DNA of 64,000 nt, from IMG/VR virus record IMGVR_UViG_3300027608_000014, positions 1 through 64,000 of that record; one strand, given 5' to 3'. A program made the translations under genes and the position numbers. Source of the stretch: a virus. Shown in pieces: positions 1 to 64,000 of this stretch (within the stretch, counting starts at the first letter, position 1; the number at the start of each line of letters is the position of its first letter). A model generated the notes under the pieces. That model had not been told where the DNA came from. It searched no databases and worked only from the letters and a program-made list of their open reading frames with translations.

Positions 1-2058
1 AGCGGCACTGGCAACGTAGCGATGACGGCAAGCCCGACGTTCACGGGAACACTTGCGGCTGCGGCAGTTACAGCGACGAGCCTCAATGGCATCACGATCA
101 CAGCGGCAGGCTCTGGCACGCTTACGATGGCCGGAAGTATCAACACTAGCAGCAGTGGTGGAGTAATAAACACTAGTGCTAACGGCGGCAACATCAATAC
201 TAACAGCAGCGGCGGTAACATCAACACAAGCGGCACTGGCGGAAGCATCAACACCGCCAACGGAGGCGGAGGTATTATTACTAGCGGCACCGGTAGCATC
301 GGCCTAGGAGTCACCGGCACGCGCACCACGCTCACCGGCACCGGATCAGGAAACGGCACTGTAAATCTGCCTAATCCAGTCAATGGAACGCTGACACTAG
401 CTTCGTTGACAGGAACGGAAACGCTAACAAACAAGACGCTGACCGCTCCGGTGCTAGGAGCAGCCACGGCGACTTCCATCAATGGTATCACGATCACGGC
501 ATCCGGAAACTCCGGCACGCTTACGATGGAAGGCGACATTAACACGGGCGGCCCTTATGGCGGTTACATCAGCACCACCAACAGCGGCGGAGACATCGAC
601 ACCAGCAGTAACGGCGGCAACATTTATACCGCTGGCAACGGAGGCAGCATTGACACCCACGACGGTGGTGGCAGCATCACCACCAGCGTTGGCGGAGGCA
701 GTATCTCAACCAATGGCACTGGCAGCATTGAGTTAGGAGTTACTGGAACGCGCACTATCTTTCGTGGAAATGCCGCCACCAACAACAAGACCATTGATCT
801 TCCCAACGTCACAGGCACCGTAGTCGTGACAGCAGCCACCAGCGCAACCGCCACACAAGCCTTGTTCGCACAGGCCACCGGATTCCCGGCTTATCGTGCA
901 ATTGCGGCGGGGGACTTGCCCGCAACCCTTACAAGCGGAACAGCCATCACAAACGCCGCGTTGACAACCCCGGTGCTGGGCACGCCATCAAGCGGCACGC
1001 TAACAAACTGCACTGGGCTCCCTGTTTCTGGTATCACAGCATCTACCACTACCGCAATTGGAGTTGGTTCAATCAACCTTGGCGACGTAAGCGACACGAC
1101 GATTTCCAGAGCTTCTGCTGGCGTAATCTCCGTCGAAGGCAAGACCATTCTTGACCAGACCAACACACTGGCTGGAATCACAAACAAGACGTTTGTTGCT
1201 CCGGAGCTGGGAGCAGCCACGGCGACTTCCATCAATGGCACCTTTATTGGTAGCTCGGCTAACGGCACTAGATTTGTCAGCATGGCAAGCAGTGTTTCCT
1301 ACATCAACCTTGAAGGGAATACTTCAGGAGGATATATTGACACATCTGCAACTGCAGGCGGGTCAGTATATTCGGGTGGATACATTAAAACAACAGGCGG
1401 CGTGACCAGCTTGGGCGGAAATATCAACACATCGGGTTCCGGTGCTAACGCTGGCGGAGACATCAACACCAGCGGCGGCGGCGGCAGCATCAACACCACA
1501 GGCAACGGCAGCATCGGCCTTGGCAGTGCCGCAAACCGCACCTATCTTGTCAGCACAGCAGGCAACAACGAAAAGACAGCCACCTTCCCTAACGTCAATG
1601 GCACCGTCGCAGTAGCAGCCACCAGCGCAACCGCCACGCAGGCGTTGTTCGCAACGGCGACAGCAGGCGCACCTGCCTATCGTGCGATAGAGGCAGGCGA
1701 CATTGCCGCCGCTTTGGCTACGCCGACAGCACCAACGGCTCGGGCGGCACTGACCGGAGTTATTAACGTCATCGCTTTCTCGACTGGAATAAAACAATCG
1801 GCCACGATGAGTGCGGCGGCGACAATTTCTAGCATCACTGGAGGCTCAGATGGAGCGACATTGGAGTTATGGGTTAAGGGCGGTGCCAGTGACTTTGTGC
1901 TTAAATGCACCCCTCCTTCCGCAAGTGACTCGCTGATCGACATGGTCACGACGGGCAAGACTATTACGGCAAACAAAATTTGGGTGTTGGGCTTCAAGTA
2001 TTTTGCTAACAGCACAACTCCCGGTTGGAAATTAGTTAGTTTAGTGGGAGGATTTTAG
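1..2058 (+). CDS. Tail fibre-like protein with Gly/Thr/Ser-rich repeats (5'-truncated by the window edge)
   Basis: Frame is open from base 1 (SGTGNVAMTASPTFTG...). Repeated GGxINT, TLTNKTLTAP and ATSING motifs are typical of phage fibres, and there are internal DNA duplications. Confidence 0.7.
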   Translation, partial: SGTGNVAMTASPTFTGTLAAAAVTATSLNGITITAAGSGTLTMAGSINTSSSGGVINTSANGGNINTNSSGGNINTSGTGGSINTANGGGGIITSGTGSIGLGVTGTRTTLTGTGSGNGTVNLPNPVNGTLTLASLTGTETLTNKTLTAPVLGAATATSINGITITASGNSGTLTMEGDINTGGPYGGYISTTNSGGDIDTSSNGGNIYTAGNGGSIDTHDGGGSITTSVGGGSISTNGTGSIELGVTGTRTIFRGNAATNNKTIDLPNVTGTVVVTAATSATATQALFAQATGFPAYRAIAAGDLPATLTSGTAITNAALTTPVLGTPSSGTLTNCTGLPVSGITASTTTAIGVGSINLGDVSDTTISRASAGVISVEGKTILDQTNTLAGITNKTFVAPELGAATATSINGTFIGSSANGTRFVSMASSVSYINLEGNTSGGYIDTSATAGGSVYSGGYIKTTGGVTSLGGNINTSGSGANAGGDINTSGGGGSINTTGNGSIGLGSAANRTYLVSTAGNNEKTATFPNVNGTVAVAATSATATQALFATATAGAPAYRAIEAGDIAAALATPTAPTARAALTGVINVIAFSTGIKQSATMSAAATISSITGGSDGATLELWVKGGASDFVLKCTPPSASDSLIDMVTTGKTITANKIWVLGFKYFANSTTPGWKLVSLVGGF

Positions 2059-2059
2059 C

Positions 2060-2884
2060 ATGGCTATCTTTTACTGGAAAGGTGGCGATGAGGGGGGTTA
2101 TGACGCGTGGGACAACCAGTATAACTGGTTCAAGGATGAGGCGCTTACCATATCTGCCGACGCTTTTCCAAGTGGTAGCACGGACATTGCGGTGATTCCG
2201 GCTAGCGGCTCGCAGGCTAACATCTCAACTCTCGGAGCCAACCGCACCATTGCTGCGTTTATCGACTTGAATGACGGCACATACCGTTTTGAGGCCGTAG
2301 ATTTTACCCTAACGGTTGGTTCGGCGAGTTTTCTTGGGGCGAGCAGCAACAGTGCGGGCAAAATCACAGGTGGCTGCACGTTCAGTGGTGTTGGTTCCAA
2401 AAACCAGACTGGCGGCACCGTTACCGGGGGTTGTATTTTTGATGGGAGCAGCTACAGTGTTCGCAACTTAGGCACCGTCATCGGGGGCTGCATTTTTAGT
2501 GGAGAAAGTGGTGGTGCCGGAGGAACCATCACTGGCGATTGCCTTTTTAGTGGAAGCAGTGTCCGCAATGCTACAGGCATCATTACCGGTAATTGCATTT
2601 TTAGCGGGCTCAATGCCCGCACCAGTGGCGGCACCATTACCGGGGATTGTATTTTCAACTCAGGAGGCAGCAACAACGTCGGAACTGTTGTGGGAACTTG
2701 TGTTTTTAGTGGCACATCCGACGGCAACAGCGGCGGCACCATTACGGGTAACGCCATATTTCACACCGGAACGGGAATGAGTAACAGCGGCACCATCAGT
2801 GGCGTGCTCGTGCCCCTTGTTCCAATCACCAACACCGGAACGGCAGGCTCGCTGCCTATCGACGCACTCATCGCGGGAATTTAA
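2060..2884 (+). CDS. Cys-ladder beta-helix repeat protein, putative fibre tip/adhesin (paralog 1)
   Basis: 274 aa with about 8 repeats of G-x-C-x-F. Shares the MAIFYWKGG start and AGI end with the next gene. Confidence 0.55.
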   Translation: MAIFYWKGGDEGGYDAWDNQYNWFKDEALTISADAFPSGSTDIAVIPASGSQANISTLGANRTIAAFIDLNDGTYRFEAVDFTLTVGSASFLGASSNSAGKITGGCTFSGVGSKNQTGGTVTGGCIFDGSSYSVRNLGTVIGGCIFSGESGGAGGTITGDCLFSGSSVRNATGIITGNCIFSGLNARTSGGTITGDCIFNSGGSNNVGTVVGTCVFSGTSDGNSGGTITGNAIFHTGTGMSNSGTISGVLVPLVPITNTGTAGSLPIDALIAGI

Positions 2885-2896
2885 CTACTAAACCTT

Positions 2897-3706
2897 ATGG
2901 CTATTTTCTACTGGAAAGGCGGAGTCAGCGGTGCGTGGGCCACCGCTACTAACTGGTTCAAGGATGCGGCACTTACCGTAGCTGCCGGAGCTTTCCCAAA
3001 TGACAGTGCGGCCATCGTGGTTCTTACAAATAGCGCGTCGGCCAACATTACAACTTTCGGAGCCAGCCGCAGCATCGCGGCACTTATCGACTTTACTGCA
3101 TGGGACGATGTGGGTCGTCTTACCGCTACGGATTATACCCTCACGGTTGGTTCGGCAAGTTTTCTTGCGAATTACGCAGACAACGAGGTTAGTATCATAG
3201 GTAATTGCATTTTTAGCGGAGATGGTTGCTCCAATTCCGGCACTATCGTTGGTAACTGTATTTTTAGTAACGGGTCAACTAATGGCGGCGGCACCATTAC
3301 CGGGGACTGTATTTTTAACGGGGGCGGCTCTCACAATTATGGCACTATTAACGGCGATTGCATTTTTAGTGGGGGCAGCTGTCGCAACCAAACCGGAGCC
3401 ACTATCAACGGCAACTGTATTTTTAATAGCAGCAGCGGTCGAAACTACGGCACTATTAACGGTGATTGCATTTTTGCGTCAAGCACCCGCAACTTCACCA
3501 ACGGCATCGTCACTGGAACCTGTGTTTCCAAAAGTACTAGCAGTCATTTAAGCACCAGTACTGTAAGTGGAAACGCTATTTTTCACACCGCGACGGGGAT
3601 AGAAACCGCCATGACCATCACGGGTTCAATCGTGCCTCTCGTTCCCGTTATTGCTACCGGCACAATAGGTAAAAGGCCACTAGACGTACTTGGCGCAGGA
3701 ATTTAA
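2897..3706 (+). CDS. Cys-ladder beta-helix repeat protein, putative fibre tip/adhesin (paralog 2)
   Basis: 269 aa with the same architecture as 2060..2884. Confidence 0.55.
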   Translation: MAIFYWKGGVSGAWATATNWFKDAALTVAAGAFPNDSAAIVVLTNSASANITTFGASRSIAALIDFTAWDDVGRLTATDYTLTVGSASFLANYADNEVSIIGNCIFSGDGCSNSGTIVGNCIFSNGSTNGGGTITGDCIFNGGGSHNYGTINGDCIFSGGSCRNQTGATINGNCIFNSSSGRNYGTINGDCIFASSTRNFTNGIVTGTCVSKSTSSHLSTSTVSGNAIFHTATGIETAMTITGSIVPLVPVIATGTIGKRPLDVLGAGI

Positions 3707-3725
3707 CAACCAATAAAACAAAACT

Positions 3726-4097
3726 ATGAGCATCTTGAATCCACAACCCGAAGTCACTAAAGCCGAGCGCGTAAAGCGTCTCACCGATGACATCGTCGAA
3801 ACCCCGCGTGATACCGCCGAGCAGTTGTTCCAGCAGTGGGACCATGCTGTCCGTATGCTTTGGAGTACGCAGGGCGACATCACCCCTGCCGACAAGCTGG
3901 CGGCAATCGGCACCGATGCAGCGGAGCTAATTACAATGAGCCGCGCCCTGACGGTATTTCTCACCACGATCTGCACCGGTAAGCGGGACGATCTAGTGGC
4001 GAAAATCGACGCACGGCTAGCGACCATCCCGGCATTTACTACGAACAAGGACGGCACCGTGACTATCGACCCTGTGTCGCCTTTACAACAGGAGTAA
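3726..4097 (+). CDS. Hypothetical protein, possible tail-fibre chaperone
   Basis: 123-aa helical ORF directly after the fibre genes. Function is inferred from position only. Confidence 0.4.
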   Translation: MSILNPQPEVTKAERVKRLTDDIVETPRDTAEQLFQQWDHAVRMLWSTQGDITPADKLAAIGTDAAELITMSRALTVFLTTICTGKRDDLVAKIDARLATIPAFTTNKDGTVTIDPVSPLQQE

Positions 4098-4126
4098 CTC
4101 TCTAGTAATCTACCCAATCAATCTCT

Positions 4127-4540
4127 ATGACTCAACTATCACCTTTCGGACTAACTTTTGCTGCAGCCCTAACCAAGGTTGGATTCGTTCCTTCTCCGCA
4201 GGTACAGCAACAGCTTGAGGCTAAGCAAGCGCAGGAAGCGCCGCCACAGCCCCCAGCAGATCCAGCTGCAGCCGGTGCCCCTCCAGAGCAGGGCGCTCCG
4301 CCCCTAGCAACCCTAGAGGACGTAATGGCTGGTCTCGAGCAGCTTGCCCAAATGATCCAGCAGATCCCAAGTCAGGTAGCTACAGCTGCACTAGCAGGAG
4401 GAGAAGCCAAGAAGAAATCTCCAGCTGAGCGCATGGATGCGATCGAACAGCAACTCTCTCAGCTAACAGGAGGAGCCCCAGCCCCAGCCCCAGCGGCAGC
4501 TCCAGTAGATCCAGCCGCAGCCCCAGTAGCCCAGCCGTAA
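4127..4540 (+). CDS. Pro/Ala/Gln-rich protein with cargo-leader-like N-terminus
   Basis: 137 aa, low complexity. N-terminal FGLTFAAALTKVG matches the leader pattern with G replacing A. Confidence 0.5.
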   Translation: MTQLSPFGLTFAAALTKVGFVPSPQVQQQLEAKQAQEAPPQPPADPAAAGAPPEQGAPPLATLEDVMAGLEQLAQMIQQIPSQVATAALAGGEAKKKSPAERMDAIEQQLSQLTGGAPAPAPAAAPVDPAAAPVAQP

Positions 4541-4541
4541 T

Positions 4542-4817
4542 ATGGCTCCTCCAAATGAAGAACTTGCCGAGCTCCGTAGAGAGTGGAGGGAAATCGTATT
4601 GAAAGACCTTTCCGAACTTAAGCTTCTGGTCAAAGAGCTGTCTTCGCAAATTGTCGACGTGAAACTGACTTTTGCTCAGCAACACGAGTTGATAGATCTG
4701 AGGTTGCGCATCAGCAGCCTTGAGAGCTTTAAGGCTAAGATCATTGGAATCACTCTCGGCGCAAACGCAATCTTTGCTCTTCTTGCTTGGGTTACTATTC
4801 ATTTTCTTAATAAATGA
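4542..4817 (+). CDS. Small coiled-coil protein with C-terminal transmembrane helix (possible holin-like)
   Basis: Heptad-like N-terminus followed by hydrophobic IIGITLGANAIFALLAWVTIHFL. Confidence 0.45.
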   Translation: MAPPNEELAELRREWREIVLKDLSELKLLVKELSSQIVDVKLTFAQQHELIDLRLRISSLESFKAKIIGITLGANAIFALLAWVTIHFLNK

Positions 4818-4938
4818 AACAGCCGCGCAATGGCGGATGGAAAAGCATTATTGCAAGAGGCAGGCTGATTAAGGTAGAAAGTTGCTGCAAAAATAAAGTA
4901 TCAGGAGTCTGTTTTGAGGATGTCCTCAATGTACAAAA

Positions 4939-5154
4939 ATGAGCATCATCGTCGCTTCTAGTCCACTAGGACCTCCACTTCTTGACACCAAGGACGCTAG
5001 TACGATCCTGGTCTATGACGGGGCAAACAAGCTGATCTACTTCCTGATCGTCCTGCCCAGCGGTCCTCATGAGGGGAACTTCATGACCTGTGACGCAAAG
5101 GATCCAAACTTTGTTAAGATCGCTCTGAACGCGGGGCTAAAATTGTTCAAATAA
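4939..5154 (+). CDS. Hypothetical protein
   Basis: 71-aa ORF in operon-like packing. Confidence 0.55.
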   Translation: MSIIVASSPLGPPLLDTKDASTILVYDGANKLIYFLIVLPSGPHEGNFMTCDAKDPNFVKIALNAGLKLFK

Positions 5155-5195
5155 TTCTCCTTGCGGGAAGGAAGGGAAGGGCGTAATATGCGGGA

Positions 5196-5441
5196 ATGAA
5201 GATAAAGGAGATCACGCAGGCACCGCGCACCTTGATCAGTGAGGAGATAGATAAGCTCCCAAGTGACCAGGTGTATACAACAGAAGAGATTAGCAAAATG
5301 TTTAAAGTAGGTACGTCTACTCTTAGACATATGACTTCAGCCTTAAAAGATAATATCCATAAGGTGGGAACATTCAATAAGTGGGGAAGTAAAAAGGCGA
5401 TCAAGGCATTGATCCAACATCTATCCGGGGAGGTCAAGTAA
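5196..5441 (+). CDS. Small helix-turn-helix DNA-binding protein
   Basis: YTTEEISKMFKVGTSTLRH is HTH-like. Upstream TTGCGG-N17-TAATAT. Confidence 0.5.
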   Translation: MKIKEITQAPRTLISEEIDKLPSDQVYTTEEISKMFKVGTSTLRHMTSALKDNIHKVGTFNKWGSKKAIKALIQHLSGEVK

Positions 5442-5599
5442 TGAGTACACATCAATGCAAGGGCAAAGGATGTGTCGAGATAATACCCAAAGGATGGGGA
5501 GATTTGTGTTCGTGTTGCTACTATGAGGGCATGAATCCCCAGGAGTTCAAAGCGTGGCTTGAGAATAAAAAGCAATCCCAGACACTATCTATCCAATGA
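5441..5599 (+). CDS. Small Cys-rich, probably Zn-binding protein (not in ORF track)
   Basis: MSTHQCKGKGC...LCSCCYYEG..., 52 aa. TAATG overlap upstream, ATGA overlap downstream, GGGGAGG ribosome-binding site. Confidence 0.6.
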   Translation: MSTHQCKGKGCVEIIPKGWGDLCSCCYYEGMNPQEFKAWLENKKQSQTLSIQ

Positions 5600-5802
5600 A
5601 AGTCAAAGTAGGAGACGTCATTCATGACAGCGACGAAGAGCCCCTTATGGTTATTCTGTCACTAGCGGACAAGGAGAATATCAGCAACATGTTTCATGAC
5701 TGTACCAAATACGCAGCCTACCCCAACTGGTTCAAGTCACTAAGCAATAAGTGGATGGAGACAGAGCCAGCCACCGAAACACGGGAGGAGATCAAACAAT
5801 GA
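5596..5802 (+). CDS. Hypothetical protein (paralog of 5799..5996)
   Basis: MKVKVGD...PLMVILSLADKENISNM aligns with the next ORF. Confidence 0.65.
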   Translation: MKVKVGDVIHDSDEEPLMVILSLADKENISNMFHDCTKYAAYPNWFKSLSNKWMETEPATETREEIKQ

Positions 5803-5996
5803 AAGTACGTATCGGCGATACCACCTACGACGACATTCAGCATCCCATCATGCTCATCCTCACCCCGCAAGACAAACGCAACATCCTCCATATGCCACAG
5901 GGATCAAACAAATACATCAGTTGTCCAGGAGAACTCACCAAAGAAACCCAAGAGAATCTTGCAGCTTGGGCCAACTCCAGCGCAGTAAATCAGTAA
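5799..5996 (+). CDS. Hypothetical protein (paralog of 5596..5802)
   Basis: Start reassigned to ATG 5799 (ATGA overlap, GGAGG upstream). Sequence MKVRIGD...PIMLILTPQDKRNILHM. Confidence 0.65.
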   Translation: MKVRIGDTTYDDIQHPIMLILTPQDKRNILHMPQGSNKYISCPGELTKETQENLAAWANSSAVNQ

Positions 5997-6006
5997 ATCA
6001 GCAATT

Positions 6007-7149
6007 ATGAAAGTTAAAGACATCGGTAAAGTAGCCACCACCACGCAGTTTGATAACAAGGGAGACAGCGGAGTCCTCACTTCTAAGTCTCACCTCATCA
6101 GCACGCTCGATCAACTCATTGCTCACTGCAAGATCGACCTCGAGAACTGGACCGTAGATCACTACATCGCCAACAGCTGGCAAGTAGGAGCCAGGATCGA
6201 TGGAGTCATCCTCGTCCAGCCCCTCTTCCAGATCAAGGCGTGGCTGAATCGCAACACCAAGAACGTCGCCTCCAAGGGGGTTGTTCAGTCATATATTGAG
6301 GATGCAAAGAAACATGCACCCAAGTACGCCAAGATCAACAGAGAGAAGGTCAAGGGAGACAAGCACTCTCTGTTCGTGTCTCTACCTGATGCCCACATCG
6401 GCAAGCTTGCCTGGTCCAAAGAGACCGGCGGTGCTGACTACGACATCGCTATTGCCAGCAAAGTGTTCATTGATGCCATCAAGGCATTGGTAGCGAGAAG
6501 TGCTGGATTCCAGTACGACGAGATTGTCTTCCCTGTGGGTAACGACTTTCTCCAGAGCGACAACTCTGAGAGCGAGACGACCTCTGGCACTAGAGTGGAC
6601 ACAGACGGTCGCTGGCAGAAAGCCCTGACTGAGGCTCGCAAAGTTCTCGTTGAGGCGATCGACTATCTCTCTGGTGTAGCGCCAGTCAAGGTGGTTGTCG
6701 TTTCAGGAAACCACGACATGCAGAGCATGTTTGGACTGGGAGAAGTACTCAGCGCTTGGTACCGGAATAGCAAGGATGTAACCGTGGACAACGCTCCAAC
6801 CCCTCGCAAGTACCACGAGTACGGCGACTGCCTGGTGATGTGGACGCACGGCAATCAAGAGAAGGCCGACAACCTCCCGTTGATTATGGCCACAGAGAAT
6901 CCTACCGCCTGGGGCAGAACGATCTATCGCGAAGTCCACACTGGTCACTTCCACACCAAGCGCTCCGTAAGGTTCCGTGATGTGGACGAGAAGAACGGTG
7001 TCCGAGTCAGAGTGATTCCTTCCCTTTCTCCTCCCGACTCCTGGCACAACCAGCACGGCTACTGGAACGTACGCGCTGCTGAGGCTTACGTGTATCACCG
7101 CAAGGATGGCTGCGTCGCCTCCTTTAGCTTCAACCTGGGGGTGAAGTAA
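6007..7149 (+). CDS. Calcineurin-like metallophosphoesterase
   Basis: Motifs DAHIG, GND, GNHD, HG and GHFH occur in canonical order. Confidence 0.85.
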   Translation: MKVKDIGKVATTTQFDNKGDSGVLTSKSHLISTLDQLIAHCKIDLENWTVDHYIANSWQVGARIDGVILVQPLFQIKAWLNRNTKNVASKGVVQSYIEDAKKHAPKYAKINREKVKGDKHSLFVSLPDAHIGKLAWSKETGGADYDIAIASKVFIDAIKALVARSAGFQYDEIVFPVGNDFLQSDNSESETTSGTRVDTDGRWQKALTEARKVLVEAIDYLSGVAPVKVVVVSGNHDMQSMFGLGEVLSAWYRNSKDVTVDNAPTPRKYHEYGDCLVMWTHGNQEKADNLPLIMATENPTAWGRTIYREVHTGHFHTKRSVRFRDVDEKNGVRVRVIPSLSPPDSWHNQHGYWNVRAAEAYVYHRKDGCVASFSFNLGVK

Positions 7150-7151
7150 TT

Positions 7152-7667
7152 ATGGAACGTATCTCTGACAAGGTTCACGAACAAATCCTGCCAATTCTCA
7201 GCTTTGACCGTCGAAGGGCAGCCTGGAATACAGATTCAGCCCATCCATGTGGAGGTGAGGATCTTGACTTCAAATACTGTCTACAGACAAAAGAACAGAT
7301 AGAGAGCATGGGATGGAGATGTCTTAGAAAGGTCTCAGCATTTGAAGTCAAAGGCTGCGCCTATCACTACAAGAATCGCAAGCTAGAGTTTACTCTAATT
7401 GGAATCGCTCATCGTCTTCGACCTCATGATCCACAGGAGATCTATTTGTGGAATGAAGTCTTCAATCACATCTGTTGGATGTCAGGACGAACACCAATCA
7501 CTGAAATTCCGGAGCCGTCCATTGGCCTGCAGAGCTTCACTAAAGATGCTCCTAAGAATTGGAGACTGATTAAGGCACAGTCAGAGTGGGATAATAAGAC
7601 AGTAGAAATCGATCTGCCCGACGCCTCTGAGCCTGATTCGTTTGAGCAAGATCTAATCAATTGGTAA
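7152..7667 (+). CDS. Hypothetical protein
   Basis: 171-aa ORF starting 2 nt after the previous stop. Confidence 0.55.
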   Translation: MERISDKVHEQILPILSFDRRRAAWNTDSAHPCGGEDLDFKYCLQTKEQIESMGWRCLRKVSAFEVKGCAYHYKNRKLEFTLIGIAHRLRPHDPQEIYLWNEVFNHICWMSGRTPITEIPEPSIGLQSFTKDAPKNWRLIKAQSEWDNKTVEIDLPDASEPDSFEQDLINW

Positions 7668-7707
7668 TACACTTCCCAGGAAAACAAATCTTGATTATAG
7701 TCTGGTC

Positions 7708-8172
7708 GTGAAATCAAAGAGACCAAAGTTCAAAAGGCCACAGGAACCACCTGTGGCCTTTTTTCGCGTCCATCCACAGTGCAAGACATTGTACTTCGAG
7801 GTGCTGGTCTTTCGTACATGGCTAGAATTCCATAAGCACTGCGTAATCAAAACCTTTGAAGAGAGAGGCGTCATTGATAGAGAGGCATCATCGGGTCAGT
7901 GCTTCAATGGGCCGATCTACGATTCCAAAGGACTCGTCACGCCTTGTCTTGGACAGATTGTCTTCTATCTGAGCAAGGCCACTCCAGACATCGTCTCACA
8001 CGAAATGAATCATGGAGCTATCTACTGGGCTCAGAGGGCCGGTATCAATATCACAAACGATTCAAGGGAGACGCTCATCAATGGAGAGACTCAGGAGGAG
8101 ACCTTTGTGCGGGCTCAGCAGGAAATGGTAAAACAGTTTTTCAAGAAGATGGAGAAGCTCGCCCTTCTGTAA
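7708..8172 (+). CDS. HExxH-motif (zincin-like) protein
   Basis: IVSHEMNHG plus downstream EE. GTG start 6 nt after TATAGT. Confidence 0.5.
   Translation: MKSKRPKFKRPQEPPVAFFRVHPQCKTLYFEVLVFRTWLEFHKHCVIKTFEERGVIDREASSGQCFNGPIYDSKGLVTPCLGQIVFYLSKATPDIVSHEMNHGAIYWAQRAGINITNDSRETLINGETQEETFVRAQQEMVKQFFKKMEKLALL
7732..7764 (+). terminator. Intrinsic-terminator-like hairpin inside the 5' end of ORF 7708
   Basis: AAAAGGCCACAGG-AACCA-CCTGTGGCCTTTT(TT), a 13-bp perfect stem ending in a U-tract. Confidence 0.55.
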
Positions 8173-8177
8173 GATAG

Positions 8178-8205
8178 TTGATATCTAAGCCGTTACAGCT
8201 ATAAT
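8178..8205 (+). promoter_or_regulatory. Sigma70-like promoter for the RNAP gene
   Basis: TTGATA-N16-TATAAT, 9 nt before ATG 8215. Confidence 0.55.
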
Positions 8206-8214
8206 CAGGACAAC

Positions 8215-10101
8215 ATGCCAGACCCAGCCCCTCAAACGACCACGATCGGTAGGTTGATGTTTAATTCTATCGTTCCAGAGGTGCATCGTCAGGGACTTGA
8301 TCCGAACAAGCCAATCGAGACAAAGGCTGTTAAACAAGTATTGCAAAGTGTTGCGGACGGCGACCCCGACCGCTATAAGAACATCTCTCACGCCATTCTC
8401 AATCTTGGCTCTAGGGCTGCTCTCCAGACTGAGAGCTCGCTGACCCTGAACGACCTGAGAAGTCCCATCGACAAGACCAAGCTGATGACAGAGGTAGATG
8501 CCCAGGAGAGAAGCATCTTCAGCAATCCCAATCTAAGTGAGACCGCAAAGAAGAATGAGCTGGTCAAGCTCTATGGCAAACTGTCCTCAGAGATGCCAGA
8601 GGCAATTTTCAAGGCGTCGTATGCCCAGGGCAACAGACTCTCAAACATGGTTGCCTCTGGAGCTCGTGGCAACAAGTCACAGCTCTCTAGCAACATCGGA
8701 TCTGACTGGCTAGTTCTGGATCAGAACGACAACCCCATTCCGATTCCCATCAAGCATAACTACGCAGAGGGACTGGAGAGCGCCGAGTACTTCGGCAGTG
8801 CATATGGAACAAGGAGCGGACTTGTATCGGTTAAGTTGGCTACAGCAGACAGCGGATTTGCTAGCAAGCAGTTAGCTATCGCAGCTTCAGATCTTATTGT
8901 CACCAAGCTTGACTGTGGTACAGATCGAGGCATCCCTGTAGAGGTGGGTGATGGTGAGAACATTGGAACGCTCCTGGCCAGAACGACAGGAGGATACGCT
9001 GCAGGGACCATCCTGACGGCCCGAACGCTCAAGGCCATAAAGGACGACGGAGTCAAAAACATGCTAGTCAGGTCGCCCATCACCTGTCAGGCAGAGAGCG
9101 GACTATGCGCCAAATGCTCTGGCGTTCGAGAACGAGGCACTCTTCCACCGCTATTGGACAATGTTGGACTTGCGGCATCTAGTGCGATTGGCGAGCCGTT
9201 AAGTCAAGGCGCTCTATCAGCAAAGCACAAGGCGGGAGTTGCCGGAGCCCAGACGAGGAGAGTCGGTGGATTCAAGGCTATCAACGCTCTGCTTCAGTCT
9301 CCTGAGATTTATCCAGACGGAGCGCCGGTAGCGACTCAAGATGGAGTGGTCACCAAGATTGAAGCAGCACCACAAGGCGGTCATCATGTGTACGTTGGAG
9401 ACATTAAGCACTACGCTCCACTGCAGCAGAATTTGATCATCAAGTCAGGCAGCAGACTAGAGGCTGGAGATCCTCTGACAAATGGCGTCGTCAGTCCTGC
9501 GGATGTAGTGAAGTACAAAGGAATCGGAGAGGGACGGATGCACCTACTCAAATCTCTACGGCAATCATTCATCGATAATGGCCTTCCAGATAATAGGCGT
9601 AACATTGAGGTTCTTGCTAGAGCAGCGGTAAATCACTCAACCGTGACCGACCCTGATCGAACAGACTATCTCCCTGATGAGGTCGTCCATCACTCTGCGC
9701 TGGAGAACACTTATCAGCCACACGATGACACTGTCTCTATGCATCCATCTAAGTCGTACGGCCAGTATCTTCAGAAGCCGTCTCTGTACTTTACAGTTGG
9801 AACTAGAGTGACTCCGAATGTTGCCAAGGTTATGGAGGACAATGGAGAAAATGAGATTCAAGTCTCCAAGAAGCCTGCAGGGTTCGACCCAAGCTACATT
9901 CGACTGATGGATCACGGATCCATGAAGACCGACCTTGGAGATCAACTCTCGAGCAGCTACGTCGCCAGCTCCCTGAAGGACACGGTACTTAGTGGAAAGG
10001 CAAAGGCCGATATTCACGGAACTTCACCAATGATGCCGCTGGCCTACGCCATCGAGTTTGGTCAGAAAAGCAAAGTTGACCCTAACCGTGTAGGCTACTG
10101 A
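8215..10101 (+). CDS. rpoC: Multisubunit RNA polymerase beta' subunit, C-terminal half (split beta')
   Basis: TTIGR; SGARG; bridge-helix region EGL...G.R.GL...TADSG...DCGT; Zn site RSPITC...CAKC; trigger loop IGEPLSQ...KH; IEVLAR. No NADFDGD catalytic motif. Confidence 0.9.
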   Translation: MPDPAPQTTTIGRLMFNSIVPEVHRQGLDPNKPIETKAVKQVLQSVADGDPDRYKNISHAILNLGSRAALQTESSLTLNDLRSPIDKTKLMTEVDAQERSIFSNPNLSETAKKNELVKLYGKLSSEMPEAIFKASYAQGNRLSNMVASGARGNKSQLSSNIGSDWLVLDQNDNPIPIPIKHNYAEGLESAEYFGSAYGTRSGLVSVKLATADSGFASKQLAIAASDLIVTKLDCGTDRGIPVEVGDGENIGTLLARTTGGYAAGTILTARTLKAIKDDGVKNMLVRSPITCQAESGLCAKCSGVRERGTLPPLLDNVGLAASSAIGEPLSQGALSAKHKAGVAGAQTRRVGGFKAINALLQSPEIYPDGAPVATQDGVVTKIEAAPQGGHHVYVGDIKHYAPLQQNLIIKSGSRLEAGDPLTNGVVSPADVVKYKGIGEGRMHLLKSLRQSFIDNGLPDNRRNIEVLARAAVNHSTVTDPDRTDYLPDEVVHHSALENTYQPHDDTVSMHPSKSYGQYLQKPSLYFTVGTRVTPNVAKVMEDNGENEIQVSKKPAGFDPSYIRLMDHGSMKTDLGDQLSSSYVASSLKDTVLSGKAKADIHGTSPMMPLAYAIEFGQKSKVDPNRVGY

Positions 10102-10260
10102 TGAAATGCACGCAGATTATTTTCTAATAATCAAATTTTAACTATTGTTGATCGATACAAAAGTGGAGAGTCTCTGGATTCCATTGCAAGGTCCCTTGGC
10201 ACATCAAGAGGGACGATCCTAGAGAGGTCAAAATCAAAAGTGTTAATTCTGGACGTTTTC
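10101..10260 (+). pseudogene. Frameshifted HTH remnant (possibly a homing-endonuclease relic)
   Basis: RLFSNNQILTIVDRYKSGESLDSIARSLGTSRGTIL lies in a frame blocked by TGA 10102; ATG 10101 is 1 nt out of frame. Confidence 0.45.
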
Positions 10261-10288
10261 TTTATTCAACCATACAATTCAGTTACTT

Positions 10289-12982
10289 ATGCCAAATACG
10301 CAAATTGAGCGCAGCCTTTCGGATCTAGCCATTACTAGTCTGGGAGATAAACTGCCAGGGTTGATGGAATACTTACTAGGCTTCGAGCTTGTATCAACAG
10401 GGGGTGCTGGTGAGAGTAGCGGAGCCCGTGCAGCAGGCATCCTCGGCTTTGACATTGGAGGAGAGCAGATTCTGCAGCCCGTACTGTTCCTTAATGGTCA
10501 GATCAAGGGCAATGACTGTCTGTACCTCAAAAGCTCCGATACGTTCATTTCCGCCTCTCCGGAGTGGGTTGAGTATCTAACGTCCAGGTCGACAGGCAAT
10601 CCAGGAGAGCCAAGACCAGGCGGAAGGAATCTTCCAGGTGTTCCATCGGAGTCTCTTAGGATCTTCAATCAGCCTCCCCAGATCAGCAACTCCAAGTATG
10701 CGTCTTACGGTGATGAGCTAGACAGTATCTTTGAGGAGTTCATGAATCCGCAGAGAGCAATGAGCCCAGCCTCTCCGACCTTCAATGTTCCAAATGTACT
10801 GCGCTCGATGGGCAAGGAGGCGTGCGTACACTTCATGCAGCACCTGCTCCAGGACTTCCCTGAGCTATTGGTTAAGCTGGCCGACTACTACCCAGGCGAC
10901 GAGCTAAAGATCGACTTCCCGCCAGAGCCAGTCGTCAAGACTGCTGCTGTCGTGCAGGTTCTTCCAGTGGAGTTCTCAACCCTCAAGAAAGCAGACATTG
11001 TTGATCTGGTTGGAGCCTATAAGAATCCCATGGTTGGAGTTCAGTCATATCAAAACTCTATACAACCACAGCCTGGTGGTTATGGAATGGTCCAGGGCGA
11101 TACAGCTTCTCCGAAACAGATAGGGAATCCCGAACACATCAGAACGGGGGTAACGCCAGGATTTCATGAAAAGGGAGGCGGAGAACGATTCAAAGATTAT
11201 AGTGCTACTGAGCAAGCAGTGATTACTGGAATAAAGGACTACAAAAGAGGTCTAACTGATCCAGCAGGGTTGAATGTAGACGCCTATCTGAAAAGTACGA
11301 ATAGGCCATCTCTACAAAATCCAGGAGAGATCAACACTTTTATCAAGAATATATTTCCTAAGATTACACAGGCTGGTCCATCACCATCCCTGCCCAAGAT
11401 TGCCACTCTAGTAGAGTTCTCAACCCTCAAGAACGTACAGGATCATCCAGAGCTATTCAGTCTCGAGCAGAAGCAGGCTGCCTTCCGTGGCGAACTGATC
11501 GTGATCGACAAGCGTGCCAAGGAAGAGAAGTCAGAGACGTTCTCCGACGATTATACTGAGAGATTCTCTGCTCCAACAGAGAGCGGATTCTACAAGATGA
11601 TCAACGCCTATGGAGAGCTTGAAGACGTCTTCATCGGATACAACAGCTTCCTGCTAGACAAGCCAGGCAAGAGTGTCGACGGCTGCACGATCATCGATCC
11701 ATCTAGTGGAGCGTTCTATTTGCCGATCAAGTCAGAGGAGGTCCTCGTTCGTCCGAAGAAGTCACTGAGCGACGAAGAGTTTGAGAAGAGCTTCAATAAG
11801 CTCAGCGAGATCTCGTCAGCAACAATGAACAAATGTTATGTTGCTATCTCACCTAATCGTCAGGTCAGCGCTCCTTTTGAGGTTCGCTCGAAAGACAAGT
11901 CCCCCAACTATCTAGCTCTTCGAGTCGACACTCTGTATACGTTCGAGAGCCGCATGATTGAGCAGCGTAAGGGTCGTCCAGTGTATGGACCACCACGCAG
12001 CAGCAACCATGTTCGCGGAACAACAGTTCGAATCGTAGACGCAAACGTGGGTAAGGTTACTCAACTTGGTGATGTCATCTGTGTGCCAAGCAGTTGGAGG
12101 ATCATGGAAATCGACAACAATCAGGACTTCTATGCATCTTGCTGCACCAGCAGTGATGACGCAGAGACCGCTGACAAGAAGCACAATGAGAAGGAGAAGA
12201 GAGTCCTGAGCCTCAAGCCAGGAAATATTTCCGTTCTTACTCAGGCCATCCAGGACAAGAATATCAAAGCTGTCTCTGTGGATAAGAAGGCTGGTTACTA
12301 CACCATCCTGCTCGGCAAAGGAAAGATGGCACGTTGTACTCATCCATTTAACAAGCACGCCGCTCTAGTCACTCTAGTCGGACGATTCGGTTTGTCCGAG
12401 GAGGACGCCAACGGCCTGCTCAAAAGCGCTGACGACAACGGCGCCTCCAAGTGCTGGGTAAAGATGGCAGCCATCTATGACGGCATGCCGTTCCCTAGTT
12501 ACGACAACTCCGCCGGAATGGACGAGATGGGCTACCCTGAGCAGTACAGAGTTACTGAGCAAGTAAATATTCCATTCAATAACCCGCCCATTACAGACGG
12601 ATCAGATCCAGCAATCGCTAACTACGACAAGATCAAACAGAGTGACGTCGACTTCCTGACCAGAGCTGCCGACACTAACGCGAAGAACGTATTCGATCCA
12701 GCCATGATCGGACAGATTCTTAAGACGAGCAGAACTTCGGCCATGATCGACAAGTGGCTGCCTGATCTTGTCAAAGCCATGGACTCGAGCGCCCGATTCC
12801 TATTGATGTTCTACTGGGCAAATGCCAAGTTTGCTGATATGTATGGAAGTGATGAGCTTTCCTCCCTAGAAGACTTGCTCCAAGAGAACCTATCCCAGTT
12901 GGGCAAATTGGTTCTGTTCCTCAAGCAGAAAACTGTTGAGGGCTCATCTGATCAAACCAGTGCATTCGCAAGTCGCTATTAA
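10289..12982 (+). CDS. Large putative prohead core/internal head protein with an inserted cassette
   Basis: 897 aa, in the head module. Multiple KxA sites (KYA, KTA, KKA, KIA, KMA). Duplicated VEFSTLK flanks a 148-codon insert. Confidence 0.6.
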   Translation: MPNTQIERSLSDLAITSLGDKLPGLMEYLLGFELVSTGGAGESSGARAAGILGFDIGGEQILQPVLFLNGQIKGNDCLYLKSSDTFISASPEWVEYLTSRSTGNPGEPRPGGRNLPGVPSESLRIFNQPPQISNSKYASYGDELDSIFEEFMNPQRAMSPASPTFNVPNVLRSMGKEACVHFMQHLLQDFPELLVKLADYYPGDELKIDFPPEPVVKTAAVVQVLPVEFSTLKKADIVDLVGAYKNPMVGVQSYQNSIQPQPGGYGMVQGDTASPKQIGNPEHIRTGVTPGFHEKGGGERFKDYSATEQAVITGIKDYKRGLTDPAGLNVDAYLKSTNRPSLQNPGEINTFIKNIFPKITQAGPSPSLPKIATLVEFSTLKNVQDHPELFSLEQKQAAFRGELIVIDKRAKEEKSETFSDDYTERFSAPTESGFYKMINAYGELEDVFIGYNSFLLDKPGKSVDGCTIIDPSSGAFYLPIKSEEVLVRPKKSLSDEEFEKSFNKLSEISSATMNKCYVAISPNRQVSAPFEVRSKDKSPNYLALRVDTLYTFESRMIEQRKGRPVYGPPRSSNHVRGTTVRIVDANVGKVTQLGDVICVPSSWRIMEIDNNQDFYASCCTSSDDAETADKKHNEKEKRVLSLKPGNISVLTQAIQDKNIKAVSVDKKAGYYTILLGKGKMARCTHPFNKHAALVTLVGRFGLSEEDANGLLKSADDNGASKCWVKMAAIYDGMPFPSYDNSAGMDEMGYPEQYRVTEQVNIPFNNPPITDGSDPAIANYDKIKQSDVDFLTRAADTNAKNVFDPAMIGQILKTSRTSAMIDKWLPDLVKAMDSSARFLLMFYWANAKFADMYGSDELSSLEDLLQENLSQLGKLVLFLKQKTVEGSSDQTSAFASRY
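10970..11433 (+). repeat. 20-bp direct repeat GAGTTCTCAACCCTCAAGAA flanking an in-frame insert
   Basis: Copies at 10970-10989 and 11414-11433, spacing 444 bp. Confidence 0.9.
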
Positions 12983-13000
12983 TTTTATCTAACCAATACT

Positions 13001-14632
13001 ATGTCTAATAAATTCACCCAAATCTACCTTGCCACCCTTAACAAGAAGGCTGAGGACGCAATAAGTAATCCTCCATTTGGCTATTATCCTGATACTCAAA
13101 TGAACGATTCGGTACCTGGATGGATGGGGCGAGGTGGAGATGCAGATGTTTTAACTCCAAAACCTCTGGGCCTTCAGGCTCCATTTGTTTCCCGCAGTCT
13201 CCTACCAAGTCTTTCGCCAGCCAGAGTGTATCTTTCCAGCAATCAAATTGACGACAATGGCATCAATGGCATTGCTTACATTAACGCTCCTGGAGGGATA
13301 GATAATACTAATGGTATAGGAGAACAGCCAGCTCTTCGTCCCGGATTCCCACAGACAGTAAGGTCCTCAGGAATACCTGGCGCTGAACTCTCTTTGGGAA
13401 ACATACCTCCAGACCCAACTCCTCAGCTTCGCGCTACGCCTCCAGGACTAAGGCCAGACCCATCCGCCCTAGGCAAGAAGGCTGAAGCCTTCCCAGAACC
13501 AGGTCGCTTTACTCTTGAGGGGTCTAGGCCAAGTCAGGGTGCTGCTCCAGAGATTCTTGGATCAAGACCAAGTAGCTTTACTCTTGAGCATACAGCAGCA
13601 AGGCCGACTACGGGTTTGGCCTTCACCTCTGGAGTTGATCTGCCAGCTCCTGCGCCAACTATCCTCGATTTGCTCATAAAAAATAGGCTCCTAGCTGGTG
13701 CTGGACTCGCTGCTGCTGGAGCCGCTGGCTACATGGGCTACAAAGCCTTGAGCAAAAAGAAGAAGAAGAAAGGTGACGACGACGATGACGACAAGACCGC
13801 ATCCTTCACTGAGGCCTACTACAATGGCCGTAAAGGTCCACAGTCGTACGCTGACACCTACATTGCTGCATTCCATAAGAGAGCTCAGGATGAGCCCCTT
13901 AGTGCTATTGAGCTGGATTATGGGAATATGGCGAGTAATACAGAGGCAAAGAAGAGGTTGCAGCAAACGCTCACCGACGTCGAAAGAATCCGTCGAGCTC
14001 CCGATCCCGAGCCACTGACTCGCAGACAGCGGGAGGAGGAGCTCGCAGAGGAGGATAGAGGAAACATCGCGTTGGGCGCGCCGCTTCGACCAAGTCCATA
14101 TCGGGCGCCTAAGTCCAGGAATCCAATCAATATTGCATCTGATACTGTTATGAATGGTGCCGCAGCACGCCAGTCCGCGCCAGCACAACCATCAATTCAG
14201 GACAAGGTTCTGTCAGCGGCTCGCTCAGCTGGCAACCAGATCAAGTCAACGGCCACCTCAGCAGGCAATGCGATCTCTGATGCCTATGGCCGGGCCAATG
14301 ACTCTATGGGCAGTAAGCTTGCTCCAGTAATTTATCCTAAAGTCTACGAGGAAGCCGCTGGAGTCGATCGAAACATCCCGATCCTTATGGAGAACAGTAG
14401 ATTCGCTAAGGCAATCGCTCCTTTCGATCCAAAGGCTCCACCTAAGCCAGGTCGTCAGCTCTCTGCCTTCAGTAGACTAGGAACTCCTGGATTCTCTAAG
14501 AACAAACTCAATCCTCCTCCTCAGCTTACTGGACTCGTCAACAGTGCGGCTCAGAATATGAATCCTAGTATCTCGGTTTCAACTCCCTCGGCGGCCCCGC
14601 GCTGGAACTTCACCCCCAGTGCCAATCCGTAA
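13001..14632 (+). CDS. Modular low-complexity internal-head cargo polyprotein
   Basis: Leader FTQIYLATLNKKA; segments split by KKA, KTA and KRA; one Gly/Ala TM-like helix followed by poly-K and poly-D. Confidence 0.6.
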   Translation: MSNKFTQIYLATLNKKAEDAISNPPFGYYPDTQMNDSVPGWMGRGGDADVLTPKPLGLQAPFVSRSLLPSLSPARVYLSSNQIDDNGINGIAYINAPGGIDNTNGIGEQPALRPGFPQTVRSSGIPGAELSLGNIPPDPTPQLRATPPGLRPDPSALGKKAEAFPEPGRFTLEGSRPSQGAAPEILGSRPSSFTLEHTAARPTTGLAFTSGVDLPAPAPTILDLLIKNRLLAGAGLAAAGAAGYMGYKALSKKKKKKGDDDDDDKTASFTEAYYNGRKGPQSYADTYIAAFHKRAQDEPLSAIELDYGNMASNTEAKKRLQQTLTDVERIRRAPDPEPLTRRQREEELAEEDRGNIALGAPLRPSPYRAPKSRNPINIASDTVMNGAAARQSAPAQPSIQDKVLSAARSAGNQIKSTATSAGNAISDAYGRANDSMGSKLAPVIYPKVYEEAAGVDRNIPILMENSRFAKAIAPFDPKAPPKPGRQLSAFSRLGTPGFSKNKLNPPPQLTGLVNSAAQNMNPSISVSTPSAAPRWNFTPSANP

Positions 14633-14636
14633 CGGG

Positions 14637-15743
14637 ATGTCACACATCGACTACTTCAGCGCCTATCGCAGCGGCGTGCGAAAGGTCGCTACGATCGTGC
14701 CGACTGCAGTAGAGCTCTACATGCAGGGCTTTCTTAAGCAGGCGGAAGTGCCCCCTTTCAAGCGATCGGTGGTTACTTCAACTGTCACCCCCCGCACGCC
14801 CTGGGCAAGATCATTCAGCGATCTGAGTGCATATCCTGGTCGACCAGTTCCAGGGGAAAACCGGCAAGGGCAGACAATTACATATTATACGCCGCCCGCA
14901 AATTCGCGCCCAGGATTTAGGCGATTGGCAGCGCTGAAGGGTAACGAGACTAATGCTCAGATGGATGCTTACCTGAGAGCACTGGCTGAACAAAACGCAG
15001 GCGATAGGGGCTCCTATAGGACTGTTTTTACCCCGCCAAGAGTAACTGAAAACTCGAGAGTGCTTAGTCAGAGCGAAGGCGATGCTATTTTCGGTCCTGT
15101 CCGTCCTCCTATTCAAACTCGGGTGGGAGAAGTCACACAAGTTCCAGGTGGAACTGTTGGGGAAAAGCCTCTGCCCGCCGGTGTCGTGTTCGGTCCTGAC
15201 GTAAAGACTCCACATGGAGGCTATCGTAAAATTCTGAATTCAACTCAGCAGACAGACATAAAGCCTCCAGAACTTCGCGCTACGCCTCCAGAGCTAAGGC
15301 CAGACTCAGCCCCAGCTCTAGAAGAGCCTCCAGCGGCACTAGCTGTATCTCAACTTCCAGGAGAGCTTGCTCAGCCGACACTGGGTGGCAGGTCGCTTCT
15401 GTCACCGGAAACCAAACGAGAGTCGGGCGCTGAATTCAAGCGTGACAATCCCGAGCTTGCGAAGATCAGCCCCAGTAAGCCAGCCAGGCCAGTCGATATC
15501 TCGCCTGATATGAATACTCAGTTTAAAAGATTTCACGGAACTAAGTTCGATCCAACCAGTAGGGTTGATAGAGAAAAGCTGACGAAACTTCCGCCAATTT
15601 CAGCTAAACCAGAACCCATCTCATCAGCTAAGAACACACAGTTTAAAGACTATCACGGAACTAAGTTCGATCCAACCAGTAGGGTTGATAGAGAAAAGCT
15701 GACGAAACTTCCGCCAATTTCAACTTTCGACACAACGGCGTAG
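14637..15743 (+). CDS. Modular internal-head cargo protein with tandem 40-aa repeats
   Basis: Start reassigned to ATG 14637. Two leader motifs (...RKVA, ...LKQA). Two HGTKFDPTSRVDREKL repeats. Confidence 0.6.
   Translation: MSHIDYFSAYRSGVRKVATIVPTAVELYMQGFLKQAEVPPFKRSVVTSTVTPRTPWARSFSDLSAYPGRPVPGENRQGQTITYYTPPANSRPGFRRLAALKGNETNAQMDAYLRALAEQNAGDRGSYRTVFTPPRVTENSRVLSQSEGDAIFGPVRPPIQTRVGEVTQVPGGTVGEKPLPAGVVFGPDVKTPHGGYRKILNSTQQTDIKPPELRATPPELRPDSAPALEEPPAALAVSQLPGELAQPTLGGRSLLSPETKRESGAEFKRDNPELAKISPSKPARPVDISPDMNTQFKRFHGTKFDPTSRVDREKLTKLPPISAKPEPISSAKNTQFKDYHGTKFDPTSRVDREKLTKLPPISTFDTTA
15533..15722 (+). repeat. 120-bp-period tandem repeat with a 70-bp identical core; third diverged copy near 28000-28115
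   Basis: 15533-15602 is identical to 15653-15722. Confidence 0.9.
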
Positions 15744-15756
15744 GGGCTTAATCGTC

Positions 15757-17346
15757 ATGTTAAAGCGCGCAGAGGAACTTGGCGTAGTCAGCTTGGGTCG
15801 ACCAGCAAGGTCGCCCGAGCGCGTACTTGCGGGTCAGAAGCAGCTTCAGGCAATCAGAGACGAGTACGACAATCGTCACTACACTACCGCCAAGAATCTA
15901 GGCAAGTCATACCTGGGAGCATTCAAGGATCTGGGCTCCTTCCTTGCCACACCCACCAGACCTTTACCTGGAAGCAGAGCTGCTGTTCTTGAAGCGTCTA
16001 AGGGGAGTCCCGATTATGCCGTCAAGGCTGTAGGTGGACTCCTCCGTAGAGCAAAGAAGATGGATCAGGACGCAGGTCAGTGGATAATAGACAAAAACCA
16101 GCAGGCTGGCGACTATATTATAAATGGAGTCACGAATGCCGGTAAATCATTCGCTGCACATCCAGTTCAATCAACTAAGGAGTTTTTAAACGAAGGCTTC
16201 GTTGAGCCGACCAAAGGACTAGGGCAGCACATCCCAGCGTATATTGCGGCGGGCAAAGAACGTGGATGGATGTCTGATGAGGCTAATGATGAGCTCATGA
16301 ATGCTGGATTTAATGGGGTTCACCTTGGAACCAACCTTATGCTGGGCTTGGGTACTATTGGCAAGAGGATGGGATTGAATAGGCTGGCTGTGGCAGGAAG
16401 AAACAAGCTTCTCCCAGGGTTCGGGCTGCGGGCGGCGGCTAAGCTGGAGGCTGCTAAAGTTTTAGCCTCCAGCAAGGCTATTGCTAAACTGCCAGCTCCA
16501 AGATATTTGAACTCGCCAGCTAAAGGAGCGGACGGTCCACTCACCAGAGAAGGCATTGGAACCCTCAGTGGAGCAGATAAAGCTTGGCAAGCTGAACTGG
16601 CTGTACCAACTAGCTTCAATCCAACTAGCTTCAATCCAACTATCTTCAATCCAAACGCTTCCTGGTTACAGAAGGCCGTCCCTGTCTCTCCTGGTTTTGC
16701 TAAGGGAACGGCCCAAACGATCGCAGGAGCAGAATTACTAGCATGGAATGGATTGTTTCCGTCGATGACCAAACGGGATGCTCCGTCTCTACAAGATCAG
16801 AGCATCATAGGCCCCCTAACTGACGGGCCTGTTGAGGCACCTTTCTTTCAGGCTGCTCAGGCACAACAAGATGCCATTGATGACGCAAAACTATTTCAGG
16901 CCTTCACTGGCTTTCGAAAGTACCAGCCGATTAGTACGGCTCCATCTCTACAAGATCAGAGCATCATGGGTGCCCTAACTGACGGGCCTGTTGAGGCACC
17001 TTTCTTTCAGGCTGCTCAGGCACAACAAGATGCCATTGATAACGCAGATCTAAATCGTGCCCTCACTGGAGTCCCCGACTTCCAGCCGATCAGTACCGCT
17101 GCCTCCACTCCAGCCCCAGAGCTTTCAAGTCCAGACTCTAATCCAATCAATACGGCTCCACTCCAGCCAACGACTCTGCCTCCAGGAAGATCACTTCTTC
17201 CTTATGCTGGGTGGGTCGCTGGTGGCTTAGCTGCCGGTGGACTGCTGGCCTGGACGATAAACCACGCCAGGCAAAAGAAACTAGAAGCAAAGAAGCGGCA
17301 GTACCCTCTTGCTCAGCGCTATCCGGCACTGTATGGTTCCAGATAA
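15757..17346 (+). CDS. Modular internal-head cargo protein with C-terminal TM helix
   Basis: MLKRA start; 53-aa duplication; (PTSFN)-like x3; C-terminal WVAGGLAAGGLLAW followed by a basic tail. Confidence 0.6.
   Translation: MLKRAEELGVVSLGRPARSPERVLAGQKQLQAIRDEYDNRHYTTAKNLGKSYLGAFKDLGSFLATPTRPLPGSRAAVLEASKGSPDYAVKAVGGLLRRAKKMDQDAGQWIIDKNQQAGDYIINGVTNAGKSFAAHPVQSTKEFLNEGFVEPTKGLGQHIPAYIAAGKERGWMSDEANDELMNAGFNGVHLGTNLMLGLGTIGKRMGLNRLAVAGRNKLLPGFGLRAAAKLEAAKVLASSKAIAKLPAPRYLNSPAKGADGPLTREGIGTLSGADKAWQAELAVPTSFNPTSFNPTIFNPNASWLQKAVPVSPGFAKGTAQTIAGAELLAWNGLFPSMTKRDAPSLQDQSIIGPLTDGPVEAPFFQAAQAQQDAIDDAKLFQAFTGFRKYQPISTAPSLQDQSIMGALTDGPVEAPFFQAAQAQQDAIDNADLNRALTGVPDFQPISTAASTPAPELSSPDSNPINTAPLQPTTLPPGRSLLPYAGWVAGGLAAGGLLAWTINHARQKKLEAKKRQYPLAQRYPALYGSR
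16780..17100 (+). repeat. 159-bp tandem duplication
   Basis: APSLQDQSI...AQQDAID copies start at 16780 and 16939. Confidence 0.9.
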
Positions 17347-18285
17347 ATGGCTGACGAGGTAATTCCACAATTAAAGAGACTCCCACGATCACTAGAGGAG
17401 TCTTCTAGCTATTATCCTGACTGGCGAATGCGCCAGGTCCTGCAATATAACGCCTTAGAGGGAGCGGAGAGAGCGGCTCATGGACGAGGCTTTCAACTAC
17501 CCGACTGGGAAGATGACGAAGAGGTTCATCGCTACTTTGCGTATACCACACAGGGAGTAAGCTTTGATATAGCTGACACTAAAAGATTTTTCTATGCTGA
17601 TGAGGCCATCCAGCACAACTATCGCACAGGAGCTGCCGCCCGCATCAGATGCCTATTGATCGCTGGTGCGACACCTGACTTTGTCGCCAAGAGACTGGGA
17701 ACCAAGAAGGACCACATCGAAACCTTCTACAGGCTATACTTCGACATCGATCGGTGCTTGGACAACAAGGACTTCATGGCCAGTCTAGTATTTCCATTTG
17801 TGGTTCCCAGATCAGAGCCACCAGAGCAGAAGAAGGAGCGCCTGTGGAGAACAGGCGCCTTCCTAATGGACATCCCTGGATTCGACGCAATCTCACAGAA
17901 AAGAATCGACATGAACGCCGCTGACATCGAGAAGATGAACGGTCAGCTCAAGTCTCTAATGTACAGTCAAGGACTCGAGTACTGCTTGCACCGACGCGCA
18001 GGAATGCTTCCTGGCCCAGGAGACTTGGACAATGTCCTTGCCCATATGCAGATCCCTGCTACTGGAGACAGCGAGAGAGACAGCCAATCCTCAATCTTTA
18101 CTTCTAGTCTTGTTCAGGTGGCTGCAGAGAAATACAGCCTGACCACGACAACAAAAATCACAGATATTCAGGTTGTCTCCACTCGAATTGGACCCGCCAC
18201 TTCGTACGCTATACAAGACCTTGATTATTTTGCTGGAGACGAAGAGATAAACCAACTAGGATTACTGACTGATGAATACCGCTGA
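17347..18285 (+). CDS. Hypothetical head-module protein with an HTH-like segment
   Basis: 312 aa; GATPDFVAKRLGTKKDHIETF. Confidence 0.55.
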   Translation: MADEVIPQLKRLPRSLEESSSYYPDWRMRQVLQYNALEGAERAAHGRGFQLPDWEDDEEVHRYFAYTTQGVSFDIADTKRFFYADEAIQHNYRTGAAARIRCLLIAGATPDFVAKRLGTKKDHIETFYRLYFDIDRCLDNKDFMASLVFPFVVPRSEPPEQKKERLWRTGAFLMDIPGFDAISQKRIDMNAADIEKMNGQLKSLMYSQGLEYCLHRRAGMLPGPGDLDNVLAHMQIPATGDSERDSQSSIFTSSLVQVAAEKYSLTTTTKITDIQVVSTRIGPATSYAIQDLDYFAGDEEINQLGLLTDEYR

Positions 18286-19585
18286 ACGTAAAATTTTTGC
18301 TGCTCACAAGAAAGCTGGTCAATACTGCGTAGAGGGCCTGGACCCAACTAGCGCTCTGATCAAAGCCGCTAACCTTGATGAGCTGAATCCAGAGATGACT
18401 CGTCGAGTTTCTGAGATGTTGAATATCTCTCTCACGAAGTCCTTCATGAAGTCAGCCAGCGATAAGACCGCTAGTTTTCCTCTAGCCGACTGTGAAAAGG
18501 CAATCAAGGAAGTGTTTGCTGGAGAGGTTCACGCCAAGACAGCAGCTGTGCTCTCTGATCTTAATTGGGAGCTAGAAGGCAAGTCGCTCTCTATCACTAG
18601 AAAGATTGATACCAGCAACGACCATTCATTCTTTAAGGTTGCCAAGACAGAGACCAAAGAGGACATCAATCATCTGGTCAAGCAAGCTGAAGGGGCAAAA
18701 GACCTACTTCGCGTTGAGATCAGCAAGAGAGCTCAGGATCTACTATCCGCTGAGACTAAGGCCCTTCACACCTATACCGATATCATCTCTCACTTCAGAC
18801 AGAACGCTTACCTTCCTCAGAAGTTTGCTCAGTTCGAGGAGCGCTGCTACAGCGAGTACGGACTCGATGTCGGTCAGTATCTTGACTCGATTCACGTACA
18901 GCTAAATGAAGGCACAGATCGTGGAGACAGTGACTCTCATAAGAAGGCTTTCTACTTTGAACCAGACAGCGCTAATATCCTGTTCGATTCCCTCATGAGT
19001 CAAACAGATCAGATTAGCAAGCAGGCCTCTGAGTTGGTAATCGCCAAGGCGGCGTTCGGTAGCTTTGACTCTCAGATCAACCATTTCTATAAGCAAGCTC
19101 TTGGTGGTAAGCCCGAAGTCGCTGGCTGTGCCGGTGACATGCTCGACCTGAGTAAAAAAAAAGCTGACTTCGGCTTGCTAAGCAGTCCTCGACTGGAAGC
19201 TGCTGTTGCTTCACACGGTCAGCAAGGTTCTGACGCGTTTACCAAAGGCTTAGAGGCTGCTCAAAACAGAATCTACAAGCGTCCCGGTGATGAGACCGAC
19301 ATGGAGATGGACAATGTTCGTCGCCAAGCTATCCTAGCCGACCTGATGAGTAATGATGACATTATCTCAGGTCAGGAACCAGGCCACGTTCAGTCAGCCT
19401 ACAACACTTTGCTTTCGATCTCCCCACGCTCTACTCTGCATCGAGAGGTCGTCAGATCTGTATTGAGAAACGCAACTGCAGCTCAAGCGATCGATCCATT
19501 TACCGCCAAACAACTAGCTGACCTTGAGGGCCAGCACCTGAAGAACGAGAAGATCGAGAAGGGTCAGATGGCGGTTTCTCCATAA
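18272..19585 (+). CDS. Putative prohead core protein (KxA-rich, helical)
   Basis: 437 aa with KSA, KTA x2, KVA, KQA x3 and KKA sites; A9 run at 19154-19162. Confidence 0.6.
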   Translation: MNTAERKIFAAHKKAGQYCVEGLDPTSALIKAANLDELNPEMTRRVSEMLNISLTKSFMKSASDKTASFPLADCEKAIKEVFAGEVHAKTAAVLSDLNWELEGKSLSITRKIDTSNDHSFFKVAKTETKEDINHLVKQAEGAKDLLRVEISKRAQDLLSAETKALHTYTDIISHFRQNAYLPQKFAQFEERCYSEYGLDVGQYLDSIHVQLNEGTDRGDSDSHKKAFYFEPDSANILFDSLMSQTDQISKQASELVIAKAAFGSFDSQINHFYKQALGGKPEVAGCAGDMLDLSKKKADFGLLSSPRLEAAVASHGQQGSDAFTKGLEAAQNRIYKRPGDETDMEMDNVRRQAILADLMSNDDIISGQEPGHVQSAYNTLLSISPRSTLHREVVRSVLRNATAAQAIDPFTAKQLADLEGQHLKNEKIEKGQMAVSP

Positions 19586-19593
19586 GCATAACT

Positions 19594-20661
19594 ATGAACA
19601 AATTAGCTTTCTTAGACTCTATTCGTCAGGGTATTCGGGGCATAGTTGACAAGGGCTACAATGCTGTCAACGATGCTGCCAAGAGTCTTACCCAAGGGAA
19701 TCTTGATCCTCGGACTGGAACTTATCCCGCTGACGGACTGTCACTGGACCAACTTGGCAATAAGTACCACGACAATCTCGTTTACGGCCTAGCCGGAACA
19801 GCTGTCGGTGGCGGTATTGGTGCACTCACTACTGACACTGAAGAGGATAAAACATTTGGAGATAAACTCAGACATCGTCTACGTAATGCGCTTACTGGCG
19901 GTATTGCTGGCGGTGCCGTGGGACTTGGTGGAAAGGTATTTGTTGATAGCTACGTCACTAAGCCAGATCTCCCTAAGAGGCCTTCTTACTATGGTGCTGA
20001 ACTGGGAAAGAAAGTTGATAACTTTTTTGGAGTCAACAAAAATGAAAGTCTGACCGTCGAACAGGTAGCAAATCGAGCAAGGGCGGAAGCGACAGCCAAA
20101 CCGGGCGCGACACCGAAGTCTATTGATGCGGATGTAAAAGCGGCTGTTGAGGCCACAACCGCTCCTCTTGGACCTGTAGAGACCGCCGTCGCGATAGCTA
20201 ATCCAATGACAGGCTCAGAGGTTGGTAGGTCCGCTAGCGGTGCATTGATTGCAGGGACCCTTGGAGAGGGGGTCGTCCGCCTTGGTAATAATAGGATAGA
20301 TCCTATTGTTGTGAGCGATAACGTGAGTAAAAGACTGAATGACTTCAAGCTTACCAGGATGACTACAGGAACGCCAGGTGCCCCAGGAATAGCAGCTATC
20401 GATCCTGCACTAAAAGCCCCCGGCGCTGAATCTCCTTATCGTAAAGGATTCTCTCTGAAAAGACTAACCAACCAGCAGGCGCTTGATGAGATGACTCTAC
20501 TGAGAGACTCACCAAAGCCAGGAACAAGGGCTCTCAAGAGATACGGCCTTACAAATAGAATGCCGATCGGAAAGGGACCCAGGGCCCTTCAGGCTCTAGC
20601 TGCATTTGCGGGACTAGTTGGCGCCAACGTGGTCGGAAAACCCAACGTAGAACCCAAGTAA
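19594..20661 (+). CDS. Glycine-zipper internal/ejection-like protein
   Basis: MNKLA start; GLAGTAVGGGIGAL and GGIAGGAVGLGG hydrophobic glycine zippers. Confidence 0.55.
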   Translation: MNKLAFLDSIRQGIRGIVDKGYNAVNDAAKSLTQGNLDPRTGTYPADGLSLDQLGNKYHDNLVYGLAGTAVGGGIGALTTDTEEDKTFGDKLRHRLRNALTGGIAGGAVGLGGKVFVDSYVTKPDLPKRPSYYGAELGKKVDNFFGVNKNESLTVEQVANRARAEATAKPGATPKSIDADVKAAVEATTAPLGPVETAVAIANPMTGSEVGRSASGALIAGTLGEGVVRLGNNRIDPIVVSDNVSKRLNDFKLTRMTTGTPGAPGIAAIDPALKAPGAESPYRKGFSLKRLTNQQALDEMTLLRDSPKPGTRALKRYGLTNRMPIGKGPRALQALAAFAGLVGANVVGKPNVEPK

Positions 20662-21989
20662 TGGACAAGATTGTTTTCAACGACAGCTTCGACTATGGAA
20701 CTGATCTTCCACTGGCCACCATCGCTGATGATCCAATGGTCCTGCGTAAGTGCGCTTCGTCTGTCTCGGATGGATGGGGCAAGATTGACCCAATCAAGGA
20801 TCACACGTTGATTCATCTAATTGCCCTAGGCGCCCACGAGAAGACTGGTCGTAATAGAAATGCAGACTCTTGGAGAGAAAATGTTCTCAGGCAGAAGCAC
20901 GGAACATTCAAGACCCACGGCAAGCTCTACCACAACCATCTGGCAGAAGAGGGCAAGGAAGAGGGCTTCGTCCACAAGACCGCCTTCAACGAAGACATGG
21001 GCCGTGCAGAACTGGTCATTGCTGCAGATAACGATAAGTGCGCCGCCTGGCTGGGAGACGTTGAAAAAGGGAAACCAGTGAGTTTCTCCATGGGATTCAA
21101 GTGTACTCATCCAGGAGACGAGTGCTCTATCTGTGGTAACTTTGCAGCTAAGAGAGAAGATTACTGCAAGCATCTAAAGAAGAACGCCTCAGCACCGTAC
21201 GGACTGAATCGAATTCTTCCCGATGGTCGTGCGTGTTTTGCTTTCAACGATGCGGGATTCTTTAACGACATCTCCAAGGTTCCTATTGGCGCTGATCAAA
21301 TCGCCATGGGCCTTCGCAAGGTTGCGTCTCTGTCTTCCGATGAAGTGATCGGTGGAGCAGAACTAGCTGAGCAATACTTCATTCATCACAGCGATGTGGA
21401 TCACGGCAAGGTTGCCATCGTTCTAAAGCTGGCTGACATCGAGAAACGCATTGAGTCGATCGGTACTGGCATCAAGGGATCTAGAAAGAGATCCCTCTGC
21501 AAGGTGGCGATGGACAAACTTCGTGAAGCTCCAACTAAAGAAATGTTCCTCGAGCTGTCCAAGCTGGGAGCTATTCTGCCGATGGTCGATTTTTACAAAC
21601 TTGTTTTTGGTTCGGAATTTGCGAATCACGAACGCGCCATCAATAAGGCCGCAAGCTACGAGGCAAACTTTTTTTTAGCTATTGCAGCCGACAAGGAGAG
21701 ACTGCGCAGCGTGTGCTCCAATACTACCTACGATCCTGCACCCATTAGCCACGTTCGTTTGGACTACGAAAGTAAGCGAGCAATTGCAGCTGAGTATTCT
21801 ATTGATACTGAGCTTGCCGCAGATCGCGCCATTAAGCGTGCAGCTTTGCTTGACAGTATTCCTCCAGCGAATACTATTTCATCCCAAGATAACTATCTGA
21901 TCGACCAATACGGCGCTTACAAAATTAGCGCGTTGAAGGCGATCAGCCCAGAAGTGAACGACGAAATTCTTTTTGCATCACTTATTTAG
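20661..21989 (+). CDS. Prohead (capsid maturation) serine protease with Zn-finger insertion
   Basis: NRNAD...YHNH (His)...VSFSMG (Ser)...CSICGN...CKH...DIS. Lies upstream of scaffold and capsid genes. Confidence 0.75.
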   Translation: MDKIVFNDSFDYGTDLPLATIADDPMVLRKCASSVSDGWGKIDPIKDHTLIHLIALGAHEKTGRNRNADSWRENVLRQKHGTFKTHGKLYHNHLAEEGKEEGFVHKTAFNEDMGRAELVIAADNDKCAAWLGDVEKGKPVSFSMGFKCTHPGDECSICGNFAAKREDYCKHLKKNASAPYGLNRILPDGRACFAFNDAGFFNDISKVPIGADQIAMGLRKVASLSSDEVIGGAELAEQYFIHHSDVDHGKVAIVLKLADIEKRIESIGTGIKGSRKRSLCKVAMDKLREAPTKEMFLELSKLGAILPMVDFYKLVFGSEFANHERAINKAASYEANFFLAIAADKERLRSVCSNTTYDPAPISHVRLDYESKRAIAAEYSIDTELAADRAIKRAALLDSIPPANTISSQDNYLIDQYGAYKISALKAISPEVNDEILFASLI

Positions 21990-22029
21990 TTGCAGCGTAA
22001 CAATCTATCCCATAACATCCACTAAACAT

Positions 22030-23427
22030 ATGCATAAACAAGCGTCAGTAGGCAGTATCCTAGACTCCTTTTCAAAGTTCTACAGTCCCAAGACGGCAGG
22101 TCATGACTCTCAGGGCTTTCACGAATCACCCGCTCCTGCTACCAAGACGGACGAGGAAACTGCATCAGCTCTAATTACTCCAGGAACTAACGTTCCTAAT
22201 GCCGTCAACTCCGCTGGAGTTGACGCAGGAACATCGATGTCCTGTTGCCCCGCTAACATCCCAACTGAAGAGCTCGTCCGCAAGGAACAGAGTGTGTCGG
22301 CCAAGATCGCTGCGGCTCCAGGTAGCGTTGAAGAGCTAGTCAGTCGACTCTCTGGTAATCTTCTCAAGATCGCTGGAGGCGAAACACTGGCAGCCCAGAC
22401 GGTGGAACCGGTGGAACCAGTAGAAGCCAACAAAGTTGCTTCTGTCATTTCCGAAGTAAATATTGATCTTCTAGCGCAGAAGACAGCAGCCTTTCTAGCG
22501 GCCACCGAGTTTGGTTATAATAAAGCCAAGGAAGTCTTTGCTCCTCAGACCAAGATCGCAGCTCCCTCGCTCACTCTCCCAGAAGACATCGAGGCTCGTA
22601 TCGAAAGTCGAGTTTACGAACTCAAGACTGCAGGCCTAAACGACCAGCAGATCTACGCTCAGCTTCAGGCTGACGGTCAGGCTGACGCAGAGATCCTGAC
22701 AAAAGAGGCCGAAGTTGCGGAAATCACCCGGCACAATCTGGCATCGTTTGTTGAGCAGAAAATTGCAGCGCAACTTAATGCTGGCACCATTTCCTCACAA
22801 CAGGCTGAGATTCTACTGACCGATCTAGGTTATGAAACTGATACCGTCAAGCTAGCCAGCATCGAGCAGGCAGTTGATCATAAGGTTGCTTCACTCCGTC
22901 ATCAGTATCCAGCGATTACTGACGAGCAGATTATGGAAGTTCTCCAGAAAGACGCTGAGGCTGACGCCGCAGCGATGGTTGATCCAAATGCGATGCCTCC
23001 AAATGAAATGGTCGATCCAAATGCGATGTATCCAGATGAGAGGCCTCCAGGCGAGATGCCTCCAGGTGCCGAAGGTGAAATGCCTGCAGGTGCTGAAGAA
23101 GAATTGGCCGCTCAATTGCAGCAGGCCATTGCTGAACTACAGCAGGCAGTTGAAGCGGGACAGATGACTGAAGAGCAGGCTCTACAGTTGCTTGAAGAGG
23201 CCGGTCTAGACGTTCAAGGGATGCTCGCTGCTGCAGGCGCTGCGCTTGAAGCCCCAGTCGCTGAAGGTGCAGAGGCTCTTCCAGCCGATGCCTACGCAGC
23301 TGAGGAGGGGGCCGAAAAGAAAGAAGCCGCTCTGACCGATCTCATTGCTGCAGCTGACAGGGCTTATCTAGCGGGTAGTCTCACTAAGGCTCAGGCCAAT
23401 TCAATGGTCGCAGCTCTCAAAGCTTAA
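22030..23427 (+). CDS. Capsid scaffolding protein
   Basis: Start reassigned to ATG 22030. Acidic Ala/Glu/Gln-rich and helical; 14 of 22 Lys are in KxA; sits between protease and capsid genes. Confidence 0.7.
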   Translation: MHKQASVGSILDSFSKFYSPKTAGHDSQGFHESPAPATKTDEETASALITPGTNVPNAVNSAGVDAGTSMSCCPANIPTEELVRKEQSVSAKIAAAPGSVEELVSRLSGNLLKIAGGETLAAQTVEPVEPVEANKVASVISEVNIDLLAQKTAAFLAATEFGYNKAKEVFAPQTKIAAPSLTLPEDIEARIESRVYELKTAGLNDQQIYAQLQADGQADAEILTKEAEVAEITRHNLASFVEQKIAAQLNAGTISSQQAEILLTDLGYETDTVKLASIEQAVDHKVASLRHQYPAITDEQIMEVLQKDAEADAAAMVDPNAMPPNEMVDPNAMYPDERPPGEMPPGAEGEMPAGAEEELAAQLQQAIAELQQAVEAGQMTEEQALQLLEEAGLDVQGMLAAAGAALEAPVAEGAEALPADAYAAEEGAEKKEAALTDLIAAADRAYLAGSLTKAQANSMVAALKA

Positions 23428-23434
23428 TTATCAC

Positions 23435-23827
23435 ATGGACTCACAGATCGAATCAGTAATTGCGGACTCCAAGGCTCTGCTCGCTCTTGCGGGTCCAGCT
23501 TTTGAGGCTCAGAAAAAAGTAGCAGCCCTAGAAACTTCCAAGGTAGAGTTGCTCTCCAAGGTAGCTTCATTGGAGAAAGCTAGCACCGATCGCGAATCGA
23601 TCATCAAGACTGCTGCCGATGAAGCTGCAGAATTCTTTGATGCTCGTGGTATGCTCAAGGTGTCAGCCGAAGACTTCAGTGCCCGTCTTCAGTCAAATCC
23701 CGCCGAGATCTTTTCTGTAGTACAGAAGTTTACAGATGCTTCGACCCAAAAAGAAGCGGGCGCACCAATGGAAAATACATTGGCTGACGATGGACTTGAT
23801 CCAATTCAAAGATTTGTTCGTAGCTAA
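23435..23827 (+). CDS. Small scaffolding-like coiled-coil protein
   Basis: 130 aa; KVA x2, KTA, KEA. Confidence 0.6.
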   Translation: MDSQIESVIADSKALLALAGPAFEAQKKVAALETSKVELLSKVASLEKASTDRESIIKTAADEAAEFFDARGMLKVSAEDFSARLQSNPAEIFSVVQKFTDASTQKEAGAPMENTLADDGLDPIQRFVRS

Positions 23828-23869
23828 AAGATTTTTCTTTTAAGCCATAAACTTTTCATCTAATATTCT

Positions 23870-23997
23870 CAACATTCAAGCGAGTCAAAGGCCAGAGCCA
23901 GAGACTCACAATCACCCGCGACGCTAACAGTGACAGAGATAGATCTCTGCTCGGAGCACCAACACTAATTCCAAAATAAAGGAATCATCACTCTATT
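23870..23997 (+). promoter_or_regulatory. Structured 5' leader of the capsid operon
   Basis: 170-bp intergenic gap with TAATAT at 23861 and several hairpins (e.g. CAGAGA-TAGA-TCTCTG). Confidence 0.4.
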
Positions 23998-24528
23998 ATG
24001 AGTATCGCAAATAAAGTTAACTTCAAGAAGGGCTGGCCCTCTTCCACTATCCTGGAAACGGTCGCACTTCCTCCAGCTTCTGGAACACTAGAAGCAGGTA
24101 TGGTCGGGTATCTCGACTACGCTACAGGCAAGTGGGTTCTGGGTATGACACAGTCCATTGTTGGTCTGTCTCAGGTCCCCCATATCTTCCACAATGACGC
24201 AGCTGACGGTGACGTCGGTAATGCCTCAGCAGACAACTTCATCTCAAACCCAGTCAAATTCGGCGGTGTTCATGGAATTTCCCTTCAGAACCCTCTGGAG
24301 ATCGAAACCACACAGTTTACAGCCAATTCTCTGCTCGTCCCAGGTGCTGGTGTTTACGCAGCAGCTGGAACCGGTCTTCTGACTTATGGTTCTCTTCCTG
24401 CCTCTCTAACAACTAGCATCGGTGGTGGCAATAAGGTGATCATCGGAATCGTAACTGAAGCCTCGCACAGCTACCAGGGCCTCAACTACATCACGATCGT
24501 TCCGATCCAGCCAGTTCTACAGGCCTAA
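23998..24528 (+). CDS. Putative head decoration/cement protein
   Basis: 176 aa, beta-rich, immediately upstream of the capsid gene. Confidence 0.55.
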   Translation: MSIANKVNFKKGWPSSTILETVALPPASGTLEAGMVGYLDYATGKWVLGMTQSIVGLSQVPHIFHNDAADGDVGNASADNFISNPVKFGGVHGISLQNPLEIETTQFTANSLLVPGAGVYAAAGTGLLTYGSLPASLTTSIGGGNKVIIGIVTEASHSYQGLNYITIVPIQPVLQA

Positions 24529-24549
24529 TTCTAAAAGGAACAACTAATC

Positions 24550-25632
24550 ATGTCTAATACAAATTCAGTTCTCAGCACCCAGTTCTTCTCCAAGCTCGCG
24601 TCTTCGGACCCAGGCGTGCAGAAGCAAGCCGCAGAAGCCGCAACAGACTACACTCGTATCACTCTTCGTGACGAGGGTATCCTACGTAAGATTCTCCCAG
24701 TAGAGTCGATCACCGAAGCGCAGCTGGACAACCAGCTCAACACTGACCAGCCGGTCAAGATCGTTGAGAAGGAAGTTCAGACTCCTCTTGGAGCCTCAGT
24801 GCCCTTCAGCACTCTGCCAAGCAACGTTGAGATGAACTTCAGCAAGTACTCAGTCAACTTTGCTCGCATCTTGACCAAGAACTTCATCAAGGACGTTCAG
24901 CTTCTAAAGGGTTATAATACCGACATCCGCAACATCTTCAAAGACAATGCGATCAAGGACATGATGACCGCCGAAGACGTGCCTTTCATGGCCCTCATCG
25001 ATGCGATCGTTACTCCGCAGTCGACGCTCGTTCAGGCAACGGCCGCCGCGACCGCTCTGGCTACCCCAACAGAAGTTGCAGCTCGTATCGCTGATACCAC
25101 TGGTGTCTACGGTAACCAGGTCAGCAAACTAACTGGCAAAGTGCAGTACTACGATTGGACCCATGCAAATGGTAACCCTCTCGGTGCCGCTCTTGGATTC
25201 TCCCGTGATTCGCTGGTCGAATCCAAGAAGATCCTGTTGAAGGCTCACTCGCTGACCAACGCTGGCGTGTCGACCCCGATCCGCAACAAGCCAGCCCTCG
25301 TCCTCATGAACGCTAATACGTTCAGCGAATACGAGAAGTTCACTCGCGACAACATGGGTGGCGACAAGTCCCAGGAACTCTTTGAAAAGGGTGTTTCCGA
25401 AGGAACATATAACGGTCTGAAGCACGTTACCACGCTCAAGGATGATATCGTCCTCGACGGTATGGCGTACTACTTTGCCGCGCCAGAATTCCTAGGCCGC
25501 GCCTACGAACTCCAGTCCCCAACAATGTTCATGGAGCTTCGTGCATACCTGCTCGAGTTCTTCGCTTACAGCTGCCTGGGCGCCTCAATCGGCAACCCTT
25601 ATGCAGTGGCTGCTGTTCGTTTCTTCAGATAA
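24550..25632 (+). CDS. Major capsid protein (HK97-fold, inferred)
   Basis: 360 aa after protease/scaffold genes; strongly biased codon use; followed by a strong terminator; C-terminal IGNPYAVAAVRF; KxA at residues 15 and 25. Confidence 0.8.
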   Translation: MSNTNSVLSTQFFSKLASSDPGVQKQAAEAATDYTRITLRDEGILRKILPVESITEAQLDNQLNTDQPVKIVEKEVQTPLGASVPFSTLPSNVEMNFSKYSVNFARILTKNFIKDVQLLKGYNTDIRNIFKDNAIKDMMTAEDVPFMALIDAIVTPQSTLVQATAAATALATPTEVAARIADTTGVYGNQVSKLTGKVQYYDWTHANGNPLGAALGFSRDSLVESKKILLKAHSLTNAGVSTPIRNKPALVLMNANTFSEYEKFTRDNMGGDKSQELFEKGVSEGTYNGLKHVTTLKDDIVLDGMAYYFAAPEFLGRAYELQSPTMFMELRAYLLEFFAYSCLGASIGNPYAVAAVRFFR

Positions 25633-25651
25633 GCTAGGATCAACAATTAAC

Positions 25652-25685
25652 AAAGGCCACACAGAAATGTGTGGCCTTTTTGTTG
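25652..25685 (+). terminator. Intrinsic terminator after the capsid gene
   Basis: AAAGGCCACACA-GAAA-TGTGTGGCCTTT-TT. Confidence 0.85.
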
Positions 25686-25743
25686 TCTATGTATCAATAT
25701 CAATCTTCCCAACTCATACTAACCACGCTACAATAACCCGCAA

Positions 25744-26157
25744 ATGCAAGACCTCGAATTTATTAACGCTCCGCAGACTGGAGAATCCGCTGAAACTTAC
25801 TTGGGCCGAATTGCTGTTGCTATGCGTGGGACATCTTCTCGTGGTCTCACCTCCAGTGCCCGCTTTACTAGCGCGGACCAATCGGCAGCTGTGGCCAGTG
25901 TCACCCCGGTTCCAACTACTGGACAAAAACTTGTCATCACTGATCTGATCGTTTCTGTTGGAAGCGCTCTAACAGTTAACTTTACAGAAGAGACTACAGG
26001 AACGGTATTACTGACACTATACATGGCAGCAAACTCCACTGTGACCGTCTCTCCTCGTGGGCTCTTTAAGCTAACCACGATCAATAAAAGGCTACAGGTC
26101 CAGACTAGCGGTGCCGGAAACATCTCGGTCCTAGCCTTCTACCGATCCGAAGCGTAA
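25744..26157 (+). CDS. Putative virion structural protein (beta-sandwich)
   Basis: 137 aa, Thr/Ser/Val-rich; TACAAT 9 nt upstream. Confidence 0.55.
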   Translation: MQDLEFINAPQTGESAETYLGRIAVAMRGTSSRGLTSSARFTSADQSAAVASVTPVPTTGQKLVITDLIVSVGSALTVNFTEETTGTVLLTLYMAANSTVTVSPRGLFKLTTINKRLQVQTSGAGNISVLAFYRSEA

Positions 26158-26206
26158 TACCTCTGACGACGGGGCCTTTTGATGTCGCCTCTTTGATTTC
26201 ATAATT

Positions 26207-26860
26207 ATGTCTCTCCTTAGATTCAGTCAGACCTTCATATTTCCAGGAACACTTGTCGACGAACAGGTGTTCGGGATCTTTACTGCTGATGTCGGCGTAA
26301 ACATCAATCAGGCTCAGATATCCTGCCAGACTGCTCCTACAGGAGCCAACGTAACTGTAGATCTAGTCAATGGAGCAGGAACCTCTTTGTCCGCACTAGC
26401 AACTCTGACTGCTGCCTCAAAGGATCAAGTTACCACCTTTAATTCGCCAATTTCTGTAGCAGCGAATGAGACCATAAGAGCGAAGATCAAATCTATTGGA
26501 AGTTCCGAGCCAGGAGTGTTTCTAGTTCTTACAATCATTGGAACGTACGATCCCACTGAAATAGATGAAGTCTTCCCAGATGCCGTTGATGTCTGCACGT
26601 TGTTCGGCTATCAGTATGTGAACGGACTGCCAACCGTAGGCACTCGCGTCTCGATCAGACTAAATGAATCGCCAGTTATATCCTCGACGACCGTTTTCGA
26701 ACACGAGCCTCGCAGCGTGGATACAGATGAAGATGGATACTGGGAGATGGATCTGGTACAAAACCAGAACTACTTGCTGACTATCTGGAAGTCTGGCATT
26801 CTCAATCAGTCGATTGTGATTCCGGCTCAAAACACTTGCAACGTAGCCACACTAATTTAA
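26207..26860 (+). CDS. Putative virion structural protein with two beta domains
   Basis: 217 aa; TAPTGA..VDL motif and a transthyretin-like TDEDGYWEMDL segment. Confidence 0.5.
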   Translation: MSLLRFSQTFIFPGTLVDEQVFGIFTADVGVNINQAQISCQTAPTGANVTVDLVNGAGTSLSALATLTAASKDQVTTFNSPISVAANETIRAKIKSIGSSEPGVFLVLTIIGTYDPTEIDEVFPDAVDVCTLFGYQYVNGLPTVGTRVSIRLNESPVISSTTVFEHEPRSVDTDEDGYWEMDLVQNQNYLLTIWKSGILNQSIVIPAQNTCNVATLI

Positions 26861-28575
26861 TGAATAAGTTTACACAATTCTACTTGAACGAGATGAACAA
26901 GAGAGCTGCGATAAATTGGCCTTCAATCATAAAGAAGGTCAAGAGTGTTATTGCTTTAAACGCCGCACCGGTTGGCGCAGCCGCCGGTGGTGGGTACCTA
27001 AACTATGATGAGAATGATCCCATAAGATCAGCAGCCATTGGTGCCATCTCAGGATACGGTGCTACCCATATGGGACAAGGAGGGGCTAAGTTACTTCCAC
27101 AGACCGCCAAGTGGAGACCAATGAGAGCAGGTCTAGTCGGCACCTCAATGCTTGCTGGTGATGTTATTATTCCACAGGGACGTGAAATGATGCGTACCTC
27201 AAAGGAACTCAATATGGCTGACACCGCTCTTAAGTTAGAGCAAAAGAATTTCCTCCTAAATCCTCCACCAGCCGCTCCGACACCCGCTCAGCTTTACGGG
27301 CCTCCGATGCCGACGCCAGCTGCTCCCGCACCAGCTGCTCCCGCACCAGCTGCTCCCGCACCAGTTACTATCAACACTCCTAGCAAACAGAATATCAACT
27401 TGATCCCAGGTGGTCCAGCAGTCCAGTGGGCCGCAGGGCTCACCGCTCTAGGGCTGTCTGCTGCTGGCATCTACGCTTTATCACAGATTGCTCGAGCCAA
27501 TAAGCGTAAAGCTGACGGCAAGGAAACCCCTCCAGTTACCAACATCAATATGACCGGTGGTGGCGGTGAAGGTGGTGCACCTGGTGCACCTGGCGCTCCA
27601 GCTGGACCGGCTAAGCCTTCTGCTGGAACTCTCAGGGTTACACTTCCAACTCGCAATGGAAAAGATAATGAGACCCAGGTCGAGATGCCACTTGAGCAGA
27701 TCGGTCTCTCCAAGACTCTGATCAATAAGATTCGTCGTGACACCAAGCGCAGGCTACGACTTGAAAGCGACGGTCGCACGCTCCACGTCGTTCCACCAGC
27801 AACGGCGGCTACCAAGATCGCAAGATTTACAAGGAGGCCACTAAACTTTGACCACATCCTCAAGAGAGCAGACTCGACTGGACTTGACACTGCCCCCTCG
27901 AAGTCATCACCGCCTTCCGCTATTCCTAAGCTTCGCGCCGCCTCTCCAGGGCTAAGGTCCACGCCAGCTGTGATTAAGCCAGGAATCGTCAGGCCAGCTA
28001 AACCAGGCGATATCTCGCCTGAGATGAATGATCAGTTTAAAAGATTTCACGGAACTGACTTCGAGCCAACCAGTAGGGTTGATCAGCAGAAACTAAAATC
28101 ACTGCCGCCGATCAAAGTGCCTCAGCCTCCCAAGGCACCAGCGCCTGCAGCGCCTGCTCCAGCGGCACCAGCTCCCTTGTCAGCTACTCCAGTTCCATTT
28201 AAGGATCCTAATGAAGAAGAAAATGCAATCTTTGACCAAAAGAACAAAGATCTCCTAGCAGCGTCCTCGTCGAAGAATTTCTATCGTGACCGAGCGCAGA
28301 AAGGTACGATCAATCAGAACAACGATATTGCAGCAGGACGACTAAGTGGATTTGAATCACCCTTGCCAGAGCCATCTGTGAAGACCGATAGCGGTTATCC
28401 AGGCATGAGCCTGACTCCTTCTCGCCCCGCTGAACTCCAGCCAGCGCCTGAGCGGCTCGTTAAAAACCAACAACGTAGGGAGGATAAAAAGTTCCTAGAT
28501 TTCCTCGCCCGGAAGCCGAAAATTCCAGACGAACAAGTTCTTCGGCAAGGCGGGGAGGTTCCGGTTACTGATTAA
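26860..28575 (+). CDS. Modular internal-head cargo polyprotein
   Basis: Start reassigned to ATG 26860 (TAATG overlap). Leader FTQFYLNEMNKRA; TM-like helix; shares modules with the 13001 and 14637 ORFs. Confidence 0.6.
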   Translation: MNKFTQFYLNEMNKRAAINWPSIIKKVKSVIALNAAPVGAAAGGGYLNYDENDPIRSAAIGAISGYGATHMGQGGAKLLPQTAKWRPMRAGLVGTSMLAGDVIIPQGREMMRTSKELNMADTALKLEQKNFLLNPPPAAPTPAQLYGPPMPTPAAPAPAAPAPAAPAPVTINTPSKQNINLIPGGPAVQWAAGLTALGLSAAGIYALSQIARANKRKADGKETPPVTNINMTGGGGEGGAPGAPGAPAGPAKPSAGTLRVTLPTRNGKDNETQVEMPLEQIGLSKTLINKIRRDTKRRLRLESDGRTLHVVPPATAATKIARFTRRPLNFDHILKRADSTGLDTAPSKSSPPSAIPKLRAASPGLRSTPAVIKPGIVRPAKPGDISPEMNDQFKRFHGTDFEPTSRVDQQKLKSLPPIKVPQPPKAPAPAAPAPAAPAPLSATPVPFKDPNEEENAIFDQKNKDLLAASSSKNFYRDRAQKGTINQNNDIAAGRLSGFESPLPEPSVKTDSGYPGMSLTPSRPAELQPAPERLVKNQQRREDKKFLDFLARKPKIPDEQVLRQGGEVPVTD

Positions 28576-28635
28576 AGAAACAGATTAGTAAATGAGGAGT
28601 TGTGACACCCCAAAAAGTAAAATTAGAACTAAATA

Positions 28636-29085
28636 ATGGCCGTTGATCCATCCATAATCACAGAGAACGATATTCGTCTTTTCATGATCGATAAGACGAG
28701 TGACGACAACTATCTGCTGAACGATGTCGAGTTCACTCCCGAGGAGATCGCTCAGGCTCACATTCTCATTGTGGCCAAGTATAACTCCACCCTTCCTCTA
28801 ATGTCTGAAGTTACTGAGATCCCTCGGTACGAAGCGATCATTGGCACTGCCGCCATCCTTATGAGGATGAAGGCGATAAACTTTGTCCGTAACCGACTAG
28901 ACTATCAGAACAGGAATGGTACAGCGGTTCAGGATAAGAACAAGGCACCAGAGTACCTGGCTATCGCCAGGGACATGATGGTGGAGTTTGAGCGGAGAGT
29001 GAAGGCTCTCAAGACCCACCAGAACATAGAGGCCTGCTACGGTCACGTCAGTAGCCCATACCGATACGTAGGTTACCGCTGGTAA
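28636..29085 (+). CDS. Putative head-tail adaptor (neck) protein
   Basis: 149 aa, helical; DIRLFMID N-terminus; position between head and tail genes. Confidence 0.55.
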   Translation: MAVDPSIITENDIRLFMIDKTSDDNYLLNDVEFTPEEIAQAHILIVAKYNSTLPLMSEVTEIPRYEAIIGTAAILMRMKAINFVRNRLDYQNRNGTAVQDKNKAPEYLAIARDMMVEFERRVKALKTHQNIEACYGHVSSPYRYVGYRW

Positions 29086-29088
29086 ATT

Positions 29089-29886
29089 ATGGCAATCAGG
29101 GCCAAGGTTATATCAATCAAAATAGTTCCTACGATGATCAAGAGCCTCACAGGGGGATTTGACATCTATTGGGACGTACAGACCTTTGGCTTCACTCCAA
29201 CCTTCATGCCTCAGTACTCTTCGACTGAGCACGGTCCTTGGGAGGACCTGGTTGCGTCGCCGGTAGCAACCTACTCGATTTCTGAGGTTGGACCTAAGAA
29301 ACTTAGCTTTCAGGAAAATACATTCTTTAGGCTCAAGGTTCTTAATGGCTCAACTATCGTGTTGACCAGTGCAGCGTACATTCCAGGTGAGATAATGAAC
29401 GGGCACCACTTGGCCATCTATAGAGAGATGGTTCGTCGTGAGGCCCTTGAAATAGACAGGTACAATGGTAGAATAGGGCTTCTCTTCAGGAGGATCGTCT
29501 ATGGAACTGCATGCTCAATCTGCATCGATGAAACCCTAGGCGAGACCTCCTCTAACGAGTGCACCTCCTGTTTTGGTACAGGACTGGCCGGTGGCTATTA
29601 TCCTTCAGTTGCTCTTAAGGTTGACTGGTCGTCAGCACCATCTAACTTAGTAAAGACAACTCTGACTGAGAACGGCCCGTCAGAGGTCTTTGTTTGTGAA
29701 GCTGTGTTTCCTCCATATCCCGAAGTAAAGTTCAAGGATGTCTTTGCTGACCTGGCTACAGGTCAGAGACTTGAAATCAAAACCTCAGTTAAAGATGAGT
29801 ATCATGGTGGCACTATTCGACAGATTGTGACAATGTCTCTGCTATCACCTAGTGACCCAGCTTACCAACTGCCTGTCAACGTATGA
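29089..29886 (+). CDS. Putative head-closure/neck protein with Zn-finger
   Basis: CSIC...CTSCFGTG..GGYY; position. Confidence 0.55.
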   Translation: MAIRAKVISIKIVPTMIKSLTGGFDIYWDVQTFGFTPTFMPQYSSTEHGPWEDLVASPVATYSISEVGPKKLSFQENTFFRLKVLNGSTIVLTSAAYIPGEIMNGHHLAIYREMVRREALEIDRYNGRIGLLFRRIVYGTACSICIDETLGETSSNECTSCFGTGLAGGYYPSVALKVDWSSAPSNLVKTTLTENGPSEVFVCEAVFPPYPEVKFKDVFADLATGQRLEIKTSVKDEYHGGTIRQIVTMSLLSPSDPAYQLPVNV

Positions 29887-30503
29887 GTTTACGACTAGAG
29901 TATCCAATTTCATCAGATACCAGTGCTCCGTGCCAACTGAAGACCCCAATCTATATGTTGGGCTTGGGCGTTGCTCTCATTCGTCAGCACTTTGGAAACG
30001 ATGATAGAGTTGCCCTAGAGAAGTCCAAGTACTTGTGGCAGGATGACCAGGAGGCGTCTCAGGTTTACATTGGACATCAGGATAACCTGGATTACACCAC
30101 GATCGCAAAGAGACCAGCAATCATCGTGTCGCTCGACGCTCAAGCCTTCCCTAGAGAAGTTATCGCAGATCGATTTAATGTGACCGAAGATGGTGGGTCC
30201 CAATTTGTCGACTATGCTACTGGCGGATGGCTGTTTACCTGCCTCTCTGACAAGCCACTGGACAGTCTCGGCCTAGCTGGCGAGATAAAGTACTTCTTCC
30301 AGACGTACCGACAGTTCATTCGTCCAGCATACGCCCTCCAGTCCATCCGCGTGATGGCAATGGGTCGATATCAGCAACAGCAAGATTTCAAAAACATGTA
30401 CGGGACAGTAGTCTCCGTTACATTTGAGGTTCAAGATAACTTCGAAGTAGATCAGGAAAGCCTAAAGGTTGGCGCTGTCAAACTAGGATTTATCCTGGAA
30501 TAG
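29883..30503 (+). CDS. Putative tail terminator protein
   Basis: 206 aa directly upstream of the sheath gene; RPAIIVS motif. Confidence 0.5.
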   Translation: MSLRLEYPISSDTSAPCQLKTPIYMLGLGVALIRQHFGNDDRVALEKSKYLWQDDQEASQVYIGHQDNLDYTTIAKRPAIIVSLDAQAFPREVIADRFNVTEDGGSQFVDYATGGWLFTCLSDKPLDSLGLAGEIKYFFQTYRQFIRPAYALQSIRVMAMGRYQQQQDFKNMYGTVVSVTFEVQDNFEVDQESLKVGAVKLGFILE

Positions 30504-30576
30504 TGATAATCTTCTTGTGAGTCTTATCTAAACTTGCGATTATACACCTAGCTCAATTAATTGACGAGATTTCATC

Positions 30577-33500
30577 ATGGCCACCTACCGTAAACCACAA
30601 TTCACAATCCAACAAGAGTTCGCAGTTATTCCAAGTGCTATCGTTGAGCCGTTGCAGACATGCATCATCGGCCCAAGCAAGCGCGTTTACGAGTACACTG
30701 ACGCCTCTGACAAGGCAGTTGTTTCCTATGGCGAATACGACTACACAGAGGACAACACCTTCAACTACCTAGGACTGCCAACGGCAGCTGTAGTAGACGA
30801 AGGCACTGTCGAGCTTTACGTTGAAGAGCTATGGGCTCGATACGCCAGGCTCACATCGTCTGCTACCCGTGGATCAGCAGCGAACAGAATTGTTCTAACT
30901 ACAAATTCGTTTGTAGCCAGCACCGGATATGCTCGCAATTCTGCCTTTGGAACCAGAGACGTTCGTGTAGGCGATAAGGTTCGCGTCACAGCGGGCAATT
31001 CCATCACACTAGACACTAGGGTTGCCGCTCTAGCCTCTACCCCAACCGCAGCAACTGCTGCTGCTTTTGCTGCAGGATCGGGGAACCTGACGACTCGCGC
31101 CGCTAGTGCCACAGCTACCGTTGTAACCGCATCTGGCTCCCCGGCTCACACTGTATCTAGCTCTGCCGCACTATACGTCGGTAATCCATCTGACGGTGTA
31201 ATGACTGACACATACGTTGTCACATGCACAACAGCTGGCGTCGGTGGAACTCGACAGGTTGAGACGGCAACTGTGGGTGCAAGTGCGGTCGCTACAACGG
31301 GCAACGCTCTAGTTACCGTTACGACTGGTGGAGTCAGTAGGATCGTAAGTGTCGCAGTTACTGCTGCGGACGCAACTAATGCGATTGCTACCAAGATCAG
31401 AGCGGCACTCGCTGCTGATTACGTAATCGACTCTCTTTATACCGTTAGTGGATCAACCTCTGGAGTTGTACTGACACTTAAGAGTCCAGCGGCTAATGAT
31501 GCAACCATCAATATCGCAATTGCTGCGAATGGAACTGGAATCACAGCTGTTCCAACCAGTGCCGACACAACAGCTGGAGTGGCATCGGTTGCTCGATTCA
31601 GTGTAACAAGTCTCAATGGTGACAATGTTGCCGATTTCGGAGCCACTGCCATTGGAAGCGCCTTCTTTGTTGGAACCCTTGGTCTGACCGCGACTATCGC
31701 TGTAAATAGTGGAGCAGCAGCTTACGTTGCGGATGAAAGCTACTCCATCGTGGCCGTTGCTGAGTATACGACAAGCGTTCCAGTTATTACTGGAAATGCT
31801 TCGAGTTACACTGGAGCCCTAGACACTATCTACACCCTCAAGGTTGTTACTGGTGGACTGTGGACAACCACTGCTGACACTATTCGGGTCTCTGCCTCAA
31901 CCAGCAATGGTGTAGACTACAGCGCCTCAACGCCAATCTCTACTCCAACCGTAACCGGACAGGACGTATCATTTGCCCTAGGCTCACTTGGCCTGACTAT
32001 CAAGTTCCCAGTTGAATCGGTTCAGAACGCTCTCGTTACAGGTGAGACCTTCACAGTAGCGGTGACCGCTAGTGCTGCCGGTCCGATTAATCAAATCATC
32101 CTGTCTGACCCTCTTGACGCTTCGATTGCAGCATCAGCGGCGATCACTACTCTGGATCTTCACATCTACAAGGAGTCCCTGCAGATTCCAGCTAGTGGAT
32201 ATCCATCCGCAGGCTCTCAGGCCCTAACGACAACAGAAGAAGACTTCACCGTTACTGCCGCCCTAGAAATCACTGACTCAACTTGGGTTGACGGCGCAGG
32301 CGATCTCATTCCGATCCCGGTCATCAAGGGTAACATTATCGCTCCATACGAAGCGCTATTGACTGTGGGCACAAATAGCTTTGACACCATCAGTGAGCTA
32401 AGCGAAGTCGAGACCGTCCTTGGCAAGCCAATCCCAGCCAACCCGCTGGCCTATGGTGTCTACAAGGCCCTTGAGAATAGCGCCGGTCAACCAATCAACT
32501 ATGTCTCTGTTTTGTCAGATGACGTCGAGGGATTCACCTCTGCCCTGATTGCCCTTGAGCAGAGCGAGGAGGCCTACTTCATCGTTCCCCTCTCCACAAG
32601 TGCTGAGGTTCAGAGCCTCTACAAGGCTCACGTCTTGTCAATGTCTGGCACAACTCATCAGTTCGAGCGCGTCCTGCTTGTCAGCCGTCCGCTCTCAGCT
32701 ACAGAGGTCAAGTATGGTGCCAAGACAACTGGCGGCTACTGGCAAGGGTACATCGCAGCTAACAGCGCAGGAGCGTTCAAGTTACTGACCATCCCAGACG
32801 CAGACTTCCTCACAGATGGCCTAAGGGCTGGAGACTCAGTTCGTATCAACTTCAGTGTTGATCAGTATGGTGTTGAAAATTACGACACCTACGTTTTGGC
32901 AAGTGTCACTGACAATCAGAATGCGGTACTAGTGTCTGGGCCAGCTGTAGCTTACGCCACATCTGGCGCCCCAAATCGTATCGACATTGTTCGCAACCTC
33001 ACCAGGACAGAGCAGGCAGAGTCACTCGCCGCAACCTCAGGTGCGTTTGATAATCGTCGAGTCTACTCAGTCTGGCCAGATCTATTGGTTGATGACGCTG
33101 GACGAGAGGTCCCAGGACACTTCTTGGCTTGCTCCATCGCTGGCCTGAAGAGCTCAGTTGCTCCTCATCAGGGCATCACAAACTACAGCCTAAATGGCTG
33201 GTCAAGTGTAGCTCGTTCTTACAGATACTTCACCCCAACACAGCTCAACGTCGCTGCCGCAGGTGGAACGTTCATCGTCACTCAGGATGCGACAGGCGGA
33301 GAGGTTTACATTCGTCATCAGATCAGCTCTGATCCGACAGATGCCAATACCGCTCAGCTGTCTATCACAACAAACCTGGACTCAATTACTAAGTTTATCC
33401 GTGGAGATCTAAAGAACTTCATCGGTAAGTACAACAGTGGCGAAAACTTCGAGAGAATTGCTCACGCAATCATCGCTCAGAAAATCTCGTACCTACAGAC

Positions 33501-33663
33501 CCAGACATCTACAGTAACTGCTGGGCCTCAGGTTACTAGTTTTGATGTTGCCTCACTCGTGGTTAAACAAGACCCATTGATCCGCACAACGGTCAATGCA
33601 AAAGCAAGCATCGGCCTACCATACCCAGTCGATAACTTCGACTTCGTCCTAACCGTTATCTAA
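30577..33663 (+). CDS. Contractile tail sheath protein with accessory domain insertions
   Basis: 1028 aa; sheath-like C-terminus (RRVYSVWPD, IAGLKSS, IRHQIS, LSITTNLD, PYPVDN). Confidence 0.85.
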   Translation: MATYRKPQFTIQQEFAVIPSAIVEPLQTCIIGPSKRVYEYTDASDKAVVSYGEYDYTEDNTFNYLGLPTAAVVDEGTVELYVEELWARYARLTSSATRGSAANRIVLTTNSFVASTGYARNSAFGTRDVRVGDKVRVTAGNSITLDTRVAALASTPTAATAAAFAAGSGNLTTRAASATATVVTASGSPAHTVSSSAALYVGNPSDGVMTDTYVVTCTTAGVGGTRQVETATVGASAVATTGNALVTVTTGGVSRIVSVAVTAADATNAIATKIRAALAADYVIDSLYTVSGSTSGVVLTLKSPAANDATINIAIAANGTGITAVPTSADTTAGVASVARFSVTSLNGDNVADFGATAIGSAFFVGTLGLTATIAVNSGAAAYVADESYSIVAVAEYTTSVPVITGNASSYTGALDTIYTLKVVTGGLWTTTADTIRVSASTSNGVDYSASTPISTPTVTGQDVSFALGSLGLTIKFPVESVQNALVTGETFTVAVTASAAGPINQIILSDPLDASIAASAAITTLDLHIYKESLQIPASGYPSAGSQALTTTEEDFTVTAALEITDSTWVDGAGDLIPIPVIKGNIIAPYEALLTVGTNSFDTISELSEVETVLGKPIPANPLAYGVYKALENSAGQPINYVSVLSDDVEGFTSALIALEQSEEAYFIVPLSTSAEVQSLYKAHVLSMSGTTHQFERVLLVSRPLSATEVKYGAKTTGGYWQGYIAANSAGAFKLLTIPDADFLTDGLRAGDSVRINFSVDQYGVENYDTYVLASVTDNQNAVLVSGPAVAYATSGAPNRIDIVRNLTRTEQAESLAATSGAFDNRRVYSVWPDLLVDDAGREVPGHFLACSIAGLKSSVAPHQGITNYSLNGWSSVARSYRYFTPTQLNVAAAGGTFIVTQDATGGEVYIRHQISSDPTDANTAQLSITTNLDSITKFIRGDLKNFIGKYNSGENFERIAHAIIAQKISYLQTQTSTVTAGPQVTSFDVASLVVKQDPLIRTTVNAKASIGLPYPVDNFDFVLTVI

Positions 33664-33672
33664 TCAATCCAA

Positions 33673-34143
33673 ATGGCAACAGACATCTATAAACGCCCAG
33701 TTCGTAACGTTGGTGGAGTATTCAGTGTTGAATCTTCCCTGGCAACATTCAGCGGAGGCTCCGGTACAAGCGCCGGTATCGCCTCTCTGGTTCAACAGGT
33801 TCAGTGGAACTATCCTCGAGATGTGAAATACATCTACGAGATCGGCTCTACTGATGAATATCGAGTCCTGGGTCGTACCCGTGGATCTCTGAGCATTGGT
33901 CGAATCGTTGGCGCTAATGGCGGTAACATCGTCGATGAAGAGCTCTTTGATGCCTGTGACACAGGCGGAACCATGACAATCTCTGCAAAGGGACAGCTCT
34001 GTAATGGTAAGGGAGCTACGGTCATCTACACATTCTCAAGTCTGTTTGTTGTCGACTTTGGTGGCACTATCTCAGTTGAGGATCAAATGATTCGTGAAAA
34101 CGTCCAGCTAACCTTCTCTGGGTTGGCTAAGTCAACCAGCTAG
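33673..34143 (+). CDS. Tail tube protein
   Basis: 156 aa after the sheath; YEIGS..Y..GRTRGSLSIGRIVG. Confidence 0.8.
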   Translation: MATDIYKRPVRNVGGVFSVESSLATFSGGSGTSAGIASLVQQVQWNYPRDVKYIYEIGSTDEYRVLGRTRGSLSIGRIVGANGGNIVDEELFDACDTGGTMTISAKGQLCNGKGATVIYTFSSLFVVDFGGTISVEDQMIRENVQLTFSGLAKSTS

Positions 34144-34189
34144 GTCGTTATTTAAGGATTGCTTAGCAGTCACAATCAAGATTAACTTC

Positions 34190-34226
34190 TGGCGACGCTC
34201 GAAAAGGGGCGTCGCCATTTTTTTTT
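34190..34226 (+). terminator. Intrinsic terminator after sheath/tube genes
   Basis: TGGCGACGCTC-loop-GGGCGTCGCCA followed by T9, abutting ATG 34227. Confidence 0.85.
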
Positions 34227-36611
34227 ATGAATCTCAACTCCGCAGTTAACTCATTCGAAATCAAAGGAACAGGGCCAGATCATGGAATGGGCAATCTAAT
34301 TGCCTCAAACAACCTCGAAGGTACGTCCATTTTCCTTGGCAAGATCGACAACACCTTTCCTGCCTCAGGGTGTTGCAAAGTGAGCCTATACGGATACCTG
34401 ACGGATATTCCTTGCTACTTGCCGTCATCGGTCATGGGAGGGCTGTTTGGTGCTCGATCAATCTCCCTGCCGCCAATTGGCACTGATGTGCTAGTCTATG
34501 TATCGCCTAACAAGAAGGTTGGGTACATTCTGATGCTTATGCCGCCAACTGACTCTTCCCCAGGGTCTTCTCCAGCAGGTCAGTTGGTTACAGAGGGTGG
34601 AGTTACTGCCTACAGTGAAAATGAATCCTTTAATCAAGACGACTGGTGCGGTGGGTCAGATCTTCCCCAGGCTGGAGGGGGATCGCCAGTTGACGCGCTG
34701 TCTGGAGATGCGGGCATAATCAATGACCTAGGATGTTTCGTTGGATTGCTACGAGCAATCGCCATGCTGCGTGGAAGTGACTTAGCAAAGATTGAGGCCT
34801 TTGCTATGAATGATCGCTTGAATATTGTAGGTCACAATCTCAACATCTTTACGTCACAAGGAGAGAAAAGGACATTCAACGATCACGGTAGAATCTCAGA
34901 GGAAGAGCAGTCAGCCCTTAGACAGAAAGAGTCGCTTGGAACAGATAGTCCTTCTGGCGCATTTGAGGATAATCCAGACGCAAACATCAGAACGAAGGCC
35001 GATGAGATAGCCCTCGAGGAGAAAGAGGAGAGACAGGTTCTTAAGCCCAGATGGAAGAGATGGACTGGCTGGCTTGGTGACTTCTCCCAGTCTTTTCTGT
35101 GTAGACCGGCATCTGGAATTGGATCTCTAAATAAAGCCAGTAAACCAGACCTTGGACTATATCAGGAGTCACTAACGATATCTGGCCAGCACATTGAACG
35201 AAGCATTGTTGGTGGAGGAATACACAAGTCGTTTCAGATCGCTGTACCCAAGAAGAAGAGGGAGTACGACGATCCAGACGGAGACAAGGTTATACCTGAC
35301 GTCATCAAGTCTGACTTCCAACTCGACACGGAGCACCCAGCGGGATCCGCCGCTCAGCACAGAGACTATCTAGCTCATCTATTCAACAAGCAGCTCCCAA
35401 GTAATAGAGATGCTCTGAAAAAAGACTGGGAGACTCCTGACGAGGCTACCTGTCCAGCTCCTGGCCCGGCACCTTCAGTTCCCGGACTGGGAGAGTTCTT
35501 CCGTGAATTTCCTGAAGAGCAGGACATCATGGCCGCACAATCTGGTATCACCGATGATGCCGAACTTGGCGTCAAGAATTTTAGAGTGGGCGAGGCCTTC
35601 ATGGGAATCCTTCCTGATGGTTCTATCTTACTACGCAACGCATGGGGAGATTCTATTCAGCTGATTGCGGGTCACTGCATTGTAACGGCCAGCAAGAATA
35701 TTACGACTGCAGCCGGTGGATCTGTCATTAGCTTGGCCGGAGACGATCAAATCATCAAGGCGCGTAGGTACCTAGATATTACCACAACAGAGGGCCAGGT
35801 CCGAATTAAGGGCCAGAAGGACGTTCTGATCCATACAGAAGCTGGCGGAATGCTTCTTAGTGCGCCATATACAAATGCTAACATTGAGGACGTCGAAAAG
35901 GGCGAACTGCAAGGTTTGCGGGGTATTGTTCTGAAGTCTGAGCCAGGAGTGACTATCACATCGGATTGTGTATCACTAGTCTCAGAGAGAAGAATTGAGA
36001 TAAAGGGCGCGAACTCTAAAGTTCCACAGCTCGTGACTGACTGTGATAATCAAATTCATAGAGTAAGAAATACAGTCTCCTACCAGCTGGACAGTGAGTA
36101 TGTCGTATTCTCAGGGGGACAGATTTTGTGCACAAACGGAATCTTTACAGATGGATCATTATTTGTCAGAGAGAGTATTGCCTTTGGTGGCGGCTCTGGT
36201 CAAGTTGACAATGTAGATGACATTCCAACCATCAAGCCTAACTTCGAATTGCTCTTTACTGATGATCTGTTTGTCAGCAACATATACACCGACGAACAGA
36301 TCACTAATATCAAGTTCACATACCGTAGCACTGAGGAGTATGCCGCAACTGATGCGGTCTGGTACGAAAGTGAGTGGCAGAGGACTATGGACGGGCTAAT
36401 ATCATGGAGAGAGCCCGATATCGATGATACTTATCCATGGCCCGGAGAGGAGCACTACAAAGAAGAAAACTTTAAGAAGTCATTCATCACCTACAAAGAA
36501 GTAAATGTAGAAAAGAGTGGTAAACCTAAGAGTAGAGACATACAGTCTGACAAACACGGAGCCTTTACTGGAAATCAATTCTCTAGTTTTAAAGTGCACC
36601 CAAGTAGATAA
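34227..36611 (+). CDS. Baseplate central spike (gp5/VgrG-like)
   Basis: OB-fold-like LPPIGTDVLVY N-terminus; beta-helix-like repeats in the C-terminal half. Confidence 0.6.
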   Translation: MNLNSAVNSFEIKGTGPDHGMGNLIASNNLEGTSIFLGKIDNTFPASGCCKVSLYGYLTDIPCYLPSSVMGGLFGARSISLPPIGTDVLVYVSPNKKVGYILMLMPPTDSSPGSSPAGQLVTEGGVTAYSENESFNQDDWCGGSDLPQAGGGSPVDALSGDAGIINDLGCFVGLLRAIAMLRGSDLAKIEAFAMNDRLNIVGHNLNIFTSQGEKRTFNDHGRISEEEQSALRQKESLGTDSPSGAFEDNPDANIRTKADEIALEEKEERQVLKPRWKRWTGWLGDFSQSFLCRPASGIGSLNKASKPDLGLYQESLTISGQHIERSIVGGGIHKSFQIAVPKKKREYDDPDGDKVIPDVIKSDFQLDTEHPAGSAAQHRDYLAHLFNKQLPSNRDALKKDWETPDEATCPAPGPAPSVPGLGEFFREFPEEQDIMAAQSGITDDAELGVKNFRVGEAFMGILPDGSILLRNAWGDSIQLIAGHCIVTASKNITTAAGGSVISLAGDDQIIKARRYLDITTTEGQVRIKGQKDVLIHTEAGGMLLSAPYTNANIEDVEKGELQGLRGIVLKSEPGVTITSDCVSLVSERRIEIKGANSKVPQLVTDCDNQIHRVRNTVSYQLDSEYVVFSGGQILCTNGIFTDGSLFVRESIAFGGGSGQVDNVDDIPTIKPNFELLFTDDLFVSNIYTDEQITNIKFTYRSTEEYAATDAVWYESEWQRTMDGLISWREPDIDDTYPWPGEEHYKEENFKKSFITYKEVNVEKSGKPKSRDIQSDKHGAFTGNQFSSFKVHPSR

Positions 36612-36612
36612 T

Positions 36613-37212
36613 ATGACCAATACACCAACTAATCCATTGCCAGATACAACCGTCGATATTGCTAAGCCACCTGAAGAAAGCTTTAACACTCTTTCTGCTG
36701 CCGAGGTCCAGTCGCTCAGGGTTATCATGCAGACTAACCGTGAAGGGCGATCCAAGACCTTCAGGGTTCCAGAGATGCTAATCACTGAGCGTGACAAAGA
36801 CCTTTTTGCTGAGTCTCTGTGTGGCGGAACCCCATTCAGGGAAGTCATCGAGAGATACAAAGGTAAACTGAAAGTCACCTTCCGAACAAAAGTAAAGTGG
36901 GAGGAAGATATGATTATTGAGCAGATCAGGAAGGACTTTGAGGACGAGTATACTCATACTGATGGTCAGTACGTAAATCGTCTAAACGTTTACAATCTAT
37001 GCTTTGAATTATGTGAGCTGGACGGCGTTCCTCAGAAGCCAATTACCAAAGGTACTGACCTTCGCAAGTATGTCGAAGAGAGCGTCCTAGAGTCCATGTT
37101 AGAGCCAAAGTTGTACATTCTGATTACACTGATGGCGCAGTTCGACGATAAGGTTTCAAGGCTCTGCAGATTAGCTACGCCGGATTTTTCGAAGTCCGAC
37201 GCCGATTCCTGA
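36613..37212 (+). CDS. Tail assembly chaperone (G-like)
   Basis: Start reassigned to ATG 36613. Ends with slippery G GAT TTT; lies upstream of the tape measure. Confidence 0.7.
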   Translation: MTNTPTNPLPDTTVDIAKPPEESFNTLSAAEVQSLRVIMQTNREGRSKTFRVPEMLITERDKDLFAESLCGGTPFREVIERYKGKLKVTFRTKVKWEEDMIIEQIRKDFEDEYTHTDGQYVNRLNVYNLCFELCELDGVPQKPITKGTDLRKYVEESVLESMLEPKLYILITLMAQFDDKVSRLCRLATPDFSKSDADS

Positions 37213-37234
37213 TTCGACAGACGGCGATTCGGAC
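37182..37234 (+). promoter_or_regulatory. Programmed -1 frameshift signal
   Basis: G-GAT-TTT at 37182-37188, 5-nt spacer, hairpin 37194-37234. The -1 frame is open into 37263..37577. Confidence 0.75.
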
Positions 37235-37262
37235 AGACAGTAGGATACCGGGGTCGGACAGA

Positions 37263-37577
37263 ATGACAGACGAGATGGAAACAGCTCGTAGGGAAATGAT
37301 TTTGTCTGGACTCGAATGGGAAAATAACCTGCGCGTCTCTCAGGCCCGATTTGATCTGTACTCTCGATCCGATGGTAGTATCGACTTCAGAATTGGAGTT
37401 TACCATGAATACATCCAGGCAGCTTTACCGTATGTTAGCTTCAACTTCGGAGATGACGATGAGAGGAGTCAGGCGTCTGAAGAGCAGAAGAGGGCTGATT
37501 TTATGAAGCAGCTCAAGTCAATCAATTGGAGCGAGGCCATGAATCATCTTCCTGTGGCGGGGACTTCTAAAGTATAA
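37263..37577 (+). CDS. Tail assembly chaperone T segment (GT fusion via -1 frameshift)
   Basis: In the -1 frame relative to the upstream ORF and open from the slippery site. Confidence 0.7.
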   Translation: MTDEMETARREMILSGLEWENNLRVSQARFDLYSRSDGSIDFRIGVYHEYIQAALPYVSFNFGDDDERSQASEEQKRADFMKQLKSINWSEAMNHLPVAGTSKV

Positions 37578-37589
37578 TAGCCCTCGATT

Positions 37590-39887
37590 ATGCCTCAAGG
37601 ATACAATCCCGGATACCAAGAAGAGCAGTTTAGCCCTTATGGTGCACCTCCATCATTTCCAAACGAAATGTTTGGGAATCCATCTCCCTCACAAAGATTC
37701 TTCCAAGACTCCAGGAACAGGGGAATGCAGTACTCACCTGGACAGGGATTTGCGCCAGCTGGCGGAATGGACATGAGTCAGTTCGGTCTGCTCGGCACGT
37801 TTGCTAACATGGCGCTTCAGAAGTCTATGGGCGGATTTCCGATTCGTCCGTTTAATGGATACGAAGGTGGAGATTCAGACTTCCTAGAGAGTAATGCACG
37901 AAGCCGGGCCATGCGCGACAACATGAGCGCCGAACTCGACAAGGGTGGTGCTTTAGGCAATAGCAATCTTGGGAAAAGCAGATTGGCTCAAACTCTTCAG
38001 GAGATGGCTGGAGTTACCTATGGAGGATCGTCCTATCAGGCGTCTAACCTCCTTGCCTCCAGGCAGGGGCGCTCACTAAGTAATAGCACTGACCCAGCAG
38101 ACCAGTATAAGGCGGCTACTAGCGCCGTCGATCAGATGCGTAGGCAATTTGGCATTGGAGGATTCGGCGACAGTGAGGAACCCGGATATATTGCGCCCAC
38201 TCACAGTTACACTCGATCGTTCGGTTTTAATCTCCAGGAGTCAGCAAATAACCTAGACAGCGGCATTCGTTATGGAAACGTCTCCGGTGGAAGACAGGGA
38301 CTCGCTGATGCCGTAAGAAATGGAGAAATTGGCGAAATGGCTGCCGCTCAGAACGCTAAGGTCAGAATGGGCAAGCAGGCCTTCGGACAGAATACTAGCG
38401 CTGATCAGATCAACCAACTGCTAGATTCAGCAATGGGCGGTCTAGCCAACGTGACCCCTGATAAAGCCACTGCATTCTTGGCTAAGATTCAAACTGCAGC
38501 TAGGGCCATGGATATCAACGCCAAGGCCTTCACTGAGTACGTCGCTATGCAGCAGGGCGTATACAAACAGATGGGTCTAGGCGGAGCGGCCTCGGCAGAT
38601 TCTATTATTGGAGCCGCACTATCCGGCCAGGCCGTAATGGATGCAGCGCAGAGCAAGGGAGGCATCGGTGGACTAAACGCCAACAAGGACGTTGCAATGG
38701 CCGCCACTGCTGCTATTGAGGCTAGGTCTCAGGGGAGTAATCTTTATAATCAGGCTCGGGCCGTTGGAGCAATTTACGACAACCTATCTCCCGCACAGAG
38801 GGCTGCGGTCAAGACGGCCAACGGAGTCTCAGTATCCACCCAGATGAGGAAGGTTGAGGCCCTACTCAATGAAGGCAAGTCAGATGAGGCCGAAGCTATA
38901 ATTCGTGATATCAAGGGTGTGTCAGGATTTGAGATGACAGATTCATTGGCCAATAACATGAATTCTGACATAGCTGCCAAGGGTAATAGGCACATAAGGC
39001 CAAATGGTCAGGGCGCCTCCTTCTCTGTCAGAGAGGATCACGTCAATCAGATCTTCGCAAGGATGGGTGGTCCCAACGCAAGTATCAAAAGTTCTGCTGA
39101 CCTTGGATCCATGCTAGCCAACGTCAAGGACTTCGGGAGCCAAAAAGAGATCGAGAAAGCCTTGATGGCTGGAGGAGTAAGCCCAGCAGAGGCAGCAGCG
39201 CTCTCAGGCCAGATGGCTACCAGCTCTGTTGACATACAGTCCCGTATGAACGGTGACGGCGAAAGAGCGATCTTCCAGGCGCAAGCTAATGAAACTAGTG
39301 TCGATGGGATCGCAAGGCGAAAAGCAGACCAGGCCAAGCGGGACAAGGAATCGAACGTGGCACTTGTCCTAAATAGGCGCATGGGAGGCATCGCTAGTGA
39401 ACTGGGCGTTAAAGATTTAATCAAATTCACCAAGGATTTTATTGATGCTGGTGGTGTGAACGGTGGCGAGGCCGCTGCTAGAGCAGCGCTCGATAAGTCC
39501 GGTGTTGTCGCTGACTCTAAGCAACTAGCTGGGTTAATGGAAAGCATGAAGCCTGGTGGAGAATTAGAGCAAGTCTCAGATAAGGCTGAAAAGGCCAGGG
39601 CAGATGCACTAGCTCAAGGAAAATCATATGTAGAGGCTGATGCGATTAAAGCTGAGATATTAGCTCAAGCTGGTGGATTGAACGACGCGGACGCTCAAGC
39701 CAAAGTAGATGATGCGTCTAGAGCAGCCGAAGAGGCGAAAAATAAATCAGAGGCAGATGGAACAAATGTCCTTTTAGATCCCCTCAAGCAAATGCTCGAG
39801 CTACTTGCGAAGATATTATATGCCATCCTCAATGGCACGGCGATGCCTGTGACACCGGAGGTAGTCCCCCAAAGCAACCATAGATGA
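37590..39887 (+). CDS. Tape measure protein
   Basis: 765 aa, Ala/Gly/Gln/Met-rich and helical; follows the chaperone frameshift pair; TATAAT 11 nt upstream. Confidence 0.7.
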   Translation: MPQGYNPGYQEEQFSPYGAPPSFPNEMFGNPSPSQRFFQDSRNRGMQYSPGQGFAPAGGMDMSQFGLLGTFANMALQKSMGGFPIRPFNGYEGGDSDFLESNARSRAMRDNMSAELDKGGALGNSNLGKSRLAQTLQEMAGVTYGGSSYQASNLLASRQGRSLSNSTDPADQYKAATSAVDQMRRQFGIGGFGDSEEPGYIAPTHSYTRSFGFNLQESANNLDSGIRYGNVSGGRQGLADAVRNGEIGEMAAAQNAKVRMGKQAFGQNTSADQINQLLDSAMGGLANVTPDKATAFLAKIQTAARAMDINAKAFTEYVAMQQGVYKQMGLGGAASADSIIGAALSGQAVMDAAQSKGGIGGLNANKDVAMAATAAIEARSQGSNLYNQARAVGAIYDNLSPAQRAAVKTANGVSVSTQMRKVEALLNEGKSDEAEAIIRDIKGVSGFEMTDSLANNMNSDIAAKGNRHIRPNGQGASFSVREDHVNQIFARMGGPNASIKSSADLGSMLANVKDFGSQKEIEKALMAGGVSPAEAAALSGQMATSSVDIQSRMNGDGERAIFQAQANETSVDGIARRKADQAKRDKESNVALVLNRRMGGIASELGVKDLIKFTKDFIDAGGVNGGEAAARAALDKSGVVADSKQLAGLMESMKPGGELEQVSDKAEKARADALAQGKSYVEADAIKAEILAQAGGLNDADAQAKVDDASRAAEEAKNKSEADGTNVLLDPLKQMLELLAKILYAILNGTAMPVTPEVVPQSNHR

Positions 39888-40050
39888 TGCGGCTAAAGCG
39901 GCCGAAGATAAGAAAAATAGATCAGAGGCAAATGAAACAGATGTCCTTTTAGATCCCCTCAAACAAATGATCAATCTACTTGCGAAGATATTATATGCCA
40001 TCCTCAATGGCACTGATATGCCTCTGACGAAGGTAAACCCCCAGCAGTAA
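39706..40050 (+). repeat. 175-bp-period diverged duplication of the tape-measure 3' end
   Basis: Copies start at 39706 and 39881. The second copy is open in the +1 frame to TAA 40048-40050. Confidence 0.9.
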
Positions 40051-40055
40051 AACTT

Positions 40056-40556
40056 ATGGCCAACATTTATAGATCAACTCCTGGAGCACTAGTTAAGTCC
40101 TCCGTGCGTCAGCCTTCGTTCCTAACGGTTAGTGGACTGGATTTTGGAGACAAAATGATCGCTACTAACTTCAAGCTGGATCGAGGTCAGGACATGCAGC
40201 ACCAGAAGACATTGTCGCAAGAAATCTACTCGTACGCCTTTGGAGAGGCCATGGGACGAATTCAGGTGGGAGGCATGATATTCTTTGGAGGCTGCAATGG
40301 ACCTTCATCGGCGGGAATCTCCCGTATAAATGGATATTACAGCGGTAACAATGCGTTTGCCAAAAAATCGTCCGTTACATGTACGATTGGAGGCCAGAGT
40401 GCATTCAAGTGCTACTTAGAGAATCTATCCATTCTCGTTGAGTCATCTGCCTATAACACGGGAAGCTTCAGCCTTGGATTCTCTGTGATTCCAGCAGGAG
40501 CCAAGGGTAGTGGAGGCGGGTTGTCAACTGGTGGGTTGTCAACTGGCTCCCTATAA
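40056..40556 (+). CDS. Tube-like baseplate/tube-initiator protein
   Basis: 166 aa after the tape measure; YSYAFGEAMGRIQVGG is tube-like. Confidence 0.55.
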   Translation: MANIYRSTPGALVKSSVRQPSFLTVSGLDFGDKMIATNFKLDRGQDMQHQKTLSQEIYSYAFGEAMGRIQVGGMIFFGGCNGPSSAGISRINGYYSGNNAFAKKSSVTCTIGGQSAFKCYLENLSILVESSAYNTGSFSLGFSVIPAGAKGSGGGLSTGGLSTGSL

Positions 40557-40568
40557 GGCAATACGAAC

Positions 40569-41327
40569 ATGGTAAATCACCTTAGGACATTACTGCTCAA
40601 CCTAGCGTCATCTCCAGATGCAGAGGGAGAAGAACTTATTGAGGCGTCGTTTATGCCCAAGACTCTGACTAAAAATCAGAGCGCTGTTCGCAACCTGATT
40701 TTTCCAGAAAAAATCAGCAGAAAGTACGGCAACTTCATCTCCACAGCGTTGACGCGCATTGTCATGAATTCACCATTTGCCAGCGACATCGACGCTCTGG
40801 ATTCACGATCACTACTCTCTGATCCTGTCAACGCAGCTCAAGAGTTCGGATCCCAGATTACTATCAACCCACTGACAAGTGCCAGCTCACTAACCGTGCG
40901 CGGACAGATACTACCAAACAATCGCAGTGGAGTATTTTCTGAGGACTGGATAATCAGCTACGCCAGCTCATCATCAGTAACCATTTTAAATCCAGCCGCT
41001 GGGATCCCAACGACTAAAACTATAACTTTTAATGAGGGATCTAGTTCTGTGTTCTCCATTAACCTGGAGGGGTCGCTAATTGGGCAGCTACTGAACGTAA
41101 GCGCCGTACCTTCTGGATTTCTAGCCACAGTCACCGCAACTCTCCCTATAAGCTACAGTATTATTGACCTAGCTAAGGACCTTCAGTTATCCAGTAGAAC
41201 AAGAAGTCTGATGTTTATCCCTAATAACGAAGCCCTGTCGCAAAAGTGCCTAGATTACTTCGAGAGCGATAGTAGGCCGGATCTTACAGTTGCAGCCGCA
41301 CTCACTGCTTACGCTTACAGCTTCTAA
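40569..41327 (+). CDS. Hypothetical baseplate-region protein
   Basis: 252-aa ORF. Confidence 0.55.
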   Translation: MVNHLRTLLLNLASSPDAEGEELIEASFMPKTLTKNQSAVRNLIFPEKISRKYGNFISTALTRIVMNSPFASDIDALDSRSLLSDPVNAAQEFGSQITINPLTSASSLTVRGQILPNNRSGVFSEDWIISYASSSSVTILNPAAGIPTTKTITFNEGSSSVFSINLEGSLIGQLLNVSAVPSGFLATVTATLPISYSIIDLAKDLQLSSRTRSLMFIPNNEALSQKCLDYFESDSRPDLTVAAALTAYAYSF

Positions 41328-41329
41328 GT

Positions 41330-42802
41330 ATGGTAATTATTGGATCAGCAGGTAACTTAGTTATCCCAAGTGGAAGGCTGGTACCCAAGGGTGGTGGCAG
41401 TGGAATTCCTATCACCTCGTTTTCGGGATCTTTTGTCGTAGGATCTATTCCAACATGCAGGGTCGGAATTCCTATTGAGTTTCTCGGTGACATTCCAGAT
41501 GACGCCACCACCAAACTATACCAGGTTAAGGTGGGCTCTGCGGGCAAAGAGTACGATATTTTTACTGGTTACATCTCAGGACGAGCTGGAAGGATAACTG
41601 GACGATCGATTGAGGCTGGAGTCAGCTTGGTACACCCAGCAAGGGACATGGACACAATGAGACTGTTGGCTCCTGGAATGCACTCTCATGGTAAAATGGA
41701 TTACTCGTATACAACCAAACCAAGTGGTGACGGAAGCAAACCGGGCACGGTTAATAATTGGTACTATAGCGGTAACAGTTCGGCGCCGCTTCCAAAGCAA
41801 ATCATCGATGGAATCATTAAGACGCTGACGTTCAGAAACACTACTACCAACACCCAAGGCCTTGGAGGCGCTAGCAAGACAATAAGTTACGCTCGTACAA
41901 TTGCCCTCCTAGGATCGATCAAGTGTCTAAATGGTGCACTAACAAGGGTTCCTTTTAGGATAGAGCATTCAATCAATACTGCTGTGAACAATGAGGTGGA
42001 GGGGTCATTTCGGACTCAGTCCAGTTTGTGGAATTCTATTGTCAATATTCTTGGTCAATTCGGACTCTACGTAATCTGTGATCACAATGGAGACACACTG
42101 GTGTCAGCTGACGTAACAAACTTTGAGCCACCTGAGAAAAATTATTTTTACTCTAATCAGATTTATAGCATGGATCAGTCCTCGTCCTTTGGCAGAAACG
42201 TCAAAGAAGTTAGACTACTAAATCAAGATCACAGATCGCCAGAGGGTGGGTCGTCTGTCTCGTTGCTGGCCACCTATAGCTACCCAGATCCACCGACCGA
42301 CCCGGATGGTGGAACTGTAGTAATTAATCTGCCGCCATGGCTTAGTCCACTTAATGATGCCACCAGGATATACCCTGGAGGTGGACCTCCTATCCCGATC
42401 TCCCCAACCAACCCATCTCCGAAGCCATCTGGATCCGTTCCCAGGCCGTCTGATGCAGCCGAAGTCAGTCAGATCTACAAGGACTTCGCCCAAGCCACCT
42501 ACAATAATGAGAGGAACAAGTGGAAAAGCATGACGTTCTCTGGTCCACTACTGCCCAATGTAACCCCAGGTACCACTGTCTGGGTTCAACCGTACAGTGG
42601 CGCTATAGCCCTAAGTAAAAAAGAGATTAGAGATGCATCAACATTCTCTGGATACGTATCCTCCGTCATGCATCGTATTGATGTAGGGAGCAAATCTATG
42701 TCCACTACTCTGACCCTTAGGAATGTCAGCAATGTGACATCAGCCCTGAATATTACTTCTCATCCCATTTTTTCAGACGTTAAGGCGTTTGTGTTGGCTT
42801 GA
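41330..42802 (+). CDS. Putative baseplate hub (gp27-like)
   Basis: IFTGYI N-terminal motif; C-terminal PNVTPGTTV...GYVSSVMHRI hub-like motif. Confidence 0.6.
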   Translation: MVIIGSAGNLVIPSGRLVPKGGGSGIPITSFSGSFVVGSIPTCRVGIPIEFLGDIPDDATTKLYQVKVGSAGKEYDIFTGYISGRAGRITGRSIEAGVSLVHPARDMDTMRLLAPGMHSHGKMDYSYTTKPSGDGSKPGTVNNWYYSGNSSAPLPKQIIDGIIKTLTFRNTTTNTQGLGGASKTISYARTIALLGSIKCLNGALTRVPFRIEHSINTAVNNEVEGSFRTQSSLWNSIVNILGQFGLYVICDHNGDTLVSADVTNFEPPEKNYFYSNQIYSMDQSSSFGRNVKEVRLLNQDHRSPEGGSSVSLLATYSYPDPPTDPDGGTVVINLPPWLSPLNDATRIYPGGGPPIPISPTNPSPKPSGSVPRPSDAAEVSQIYKDFAQATYNNERNKWKSMTFSGPLLPNVTPGTTVWVQPYSGAIALSKKEIRDASTFSGYVSSVMHRIDVGSKSMSTTLTLRNVSNVTSALNITSHPIFSDVKAFVLA

Positions 42803-42829
42803 CTAATTCACCTCTGATAGAGTCTATCT

Positions 42830-43660
42830 GTGCCCGAGTCTCTTGAAATCGAATCTGAAGTAGATCCCGAACAGCATGCTGCCGAAGTAGGAGCCATGCC
42901 GCATCAGGACGCCCTAGGCCAGTGGCAGAATTGGAAGCGCAAGCCTGGCCCTGAGTCCATGGCTAAGGTGCTAAACTCTGTAAGGCCGATCATCAATAAA
43001 TCAGTGTCTAAGTTTCCAAAGTACAACTCAGCCATTCTTGGTGGTGAAGCTAAGCGACTGGCTATTGGGGCAATCAAGACCTTTGATCCTGAGCGTGGGG
43101 CATCACTACCAACGCACATTTACGGTCACCTAAAGTCTCTGGGAAGATTCGCCAGTGACGTTGGCCCTGCCGTTCGCAAGAGCCGTCTAGAGCGGGATCG
43201 CACATCTGAGTACCTCGGTGCTGTTCGTGATCTAACAGAGATCAACAACCGTGAACCATCAGACGATGAGCTCAGAGATCGCCTCTTAGTTGATCGTAAA
43301 ACTCTATCCAAGATGAGACTTGCAGCTAGCGGTGAGGTTGCCGAGAGTCAGCTTGATTACCTACCCAGTCAAGAAGAGGAAGATCCAAGAGTAGGTATGT
43401 GGACCAATTATGTTTATCACGACCTGGACTCAACTGGCAAGTTGATCATGGACTACAAGCTTGGACGCAATGGGCGACCAATGCTTGGGACTGAAGCGGC
43501 TGCTGCTAAACTTGGAATGAACCCAGATTATTTAAACCGTAGAGCTGGAGAGATTTCCAAGAGAATACTTGATGGCGTAAATGCATCTCAAGCGTCTAGG
43601 GCGAATCCTAAACTAGACAGAGAGCTTGGACTAGGCGAAATGGCACTAGGAGAAGAATAA
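42830..43660 (+). CDS. Sigma-70 family (FliA/SigF-like) factor
   Basis: Region 2-like AIKTFDPERGASLPTH; region 3-like NREPSDDELRDRL; region 4-like HTH AAAAKLGMNPDYLNRR. Confidence 0.7.
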   Translation: MPESLEIESEVDPEQHAAEVGAMPHQDALGQWQNWKRKPGPESMAKVLNSVRPIINKSVSKFPKYNSAILGGEAKRLAIGAIKTFDPERGASLPTHIYGHLKSLGRFASDVGPAVRKSRLERDRTSEYLGAVRDLTEINNREPSDDELRDRLLVDRKTLSKMRLAASGEVAESQLDYLPSQEEEDPRVGMWTNYVYHDLDSTGKLIMDYKLGRNGRPMLGTEAAAAKLGMNPDYLNRRAGEISKRILDGVNASQASRANPKLDRELGLGEMALGEE

Positions 43661-44040
43661 TGGCTAAAAATTCTATACAGGCAGTTCATAAGCTAATTAG
43701 CCGACTGGGAGTGTCGTTTGGCTCTAGAGGATCAGCTCTTCAGGGTAAGAGCGATGACGAGGACTTTTTCGAGAAAGAGACTTCAATGACCGAGATCTTC
43801 GATTTGTTTGATCGAAGTGAGTACGTCTTGGAACTTAAGAAGATAGATGGAAAGGTCTATCCGATTAAAGATCGAATTGCCAACAAGAGCCCGACCGAAT
43901 TTATGGCTGGCTTGGAACGTGACGTACGCGCTAGCTATTGCAGTCGACTGGATAACTATCGCTCAGCAGCTTTATCCAAGCAGATGCCCAGTGCGTTCTT
44001 CGGTAGCTATGCAGCCATGATTAGATCAGTATCATCATAA
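43660..44040 (+). CDS. Hypothetical protein
   Basis: 126 aa; TAATG overlap with the previous gene. Confidence 0.55.
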   Translation: MAKNSIQAVHKLISRLGVSFGSRGSALQGKSDDEDFFEKETSMTEIFDLFDRSEYVLELKKIDGKVYPIKDRIANKSPTEFMAGLERDVRASYCSRLDNYRSAALSKQMPSAFFGSYAAMIRSVSS

Positions 44041-44041
44041 T

Positions 44042-44506
44042 ATGGCCATCACTGGAACGTCCAAAAACTACACGGGTCGAAAAGTAGACCTAAGTCTCTA
44101 TCCTGAGCTTACCGTCAACGGTAACAAAGTGTCTGCTGGCGCTCCGTACTCTCGTGCCATAGCCGGTCCGTCAAAGGTGGCGCAAAACTTTGCTAGAATT
44201 CTACTTACACCACTCGGCAAGTATCGAGGAAATCCAGACCTTGGCAGTAACTTCATGCAGCGTATCCAGAATGGCGCGGTGAAGTACGACGTCGACCTAC
44301 TCCACTTATTCGCTGGTGAATCACTTGGCGTCATGGATTTCATGAGCAGCAACGAACCAGAATCGTCGCCTGACGATGAGCGCATCCTCTCTGTTGAGAT
44401 GACAAAGTACTCAGCAATGAGGGGATCATTCAGTATGACGGTAGAGCTAAAAACAAGAGGCGGCGATTCCGTCTTATTTCTGCTGCCTGTAGTCTGGAGT
44501 AATTAA
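44042..44506 (+). CDS. Baseplate wedge gp25-like (sheath initiator)
   Basis: ILLTPLG..GNPDLGS...DERI motif. Confidence 0.75.
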   Translation: MAITGTSKNYTGRKVDLSLYPELTVNGNKVSAGAPYSRAIAGPSKVAQNFARILLTPLGKYRGNPDLGSNFMQRIQNGAVKYDVDLLHLFAGESLGVMDFMSSNEPESSPDDERILSVEMTKYSAMRGSFSMTVELKTRGGDSVLFLLPVVWSN

Positions 44507-44507
44507 T

Positions 44508-46148
44508 ATGGCCATCATCGACTCTCTCTCTTTTGTTCCAGGCATCAACCTGAACGATCTCTCCTTTACAGACGAAGAAATCGCTAGATCTGAAGCACTT
44601 ATTGCAGAGTCTATTTCTGCACGACACCCTTCACTGGACGTTTCACCAACGACCAGCCTATATGACCTACAGGCACGCCCCGGTGCCATTGAGTATCTAA
44701 ATAACCGAGCCATGAGCCTTGCTATCCAGGCGACGCAGAGCCTCAAGGGCGTGCAAGAGAACCCTGAGCTGGCTAGTAACGATGTTGTAGACGCTATTCT
44801 TTCAAATTACAGTATTACTAGAAGATCTGGAGTGGTCGCCACGGGATCGGTAAAGATCGACGTTAGTCAAGACGTCGCGTACTCAATACTGGCCACTGAA
44901 GGATTCACCTCAGCCTCTGGAGCCAAGTTTTATCCCGATGCTGACTATCTAGTAACATCTGGTCAATCTGAGGGTAACCTGCAGCTACGTCCAGCTGACT
45001 CACAGAATGACCAATTTTACTTCATTCTTCCATTGATCGCCTCAGAGGTTGGCGTGGACTCGCAACTTGCCGACAACGTAGAGCTAGTACCAGACGTTCC
45101 TGTTCCAAACTTTATTTCGGCCTACAGTTTTGGGGCATTTACTGGGGCTATCAATGAGGAGACCAATGACGAACTGATTGCTCGAATCCCTGAGGCCATC
45201 TCAGCAAAGAACCGGGTATCTAAGGTTTCTCTGTCCTCTGAACTAAGAAGCGCATTCACTTCTGTGATAGATGTAAGCGTTCAGGGGTACGGCGACGCTG
45301 CCCTGCTAAGAGGATCAGGAACGATCCTGCCGATCAAGAGCGGTGGATTTGCCGATGTGTGGGTCAGAACGTCTTTAGCGGCCGTTTCTGTTTCTACTGA
45401 CGTAATCGCTACACTCAACAGCGTTAGTGGCACGGGAAGAGGCACTTGTAGCTGCACAGTTGCTGAGACTGATCACCCTGGACACTTCTTTGTCGCTTCT
45501 GTCAGGGCATCCGAAAGAGCAGGGTTGCTTGGAACCTACGGGGTCACTAGCCAGACCAAGTCTATTACAACATCTGGCCATAAAAACGCTTCAGTGTCAC
45601 AAGGAGCCTTTGGAAAGTATCAATCTACAGAGGTAGTCTTCGTAATCGACCCAGAAGCTGGCCAGGCATTCCCAGTTGTCGGCGAGGAGTTCTCAGTGTC
45701 AGTTGAAACTATTGGAATTCCACAAATTGACAAGATCCAAGATTTTATTGATGATCCAGATACCAGGGCTGCCGGTGTGGATTACTTAGTGAGAGCTTCG
45801 GTTCCCTGTTTGGTTTGGTTGTCACCAATTACTGTCAACGCTGAAGACGGAACTGACGAGGAAGCCATCAGAACGGCAATCTTCTCTTATATCAACAACA
45901 TTCCAATGGGAGAGTCGCTATTCATTGATGGTATCGTGATGGCAATTCGCTCAGTGAGTGGAGTGAACAATGTAATTTTGCCAATCAGAGTAAACGGTAG
46001 GATCTTCTGTCCAGATGGCAGTTCGATCAACCTAACGAGTGAGAGCATCTTGACCGCTCCGTCACGCCCAGACATCCAGGTTGTCCCGAGGACTGTGGCT
46101 TTCTACGTTTCCATTGACGACATTCCGATAAGCGTTATCCTCTCCTAA
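44508..46148 (+). CDS. Baseplate J/gp6-like wedge protein
   Basis: RRSGVVATGSV; GAINEETNDELIARI; AIFSYINNIPMG. Confidence 0.8.
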   Translation: MAIIDSLSFVPGINLNDLSFTDEEIARSEALIAESISARHPSLDVSPTTSLYDLQARPGAIEYLNNRAMSLAIQATQSLKGVQENPELASNDVVDAILSNYSITRRSGVVATGSVKIDVSQDVAYSILATEGFTSASGAKFYPDADYLVTSGQSEGNLQLRPADSQNDQFYFILPLIASEVGVDSQLADNVELVPDVPVPNFISAYSFGAFTGAINEETNDELIARIPEAISAKNRVSKVSLSSELRSAFTSVIDVSVQGYGDAALLRGSGTILPIKSGGFADVWVRTSLAAVSVSTDVIATLNSVSGTGRGTCSCTVAETDHPGHFFVASVRASERAGLLGTYGVTSQTKSITTSGHKNASVSQGAFGKYQSTEVVFVIDPEAGQAFPVVGEEFSVSVETIGIPQIDKIQDFIDDPDTRAAGVDYLVRASVPCLVWLSPITVNAEDGTDEEAIRTAIFSYINNIPMGESLFIDGIVMAIRSVSGVNNVILPIRVNGRIFCPDGSSINLTSESILTAPSRPDIQVVPRTVAFYVSIDDIPISVILS

Positions 46149-46149
46149 T

Positions 46150-47838
46150 ATGGCTGGTGATTTTACTGACGGAATCAACTTTTCCAATTATCTTTCTAGT
46201 TTCTGGTTTCAGATGTTTTCTGATCCAGAGATGGTGATCGGTATTGGTGACGCCTATGCCCGTCAGCTATCTCAACACTATCAGGACTTCGCAGAAACAG
46301 TTAACTCCGTATCAGTAAGGGACATCGATCCATTCCACACTGAGCTAGTTTATCCAATCTTCATTCGACAGTCTGAGTTCTCAGCAGGCATAAGGCCGCT
46401 TAAATTCGGAGAAAATGCCGTTTTCGGTCCACAGCCTGCAGGAAGAACGTTCAAAGAGGGCACTACTCTAGATTTTGGACGAAAGGCAGCACTGGCTCCA
46501 GTTTACTACGCCGATCTGCCGGATGACTTAGTTGATGCAGGAACGACTATTCTCAATCGACTGCACAACCCCAGCGTAATTCTGATTAATGGGTTAGACT
46601 ATGTCTTTCAGGATGGTGTCATTGTATTCAAGGAGGACATTTTTAATAACGATTTGATCGCCAAGAGGACGACGGCTACCAGCAATGGCTCAGCTGACTC
46701 AGAGATCGTGCTATGGGCAACGAACGTTCATATCGAGAAGCTCCAGCTGTATAGAAGTTTTGGCCACCTTTTCTTTGGAAAGTCAGTCAAAGGTCCAGCT
46801 CTCAAGGCGGCTCTGAAGTCAATCTTTGCTCTATATTCAGGCGGCCCATCTATCGCCAGGCTCGACAGTTTTGTGGCAGTTGCGTGCGGATTCCCTGTAA
46901 CCGCTGAAGCCTCAGAGACCGTAATGTCAATCGAGCGCCTAGGAACAGCACAGATCGTAATCACTGATAAGGCGGCATACAGCGTAACTCCCAGCTTGAC
47001 GCTCCGTGACTCTGTCATTGTCGGAGCTACACTGACCGCAGGAAGTCCATTGACCACGGCCACCGAAGTGATCGATCGGGTATCCAGCCCTCTGTGGTGG
47101 AACGGCATTGATGGAATCACAGTTGATAAGGGGCTTATGTTGGCAGGAGTGCCGCCCCTTGGATTCTTGAATCAAGAGTATCCGGTAACACTAGACGGAA
47201 CTATCTCTATTAATGGAGTTAGTCGACAGCTTTGCAGATTTTATTTGGCTGGAACTGAGTCTGGAATAGAAGCCTTCTGGGATAAAACCAAAGAGCTGGG
47301 CATTGCATCTGATGAGTTCCTTGCCGAGATCCTGTGGACAGGCGCCAATCTAGTTGATGGAAACGGTGACCCAGATTACGATCAAGACCTGTATGTCAAT
47401 CCCATGCAGATACTCAACGATCTGATCGGAGACAGCCTCATAATCGTCAAAATCAACGAAGACATTACTAGTGATGTTGCCTCTATGTTGCGACTTCTTC
47501 GTCAGACCATCCCGTCGTTCTGCACCATTATTGTCTTAATCAACATTAACATAGAGGACTCGTATTCCCTAGTCTCAGACTCCGAGACGGCCCCAGAAAT
47601 CGAACAACTGGAGTTTGTTGATGGCAGATCTTTGTTTATCAATGACACTGCCAGCTTTGACGCTACTACTCAAGGATTCTGGGAAAATCGAGACTCAGAG
47701 ACAGGAGAGTTACTCACTAAGACACCAGAGGCTATCTCCCTTGGAATCTCTCCCTCAATCCTCGTCGATACGGTTGACCTTGGGGGCGCTTCAGTTTATG
47801 CTGAAAGTGTTACAGCTCGTCTCGAACCTACCTGTTAA
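46150..47838 (+). CDS. Baseplate wedge protein (gp7/I-like)
   Basis: 562 aa after the J-like gene; RQTIPS near the C-terminus. Confidence 0.55.
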   Translation: MAGDFTDGINFSNYLSSFWFQMFSDPEMVIGIGDAYARQLSQHYQDFAETVNSVSVRDIDPFHTELVYPIFIRQSEFSAGIRPLKFGENAVFGPQPAGRTFKEGTTLDFGRKAALAPVYYADLPDDLVDAGTTILNRLHNPSVILINGLDYVFQDGVIVFKEDIFNNDLIAKRTTATSNGSADSEIVLWATNVHIEKLQLYRSFGHLFFGKSVKGPALKAALKSIFALYSGGPSIARLDSFVAVACGFPVTAEASETVMSIERLGTAQIVITDKAAYSVTPSLTLRDSVIVGATLTAGSPLTTATEVIDRVSSPLWWNGIDGITVDKGLMLAGVPPLGFLNQEYPVTLDGTISINGVSRQLCRFYLAGTESGIEAFWDKTKELGIASDEFLAEILWTGANLVDGNGDPDYDQDLYVNPMQILNDLIGDSLIIVKINEDITSDVASMLRLLRQTIPSFCTIIVLININIEDSYSLVSDSETAPEIEQLEFVDGRSLFINDTASFDATTQGFWENRDSETGELLTKTPEAISLGISPSILVDTVDLGGASVYAESVTARLEPTC

Positions 47839-47846
47839 ATCCATTC

Positions 47847-48434
47847 ATGAACTTAGATTGCACTGTCCTCGCCGGTCATACAAACGACAAGACCGGAATA
47901 TTCTCTCCGGTATCAACCCAGCGTAATATGGTCATGTACCAGGGCGCCGACATCATTGCTTCACTTCTCAGTGGGGATCAAAGTGCCGCCCTATCTCACA
48001 TGTACTTTCATTACTCGAATGATGGTGATACCACTCCAGCCGCTCCGCCTCTAGACAGGACCATGGGCGGAAGTTGGTTTTATGACGAAGTGGATGGTGC
48101 TGATTACTATGACTGGCTTCGCGTTCCGATCATCACCGCTCCAAGACTATTTAGGTCTCCCTCCAATTCTTCTAACTATGCGGCTAATGGCATCTATTTA
48201 ACGGCCACAGCCGCAGCGTCAGAGTCAATGCACGGAGAGAGCCCGCAAGGCAATGAGTTTGGTTCCGGCGCGTCTCCCTCGCCAAGTATTGTGTTTGCTG
48301 CCGCACTAGTCTCTGCTGCGAATCCATCCTTTCCATCGCAGGACAGAATCTTTTCTCGAGTTAATCTTGTGACACCCTTGACCACTGTTGCTGGCTCCCA
48401 GCCAACCATCTTCTGGTCTGTAAGCATCTCATAA
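47847..48434 (+). CDS. Baseplate/fibre attachment protein
   Basis: RNMVMYQGADII N-terminus; IFSR...IFWSV C-terminus. Confidence 0.5.
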   Translation: MNLDCTVLAGHTNDKTGIFSPVSTQRNMVMYQGADIIASLLSGDQSAALSHMYFHYSNDGDTTPAAPPLDRTMGGSWFYDEVDGADYYDWLRVPIITAPRLFRSPSNSSNYAANGIYLTATAAASESMHGESPQGNEFGSGASPSPSIVFAAALVSAANPSFPSQDRIFSRVNLVTPLTTVAGSQPTIFWSVSIS

Positions 48435-50656
48435 TGGCAAGTCCTCAATACTGGAAAACAAGCGTCCGTCCCATTGTGGACGGCGAGAGTGTAAATGCTC
48501 AGGTTGCTAATCGAGCGATTCAGGATCAGACCTCAAGAGAGGAGTTTCTTTACGGTCAGATTCAGAACCTTAACCTAACCAGCGGTAGAGTAGTTAAGGC
48601 TGGAGTTGCAATTCACTCTAGCGCGGCACTTTATGATATTGTTTACTTTGACACTGTCTCTGAGTCGTGGGCCCCAGCACTAGCTGAGTACACTGAGGTG
48701 GACGGTGAGCCGGTCCCAACTGATCGCTCGTTCGCAACAGGGATGATACTAAGTCTCTCAGCTGGATTTGGTGATGTTCTGCTCTTTGGACAAATTCTGG
48801 TCTCAGGAACCCTGATGGACTATGCAATCGATTTTCTGGAACTCCTGGATACCGCTGAATTCTCTCTGACCCCAGGAGCATACTATCTGTCCCGTAAGAT
48901 TGCCGGTAAGATCTCCCGTGTCCCCGCCGCCCCGACTGTGCATATTGGAAACTTCAATAGCACCAACTTCTTCTTTAATCCTAATCATAAAAGCTTTCAA
49001 GAGAGTCACTTCCATTATGCCTTTGATCTAGATTCAATTCCATCGGCTAGTCAGAACTATGACGAGACAGGATGGTTTCAGTTTGTGGCTGGTGGGACAA
49101 AGTTCGTTGATTACTTCAACCGAAACACCAACACTAGCCCGCCACTGATCATTGCCACTATCAGATGGACTGGAGCGGTCGTACCAACTGACTGTAGGGT
49201 TGAAATTTATCGATCGTCGGCTGGAAGGTTCTCAGCTGTAGTTATCAGTGACGGCATTGACTATAACAATCCTCAGAGCGCTGGGGTCTACAATGACACC
49301 GTAATCACCGACCAGCTATGGCCGCAGTACGGAGAATATATCTCTATTGGTACTACCGGACTCGAAGTCGCCTTCTTGCGTAATGACGGAGTCTATGGCA
49401 GCGGAACAAGCCTCTCGGCTGATGCTGAGTCATTAATTCCAAATGCTACTGATAAGTTTAAATTCTTTCTGCCTAACGATCTACATGGCTGGACAAATGT
49501 AAACACTCTAGACATCAACTCCCCAGTAGGAGCAGTCTATCGGTACGTCATCGAGGGGCAGAAGTTACTCGATATGGCCTTTCCGCCACTACCACTCTCC
49601 AGTGCAATCATCGAGTCGAATGGAATTAGCCTGCAGCGGGGGGAGGACTTTATCATCAGCCTGGCCGGAATCTGGTGGATCCCAAGCGATGACTATGCGC
49701 CTTGGCCATCAGACTACAGAGCTGACGGTGTTGGTATGGTGGATAACAACGCTCGCTCTCTGAAGATCCACTTTTCAAGGGCCACGACTTCAAATGTCGC
49801 AGCGGGCGTTCAGAGCCTGAGGAGTAACACTCCTGCCTTGGTTATTGCCAAGTGCCCAACTGGAGAGCCCGCAGAAGATGGACCTCTAAGTATCGATCTA
49901 AATCTTAGCCTACAGGTTGATACCGATGTTACTGAATCTAAAGATCTTGCTCTTGTCGGCGTAGACGGGCTGACGTTCCTAACCGGACCAATTGTCACTG
50001 AGCTTGTGGCTGGCTCTGGAATCGCACTCGAGAGACTGTCTTCATCACTTATCCCAAACTCATCCAGGTTTACTGGTAAGGTCAGGGTCAGCAGAATGGA
50101 TGTCAATCTTGAGGGAGAAATCTCATCAATTGCCCTTCGTAACGCCAAGGAAGAAAAGGGTTCTTTCTTTCCATACGTCTCATTCCCACCACCAAGTAGA
50201 ACCGCAAGTGGCATTACAGCCAGCTTCAAGATACCAATCACAGGCGTTACCATGGGTGGCCTAACAGTCTCGACGCAAGTGCTCGGCTCAGTCAGTGCCA
50301 CTGCTGACAGAACGGCCATATTCAAGGCGGTGTATCATGCTGTCAGACCAGGATTCAATGTCGGCACCTTCGTCGAGGGAAACGCTTTCGCGGTCCAATA
50401 CTGGACAGTGCTCTTAGCCACTGGCTATTCGGCACTTAATGTTCTGAGTAATGAGGTGCAAGGTGATGAAATCACCGCGACAACCATTGCAGCTGACTAC
50501 CCATCTTCCTTGGTTGCAATAGACACAGGAGCTACCCTTAAGGATGGAGACATCATTGCTGTAACCATCACCAGAGTAACTAATGATGGAGGATCGGGTA
50601 CAGATAATTACGCTGGTGATATTGGGTTTGCCGGTCTTCGTTGGGTAATTGCATAA
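48434..50656 (+). CDS. Tail/baseplate structural protein
   Basis: 740 aa; DGESVNAQVANRAIQD fibre-anchor-like N-terminus. Confidence 0.55.
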   Translation: MASPQYWKTSVRPIVDGESVNAQVANRAIQDQTSREEFLYGQIQNLNLTSGRVVKAGVAIHSSAALYDIVYFDTVSESWAPALAEYTEVDGEPVPTDRSFATGMILSLSAGFGDVLLFGQILVSGTLMDYAIDFLELLDTAEFSLTPGAYYLSRKIAGKISRVPAAPTVHIGNFNSTNFFFNPNHKSFQESHFHYAFDLDSIPSASQNYDETGWFQFVAGGTKFVDYFNRNTNTSPPLIIATIRWTGAVVPTDCRVEIYRSSAGRFSAVVISDGIDYNNPQSAGVYNDTVITDQLWPQYGEYISIGTTGLEVAFLRNDGVYGSGTSLSADAESLIPNATDKFKFFLPNDLHGWTNVNTLDINSPVGAVYRYVIEGQKLLDMAFPPLPLSSAIIESNGISLQRGEDFIISLAGIWWIPSDDYAPWPSDYRADGVGMVDNNARSLKIHFSRATTSNVAAGVQSLRSNTPALVIAKCPTGEPAEDGPLSIDLNLSLQVDTDVTESKDLALVGVDGLTFLTGPIVTELVAGSGIALERLSSSLIPNSSRFTGKVRVSRMDVNLEGEISSIALRNAKEEKGSFFPYVSFPPPSRTASGITASFKIPITGVTMGGLTVSTQVLGSVSATADRTAIFKAVYHAVRPGFNVGTFVEGNAFAVQYWTVLLATGYSALNVLSNEVQGDEITATTIAADYPSSLVAIDTGATLKDGDIIAVTITRVTNDGGSGTDNYAGDIGFAGLRWVIA

Positions 50657-50659
50657 TGT

Positions 50660-51571
50660 ATGGCTGGAAATTTTCAGTTTCCTGAATTCCTAGTAGCTAA
50701 TTCTGTTCGAGCCTTCCCACTATCACAGGTTGGAACCAGACTGGATACAACTGGAGTGATCAATCTGCCGGATAGCCTATTGGTATCTGCTGCTATCAAT
50801 GCGACTCCGGACTACGTCACTGGTACTTTTTACATCTCTAAGGTCATCAGTTTACCAGACCTTGTGTCGATCGATCTGTCTTTTGCTCCTTTGTCTGGAG
50901 TTGTCCGAACTATTTGCCGAATCACCGCTCCGTCAACTCACGTAGAAAACACATCATACTCCATCACTGCGTCTGGTGAGGATGAGGCCGTAACTGGATC
51001 AATCACCATTGGATCAATCGTCAATACTCAGCAAGACCTGGGAGGGGTGTTTAACTTCAGCTCAGATAGCACAGCGTTTGAGGCTGACTGCTTGTTCATT
51101 TCAGTTGCACAGGTCAAGTATCTGGAGATGTTTAATGGGGCAACTTCTCTTGGGCAATTTACTGACGTCATCAAATTGCGTGCCGGTCGAAACATCAGAC
51201 TGCGCTATGTTGGGCTGGATACCATTGCTATCGATGCCATTGATGGACTAAACCTACTAGCTCCAGATAGCTGTGAGCAGCTGCCCGCTGCTGGAGATCC
51301 AATTCTTACGATTAATGGAATTCCACCGGATGTTTCTGGAAACTTTAAGATAGAGGGCAGCGACTGTATCGATATTGTGGAGGTAACCAATGGAATCTCA
51401 ATTAAGGATACCTGTGCGTCCTCGTGCTGTAGCTGTACCGAACTGGAGGAGCTGATGAGCGCACAGAGGGAAGTAGAGGCTCAACTACAGATTATCAGAA
51501 GTCAAATTTCGTTAGTTCAGAGCAATCAGACTTCGATGATTGTAAACCTCATTGGAAACCTACCCTCCTAA
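50660..51571 (+). CDS. Fibre-scaffold paralog 1
   Basis: EFLVANSVRAFPL...TINGIPPDVSGN...CCSC plus coiled coil. Confidence 0.55.
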   Translation: MAGNFQFPEFLVANSVRAFPLSQVGTRLDTTGVINLPDSLLVSAAINATPDYVTGTFYISKVISLPDLVSIDLSFAPLSGVVRTICRITAPSTHVENTSYSITASGEDEAVTGSITIGSIVNTQQDLGGVFNFSSDSTAFEADCLFISVAQVKYLEMFNGATSLGQFTDVIKLRAGRNIRLRYVGLDTIAIDAIDGLNLLAPDSCEQLPAAGDPILTINGIPPDVSGNFKIEGSDCIDIVEVTNGISIKDTCASSCCSCTELEELMSAQREVEAQLQIIRSQISLVQSNQTSMIVNLIGNLPS

Positions 51572-51574
51572 TGT

Positions 51575-51817
51575 ATGAGCCAAATAATCTGCCATCGGTG
51601 CGGAGAGCTAAAAGACAAAAAGCTATGTTCGCCAGTCAGGGTTTGGGTTGGGGCAATTAAGGCCAAGAAGGAAAATAAGATGCACTGCCATGACTGCATG
51701 GCTGAACTTCGAGCAGAGCAAGAGGAGAACCGGGCCAAGGACTACGACGGCGAGGACTGGAAACCTGGCTACGACGCAGATGCTGATGACGAAGAAAGGT
51801 GGAAGGATGATGAGTGA
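51575..51817 (+). CDS. Small Zn-finger protein with acidic tail
   Basis: CHRC...CHDC. Confidence 0.55.
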   Translation: MSQIICHRCGELKDKKLCSPVRVWVGAIKAKKENKMHCHDCMAELRAEQEENRAKDYDGEDWKPGYDADADDEERWKDDE

Positions 51818-51916
51818 GAGCCTATGCACTTCTTGTTCATCATATAATCTTAAAAGAAGGCAAAGCCTTTATGTGTTTGGAATAACTCACTTAAAGAGCC
51901 AGTATTATTTTAGGCC

Positions 51917-52303
51917 ATGAGGGCTAAAATCACATTGCCCAAAAGTATGAGCTGGCGTGAATTTGGAACATGTCGCTGGTGTGGACTCCAGATCCTGGGT
52001 AAAGACGGTAACATCAACAAGCGCAGACTCTGGCACCCAGAGTGCTCGGCTATCTATATGATAGCCACCCGACCAGGGTTTGCCCGAAAGGCCCTCAGGA
52101 AAAGAGACAAGAAGATTTGCGCTGTATGCGGCGTGAAGTGCAACTCAACAGATAAGCCATGGGAGGCAGATCATATTCTCCCACTCTGGAAAAGCGGCGG
52201 AAAGCATGAATTCTTTGATCTGTCTAATCTTCAAACCTTGTGCGTATCACATCATAATGCTAAAACTGTAATCGACATGATCGAATATAGAAAGTCACGC
52301 TAA
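51917..52303 (+). CDS. HNH endonuclease
   Basis: CAVC...ADHILP...NLQTLCVSHHNAKT. Confidence 0.85.
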   Translation: MRAKITLPKSMSWREFGTCRWCGLQILGKDGNINKRRLWHPECSAIYMIATRPGFARKALRKRDKKICAVCGVKCNSTDKPWEADHILPLWKSGGKHEFFDLSNLQTLCVSHHNAKTVIDMIEYRKSR

Positions 52304-53784
52304 TGCCAAATACAGGTGAATATCTCAATGAGAACTCGGAGCGGTCCTATCCGTTCAGGTCGTCGACTGCCGACGCTGCCCCGATACCACTAGACTTCAT
52401 TGTTTCTCTGAGGCTGTTCCTTAGCGCCAATCAGGAAGTTAATGTGTACATCTCCGAGATTACTTATAATTCTACGGCAGATACTTACTTCTTAGAGTTT
52501 AGCAATGATGCTGGAGTGGTTCTCGATGGAACCATCGATCGGACTGACCTTGGAGCTCCACGAAAATTCAAGAAGACCGTCTTAGGAAGTGGACAGACTG
52601 TTTGCTTGTTTACACCAGGACCTCTCTGGGACGACCCCTCATGGGGCGGGGGTGGAAATTGGACTGAGAATTATACAATTGCTGATTCAGTCATTGAGAC
52701 ATCAGCCGTCTTACCAGGGCCGTCTCCATTTCGTAGAATGCTTATTGATGGAGAGAGCGATCCGCGTGGAGGAGTCTGGCCACTAGATATTTCACAATCT
52801 TTGATTGGTGGGTACAATGTTGGCCTGAGCATTGATCGGGATCAGAACACTTTTACCGATGATGGAGGGATACTGATCGAGGCCGGAGCTGGGCTCGGTC
52901 TTGGGTACTTACCGCTAGAAGAAGAGACAACGTCACTACCGATCACTAGCATTAATGGGGTTACACCTGACGAGTTTGGCAATATCAATTTAAGCGCAGA
53001 AGACTGCCTTAGAGTGTTCACTCCAGTGTTCGATGGAAGGCCAATCGACAACACGCTGCAGGTGGAAAGTGACTGTGCACCGTGCTGTCCGTGCTCTTCT
53101 TACAGCAAGATGTCTGCCTCTATTTCCAGAAGAAGCAACAATATCAGGGTTCAGTGTGAGACTCTCGCTTCGACACAGGCCGATGCGGCGATGGCCTACG
53201 CTCTGGGAATCGACTACATAACCACTCACCGTAAAAACATCATTGTCAGCCAGGGCATGATTGCTCGAGATCTCATGCTTGAGAGCGATGGCCTGATATT
53301 TACGGTGCAGAATTTAGCCGCATATCCCGCGTACGCTTATCTCTCCGTTACATTCGAGGGCGTGGTCTCTGGGGCAGTTGGAGTGGACTCGCCAATCTCA
53401 GCCGTCATCATTACTGCTCCTAGTCCTCTAATCAGCAATCCTCCGACGTTCGAAGAGGCAGTCAATGAAGACGCTAGCAATATCGCACCATTGCTAGCCA
53501 ATGGCATAGGATCACTGGTATTTCCCAAGAACATCACTACAGCAATGGGAGTGCCAGTTCGAGTTGGTTATCCAGAACAGAAGTCTGGTGTATTTCCGTT
53601 TCCATCTGGAGCCTCCTCCGTGATTCGCCTCACACTGGGAAGTGACATTAGACTGCCAGACGCCAAGGTTACACTAAGGACAGTGTCTAGATTTGGTAAG
53701 CACTTGTTCTACGGAAAGCTTGCTCACAAAATAACGGGCCATGTATCTGGCACCGGTGACGCCTCAACCCTAACGACGTATTGA
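52303..53784 (+). CDS. Fibre-scaffold paralog 2
   Basis: EYLNENSERSYPF...SINGVTPDEFGN...CAPCCPC. Confidence 0.55.
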   Translation: MPNTGEYLNENSERSYPFRSSTADAAPIPLDFIVSLRLFLSANQEVNVYISEITYNSTADTYFLEFSNDAGVVLDGTIDRTDLGAPRKFKKTVLGSGQTVCLFTPGPLWDDPSWGGGGNWTENYTIADSVIETSAVLPGPSPFRRMLIDGESDPRGGVWPLDISQSLIGGYNVGLSIDRDQNTFTDDGGILIEAGAGLGLGYLPLEEETTSLPITSINGVTPDEFGNINLSAEDCLRVFTPVFDGRPIDNTLQVESDCAPCCPCSSYSKMSASISRRSNNIRVQCETLASTQADAAMAYALGIDYITTHRKNIIVSQGMIARDLMLESDGLIFTVQNLAAYPAYAYLSVTFEGVVSGAVGVDSPISAVIITAPSPLISNPPTFEEAVNEDASNIAPLLANGIGSLVFPKNITTAMGVPVRVGYPEQKSGVFPFPSGASSVIRLTLGSDIRLPDAKVTLRTVSRFGKHLFYGKLAHKITGHVSGTGDASTLTTY

Positions 53785-53785
53785 T

Positions 53786-54628
53786 ATGGCAATTAAACAT
53801 CTAGAGTGGCTATCTAGAAACAATCTTCGATCGTTTCCTATTCGGGAGGACGCACCTAGAGTATCCACCTCGGGCTTTGCCATTCCAGACAACCTTCTCG
53901 TTGATCTTTTCCTGTGTGTTCCTGATGAGCCACAAGGGGTTTACATTAGCTCAGTCTGTCTCACGCCAAAAATTATAACTATAGTTTTTGCATCAGTGGC
54001 TACCAATATAACTCTGGCAACCGCATCTGCTTTTCCTGAGACCGAGAGGGGATTAAAAAGTAAACCCATCAATCCTTTAGTCGATGGAGTTGCGGGCTTC
54101 GTCACCTTTGGATCATTTCTCAGTGATGGATTTAAAAGTGCAGCTTCTTCTTACAGTGGCAGCAACATGTTTACTGGGTCCTGCATTATTGAGGCTAAGT
54201 GCCTCACCATGATCTCATCTTTTCCGGTATCATCGATTAGGGCCTCGGCAGCCACAAAGACCATTACTGGAGCGGCTACCGTAATTCCGGGCGGATATCT
54301 CAACATGGAGACCACTAGCGGAACGGATACTGATGACGAGATTATTACTTATGTCACACTATCACTATCGGCCTCTGACCTAAGCGCTTTTGCTCCAGCA
54401 TGCGCTACAGTCCCTGATAAGGCCTTGTGCTCCAGGCGTCCTATTTTGAGTATTAATGATGCAGTTCCTGATCTGAATGGAAACATTACTATTGAATTTA
54501 TCGATATGATTACGGAGCAGATTGTTCATATATTAAAGATTTCGCTACTGGCTACCGGTACGATCTTCTGCACCCAGGTCGAGTTGCCTGATTCGCTTGG
54601 AAGGCTGCCACCAAACTACGTTGATTAA
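53786..54628 (+). CDS. Fibre-scaffold paralog 3
   Basis: EWLSRNNLRSFPI...SINDAVPDLNGN. Confidence 0.55.
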   Translation: MAIKHLEWLSRNNLRSFPIREDAPRVSTSGFAIPDNLLVDLFLCVPDEPQGVYISSVCLTPKIITIVFASVATNITLATASAFPETERGLKSKPINPLVDGVAGFVTFGSFLSDGFKSAASSYSGSNMFTGSCIIEAKCLTMISSFPVSSIRASAATKTITGAATVIPGGYLNMETTSGTDTDDEIITYVTLSLSASDLSAFAPACATVPDKALCSRRPILSINDAVPDLNGNITIEFIDMITEQIVHILKISLLATGTIFCTQVELPDSLGRLPPNYVD

Positions 54629-54630
54629 AT

Positions 54631-55374
54631 ATGAGTAATATTGTTGAATGGAGGGATGCCAACGACTCATCTAAGTATCCATTTTCTGAATCGTGCACAC
54701 TTCTGTCTTCTACCTATCAATGGAGCATTCCCGATGGACTGTTTGCAGACGCACAGATTAGGTTGCCTCACGGAGTCAATACAGCTGAGTTAATTAGCAT
54801 CGTGAGAACCGGTGGTGGAATAATGGGGACAATTGTTTCTGGAACCCAAACCATTGGAACCTTCGAGTTTACAGTGGACGACCTTGATGGAGGAGCCGTA
54901 CCCATTGTTGATGCTTTTGGAATCAACCGTGGGTTCTTAGTTGCAGGTATCAGCGCTCTCAGGGAACTTGATCAGATGCCTGAGAGCCTTATTTCCTTTG
55001 CATCTGGCAGGGCTGTCTTTGAGGGATCAGTTGTGTTTCAGTATCCAGAGACTATCCTTCAGTCTATAACCGTTTCCGATGAAACGCTTTACGGAAGAAT
55101 TGTCCTCGTTGAGGGACCTGGCATTGTAATGACCAAAGAGGGCACACAAACCATTAGAATTGATGCTATCGGTTTGATTGATGATGTCACTGATTGTGCC
55201 AGGTTACCGACAGGAGCGGCACTAAGGACCATCAACACTGTGATCCCTAATAGCCAAGGCGTGTTTGGGCTAGAAGCTGGAGGCTATTATAGACCAATGT
55301 TTCCAGAGAGCTTACGACAAATATTGAAAATTGTCCCATCTGGTAATACCCTTACCTTCTCAATTGCTAAATGA
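54631..55374 (+). CDS. Fibre-scaffold paralog 4
   Basis: EWRDANDSSKYPF...TINTVIPNSQG. Confidence 0.55.
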   Translation: MSNIVEWRDANDSSKYPFSESCTLLSSTYQWSIPDGLFADAQIRLPHGVNTAELISIVRTGGGIMGTIVSGTQTIGTFEFTVDDLDGGAVPIVDAFGINRGFLVAGISALRELDQMPESLISFASGRAVFEGSVVFQYPETILQSITVSDETLYGRIVLVEGPGIVMTKEGTQTIRIDAIGLIDDVTDCARLPTGAALRTINTVIPNSQGVFGLEAGGYYRPMFPESLRQILKIVPSGNTLTFSIAK

Positions 55375-56146
55375 TTGACGCCTATCTTGAATTCCTAACC
55401 GAAAACTCTCAGAGGAAATATCCTCTGTTAGAGGACTGCGTCTCAGATGCGGCCTGGCCAGACAATATACTACTAGACGTTCGGGGCTTTACTAGGGCAG
55501 CACCAGAAGGATGCTTTCTGCTGGCCTACAGTGGATCGAGCGTCACCGGAACATCCTGGGATCCAGGAGCGTCCAGCTCTTCGCTGTTCTTTGGTTTAGG
55601 CACCAATGCCATCGCCAGGGTTGATGTGCCCTTTAGTCAGTCTGAGTTTCCATACACAACTAGTGCCACTGTAGCTGACTCCAGAACTTCAGCACCACTT
55701 GCGGGTATAACTGTAACAATAAGCAAAGCTTGGCTTAATCTATCCGTCTCAGATCAAATATTATTTGGAAGCAATGCTCCTCTCGAGAATTGCACCATTG
55801 TTGATCTTCATCGTCAGCAAGTGGATCTTATTGGCGTACTTCACACGAATGATACTACAGAACTATTTGAGGGAGACGTCGTGTTGCGTGGTGGATATAA
55901 TGTTGAAGTGACACAGAACAATCAGAGAATCAACGTCAGTGCTATACCTGGTCGCGGAGAGCTGGGTGAGTATCCGGGTGATGGACCCGGAGACGAGTGT
56001 CGAGGCCTGATCTACTCGATAAGCGGAGCCTCGCCTAATGGTGCTGGAAAGATTACGTTCGTGGCAGGAAAGGGAATTAAGATCGTTAGCTTTGACAGTA
56101 CGGTTCAGATCTTTCTAGATACCATTGGAACCAAAGGAGGCTGCTC

Positions 56147-56150
<4 letters not shown>
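55371..56150 (+). CDS. Fibre-scaffold paralog 5
   Basis: [13 protein letters not shown]...[11 protein letters not shown]. Confidence 0.55.
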
Positions 56151-57751
<1,601 letters not shown>

Positions 57752-58015
57752 GTCAGCGGGCTATTGATGTATGTGTGGCGGAGTGACCACGGCATATGCG
57801 CTCCATGCCGAAGATTAGGTCACGGCTCGTGCTGCATTTGTAGATCACAAGCAGTAAGTTGAACTTGGGCAACTTGGCGCCGAGTACAACACGGATACCA
57901 TAAGTACTATGCCGGGCACTCGTATCATCAATCCAACCGTCACTGTCATCATAGACACAGCGCGGGCTCGGTATTTATACGTTGCGAAATGATCGATGCT
58001 GTATAGTGTTCCGTT

Positions 58016-59425
58016 ATGTCTAGCGATCAAGTCATCAAACCCACCGTCACCGTCATCAACCCTACCGTCACCGTCATCATGGGTACAAATACCCTGATGA
58101 ATCCGACGCTTTCCATATTGACTCCTACGATTCCTCGTCGCTCTGCGGAGTTGGTACGGCTAAGAAAGTCTATCGAAGATAGTCTGATTCACTCCGGAGT
58201 TGACCCTCAGCAGGTCGAGCATTGCATTTTGGGGGATGATGAAAAAGTCTGCAGTATCGGGGAGAAGCGAAATCAGTTGATGGATATGGCTCGAGGAAAG
58301 TATATTGCTTTTGTGGATGACGATGACGTTGTGACCCCTGAATACATCGGGCGCATACTCGAAGCCGCTGCTCTTGATCCTGATGTCATTACTTTTAAAC
58401 AGCATGCCACAATTAACGGAGTCCATGCAACAGTTGAGTTTAAGCTAGGTAATCCGAACGATGCCTTTCCGGGCGATGGCACTGTTCGTCGTAATGCTTG
58501 GCATCTTTGTGCGTGGCGTAAAACTGTTGCCATTAAAAGTCGGTTCCCTCACACCAGCTATTGGGAGGACATAAACTGGGCTAAGCCTTTGTGGCAATTA
58601 CGCAATCTTCGAGAGCAGCACATTCCGGAGACGCTCTATATTTATCGCCACGATTCTGCAACTACCTCCGTAGGTCCGCCGAAGCCCCCCATTCGAAAAC
58701 ATGTCATCAACCCCACTGTCACCGTAATCATGGACACAATCGGTGGGCATCAAGATCAAATTGGCGACACCATCAAGTCGTTTCTGGCCCAGGACTACCC
58801 ACTCTGCAGACTACTGATCTTTAATCGACATCCATCACCACTTATCATAAAAGGCCTCTCAGATGAGGCAAGGATGCGGATCGAAATTATCAATGAGCAA
58901 GATACTTACCTGCGTCCAGTGTATCAGCACATGGCAAATATGAAGGCTATCCGTACTGATTGTTGGACCATTTTAGATGACGACGACCTCCTTGAGCCAG
59001 ACCACATCTCACAACTCGTCGGATTCTGGAACACTTGCGTCGACCGCACAGCAGATCCTCTTTCTGTCAGCTCCATGAATTATATGGTCCACTATGAGGA
59101 TAGCACGCATCCGATGCACTTCCGTGGATGGGCTGTGACACTTTTTGAAAGACTCAAACCAGACGAGGTTGATCTTTGCTTTAAGCTGTTTCCGCCCGAT
59201 ATTGTGTGTGGTAGCGACACCTGGATTGCCGGGTGCTCTTACTTTGATCGGCGCGACTTCGACGGAAAACCAACGTATCATTGGGATCGCAAGGGTAACA
59301 GCCATGTCTCCCAGCACGAAACTAACCGAGGTGATACCCCTGTGGGCGTATTCGCCATTATCGAGAACTACTGGCGAATCAAAATTGCTAGTCGCGGCAT
59401 GACTCTCAATCCAGTAATTCTGTAA
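58016..59425 (+). CDS. Double-domain GT2 (GT-A fold) glycosyltransferase
   Basis: Domain 1: LSILTPT...RN...ARGKYIAFVDDDD...ED..W. Domain 2: VTVIMDT...SFLAQDYP...LDDDD...SD.W. Confidence 0.85.
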   Translation: MSSDQVIKPTVTVINPTVTVIMGTNTLMNPTLSILTPTIPRRSAELVRLRKSIEDSLIHSGVDPQQVEHCILGDDEKVCSIGEKRNQLMDMARGKYIAFVDDDDVVTPEYIGRILEAAALDPDVITFKQHATINGVHATVEFKLGNPNDAFPGDGTVRRNAWHLCAWRKTVAIKSRFPHTSYWEDINWAKPLWQLRNLREQHIPETLYIYRHDSATTSVGPPKPPIRKHVINPTVTVIMDTIGGHQDQIGDTIKSFLAQDYPLCRLLIFNRHPSPLIIKGLSDEARMRIEIINEQDTYLRPVYQHMANMKAIRTDCWTILDDDDLLEPDHISQLVGFWNTCVDRTADPLSVSSMNYMVHYEDSTHPMHFRGWAVTLFERLKPDEVDLCFKLFPPDIVCGSDTWIAGCSYFDRRDFDGKPTYHWDRKGNSHVSQHETNRGDTPVGVFAIIENYWRIKIASRGMTLNPVIL

Positions 59426-59470
59426 TTCTGTAATTCTGTAATTTCAAGGGTATAACTTTAATTTGATACT

Positions 59471-60034
59471 ATGAGCCTAGAGCGTATTACCGCAAGACAC
59501 CCTACTGATAAAATGTCGGTTCACTCATACATTCCTATTTATGAGCGGCTGTTTGCTAAATTTAAGGAAAGCCATGGACGAGTCCTGGAGATTGGCACGT
59601 TAGACGGCGGCTCTCTACGTGCCTGGGAAGATTGGTTTACAAAAGCCAGTATCGTGGGAGTGGATATAAATCCTAAGCCACCTTACATCGAAGGACGCGA
59701 AAGGATTCATCATATCAGAGGAGACGCCTACACTGAGGAAGTTTTTCACAAACTTGAGGCCATTGGAGACTATAACATCATTATTGATGATGGTCTGCAC
59801 GAGCTCGATGCTCAATGCACCTTCTGCGCAAATTATGTAAAGCTCCTTGCTCCAGGAGGAATAGCTGCAGTTGAGGACGTCCAAGATCCTGCACATGCTA
59901 AGGCTCTATCTGCGGCAGTACCGGAAGGGTTTCATAGCGTACTGGTCGACCTTCGATATATCAAAAAAAATCGCCATGACGATCTGCTTTTTCTGATCTG
60001 GCAAAAGTCAGCCACCTTTGAGCCGACATTATGA
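59471..60034 (+). CDS. Class I SAM-dependent methyltransferase (MycE-like sugar O-methyltransferase type)
   Basis: TDK...HSY..IYE; VLEIG...GGSL; VGVDI; IIDDGLH; VEDV. Confidence 0.8.
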   Translation: MSLERITARHPTDKMSVHSYIPIYERLFAKFKESHGRVLEIGTLDGGSLRAWEDWFTKASIVGVDINPKPPYIEGRERIHHIRGDAYTEEVFHKLEAIGDYNIIIDDGLHELDAQCTFCANYVKLLAPGGIAAVEDVQDPAHAKALSAAVPEGFHSVLVDLRYIKKNRHDDLLFLIWQKSATFEPTL

Positions 60035-60094
60035 TTGCTCCTGCAAGCGTCATTTGAGTAGAGCAATTCTCAAATATCTGTATAATCACCAACA

Positions 60095-61516
60095 ATGAGT
60101 CCCAACCTTATCATTTCAGATGCCGTCCTGGATCTTTCTTCTTATCAGCCCACGAATGAAAAGAGTGCCCCTAGTGGATATGCGTCGTTAAACGCTAGCA
60201 GTGTCGTTCCTCCAGCAGAGCTATTCCCTAACTTCTCGGCGTCACCAGTTGGATCTTTGTGGGTTAAGGGGAGCAGCACGGCAATGGCCGTTCAGGCTGG
60301 AACGACTTTTGATACCAATGGTATCACTGCTGGTCAGGTCAGGGTTGGCTTGATCACTGGCACACAGTACGGAATCGATCAGCAGAGGGCAAGCGCACCA
60401 CTATATCTTCACAGCAGTGCGGGAAGTAATAGGGTATATATTAGCTACAACCAATTTGTCGGCGGCGCAGACTCTGGCGGAAACAACTTTACCTGGAGCG
60501 TAGGTCCAACCGGAACATTTGCACTATTGGGAGGAACATTTGGTGGCACAGTCAACATGACGACCCATCCAATCAGCAACATTACAACTGCCTCTGGATC
60601 AACACTTACTGTTAATTTTGATACAGGGGGAATTGCTTCAACCGGAACAATGGCACTTACCGGTACCGTTACTGTGCCGAATGCCCACACCGGAAGTGTT
60701 GATGGTCGTCCAGTAAACCGAGTATCTGGCGACACCCTTTACGCAAGGAAGGACACAACTAATACCTACAGTCAGGTTCAGACCTTTACTCAGAAGCCAA
60801 CCTTTACCGCTCTGCTAAATCAGAGCGACACTACCGGACTGACAGCAGCTCTAGCTGACAGACTGACAAGATCTACTGGTGGAACAATGGCAGGACCAAT
60901 CGCCATGGGATCCAATAAGATTACCGGACTTGGCGCTCCAACTGCCGCTACTCAGGATGCAGCCACAGCGACTTACGTGGAGTCGTTGTCAACAACATCC
61001 ACTGGTGGAATCCTAACCAACCTAATTGCTACCTCTCCGCTGACCAAGTCCATGGCGGGAAGTGTCACTACGATTTCGCTGCCAGTAGCGTCAAATAGTT
61101 CAGCTGGGTATCTCTCTATATCTGATTGGCAAAAATTCAATTCGACTGCCGCACTGACTACCAATCAGGCCGATGCCACCATCTTTGCGGGTCCAGTCTC
61201 TGGGGCCGACGCCTACCCCACATTTAGAGCTCTAGCGCTGACAGACTTGGCGGATTTCGCATTTACAGCAACTCAAACCTTAACGATTGGACCTGTCTCC
61301 AGCCAGTCTCATGCCGACAGTGCCAACATTTCAGTCGCAGGCGCAGCGGTCGGAAATCCGGTAATCTTAGGTCTCCCTGCTGCGCCGATCGCTGGAATCT
61401 CTTACTTTGCTTATGTCGCCTCGACAAACAATGTAAAGATCAGGGCCCTCAACATAACGGGATCATCCGTCACAGTGACGTCTGCCAGCTACACTGTAAC
61501 CGTCATTAAGACCTAA
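60095..61516 (+). CDS. Fibre-like virion protein
   Basis: GYASLNAS..VP and GGTMAGPIAMGSNKITGLGAPT...DAAT fibre motifs. Confidence 0.6.
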   Translation: MSPNLIISDAVLDLSSYQPTNEKSAPSGYASLNASSVVPPAELFPNFSASPVGSLWVKGSSTAMAVQAGTTFDTNGITAGQVRVGLITGTQYGIDQQRASAPLYLHSSAGSNRVYISYNQFVGGADSGGNNFTWSVGPTGTFALLGGTFGGTVNMTTHPISNITTASGSTLTVNFDTGGIASTGTMALTGTVTVPNAHTGSVDGRPVNRVSGDTLYARKDTTNTYSQVQTFTQKPTFTALLNQSDTTGLTAALADRLTRSTGGTMAGPIAMGSNKITGLGAPTAATQDAATATYVESLSTTSTGGILTNLIATSPLTKSMAGSVTTISLPVASNSSAGYLSISDWQKFNSTAALTTNQADATIFAGPVSGADAYPTFRALALTDLADFAFTATQTLTIGPVSSQSHADSANISVAGAAVGNPVILGLPAAPIAGISYFAYVASTNNVKIRALNITGSSVTVTSASYTVTVIKT

Positions 61517-61520
61517 TTAT

Positions 61521-62246
61521 ATGGCACTATCTACCTACGTCTGGACCAAACAGGTCACTGAGGAGGCAGCGAGCTCGACCTCAGGAAACCAGGCTGGTCA
61601 CCGACTGATTATTGAGATCATAGAGTCATCTATTATTGATGGTAATCCATTTGTTTTTCAAAGGGCAGTAGTGAGCGACGGATCAACAGACTACGAGGAT
61701 GCCTTCTACTCTGTTGCCTCTGTTGTCGATATGGCGGATCTTTCTGTAGATGATCCGGCGACAGGCTCTGTCTTCTACAGAACCAACTCAATTGATCTTT
61801 TTTTCTCGGATCTAGACTCCCTGAATGACGCCATCGTTGATATCAAAGACGCCCTAGGTTCCCTTTGTCTGGCTAATGATACAGCCATCACTCTGACGCC
61901 TGCAGTTATAGATTATTATCCAGAGGGAAGCTACGAGCGTTACTGGGGAGTCTCTGGAAATCCAACTCTAACCAATGCGGAGATCATCGCTCTGGAGCAC
62001 GAGGAAGGAACCGTAAAGGCTACAAGCAAAACTTACGACACCAACGATGCGACTCTATATCTCTATATTGCCTTCAGGGCCGCACTCGGAACTGGGACGT
62101 TTACTCTAAACGGCGCGGCCGTTTCGGGTGGAATGACACTGGCAGTTACGTCTGTGACCAATGCCAATGGATACGCTGCCTCTTACAACGTCTATCGAAC
62201 AACCGTGACCAAGACCGGATCGGCATTAGTCTTAGCTGTAACATGA
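61521..62246 (+). CDS. Putative virion protein
   Basis: 241 aa; beta-rich C-terminal domain. Confidence 0.5.
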   Translation: MALSTYVWTKQVTEEAASSTSGNQAGHRLIIEIIESSIIDGNPFVFQRAVVSDGSTDYEDAFYSVASVVDMADLSVDDPATGSVFYRTNSIDLFFSDLDSLNDAIVDIKDALGSLCLANDTAITLTPAVIDYYPEGSYERYWGVSGNPTLTNAEIIALEHEEGTVKATSKTYDTNDATLYLYIAFRAALGTGTFTLNGAAVSGGMTLAVTSVTNANGYAASYNVYRTTVTKTGSALVLAVT

Positions 62247-62548
62247 TACTAGATCAAAACAAAGTTAGACGGCTGCTGCAGAATGCTGCATTGAGCGTGA
62301 CGATGCCAGAACTGTCTCTGTTTGTCGATCAAGCTAAGGCCGTCAAGTCTATGGTTCTCACTGGAGGTTGTCGTCCATGCCAGGAGAACGCAAAGATGAT
62401 GCCGATCGTTACAAGGGCACAGGACTTCATCTCCAGACTTTCTCCTGAAAGGATTTCAGTATTGAAGTCAATCCTTGGAGTAAGGGACAGGCTATTTTCG
62501 TACTCTCCTGGGAAACATGGCAAGCCGGGACTGGTCGAATTGAAATAG
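62243..62548 (+). CDS. Hypothetical protein (CxxC)
   Basis: 101 aa; GGCRPC; ATGA overlap. Confidence 0.55.
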   Translation: MILDQNKVRRLLQNAALSVTMPELSLFVDQAKAVKSMVLTGGCRPCQENAKMMPIVTRAQDFISRLSPERISVLKSILGVRDRLFSYSPGKHGKPGLVELK

Positions 62549-62613
62549 CTAAAAAAAAGCAATTTTGTTGATGACAGCCTAATCTATCTCCGATACTATC
62601 TACGCACATATAT

Positions 62614-63294
62614 ATGAAGAAACTCATCCTATCCCTTTTCACCCTAACTGCACTTTCCTTCTCTGCCCTCGGCGGTCAGAACGAGAAGTTCACGGGTACC
62701 ACCCAAATCCAAGCGGGCACTCTGACGCTCAAGCCAGGAACGACCCTCACTCTTTCCAATACAGCTTCAGCTCCGCAGCTCGATCGAGCGTTCTATCTTG
62801 GCGAACCAGCAACGTCGCTAACTATTGTTACTGCCACAGCGATTACCGCTGCTGGCACAACCTATACCGTCGCTAACCAGCCCGACGTTCCTCGTTTGCT
62901 TCAGACGGTAAGAGCTCTGACGAGTACTGCCGATACGGGTGTGATTTCAGTAACTATCGTTGGAACCGACACAACTGGCGCTGCTCTTACTGAAACAATT
63001 CTAGTGGCTACTGGTGCAACAACCACCCTTGGAACGAAAGCGTTTAAAACCGTAACGAGCGTTACTCAAGTGGGAACCAACACAGCTGTTGCTGGAGCCG
63101 ATACCGTAGCCGTTACCTGTCAGGGTGTTTATGGACTTCCAGTTATTCCAGTTGAAAACCAGACGTTTGCGATCACGACTTCCGGCAGTACTCTCGCCGC
63201 TTCTGCTGTCGTAACAAATGCCAGCGTTGCCCTTTGCACAGTTGCAGTGGCCTCCAATGGTGGTGCTAAGCTCTGGGTCCACATCGCCCGCTAA
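62614..63294 (+). CDS. Thr-rich beta protein with Sec-type signal peptide
   Basis: MKKLILSLFTLTALSFSALG; ATGACA-N17-TACTAT upstream and a terminator downstream. Confidence 0.6.
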   Translation: MKKLILSLFTLTALSFSALGGQNEKFTGTTQIQAGTLTLKPGTTLTLSNTASAPQLDRAFYLGEPATSLTIVTATAITAAGTTYTVANQPDVPRLLQTVRALTSTADTGVISVTIVGTDTTGAALTETILVATGATTTLGTKAFKTVTSVTQVGTNTAVAGADTVAVTCQGVYGLPVIPVENQTFAITTSGSTLAASAVVTNASVALCTVAVASNGGAKLWVHIAR

Positions 63295-63314
63295 GTAGTT
63301 TCCCCTCACAATCT

Positions 63315-63345
63315 ACCCGACCAGAAATGGTCGGGTTTTTTGTTG
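63315..63345 (+). terminator. Intrinsic terminator
   Basis: ACCCGACCA-GAAA-TGGTCGGGT-TTTTT. Confidence 0.85.
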
Positions 63346-63401
63346 TCGTGATGCAAAGAAGGTCCTTGCGTCGAATCGATTTCTTCGTATTCTTATGCCA
63401 C

Positions 63402-63866
63402 ATGAGAAAACCACTAACCGAAGAACAGAAAGCCAAAAATCGCATATATCGAATGGCCTACTATGAGAAAAATAAAGACCTTGAATTGGCCAGGGCAAAA
63501 GAGTACCAATCAAAAAATCGTGAGAAGCTCAATGATTACTACCGAGAGTATCATGCCAAGGATCGAGAGAAGAACAATGAGTATCATAGGCAATATCGAA
63601 AGGACAATCCTGATAAGATTGCCAGGATTGAGTTTGAGTCCAAAGCTAGAAATCCTCTGAAAGAATGGGCCAAGGATCAGTGCCAGAAGGCCGTTCGTCA
63701 GGGGCTCTTAAGTAGGCCAGATAAGTGCGATAGGTGTCCCACTGCATGCGTACCAGATGGACATCATGAAGATTACAGCAGGCCGTTGGATGTAGTGTGG
63801 CTGTGTCACACTTGTCACGCAGTTGCCGATCGATCTAGGAGGGCTAAGGAGAAAGCCACAAGGTAA
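63402..63866 (+). CDS. HNH endonuclease with basic helical N-terminus
   Basis: Start reassigned to ATG 63402 (TTGCGT-N16-TATTCT upstream). CDRC...HHEDYSRPLDVVWLCHTCH. Confidence 0.8.
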   Translation: MRKPLTEEQKAKNRIYRMAYYEKNKDLELARAKEYQSKNREKLNDYYREYHAKDREKNNEYHRQYRKDNPDKIARIEFESKARNPLKEWAKDQCQKAVRQGLLSRPDKCDRCPTACVPDGHHEDYSRPLDVVWLCHTCHAVADRSRRAKEKATR

Positions 63867-64000
63867 AGATACAAGAGGTCGGAAATGATAGAATATGGGA
63901 CATAATACTTTGTATAGCATATATCTATCAGATACATGTTATACAAAAGGCCTTAGGGCCCAACACATGTCGCAAGACAAAAGTCTTCATCGAGCTGAAC

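Follow-up and report, generated by a model that had tools for sequence, protein, structure and literature searches.

The head module of the phage studied here raises the question whether a single tripeptide, Lys followed by Ala at +2 (K-x-A), marks the sites at which its internal proteins are cut. The DNA analysed, called the window, comprises the first 64 kb of the 149-kb genome of an uncultured freshwater phage (Table 1), and a preliminary description had proposed that a Zn-finger protease encoded there processes the whole head interior at K-x-A. We consider it probable that the prohead protease encoded by the phage itself, the product of ORF 20661, recognises and cleaves the motif K-x-A followed by S/A/G. 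Conservation, the residue following the Ala (P1') and the protease fold support this reading of the motif; 'whole', however, is too broad, as five proteins look extensively cut and the other head proteins have N-terminal sites only. Since cleavage in this phage is predicted from the sequence, we infer both that ORF 20661 encodes the cutting enzyme and which of the K-x-A sites are actually cut.

The motif is most easily seen in the scaffold-like ORF 21973/22030-23427, where the 14 of 22 lysines originally counted were recovered (lysines counted from ATG; with TTG as the start there are 23). As only 4.2 K-x-A are expected and at least 14 occurred in 0 of 2,000 shuffles (Poisson p ~1e-4), the excess persists after correction for composition. 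Similar values were obtained for ORF 10289 (14 vs 4.4 expected), ORF 18272 (14 vs 3.9) and ORF 20661 itself (11 vs 4.2), a fifth strongly enriched ORF lies beyond the window (genome positions 83582-84550, minus strand; 11 vs 2.5), and ORF 23435 is borderline (4 vs 1.7). The recurrence noted earlier thus stands for these ORFs of the window, but not for ORFs 13001 (5 vs 3.7), 14619/14637 (3 vs 1.7) and 26836/26860 (3 vs 5.3), none of which is enriched overall. The same holds for the capsid protein, in which K-x-A is indeed present at residues 15 and 25, i.e. K15-L-A and K25-Q-A. The enrichment is gene-specific and absent from tail and sheath genes: the sheath-like ORF 30577-33663, which gave weak tblastn matches to a phage G gene annotated as tail sheath and to structural proteins of Arash and D181, has, as had been stated, no K-x-A (3.2 expected), with 23 lysines and 142 alanines. 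The remaining genome contains 182 K-x-A vs 199 expected, and in the structural genes of this genome K-x-A is even depleted at its offset (20 vs 38 expected), a depletion that was not replicated in Arash (ratio 1.08).

Table 1. Features of the head module and of the sheath-like control (positions in the window)
Feature	Position	Strand	Remarks
Head protein, 897 aa	10289..12982	+	Fold not matched; 14 K-x-A clustered at 136-233, 370-408, 666-725, 847
Head-module protein, 543 aa	13001..14632	+	Leader MSNKFTQIYLATLNKKA, ending K15-K-A17
Head-module protein, 374 aa	14619..15743	+	N-terminal K22-V-A and K40-Q-A
Head-module protein, 529 aa	15757..17346	+	K3-R-A5 at extreme N-terminus; elsewhere K-x-A poor, 2 vs 4.5
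K-x-A-rich protein, 437 aa	18272..19585	+	14 sites, most predicted fragments having 5-40 aa
Head-module protein, 355 aa	19594..20661	+	N-terminal K3-L-A5; 2 vs 3.0, no enrichment
Prohead protease	20661..21989	+	gp21/assemblin fold; 11 K-x-A
Predicted autocleavage site K220-V-A222 of protease	21318..21326	+	Codons between protease and C-terminal domains
Scaffold-like Ala-rich protein	21973..23427	+	ATG 22030 is the likely start; predicted fragments mostly 11-30 aa
Small helical protein, 130 aa	23435..23827	+	4 K-x-A sites
Major capsid protein	24550..25632	+	Predicted propeptide sites K15-L-A17, K25-Q-A27; tblastn match to Arash major capsid protein
Predicted capsid maturation cut K25-Q-A27	24622..24630	+	Mature N-terminus would be AEAATDY...
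579-aa protein, likely start 26860	26836..28575	+	Leader MNKFTQFYLNEMNKRA
Sheath-like protein, 1,028 aa	30577..33663	+	Negative control

In the enriched head proteins the +2 offset alone carries the Lys-Ala excess, the remaining offsets yielding ~4 pairs per protein. When the five enriched proteins are pooled, K-x-A ranks first among 1,600 gapped dipeptides (64 vs 19.2, p=6e-16), and it again ranks first in the unselected pool of all 15 ORFs from 10289 to 28575 (75 vs 41.2, p=1.5e-6). The gapped-dipeptide scan gave no statistical evidence of an enriched x-E pattern in the head proteins. As a positive control, the identical scan of T4 gp67, gp68, gp21 and gp22 puts I-x-E and L-x-E at ranks 1 and 2; since it thereby recovers the known (I/L)-x-E motif, we count the scan as support for the reading of K-x-A. 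No paper describing a K-x-A motif was found in the literature.

The positions around the motif are not equally free. In the enriched proteins the residue following Lys is variable and the residue following Ala is restricted, small or acidic side chains being preferred: P1' is S/A/G/D/E at 47 of the 64 sites (background 0.40, p=4e-8), with Ser being commonest (16/64, 3.1-fold enriched), whereas K-x-A in the remaining genome has one of these residues at 65/182 sites, the same as background. This suggests an extended motif, hydrophobic (P5)-x-Lys (P3)-[T/V/I] (P2)-Ala (P1), cut, [S/A/G/D/E] (P1'), in which Lys would occupy P3. Moreover, K-x-A occurs within the first 45 residues of 10/15 head-module ORFs vs 17/127 in the rest of the genome (Fisher p=2e-5), a result replicated in Arash (7/9 head ORFs vs 7/82 others, p=1.3e-5). 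ORFs 13001 and 26836/26860 have a leader in common, and their similarity ends exactly at the Ala of K-x-A. Several head proteins thus have short N-terminal leaders ending in the putative protease motif, as in the capsid-targeting (CTS) leaders of T4. ORFs 14619 and 26836 additionally share a 53-aa segment with 62% identity.

In the predicted model of the ORF 20661 product, residues 1-212 adopt the gp21/assemblin fold and residues ~230-442 form a helical C-domain. Foldseek matches the model to T4 gp21 (5jbl) with a probability of 1.00 and a TM(target) of 0.58, and VIA-align gives Z 11.4 (141 aa aligned, rmsd 2.9), the next unrelated rows having Z <5. Herpesvirus proteases rank directly below gp21 (VZV Z 6.2, HCMV Z 4.8, KSHV Z 2.6), but under the trust level of the tool. 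At the sequence level there is a weak match to PHROG 18299 (head maturation protease, E=8e-4); ORF 20661 has no Pfam match, hhalign against gp21 is non-significant, and no similarity to phiKZ gp175 or SPN3US gp245 was detected. The genome record, estimated to be ~75% complete, contains no match to PF03420 (S77), to PF04586 (HK97 gp4-type, S78) or to any other Pfam S77, S78 or ClpP protease. H93 and S143, the candidate catalytic residues, lie 50 residues apart and are invariant in 35 homologues; a residue-level superposition that would equate them with the catalytic residues of gp21 was not obtained. A cluster of the conserved residues C148, C155, C158, C169 and H171 forms an inserted Cys/His knuckle that probably binds zinc, an assignment based on this conservation.

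The disordered linker between the two domains carries L218-x-K220-V-A222, and residues 211-226 are the sole strongly disordered segment of the model (pLDDT <50). Among the 35 homologues this site has K in 34, A in 32, Leu at P5 in 33 and S/G/A at P1', and Rizal gp94 contains K219-T-A then G at the equivalent position. The proteases of phiKZ and SPN3US autocleave just past the protease domain (PMC5694885). The conserved K-x-A at K106, K126 and K250 combine a bulky P1' residue with regular secondary structure and may therefore be structural rather than cut sites.

K-x-A is kept across thousands of protease homologues and in orthologous putative substrates. Most of 96 homologues, down to ~28% identity, have 10-17 K-x-A vs 3-4 expected, the most distant ones being weaker, and 94 further representatives with <50% mutual identity contain 1,154 vs 328 when pooled, 87 of them being individually significant. 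All 21 scaffold homologues have 11-16 K-x-A vs 3-8 expected, mostly with S/A/G/E/T at P1'. The gene order protease, scaffold-like protein, small protein, capsid protein is the same in the window, L001, L002, Arash (a cultured Salmonella phage) and D181 (a Vibrio phage), and the syntenic head genes of these four relatives are K-x-A enriched as well. Motif and protease family co-occur across phages of Salmonella, Vibrio and freshwater bacteria and, more weakly, of Bacillus and Mycobacterium. The paper on the virion proteomics of Arash does not report termini and did not recognise a protease.

Two further putative substrates can be characterised in this way. The ORF 18272 product is probably a disposable core or scaffold-type protein, and its orthologues (L001 7348-8781, Arash gp220, D181 0275, L002 8276-9223) are all K-x-A rich. 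The ORF 10289 product is probably a multiply cut cargo or internal protein; its family, with orthologues in L001 (734-2977), Arash (gp218) and D181 (0273), shows the K-x-A excess throughout and retains the K136 and K725 sites in 13/13 homologues and K176 in 12/13. Its AF2 model has a pLDDT of 58.8, a fold search gave no match, and its sites show no preference for regions predicted to be disordered (~6/14 inside, with 42% of the chain disordered). The orthologue of the small ORF 23435 in L001 (13125-13523) has 6 K-x-A vs 1.4 expected.

A measured cut comes from Bacillus phage G, whose capsid protein gp27 is homologous to the one encoded here (hhalign 97%) and is shortened from 282 to 255 residues on maturation, as determined by N-terminal (Edman) sequencing (PMC5646251). 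This implies a cut RVALA27/Q28, in agreement with the masses, 7 residues before an invariant Arg, the distance to this Arg being 7-8 residues for the predicted cuts. The phage G cut is thus homologous, within one residue, to the predicted cut at K25-x-A27 and likewise follows Ala. In the capsid proteins of five phages K15 and A27 are invariant, and K25-Q-A27 is kept in 4/5 relatives, with a one-residue shift in the fifth. The phage G site, A-L-A then Q, differs in having Ala at P3 and no Lys nearby, so that Lys at P3 rests on sequence statistics and not on that measured cut. Phage G also encodes a protease, gp19, that is distantly homologous to ORF 20661 (28% over 210 aa) and has 8 K-x-A vs 2.5 expected; the head genes of phage G show weak enrichment of the motif.

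Several other explanations of the motif have to be weighed. That K-x-A is a docking or targeting short linear motif, through which core, scaffold and cargo proteins would bind uncut to a common partner such as the protease C-domain, the inner capsid surface or the portal and so co-assemble, is unlikely: enrichment, conservation and N-terminal position would fit a capsid-targeting signal too, and certain conserved sites lie within helices or strands, but 11-14 copies per protein at a spacing of 10-50 residues resemble T4 gp22 and not a docking signal, a preference for small P1' residues is typical of protease sites, the best-conserved site lies in the protease, within the disordered stretch joining its two domains, and the homologous capsid site of phage G is cut. 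It is exceedingly improbable that the excess is a functionless by-product of composition, helical periodicity or repeats, even though helices predominate in the enriched proteins and Ala is abundant in them. Lys-Ala pairs at offsets +1, +3, +4 and at negative offsets occur about as often as expected, equally Ala-rich proteins lack K-x-A, the P1' bias is confined to the enriched set, Ala codons at the sites match background, and the density is kept while the sequences diverge to <30% identity; offset profile and conservation effectively refute this explanation.

Within the motif no residue is kept as strictly as Lys, and HK97-type proteases can cut after Lys, as in gp5 at K103/S104. A corresponding cut here, with Lys at P1 and Ala at P2', is quite unlikely, since all characterised relatives have the P3-x-P1 layout, the restriction lies at the residue following Ala and not at the variable residue following Lys, the homology of the shared leaders stops at Ala, and the cut measured in phage G follows Ala without a nearby Lys. 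Very unlikely, too, is cleavage at K-x-A by another enzyme, be it a protease of the host or one of the phage that escaped recognition: ORF 20661 is tied to the motif by inference and the genome record is only ~75% complete, but the motif accompanies the ORF 20661 family in very different hosts, few proteins are as strongly enriched as this protease, and S77, S78 and ClpP homologues were not found elsewhere in the record. We thus favour cleavage after the Ala of K-x-A by the ORF 20661 protease.

Such a specificity can be compared with those of known capsid proteases. The consensus of the herpesvirus assemblins is (V/L/I)-x-A then S. ORF 20661 may resemble these enzymes (MEROPS S21; VZV 1vzv, HCMV 8j3s) in its fold, in P1 Ala and Ser as commonest P1', as judged here from the site logo and the phage G N-terminus, and in its predicted self-release from a scaffold-like C-terminal extension. 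It would differ in having Lys instead of a hydrophobic residue at P3 and many instead of two sites per substrate, and the fold match is weaker than that to gp21. T4 gp21 (MEROPS S77; substrates gp22, gp67, gp68, gp23, gp24, IPI-III and Alt) has the same fold and is likewise encoded upstream of the scaffold and capsid genes; in both systems a P3-x-P1 tripeptide recurs at high density in scaffold and protease, and many head proteins have short N-terminal leaders. In contrast to gp21, ORF 20661 lacks an S77 Pfam match, is twice as long, and contains the Cys/His knuckle after the putative catalytic Ser as well as the helical C-terminal domain of ~210 aa. With phiKZ gp175 and SPN3US gp245, proteases of giant phages, the system shares a large phage, a split gene for a multisubunit RNA polymerase next to the head module, the processing of many head proteins (predicted here) and autocleavage just after the protease domain, predicted here and shown for gp245 (PMC5694885), whereas its capsid protein, at ~360 aa small and of the HK97 type, is a relative of phage G gp27 and not of the phiKZ type. 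The motifs of these phages, L/I-x-E in T4, S/A/G-x-E in phiKZ and A-x-E in SPN3US (PMC5694885), all have Glu at P1, in contrast to P1 Ala and P3 Lys as proposed here.

Taken together, we propose that the prohead incorporates the protease, which would cut itself at K30 and at K220 of the linker. The enzyme would chop the products of ORFs 21973, 18272 and 23435 and of the unlinked ORF at 83582-84550 into peptides of ~10-50 residues, which would be able to exit the shell, and cut the ORF 10289 product into several pieces. The capsid protein (after A27) and the majority of the remaining head-module proteins would each lose a short N-terminal leader to it. If this is true, the protease would cut after Ala, unlike every characterised phage relative, all of which cut after Glu.

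Once corrected for amino acid composition by 2,000 composition-preserving shuffles per gene, an excess of K-x-A, i.e. Lys (putative P3), any residue and Ala (putative P1), persists in four ORFs of the window, among them the prohead protease (ORF 20661) and the scaffold-like ORF 21973, and the sheath-like ORF 30577 has no K-x-A among its 23 lysines. The preliminary description had read K-x-A as recurring throughout the head module. This holds for ORFs 10289, 18272, 20661 and 21973 and is borderline for ORF 23435, but the motif occurs at the expectation of the shuffles in ORFs 13001, 14619 and 26836 and in the capsid protein. The excess is restricted to Ala at position +2 from Lys, with all other offsets from -6 to +6 near the expected 4. 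K-x-A ranks first of 1,600 gapped dipeptides in the five enriched proteins (64 vs 19.2 expected, p=6e-16; runner-up 3e-4) and again in the unselected pool of all 15 ORFs in 10289-28575 (75 vs 41.2, p=1.5e-6).

K-x-A counts (observed vs expected) and coordinates of the features discussed
Feature	Position	Strand	K-x-A	Result
ORF 10289	from 10289	+	14 vs 4.4	enriched
ORF 18272	from 18272	+	14 vs 3.9	enriched
ORF 20661, prohead protease	from 20661	+	11 vs 4.2	enriched
ORF 21973, scaffold-like	from 21973	+	14 vs 4.2	enriched
ORF 23435	from 23435	+	4 vs 1.7	borderline
ORF 83582, outside the window	genome 83582-84550 (L006:1583-2551)	minus	11 vs 2.5	enriched
RNA polymerase beta' fragment	8215-10101	+	2 vs 3.6	not enriched
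ORF 14619	14619-15743	+
Major capsid protein	24550-25632	+
ORF 26836	26836-28575	+
Collagen-like repeat ORF	56147-57751	+

The record is a single contig of 148,872 bp, estimated to be about 75% complete, whose first 64 kb form the window; all long ORFs of the window lie on the plus strand. Genome-wide, ORF 83582 is the sole further enriched protein, the other 183 ORFs together having 182 sites vs 199 expected. It is an orphan of 322 residues with 11 regularly spaced K-x-A, encoded on the opposite strand and far from the head module, with a weak, sub-threshold match to DUF6582, and is probably another head protein degraded by the protease. A genome-wide gene-by-pattern scan was unusable for ranking as one protein dominates it: the 534-residue product of the ORF at 56147-57751, which consists mostly of collagen-like G-P-T triplet repeats, heads every gapped-dipeptide statistic of the genome and is likely a fibre protein.

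The sites in the enriched proteins resemble each other beyond the tripeptide, with Leu overrepresented 2.6-fold at position -2 from Lys, T, V or I favoured between Lys and Ala, and S, A, D, G or E after Ala, followed by a hydrophobic residue. P1' is S/A/G/D/E at 47 of the 64 sites (background 0.40, p=4e-8), but only at 65 of the 182 K-x-A elsewhere in the genome, which equals background. As this bias is confined to the enriched set, the sites constitute a distinct motif of four to six residues rather than chance tripeptides. Moreover, Ala codons at the sites follow background usage, placing the signal at the protein level; an explanation at the DNA level was rejected on this ground and as Lys has only a mild AAG bias. 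AAG encodes 54/64 site lysines (84%) vs 78/116 other lysines of the same five proteins (67%). If every site was cut, ORFs 18272, 21973 and 83582 would be reduced to pieces of mostly 10-50 residues, as computed. Disorder in a model of ORF 10289 is no higher at the sites than over the whole chain, and their structural context is uninformative; a fold search with this protein gave only noise.

Sites also accumulate near N-termini: 10 of the 15 head-module ORFs have a K-x-A among their first 45 residues, vs 17 of 127 ORFs elsewhere (p=2e-5). Of these 17, five lie close to a portal-like ORF, at 132.9-144.4 kb, and may therefore be part of the same virion module. A common leader, NKFTQ-[I/F]-YL...N-K-[K/R]-A, is present in ORF 13001 and in ORF 26836, whose likely start is 26860; the likeness of the two stops at the Ala. 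ORFs 14619 and 26836 have a 53-residue segment in common (residues 275-327 and 374-426, respectively; 62% identity), which suggests a shared module or a recent exchange between two head-region proteins.

In T4, the same unbiased scan of gp67, gp68, gp21 and gp22 ranks I-x-E first and L-x-E second (control counts: gp22, 16 vs 5.8; gp21, 7 vs 2.6), and these are the experimentally established sites of the gp21 protease. Thus, in the one system whose sites have been established, a statistical signature of this kind reflects a real cleavage code; the K-x-A signal exceeds that of the control in strength. An experimental anchor is provided by phage G. The window's major capsid protein was identified by tblastn to the annotated capsid protein of the cultured Salmonella phage Arash and is homologous to gp27, the phage G capsid protein (hhalign, 97%). 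According to N-terminal sequencing, phage G capsid protein is shortened from 282 to 255 residues on maturation (Hua et al. 2017, PMC5646251, Table 1), which, together with the gp27 sequence, locates the cut at R-V-A-L-A27/Q28; the masses computed for gp27, 31.19 and 28.17 kDa, agree with the published 31.2 and 28.2 (PMC5646251). This cut lies 7 residues before R35, which aligns with R36 of the window capsid protein. The K-x-A cut is predicted at the same distance upstream of the aligned Arg, 7 residues, in the related metagenomic loci L001 and L002, and at a distance of 8 in the window phage, Arash and Vibrio phage D181. Hence, a cut after Ala does occur at the homologous place in this capsid lineage, although P3 of the measured site is Ala, not Lys. 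The Arash paper and its supplement contain neither termini nor peptide lists, but a generous 'virion' proteome of 116 proteins (PMC10585845).

The enzyme itself belongs to a large family. Homologues of ORF 20661 numbered 96 in a word-indexed search and 4,673 representatives, counted at the 50% identity level, in an exhaustive profile search, all unannotated. H93, S143, C155, C158 and C169 are invariant in a 35-sequence alignment. In the AlphaFold model (pLDDT 81), residues 1-212 make up a β-rich domain and residues 211-226 a disordered linker to a helical C-terminal domain; the sole credible Foldseek matches of the model are the three chains of T4 gp21, and a Foldseek-independent aligner likewise ranks gp21 first (Z 11.4), ahead of the VZV (Z 6.2) and HCMV (Z 4.8) proteases. 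At the sequence level ORF 20661 is not a member of S77 or S78: it matches neither Pfam family, a profile search of solved structures with an alignment of its homologues found no protease, and hhalign of this alignment against the single gp21 sequence was non-significant. No further S77, S78 or ClpP protease was found in the record. The linker contains the almost invariant L218-x-K220-x-A222, with S/G/A at P1' of the K220 site in 29/35 sequences; SPN3US gp245 and phiKZ gp175 undergo autocleavage just after the protease domain (PMC5694885). The conserved K106, K126 and K250 have a bulky P1', and these sites may be structural. Among 135 family representatives examined, 41 (P0118, P0142, P0252 and 38 others) are 560-1,605 residues long because one to three inteins (Hint and LAGLIDADG domains) are inserted, in some, e.g. 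P0118, directly after the putative catalytic FSMG-x-x-Cys motif; the protease gene is a hotspot of intein insertion.

The head module has no DNA-level relatives among cultured phages and its ORFs have almost no annotation in Pfam and PHROG. No related loci were retrieved with the ORF 20661 protein or the homologue alignment; they came from searches with homologue proteins and from a cultured-phage collection. Down to about 28% identity, the majority of the protease homologues retain 10-17 K-x-A (3-4 expected) and have no excess at neighbouring offsets; in the most distant homologues the excess is weaker. Pooled, 94 extra representatives of <50% mutual identity contain 1,154 vs 328, 87 being individually significant. 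All 21 scaffold homologues have 11-16 sites, and K136 and K725 are kept in 13/13 sequences of the ORF 10289 family. Syntenic genes are enriched in L001, L002, Arash (gp220, gp222, gp223, gp225) and D181 (0275, 0277, 0278, 0280), but the capsid and tail genes of these four are not. Over the 141 kb of Arash scanned, gp220, gp225 and gp223 are the top three ORFs, and N-terminal sites occur in 7/9 head vs 7/82 early ORFs (p=1.3e-5). The signal is weaker in phage G gp19 (8 vs 2.5) and in the Bxz1-type mycobacteriophage Rizal. There, the protease domain, directly followed by K219-T-A and then G, forms the start of a 1,370-residue protein (19 vs 8.3) that carries the annotation 'tape measure'. The first ~220 residues of this protein, gp94 (L013:10905-15017), are homologous to ORF 20661, and its gene is just upstream of that for the major head protein; in gp94, a protease is probably joined to a scaffold-like tail of ~1,100 residues, and the protein is mis-annotated across cluster C mycobacteriophages.

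K-x-A is depleted in the structural genes at 24550-64000 (20 vs 38, ratio 0.52; other offsets 0.8-1.24) and, beyond the leaders, in the non-enriched head ORFs (0.53), but not in the non-structural genes. As the structural genes of Arash have no deficit (1.08), we regard it as tentative rather than firm evidence; it may be either lineage-specific avoidance or chance.

The split gene for the beta' subunit of a multisubunit RNA polymerase is located directly upstream of the head module. In Arash (gp206 and gp216), the virion preparation contains both beta and beta' at abundances that are among the highest of all its proteins (PMC10585845), a hint that this clade may package an RNA polymerase.

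Taken together, these data are best explained if K-x-A, with S/A/G as the next residue, is the cleavage code of the prohead protease; in our judgement, this explanation is quite probably correct. The motif would be read in the P3-x-P1 register, as in T4, phiKZ and assemblin sites, and the system would work like that of T4 gp21, with core proteins and leaders. To our knowledge, cleavage by the characterised phage proteases of the gp21 type is always after Glu; the specificity proposed for ORF 20661 would thus differ from those of all characterised phage relatives, but resemble the P1 Ala/P1' Ser preference of herpesvirus assemblin. We found no description of a K-x-A or Lys-X-Ala prohead motif in the literature, and none of Bxz1 capsid termini. 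With somewhat less confidence, we favour the view that the 4,673 representatives form a very large branch of gp21/assemblin-fold capsid proteases that cuts with P3 Lys and P1 Ala, unlike any characterised phage enzyme, and that includes Arash and Vibrio phages D69, D148 and D181, with phage G and the cluster C mycobacteriophages as more distant members. As the clade is large and has cultured members (Arash, D69/D148/D181), this prediction is directly testable.

Prohead proteases determine which parts of head proteins are retained in the virion, and a known cut rule turns genomes into predicted mature proteomes, in which scaffold, cargo and shell can be told apart and the ends of leaders and the joints of polyproteins located. 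The K-x-A clade also brings misannotated genes to light, e.g. the Bxz1-type 'tape measure'. A clade with P1 Ala and P3 Lys would widen the known range of specificities and link herpesvirus assemblin and the phage enzymes in specificity, not in fold alone. If true, cutting after Ala would either be ancestral to the lineage of phage and herpesvirus proteases or have recurred in it, and for thousands of large phages that are uncultured the proteome of the mature virion could be predicted from sequence.

Follow-up and report, generated by a model that had tools for sequence, protein, structure and literature searches.

The gene at the front of the head module of an uncultured giant phage, which we refer to as the carrier gene, contains a segment of foreign coding DNA that is an orphan in the collections searched. 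From the comparison of its sequence with those of its homologues, this segment is a real and recent in-frame insertion. The window analysed is a stretch of 64,000 nts (positions 1 to 64,000 of the IMG/VR record IMGVR_UViG_3300027608_000014) and belongs to a genome of 148,872 bp. The explanation that we hold to be moderately probable is a tolerated insertion into a disposable, and probably protease-processed, propeptide or spacer of a head-module protein. An orphan insertion in a variable linker is, by itself, ordinary phage mosaicism. However, the present one is a clean and datable case of a phage protein gaining a segment, with an empty site in a relative of 92-95% identity, an intact scar in the form of the 20-27-bp duplication, and a composition that is still foreign.

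Direct repeat, insert boundaries and empty sites

The 20-nt sequence GAGTTCTCAACCCTCAAGAA is present exactly twice in the 148,872-bp genome, at positions 10970-10989 and 11414-11433, and when extended to 27 nts (10963-10989 and 11407-11433) the two copies are identical at 25 of 27 positions. They are separated by 444 nts, i.e., 148 codons, in frame, with EFSTLK as the translation of each copy (residues 228-233 and 376-381). The longest repeat found among 1000 codon shuffles of the ORF was 17 nts and none reached 20 nts, hence the repeat and its frame are beyond what is expected by chance. The original prediction, made from the letters of the window, had described 20-bp direct repeats 444 bp apart and in frame, enclosing a cassette that opens with KKA and closes with KIA, and these features were all located (Table 1).

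Table 1. Positions in the window of the carrier gene, its neighbours and the elements of the insertion
Feature	Position	Strand	Remarks
RNA polymerase beta' subunit, C-terminal half (upstream neighbour)	8215..10101	+	Synteny kept in relatives
Carrier gene, 897 aa	10289..12982	+	ORF and translation
KTA (K217-A219), original short spacer	10937..10945	+	Matches KTA in the 92-95% relative and in P0005
Left repeat copy, 27 nts (exact 20-nt core 10970-10989)	10963..10989	+	Encodes ..PVEFSTLK; continuous with the ancestral spacer
KKA (K233-A235), arising at the left junction; opens the segment	10985..10993	+	
Unique inserted DNA	10990..11406	+	Low GC3; open in the carrier frame only; without detectable relatives
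Insert core GNPEHIR ... FIKNIF, NNPGNIR-like	11123..11356	+	Nominal likeness; homology putative
KIA (K370-A372), closes the segment	11396..11404	+	3 residues before the right EFSTLK; most homologues have KxA here
Right repeat copy	11407..11433	+	Encodes ..LVEFSTLK; first strand of the folded C-terminal body
Candidate head-maturation protease	20661..21989	+	Weak PHROG match (phrog_18299, E 8.4e-4); KxA 11 versus 4.2 expected

A relative that is 92-95% identical at the DNA level, in which a scaffold gap lies 40 nts upstream of the site, continues across the site with one repeat copy only and thereby presents the empty site. The left flank of the insertion aligns without gaps to the spacer of this relative (KTAAVVQVLPVEFSTLK versus KTAALAQTHPLKFSTLK), and homology between the two resumes at the right copy, the BLAST block starting at window position 11412. 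In the structural model of the carrier, the left copy falls within a low-confidence stretch and the right copy forms strand 375-379 of the C-terminal body. The segment is also absent from the four closest full-length homologues (P0003-P0006) and from P0010. Across 44 members of the family, the spacer at the insertion spot measures from 18 to 205 residues, and other relatives carry unrelated segments there. The alignment of homologues, a check that had been proposed with the original prediction, shows empty sites and other segments at the same place and thus supports the earlier claim that the segment is an insert and not an integral domain of the carrier. This conserved giant-phage protein therefore has one site at which inserts as long as about 200 residues are tolerated, and such a site could serve for display or cargo engineering, given the identity of the carrier.

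The carrier protein and its candidate processing at KxA motifs

The carrier is conserved, as a single copy, in a clade of giant phages without a named family, and follows a fragment of the RNA polymerase beta' gene. Its homologues, 14 in the protein collection and 39 at IMG/VR loci, are conserved from residue 1-2 onwards. The carrier has no match in Pfam, PHROG, NCBIfam or the PDB sequences. Similarly, its structural model (pTM 0.37) did not retrieve any named fold with Foldseek against the PDB, BFVD, VIA-align (in a wide search and a second look) or the Atlas shape search; the matches were limited to a helical hairpin of generic type (residues 814-890) and to phage proteins without names. P0005 gave no usable match in the Atlas feature search. 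The portal fold was absent among the Foldseek, VIA-align, BFVD and Atlas matches of this model (again at pTM 0.37). In addition, Portal_T4 (PF07230) is absent from the genome, in which no other portal candidate was found. On the basis of gene order and of the KxA enrichment common to head-module genes, we infer that this head-module protein is located in the head.

KxA is enriched (z above 3.5) in five of the 139 ORFs that were counted, four of them in the head module and one elsewhere, and these include the carrier, the protease-like gene and a scaffold-like gene. The assignment of the protease-like gene as the head protease is weak (E 8.4e-4 for its PHROG match). In every homologue of the carrier, KxA is 2-4 times more frequent than expected. 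A KxA is found within the last 30 residues of the spacer, just before the conserved strand, in 39 of the 44 homologues, versus about 15 expected and a maximum of 24 in 500 shuffles. Furthermore, KxA tends to flank the long spacers of relatives on both sides. A short motif is thus over-represented in head proteins and at domain borders, as is looked for in propeptides. Because the position of KxA at the spacer end is conserved amid variable surroundings, the pattern is the one expected of processing sites. Trimming by a head protease at KxA is plausible, since the enrichment lies mainly in the head module and the motif brackets the long spacers of relatives.

Propeptide removal has a precedent in other giant phages. 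Head proteins of SPN3US- and phiKZ-like phages, the portal included, lose N-terminal propeptides of 111-254 residues; the portal gp81 of SPN3US loses a propeptide of 254 residues. Such propeptides are cut at several sites, and in the best-studied giant phages most of them leave the head (PMC10052503). The carrier resembles the substrates of SPN3US gp245, among them the portal gp81, and the homologues in phiKZ and 201phi2-1 as a large head-module protein in which a long N-terminal region precedes a conserved body. A short motif over-represented in a few head proteins, the protease among them, is a further likeness, as would be a long, multiply cut propeptide such as those of SPN3US. However, the motif would here be KxA and not AXE, and processing of the carrier is predicted from sequence. 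No homology to gp81 or gp245 was detected.

The foreign coding DNA entered the hypervariable spacer between the N-terminal region of approximately 215 residues and the folded C-terminal body, which we propose to be the one part of the protein where almost any sequence is tolerated. In the course of the insertion, for which repair at a staggered break or template switching may be responsible, 20-27 bp of target sequence would have been duplicated. With KIA just before it, the downstream copy would rebuild the native start of the C-terminal body (V-E-F-S-T-L-K, the first strand) and the upstream copy would remain as spacer. The N-terminal region and the spacer would form a propeptide, trimmed by the head protease at exposed KxA motifs. 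The 14.7-kDa insert between KKA and KIA (residues 236-372, pI 8.8) would leave with the propeptide and would be harmless because it is removed together with it; it would need no function of its own. The insertion and the gene-specific enrichment of KxA lead to the prediction of a possible new head-protease specificity, testable by mass spectrometry.

Alternatively, the insert could escape excision and be kept after maturation, forming an additional loop or a small decoration domain between the two domains. It would then be neutral or have acquired a new binding role, and the KxA motif would have another meaning. Conserved KxA motifs are also present inside confidently folded parts of the carrier (K689, K725), hence KxA cannot simply equal a cut site, and we only infer cleavage. 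The conservation of the family from its first residues would be compatible with an N-terminal domain that is kept. Small modules also occur at the same place in other members, namely a glycine-zipper DUF6861 match above the cut-off, a sub-threshold KOW-like match and Cys-rich stretches. Six further homologues with long spacers contain no domain named by Pfam. Nevertheless, retention of the insert appears rather unlikely, considering that KxA enrichment is confined to the carrier, three other head-module genes and one gene elsewhere and that the motif keeps its place at the spacer ends.

Composition and likeness of the insert

As the original prediction had noted, the insert is more AT-rich than its flanks, with a GC content of 0.441 versus 0.528 and 0.500. 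Its GC3 of 0.345 (0.584 and 0.600 in the flanks) places it in the lowest 0.8% of the coding windows of the genome, for which the coding mean is 0.507. Across the segment only the carrier frame is open, the five other frames being closed over the 148 codons.

An exhaustive HMMER search of the insert against 1.84 billion protein representatives, with a reach limited to matches above approximately 40 bits (as estimated from a 42-bit match at E 8e-6), returned only a repeat-protein artefact, P0017. No relatives were found in the IMG/VR or JGI metagenome scans, and tblastn against phages gave only noise at E 3-9 (a microvirus pilot protein and a Bacillus phage tail protein, without a common motif). 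Neither six-frame nor blastn searches revealed a second copy or relative of the insert in the genome of the phage itself, and a search for short protein fragments spanning the insertion site found none. Likewise, the insert has no match in Pfam (E up to 10), PHROGs (E up to 1), the PDB sequences or NCBIfam.

The segment had been proposed to encode a lysozyme-like passenger resembling the NNPGNIR pattern. The pattern does belong to a real phage family, associated with the virion and represented in tape-measure, head and “tail injection transglycosylase” proteins. Its domain, which the sources call “structural protein” or “structural protein P5”, is present in PHROGs 873, 2276, 7182, 992 and 7694 and has no Pfam model; a literature search for “NNPGNI” returned nothing relevant. 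The insert is of similar size to the domain (about 115-140 aa in the family), which occurs alone or inside virion proteins. The order of the motifs is also alike, GNPEHIR corresponding to NNPGNIR and ERFKDY to F..F, and G-L-N, R-P and FIKNI standing where the family has its conserved G..T, AP and YI..V. However, the likeness is only nominal, with a P of about 0.006-0.02, and the scores of the insert against the profile do not rise above noise. Against a custom HMM of 98 NNPGNIR domains it reaches 3.2 bits, a value that 18 of 3000 shuffles score as well, and hhalign against the family profile yields a P of 0.018-0.021 and a probability of 2-3%. The five PHROGs do not report the insert at E up to 1. 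G-N-P-E-H-I-R agrees with N-N-P-G-N-I-R at four of seven positions. The invariants of the family alignment are N-N-P-G-N-I-R, Gly43, Ala46, Ala71-Pro72 and Tyr81, of which the seven N-N-P-G-N-I-R columns are invariant by construction, as the family set was picked by the exact motif. In the hhalign alignment, Gly43 and Ala71-Pro72 have no counterpart in the insert.

The lysozyme-like domain itself was not supported by the profile and database searches. With the SLT (PF01464) and Phage_lysozyme2 (PF18013) profiles, no match at E up to 10 was obtained anywhere in the genome; the controls did respond. Structural models of the insert (pLDDT 41 alone and 25-37 within the whole protein) are too poor for a fold search. 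These results weigh on the possibility that the insert is a folded wall hydrolase of the lysozyme-like or NNPGNIR type, which would be freed at KKA and KIA by the head protease, packaged and active at infection. The KxA motif at both ends would indeed release a discrete basic product, the frame of the segment is the only open one, and the insert is the best stretch of the genome against the NNPGNIR profile. Yet it stands at 3.1-3.2 bits, versus 2.9 for the next-best window. Similarly, its language-model neighbours in the Atlas are the viral SLT (0.80) and Phage_lysozyme2 (0.79) clusters, but 0.80 is reached by a third of shuffled proteins. In addition, no enzymatic activity was found for the NNPGNIR domain itself, and delivery of the excised piece is disfavoured by the fate of most propeptides in the best-studied giant phages, which is to leave the head after excision (PMC10052503). 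Overall, a packaged hydrolase seems improbable.

A broader scheme, which we also consider to have a low probability, would make KxA-bracketed segments, in the disposable spacer of an essential head protein, a general route for the clade to gain small proteins and load them into the prohead. The segments would be gained in frame, the duplicated target would restore both the cleavage site and the carrier's first strand, and release by the head protease would follow; the present insert would then be a strongly diverged wall-active module of NNPGNIR type, observed shortly after its capture. In phage T4, the internal proteins and Alt are characterized by a capsid-targeting sequence, processing by gp21 and hyperplastic loci. 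The idea that variable modules are carried into the prohead by a conserved part, from which they are later severed at linkers with protease sites, is common to both systems. In contrast to T4, a single module lies here inside a conserved single-copy protein and not in a cargo polyprotein. Furthermore, the repeated word occurs nowhere else in the genome, and no donor or second carrier of the module was found.

Origin of the insertion

SLPKIATLVEF, with which the insert ends, is similar to the ends of the spacers in P0008 and P0009 (SLSAPKLAALEF), two relatives with 38-39% identity. From this partial likeness around KIA, the segment could come from another allele of the carrier gene. The same resemblance would fit an ancestral long form of the gene, with recombination across the direct repeats removing the segment in the relatives, as an exact 20-nt repeat 444 nts apart allows an in-frame deletion. 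Such an ancestral form is very unlikely. The segment is absent from every close lineage (the 92-95% relative, P0003-P0006 and P0010), hence several independent and precise losses would be required. In the 92-95% relative, the single repeat copy deviates at three of its 20 positions, and the spacer runs colinear with the left flank of the insertion. Finally, the GC3 of the insert is foreign to the genome and no relative has a homologue of it.

A mobile element (MITE or transposon, intron or intein) or an assembly artefact is extremely improbable, for although the flanking repeats resemble a target-site duplication and the composition is foreign, the segment is present in a single copy without terminal inverted repeats, and three other assemblies contain the identical 897-aa gene, with identity extending over 8.3-8.7 kb. 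For a transposon or MITE, the collections also held no copy and a duplication of 20-27 bp is atypically long. A self-splicing intron was rejected, with no Rfam match at E up to 1 in positions 10000-13200, a folding energy z of -0.13 and a frame that stays open in phase. An intein was likewise rejected: the segment begins with K-A-D-I-V and ends with ..A-T-L-V followed by E, lacks His-Asn and has no Hint or intein match in Pfam. A tandem duplication of carrier sequence was discarded as well, the insert having no similarity to its flanks.

Rickettsia palindromic elements are repeat elements found in frame inside genes; they are short, palindromic and multi-copy. As with these elements, foreign DNA is inserted in frame and translated, and the host protein is not destroyed. 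The insert differs from them in its length of 444 bp, its single copy and its lack of a palindrome or inverted ends. It is worth noting that a target duplication of 20-27 bp is long for known insertion mechanisms.

Repeat-bordered segment and empty sites

The genome has two copies of the 20-nt word GAGTTCTCAACCCTCAAGAA, at 10970-10989 and 11414-11433, and no third; with its flanks included the repeat extends to 27 nt at 25/27 identity (10963-10989 versus 11407-11433). The copies lie 444 nt apart, exactly 148 codons, and each encodes EFSTLK, with KKA at the left junction and KIA 3 residues ahead of the right copy. The longest repeat seen in 1000 codon shuffles of the carrier ORF (897 aa) was 17 nt; the in-frame cassette of the original prediction is a sound observation. 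The segment has a GC content of 0.441 and a GC3 of 0.345, against a GC3 of 0.584 and 0.600 in the flanks and a coding mean of 0.507 for the genome, in which only 0.8% of coding windows have a GC3 as low. Stops are abundant in all five non-carrier frames across it.

The carrier gene was recovered with zero mismatches over 8.3-8.7 kb in an ENA, a JGI and a Logan assembly, and an assembly artefact was therefore rejected; the source samples of the assemblies may not be independent. An intein was also rejected, as the ends of the segment are incompatible with one. The segment is single-copy in the genome, lacks terminal inverted repeats, matches no Rfam family and has ordinary RNA folding (z -0.13). 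Searches of IMG/VR, JGI metagenomes and 1.84 billion protein representatives returned no relatives, the sole protein match, among the representatives, being a tandem-repeat artefact.

Homologues of the carrier were found in the protein collection (14) and at 39 further IMG/VR loci. The four closest at full length (P0003-P0006; 727-757 aa, 52-56% identity by alignment) have a single copy of the L-x-F-x-T-L strand and no counterpart of the 148 residues. A much closer relative, L001, is 92-95% identical in DNA to the window in the polymerase gene and the C-terminal part of the carrier gene. At the insertion site it reads ...KKTAALAQTHPLKFSTLKSVQDHPELF, being colinear upstream with the left flank of the window (KTAAVVQVLPVEFSTLK) and matching downstream the sequence that follows the right repeat; BLAST homology restarts where the right repeat begins, at window position 11412. 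A 100-N scaffold gap in L001 ends 40 nt upstream of the site, and the junction itself is continuous sequence. By parsimony, these empty sites therefore indicate that the segment is an insertion, gained in the lineage of the window after its split from L001, as the original prediction had it in this respect.

Likeness of the insert to the NNPGNIR domain

The insert had been proposed to carry a lysozyme-like domain from its likeness to an NNPGNIR pattern. This pattern does mark a real phage family: a degenerate search recovered at least 115 IMG/VR loci (L056-L170) with a domain of ~115 residues in common, either as stand-alone proteins of 130-145 aa or inside tape-measure, head and injection proteins. 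The domain is contained in PHROGs 873, 2276, 7182, 992 and 7694, whose annotations include endolysin, tape measure and tail injection transglycosylase. It is matched by >3000 small proteins, is named "structural protein" or "structural protein P5" by sources and has no model in Pfam or NCBIfam; no direct evidence was found that the domain itself is a hydrolase.

The match of the insert to this family is nominal. Against a profile of 98 NNPGNIR domains the insert scored 3.2 bits, which was equalled by 18/3000 shuffles; it is the top-scoring window of the genome, the runner-up reaching 2.9 bits. Comparison by hhalign gave P 0.018-0.021 and a probability of 2-3%, and the invariant Gly43 and Ala71-Pro72 of the family have no match in the insert. 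The likeness counts as a nominally supported lead rather than as a finding, and true homology to the domain is rather unlikely. A lysozyme-like insert is likewise unproven, as the SLT and Phage_lysozyme2 profiles gave zero matches and the insert had no hit to these PHROG models with E up to 1. In a language-model search the insert lay nearest to viral SLT and Phage_lysozyme2 clusters, with scores of 0.80 and 0.79, a level also attained by one in three shuffled proteins. The composition of the insert is borderline between order and disorder, and AlphaFold gave the insert a pLDDT of 41 when modelled by itself and of 25-37 as part of the full-length protein.

The spacer of the carrier family and a putative propeptide

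In the 44-member family alignment, the spacer that separates the conserved strand from the final helix of the N-terminal region varies from 18 to 205 residues, and subgroups are mutually unalignable there; judged from this alignment, the insertion site is a hotspot. A few of the spacer occupants resemble small modules (see table), and the remaining long spacers match no named Pfam family. The Cys-rich stretches of four distant members (for example CKDC...C...C) look like small zinc-binding modules. Compared with P0015 (L054), the homologue P0013 (L053:1501-4137) has an additional KOW-like 81-codon piece at the hotspot, bordered by the in-frame 10-nt repeat CGGCGACAAG with copies 243 nt apart; of the two spacer-end motifs, the better is again the one at the downstream end (KAVEAADGDK versus EKRAADGDK). 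The spacer end of P0009, compared with that of P0008, looks tandemly duplicated, IAPAPMPEHGSLRAPTL being followed by ITPAPIKPIGTPGVSSLSAPKL (alignment A1, columns about 400-470). Because of this flanking repeat and this tandem end, both weak cases, repeat-flanked gain at the hotspot may be recurrent.

Since KxA is present at both ends of the insert, its frequency in 139 ORFs was compared with composition-preserving shuffles. Only 5/139 ORFs exceeded the threshold of z 3.5 (z 3.7-6.1; 2.5-5 times expectation), the rest being at expectation, and the enrichment is a candidate signature of head-protease substrates. In all carrier homologues the KxA count is 2-4 times expectation. In 39 of the 44 members a KxA lies within the final 30 spacer residues, where 500 shuffles averaged 15 such members and never gave more than 24; members with long spacers have one KxA after the N-terminal region, another before the strand and few between. 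K136-x-A138, K689-x-A691 and K725-x-A727 are likewise conserved; of these, K689 and K725 fall within folded regions modelled with confidence, so KxA does not simply equal "cut here".

In the giant phages SPN3US, phiKZ and 201phi2-1, the prohead protease strips the portal, capsid and ejection proteins of N-terminal propeptides that are 111-254 residues long; these are cut at several AXE motifs, and the majority of the fragments exit the head (PMC10052503). By analogy, the N-terminal region and spacer of the carrier are most simply read as a putative propeptide, in keeping with a carrier that fronts the head module, is enriched in KxA and has a KxA-marked spacer of free length before a conserved body. 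Insertion into the spacer would then be harmless if it left the frame uninterrupted and restored the junction with the body, and the duplicated word together with KIA would restore exactly that junction; the modelled body has the second EFSTLK copy as its strand 375-379. The DNA could have entered by staggered-break repair or a template switch, either of which would yield such a duplication. P0008 and P0009 have spacer ends that SLPKIATLVEF partly resembles, which leaves room for another allele of the carrier gene as donor. Packaging of an insert cut out by the head protease, also part of the original prediction, is unproven and would run counter to the known fate of propeptides.

Features of the genome and of carrier homologues; KxA counts are observed versus expected
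Feature	Position	Strand	Observation
RNA polymerase beta' C-terminal fragment	8215-10101		
Carrier	10289-12982	+	KxA 14 vs 4.2
ORF	18272-19585		KxA 14 vs 4.0
Protease-like ORF	20661-21989		KxA 11 vs 4.2
Scaffold-like ORF	21973-23427		KxA 14 vs 4.2
ORF	genome 83582-84550	-	KxA 11 vs 2.3
Large terminase	genome 86474-88276	-	outside window
P0011 spacer occupant			glycine-zipper DUF6861 match, above cut-off
P0013 spacer occupant			KOW-like match, sub-threshold
P0014 spacer occupant			Cys-rich stretch
L011 homologue	L011:2974-5487		Cys-rich stretch in spacer
L025 homologue	L025:2890-5706		Cys-rich stretch in spacer
L037 homologue	L037:2788-5676		Cys-rich stretch in spacer

Genome setting and further repeats

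The record comprises 148,872 bp of an uncultured virus, the first 64 kb of which form the window. Most of its proteins match no family, hence it is regarded as a very divergent giant phage. The carrier is the first gene in a long + strand series, which also includes the weak head-protease match. A baseplate wedge gene, tail-fibre genes and glycosyltransferases are present further along from the polymerase fragment, and the replication genes, like the large terminase, lie outside the window.

L001 also has an additional block of ~3 kb (L001:262-3222) where the window has only ~0.5 kb (7150-7663). Placed between an exonuclease and the genes preceding the polymerase fragment, it contains a 253-aa ORF, an NAD-dependent epimerase/dehydratase and a multi-hit methyltransferase. 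Further exact direct repeats of 20-70 nt are found in the window at 457/1210, 831/1614, 2588/3200, 2627/3287, 15533/15653, 16814/16973 and 39801/39976. Some are in-frame duplications internal to ORF 22-2058; others are words that the neighbouring paralogues 2060-2884 and 2897-3706 have in common, or belong to tandem modules of genes at 15-17 kb and at 39.7-40 kb. A 26-nt exact repeat at genome positions 67393 and 71447, which ends in the T-arm-like GGTTCAAATCC, suggests that tRNA genes are clustered at about 67-72 kb of the genome.
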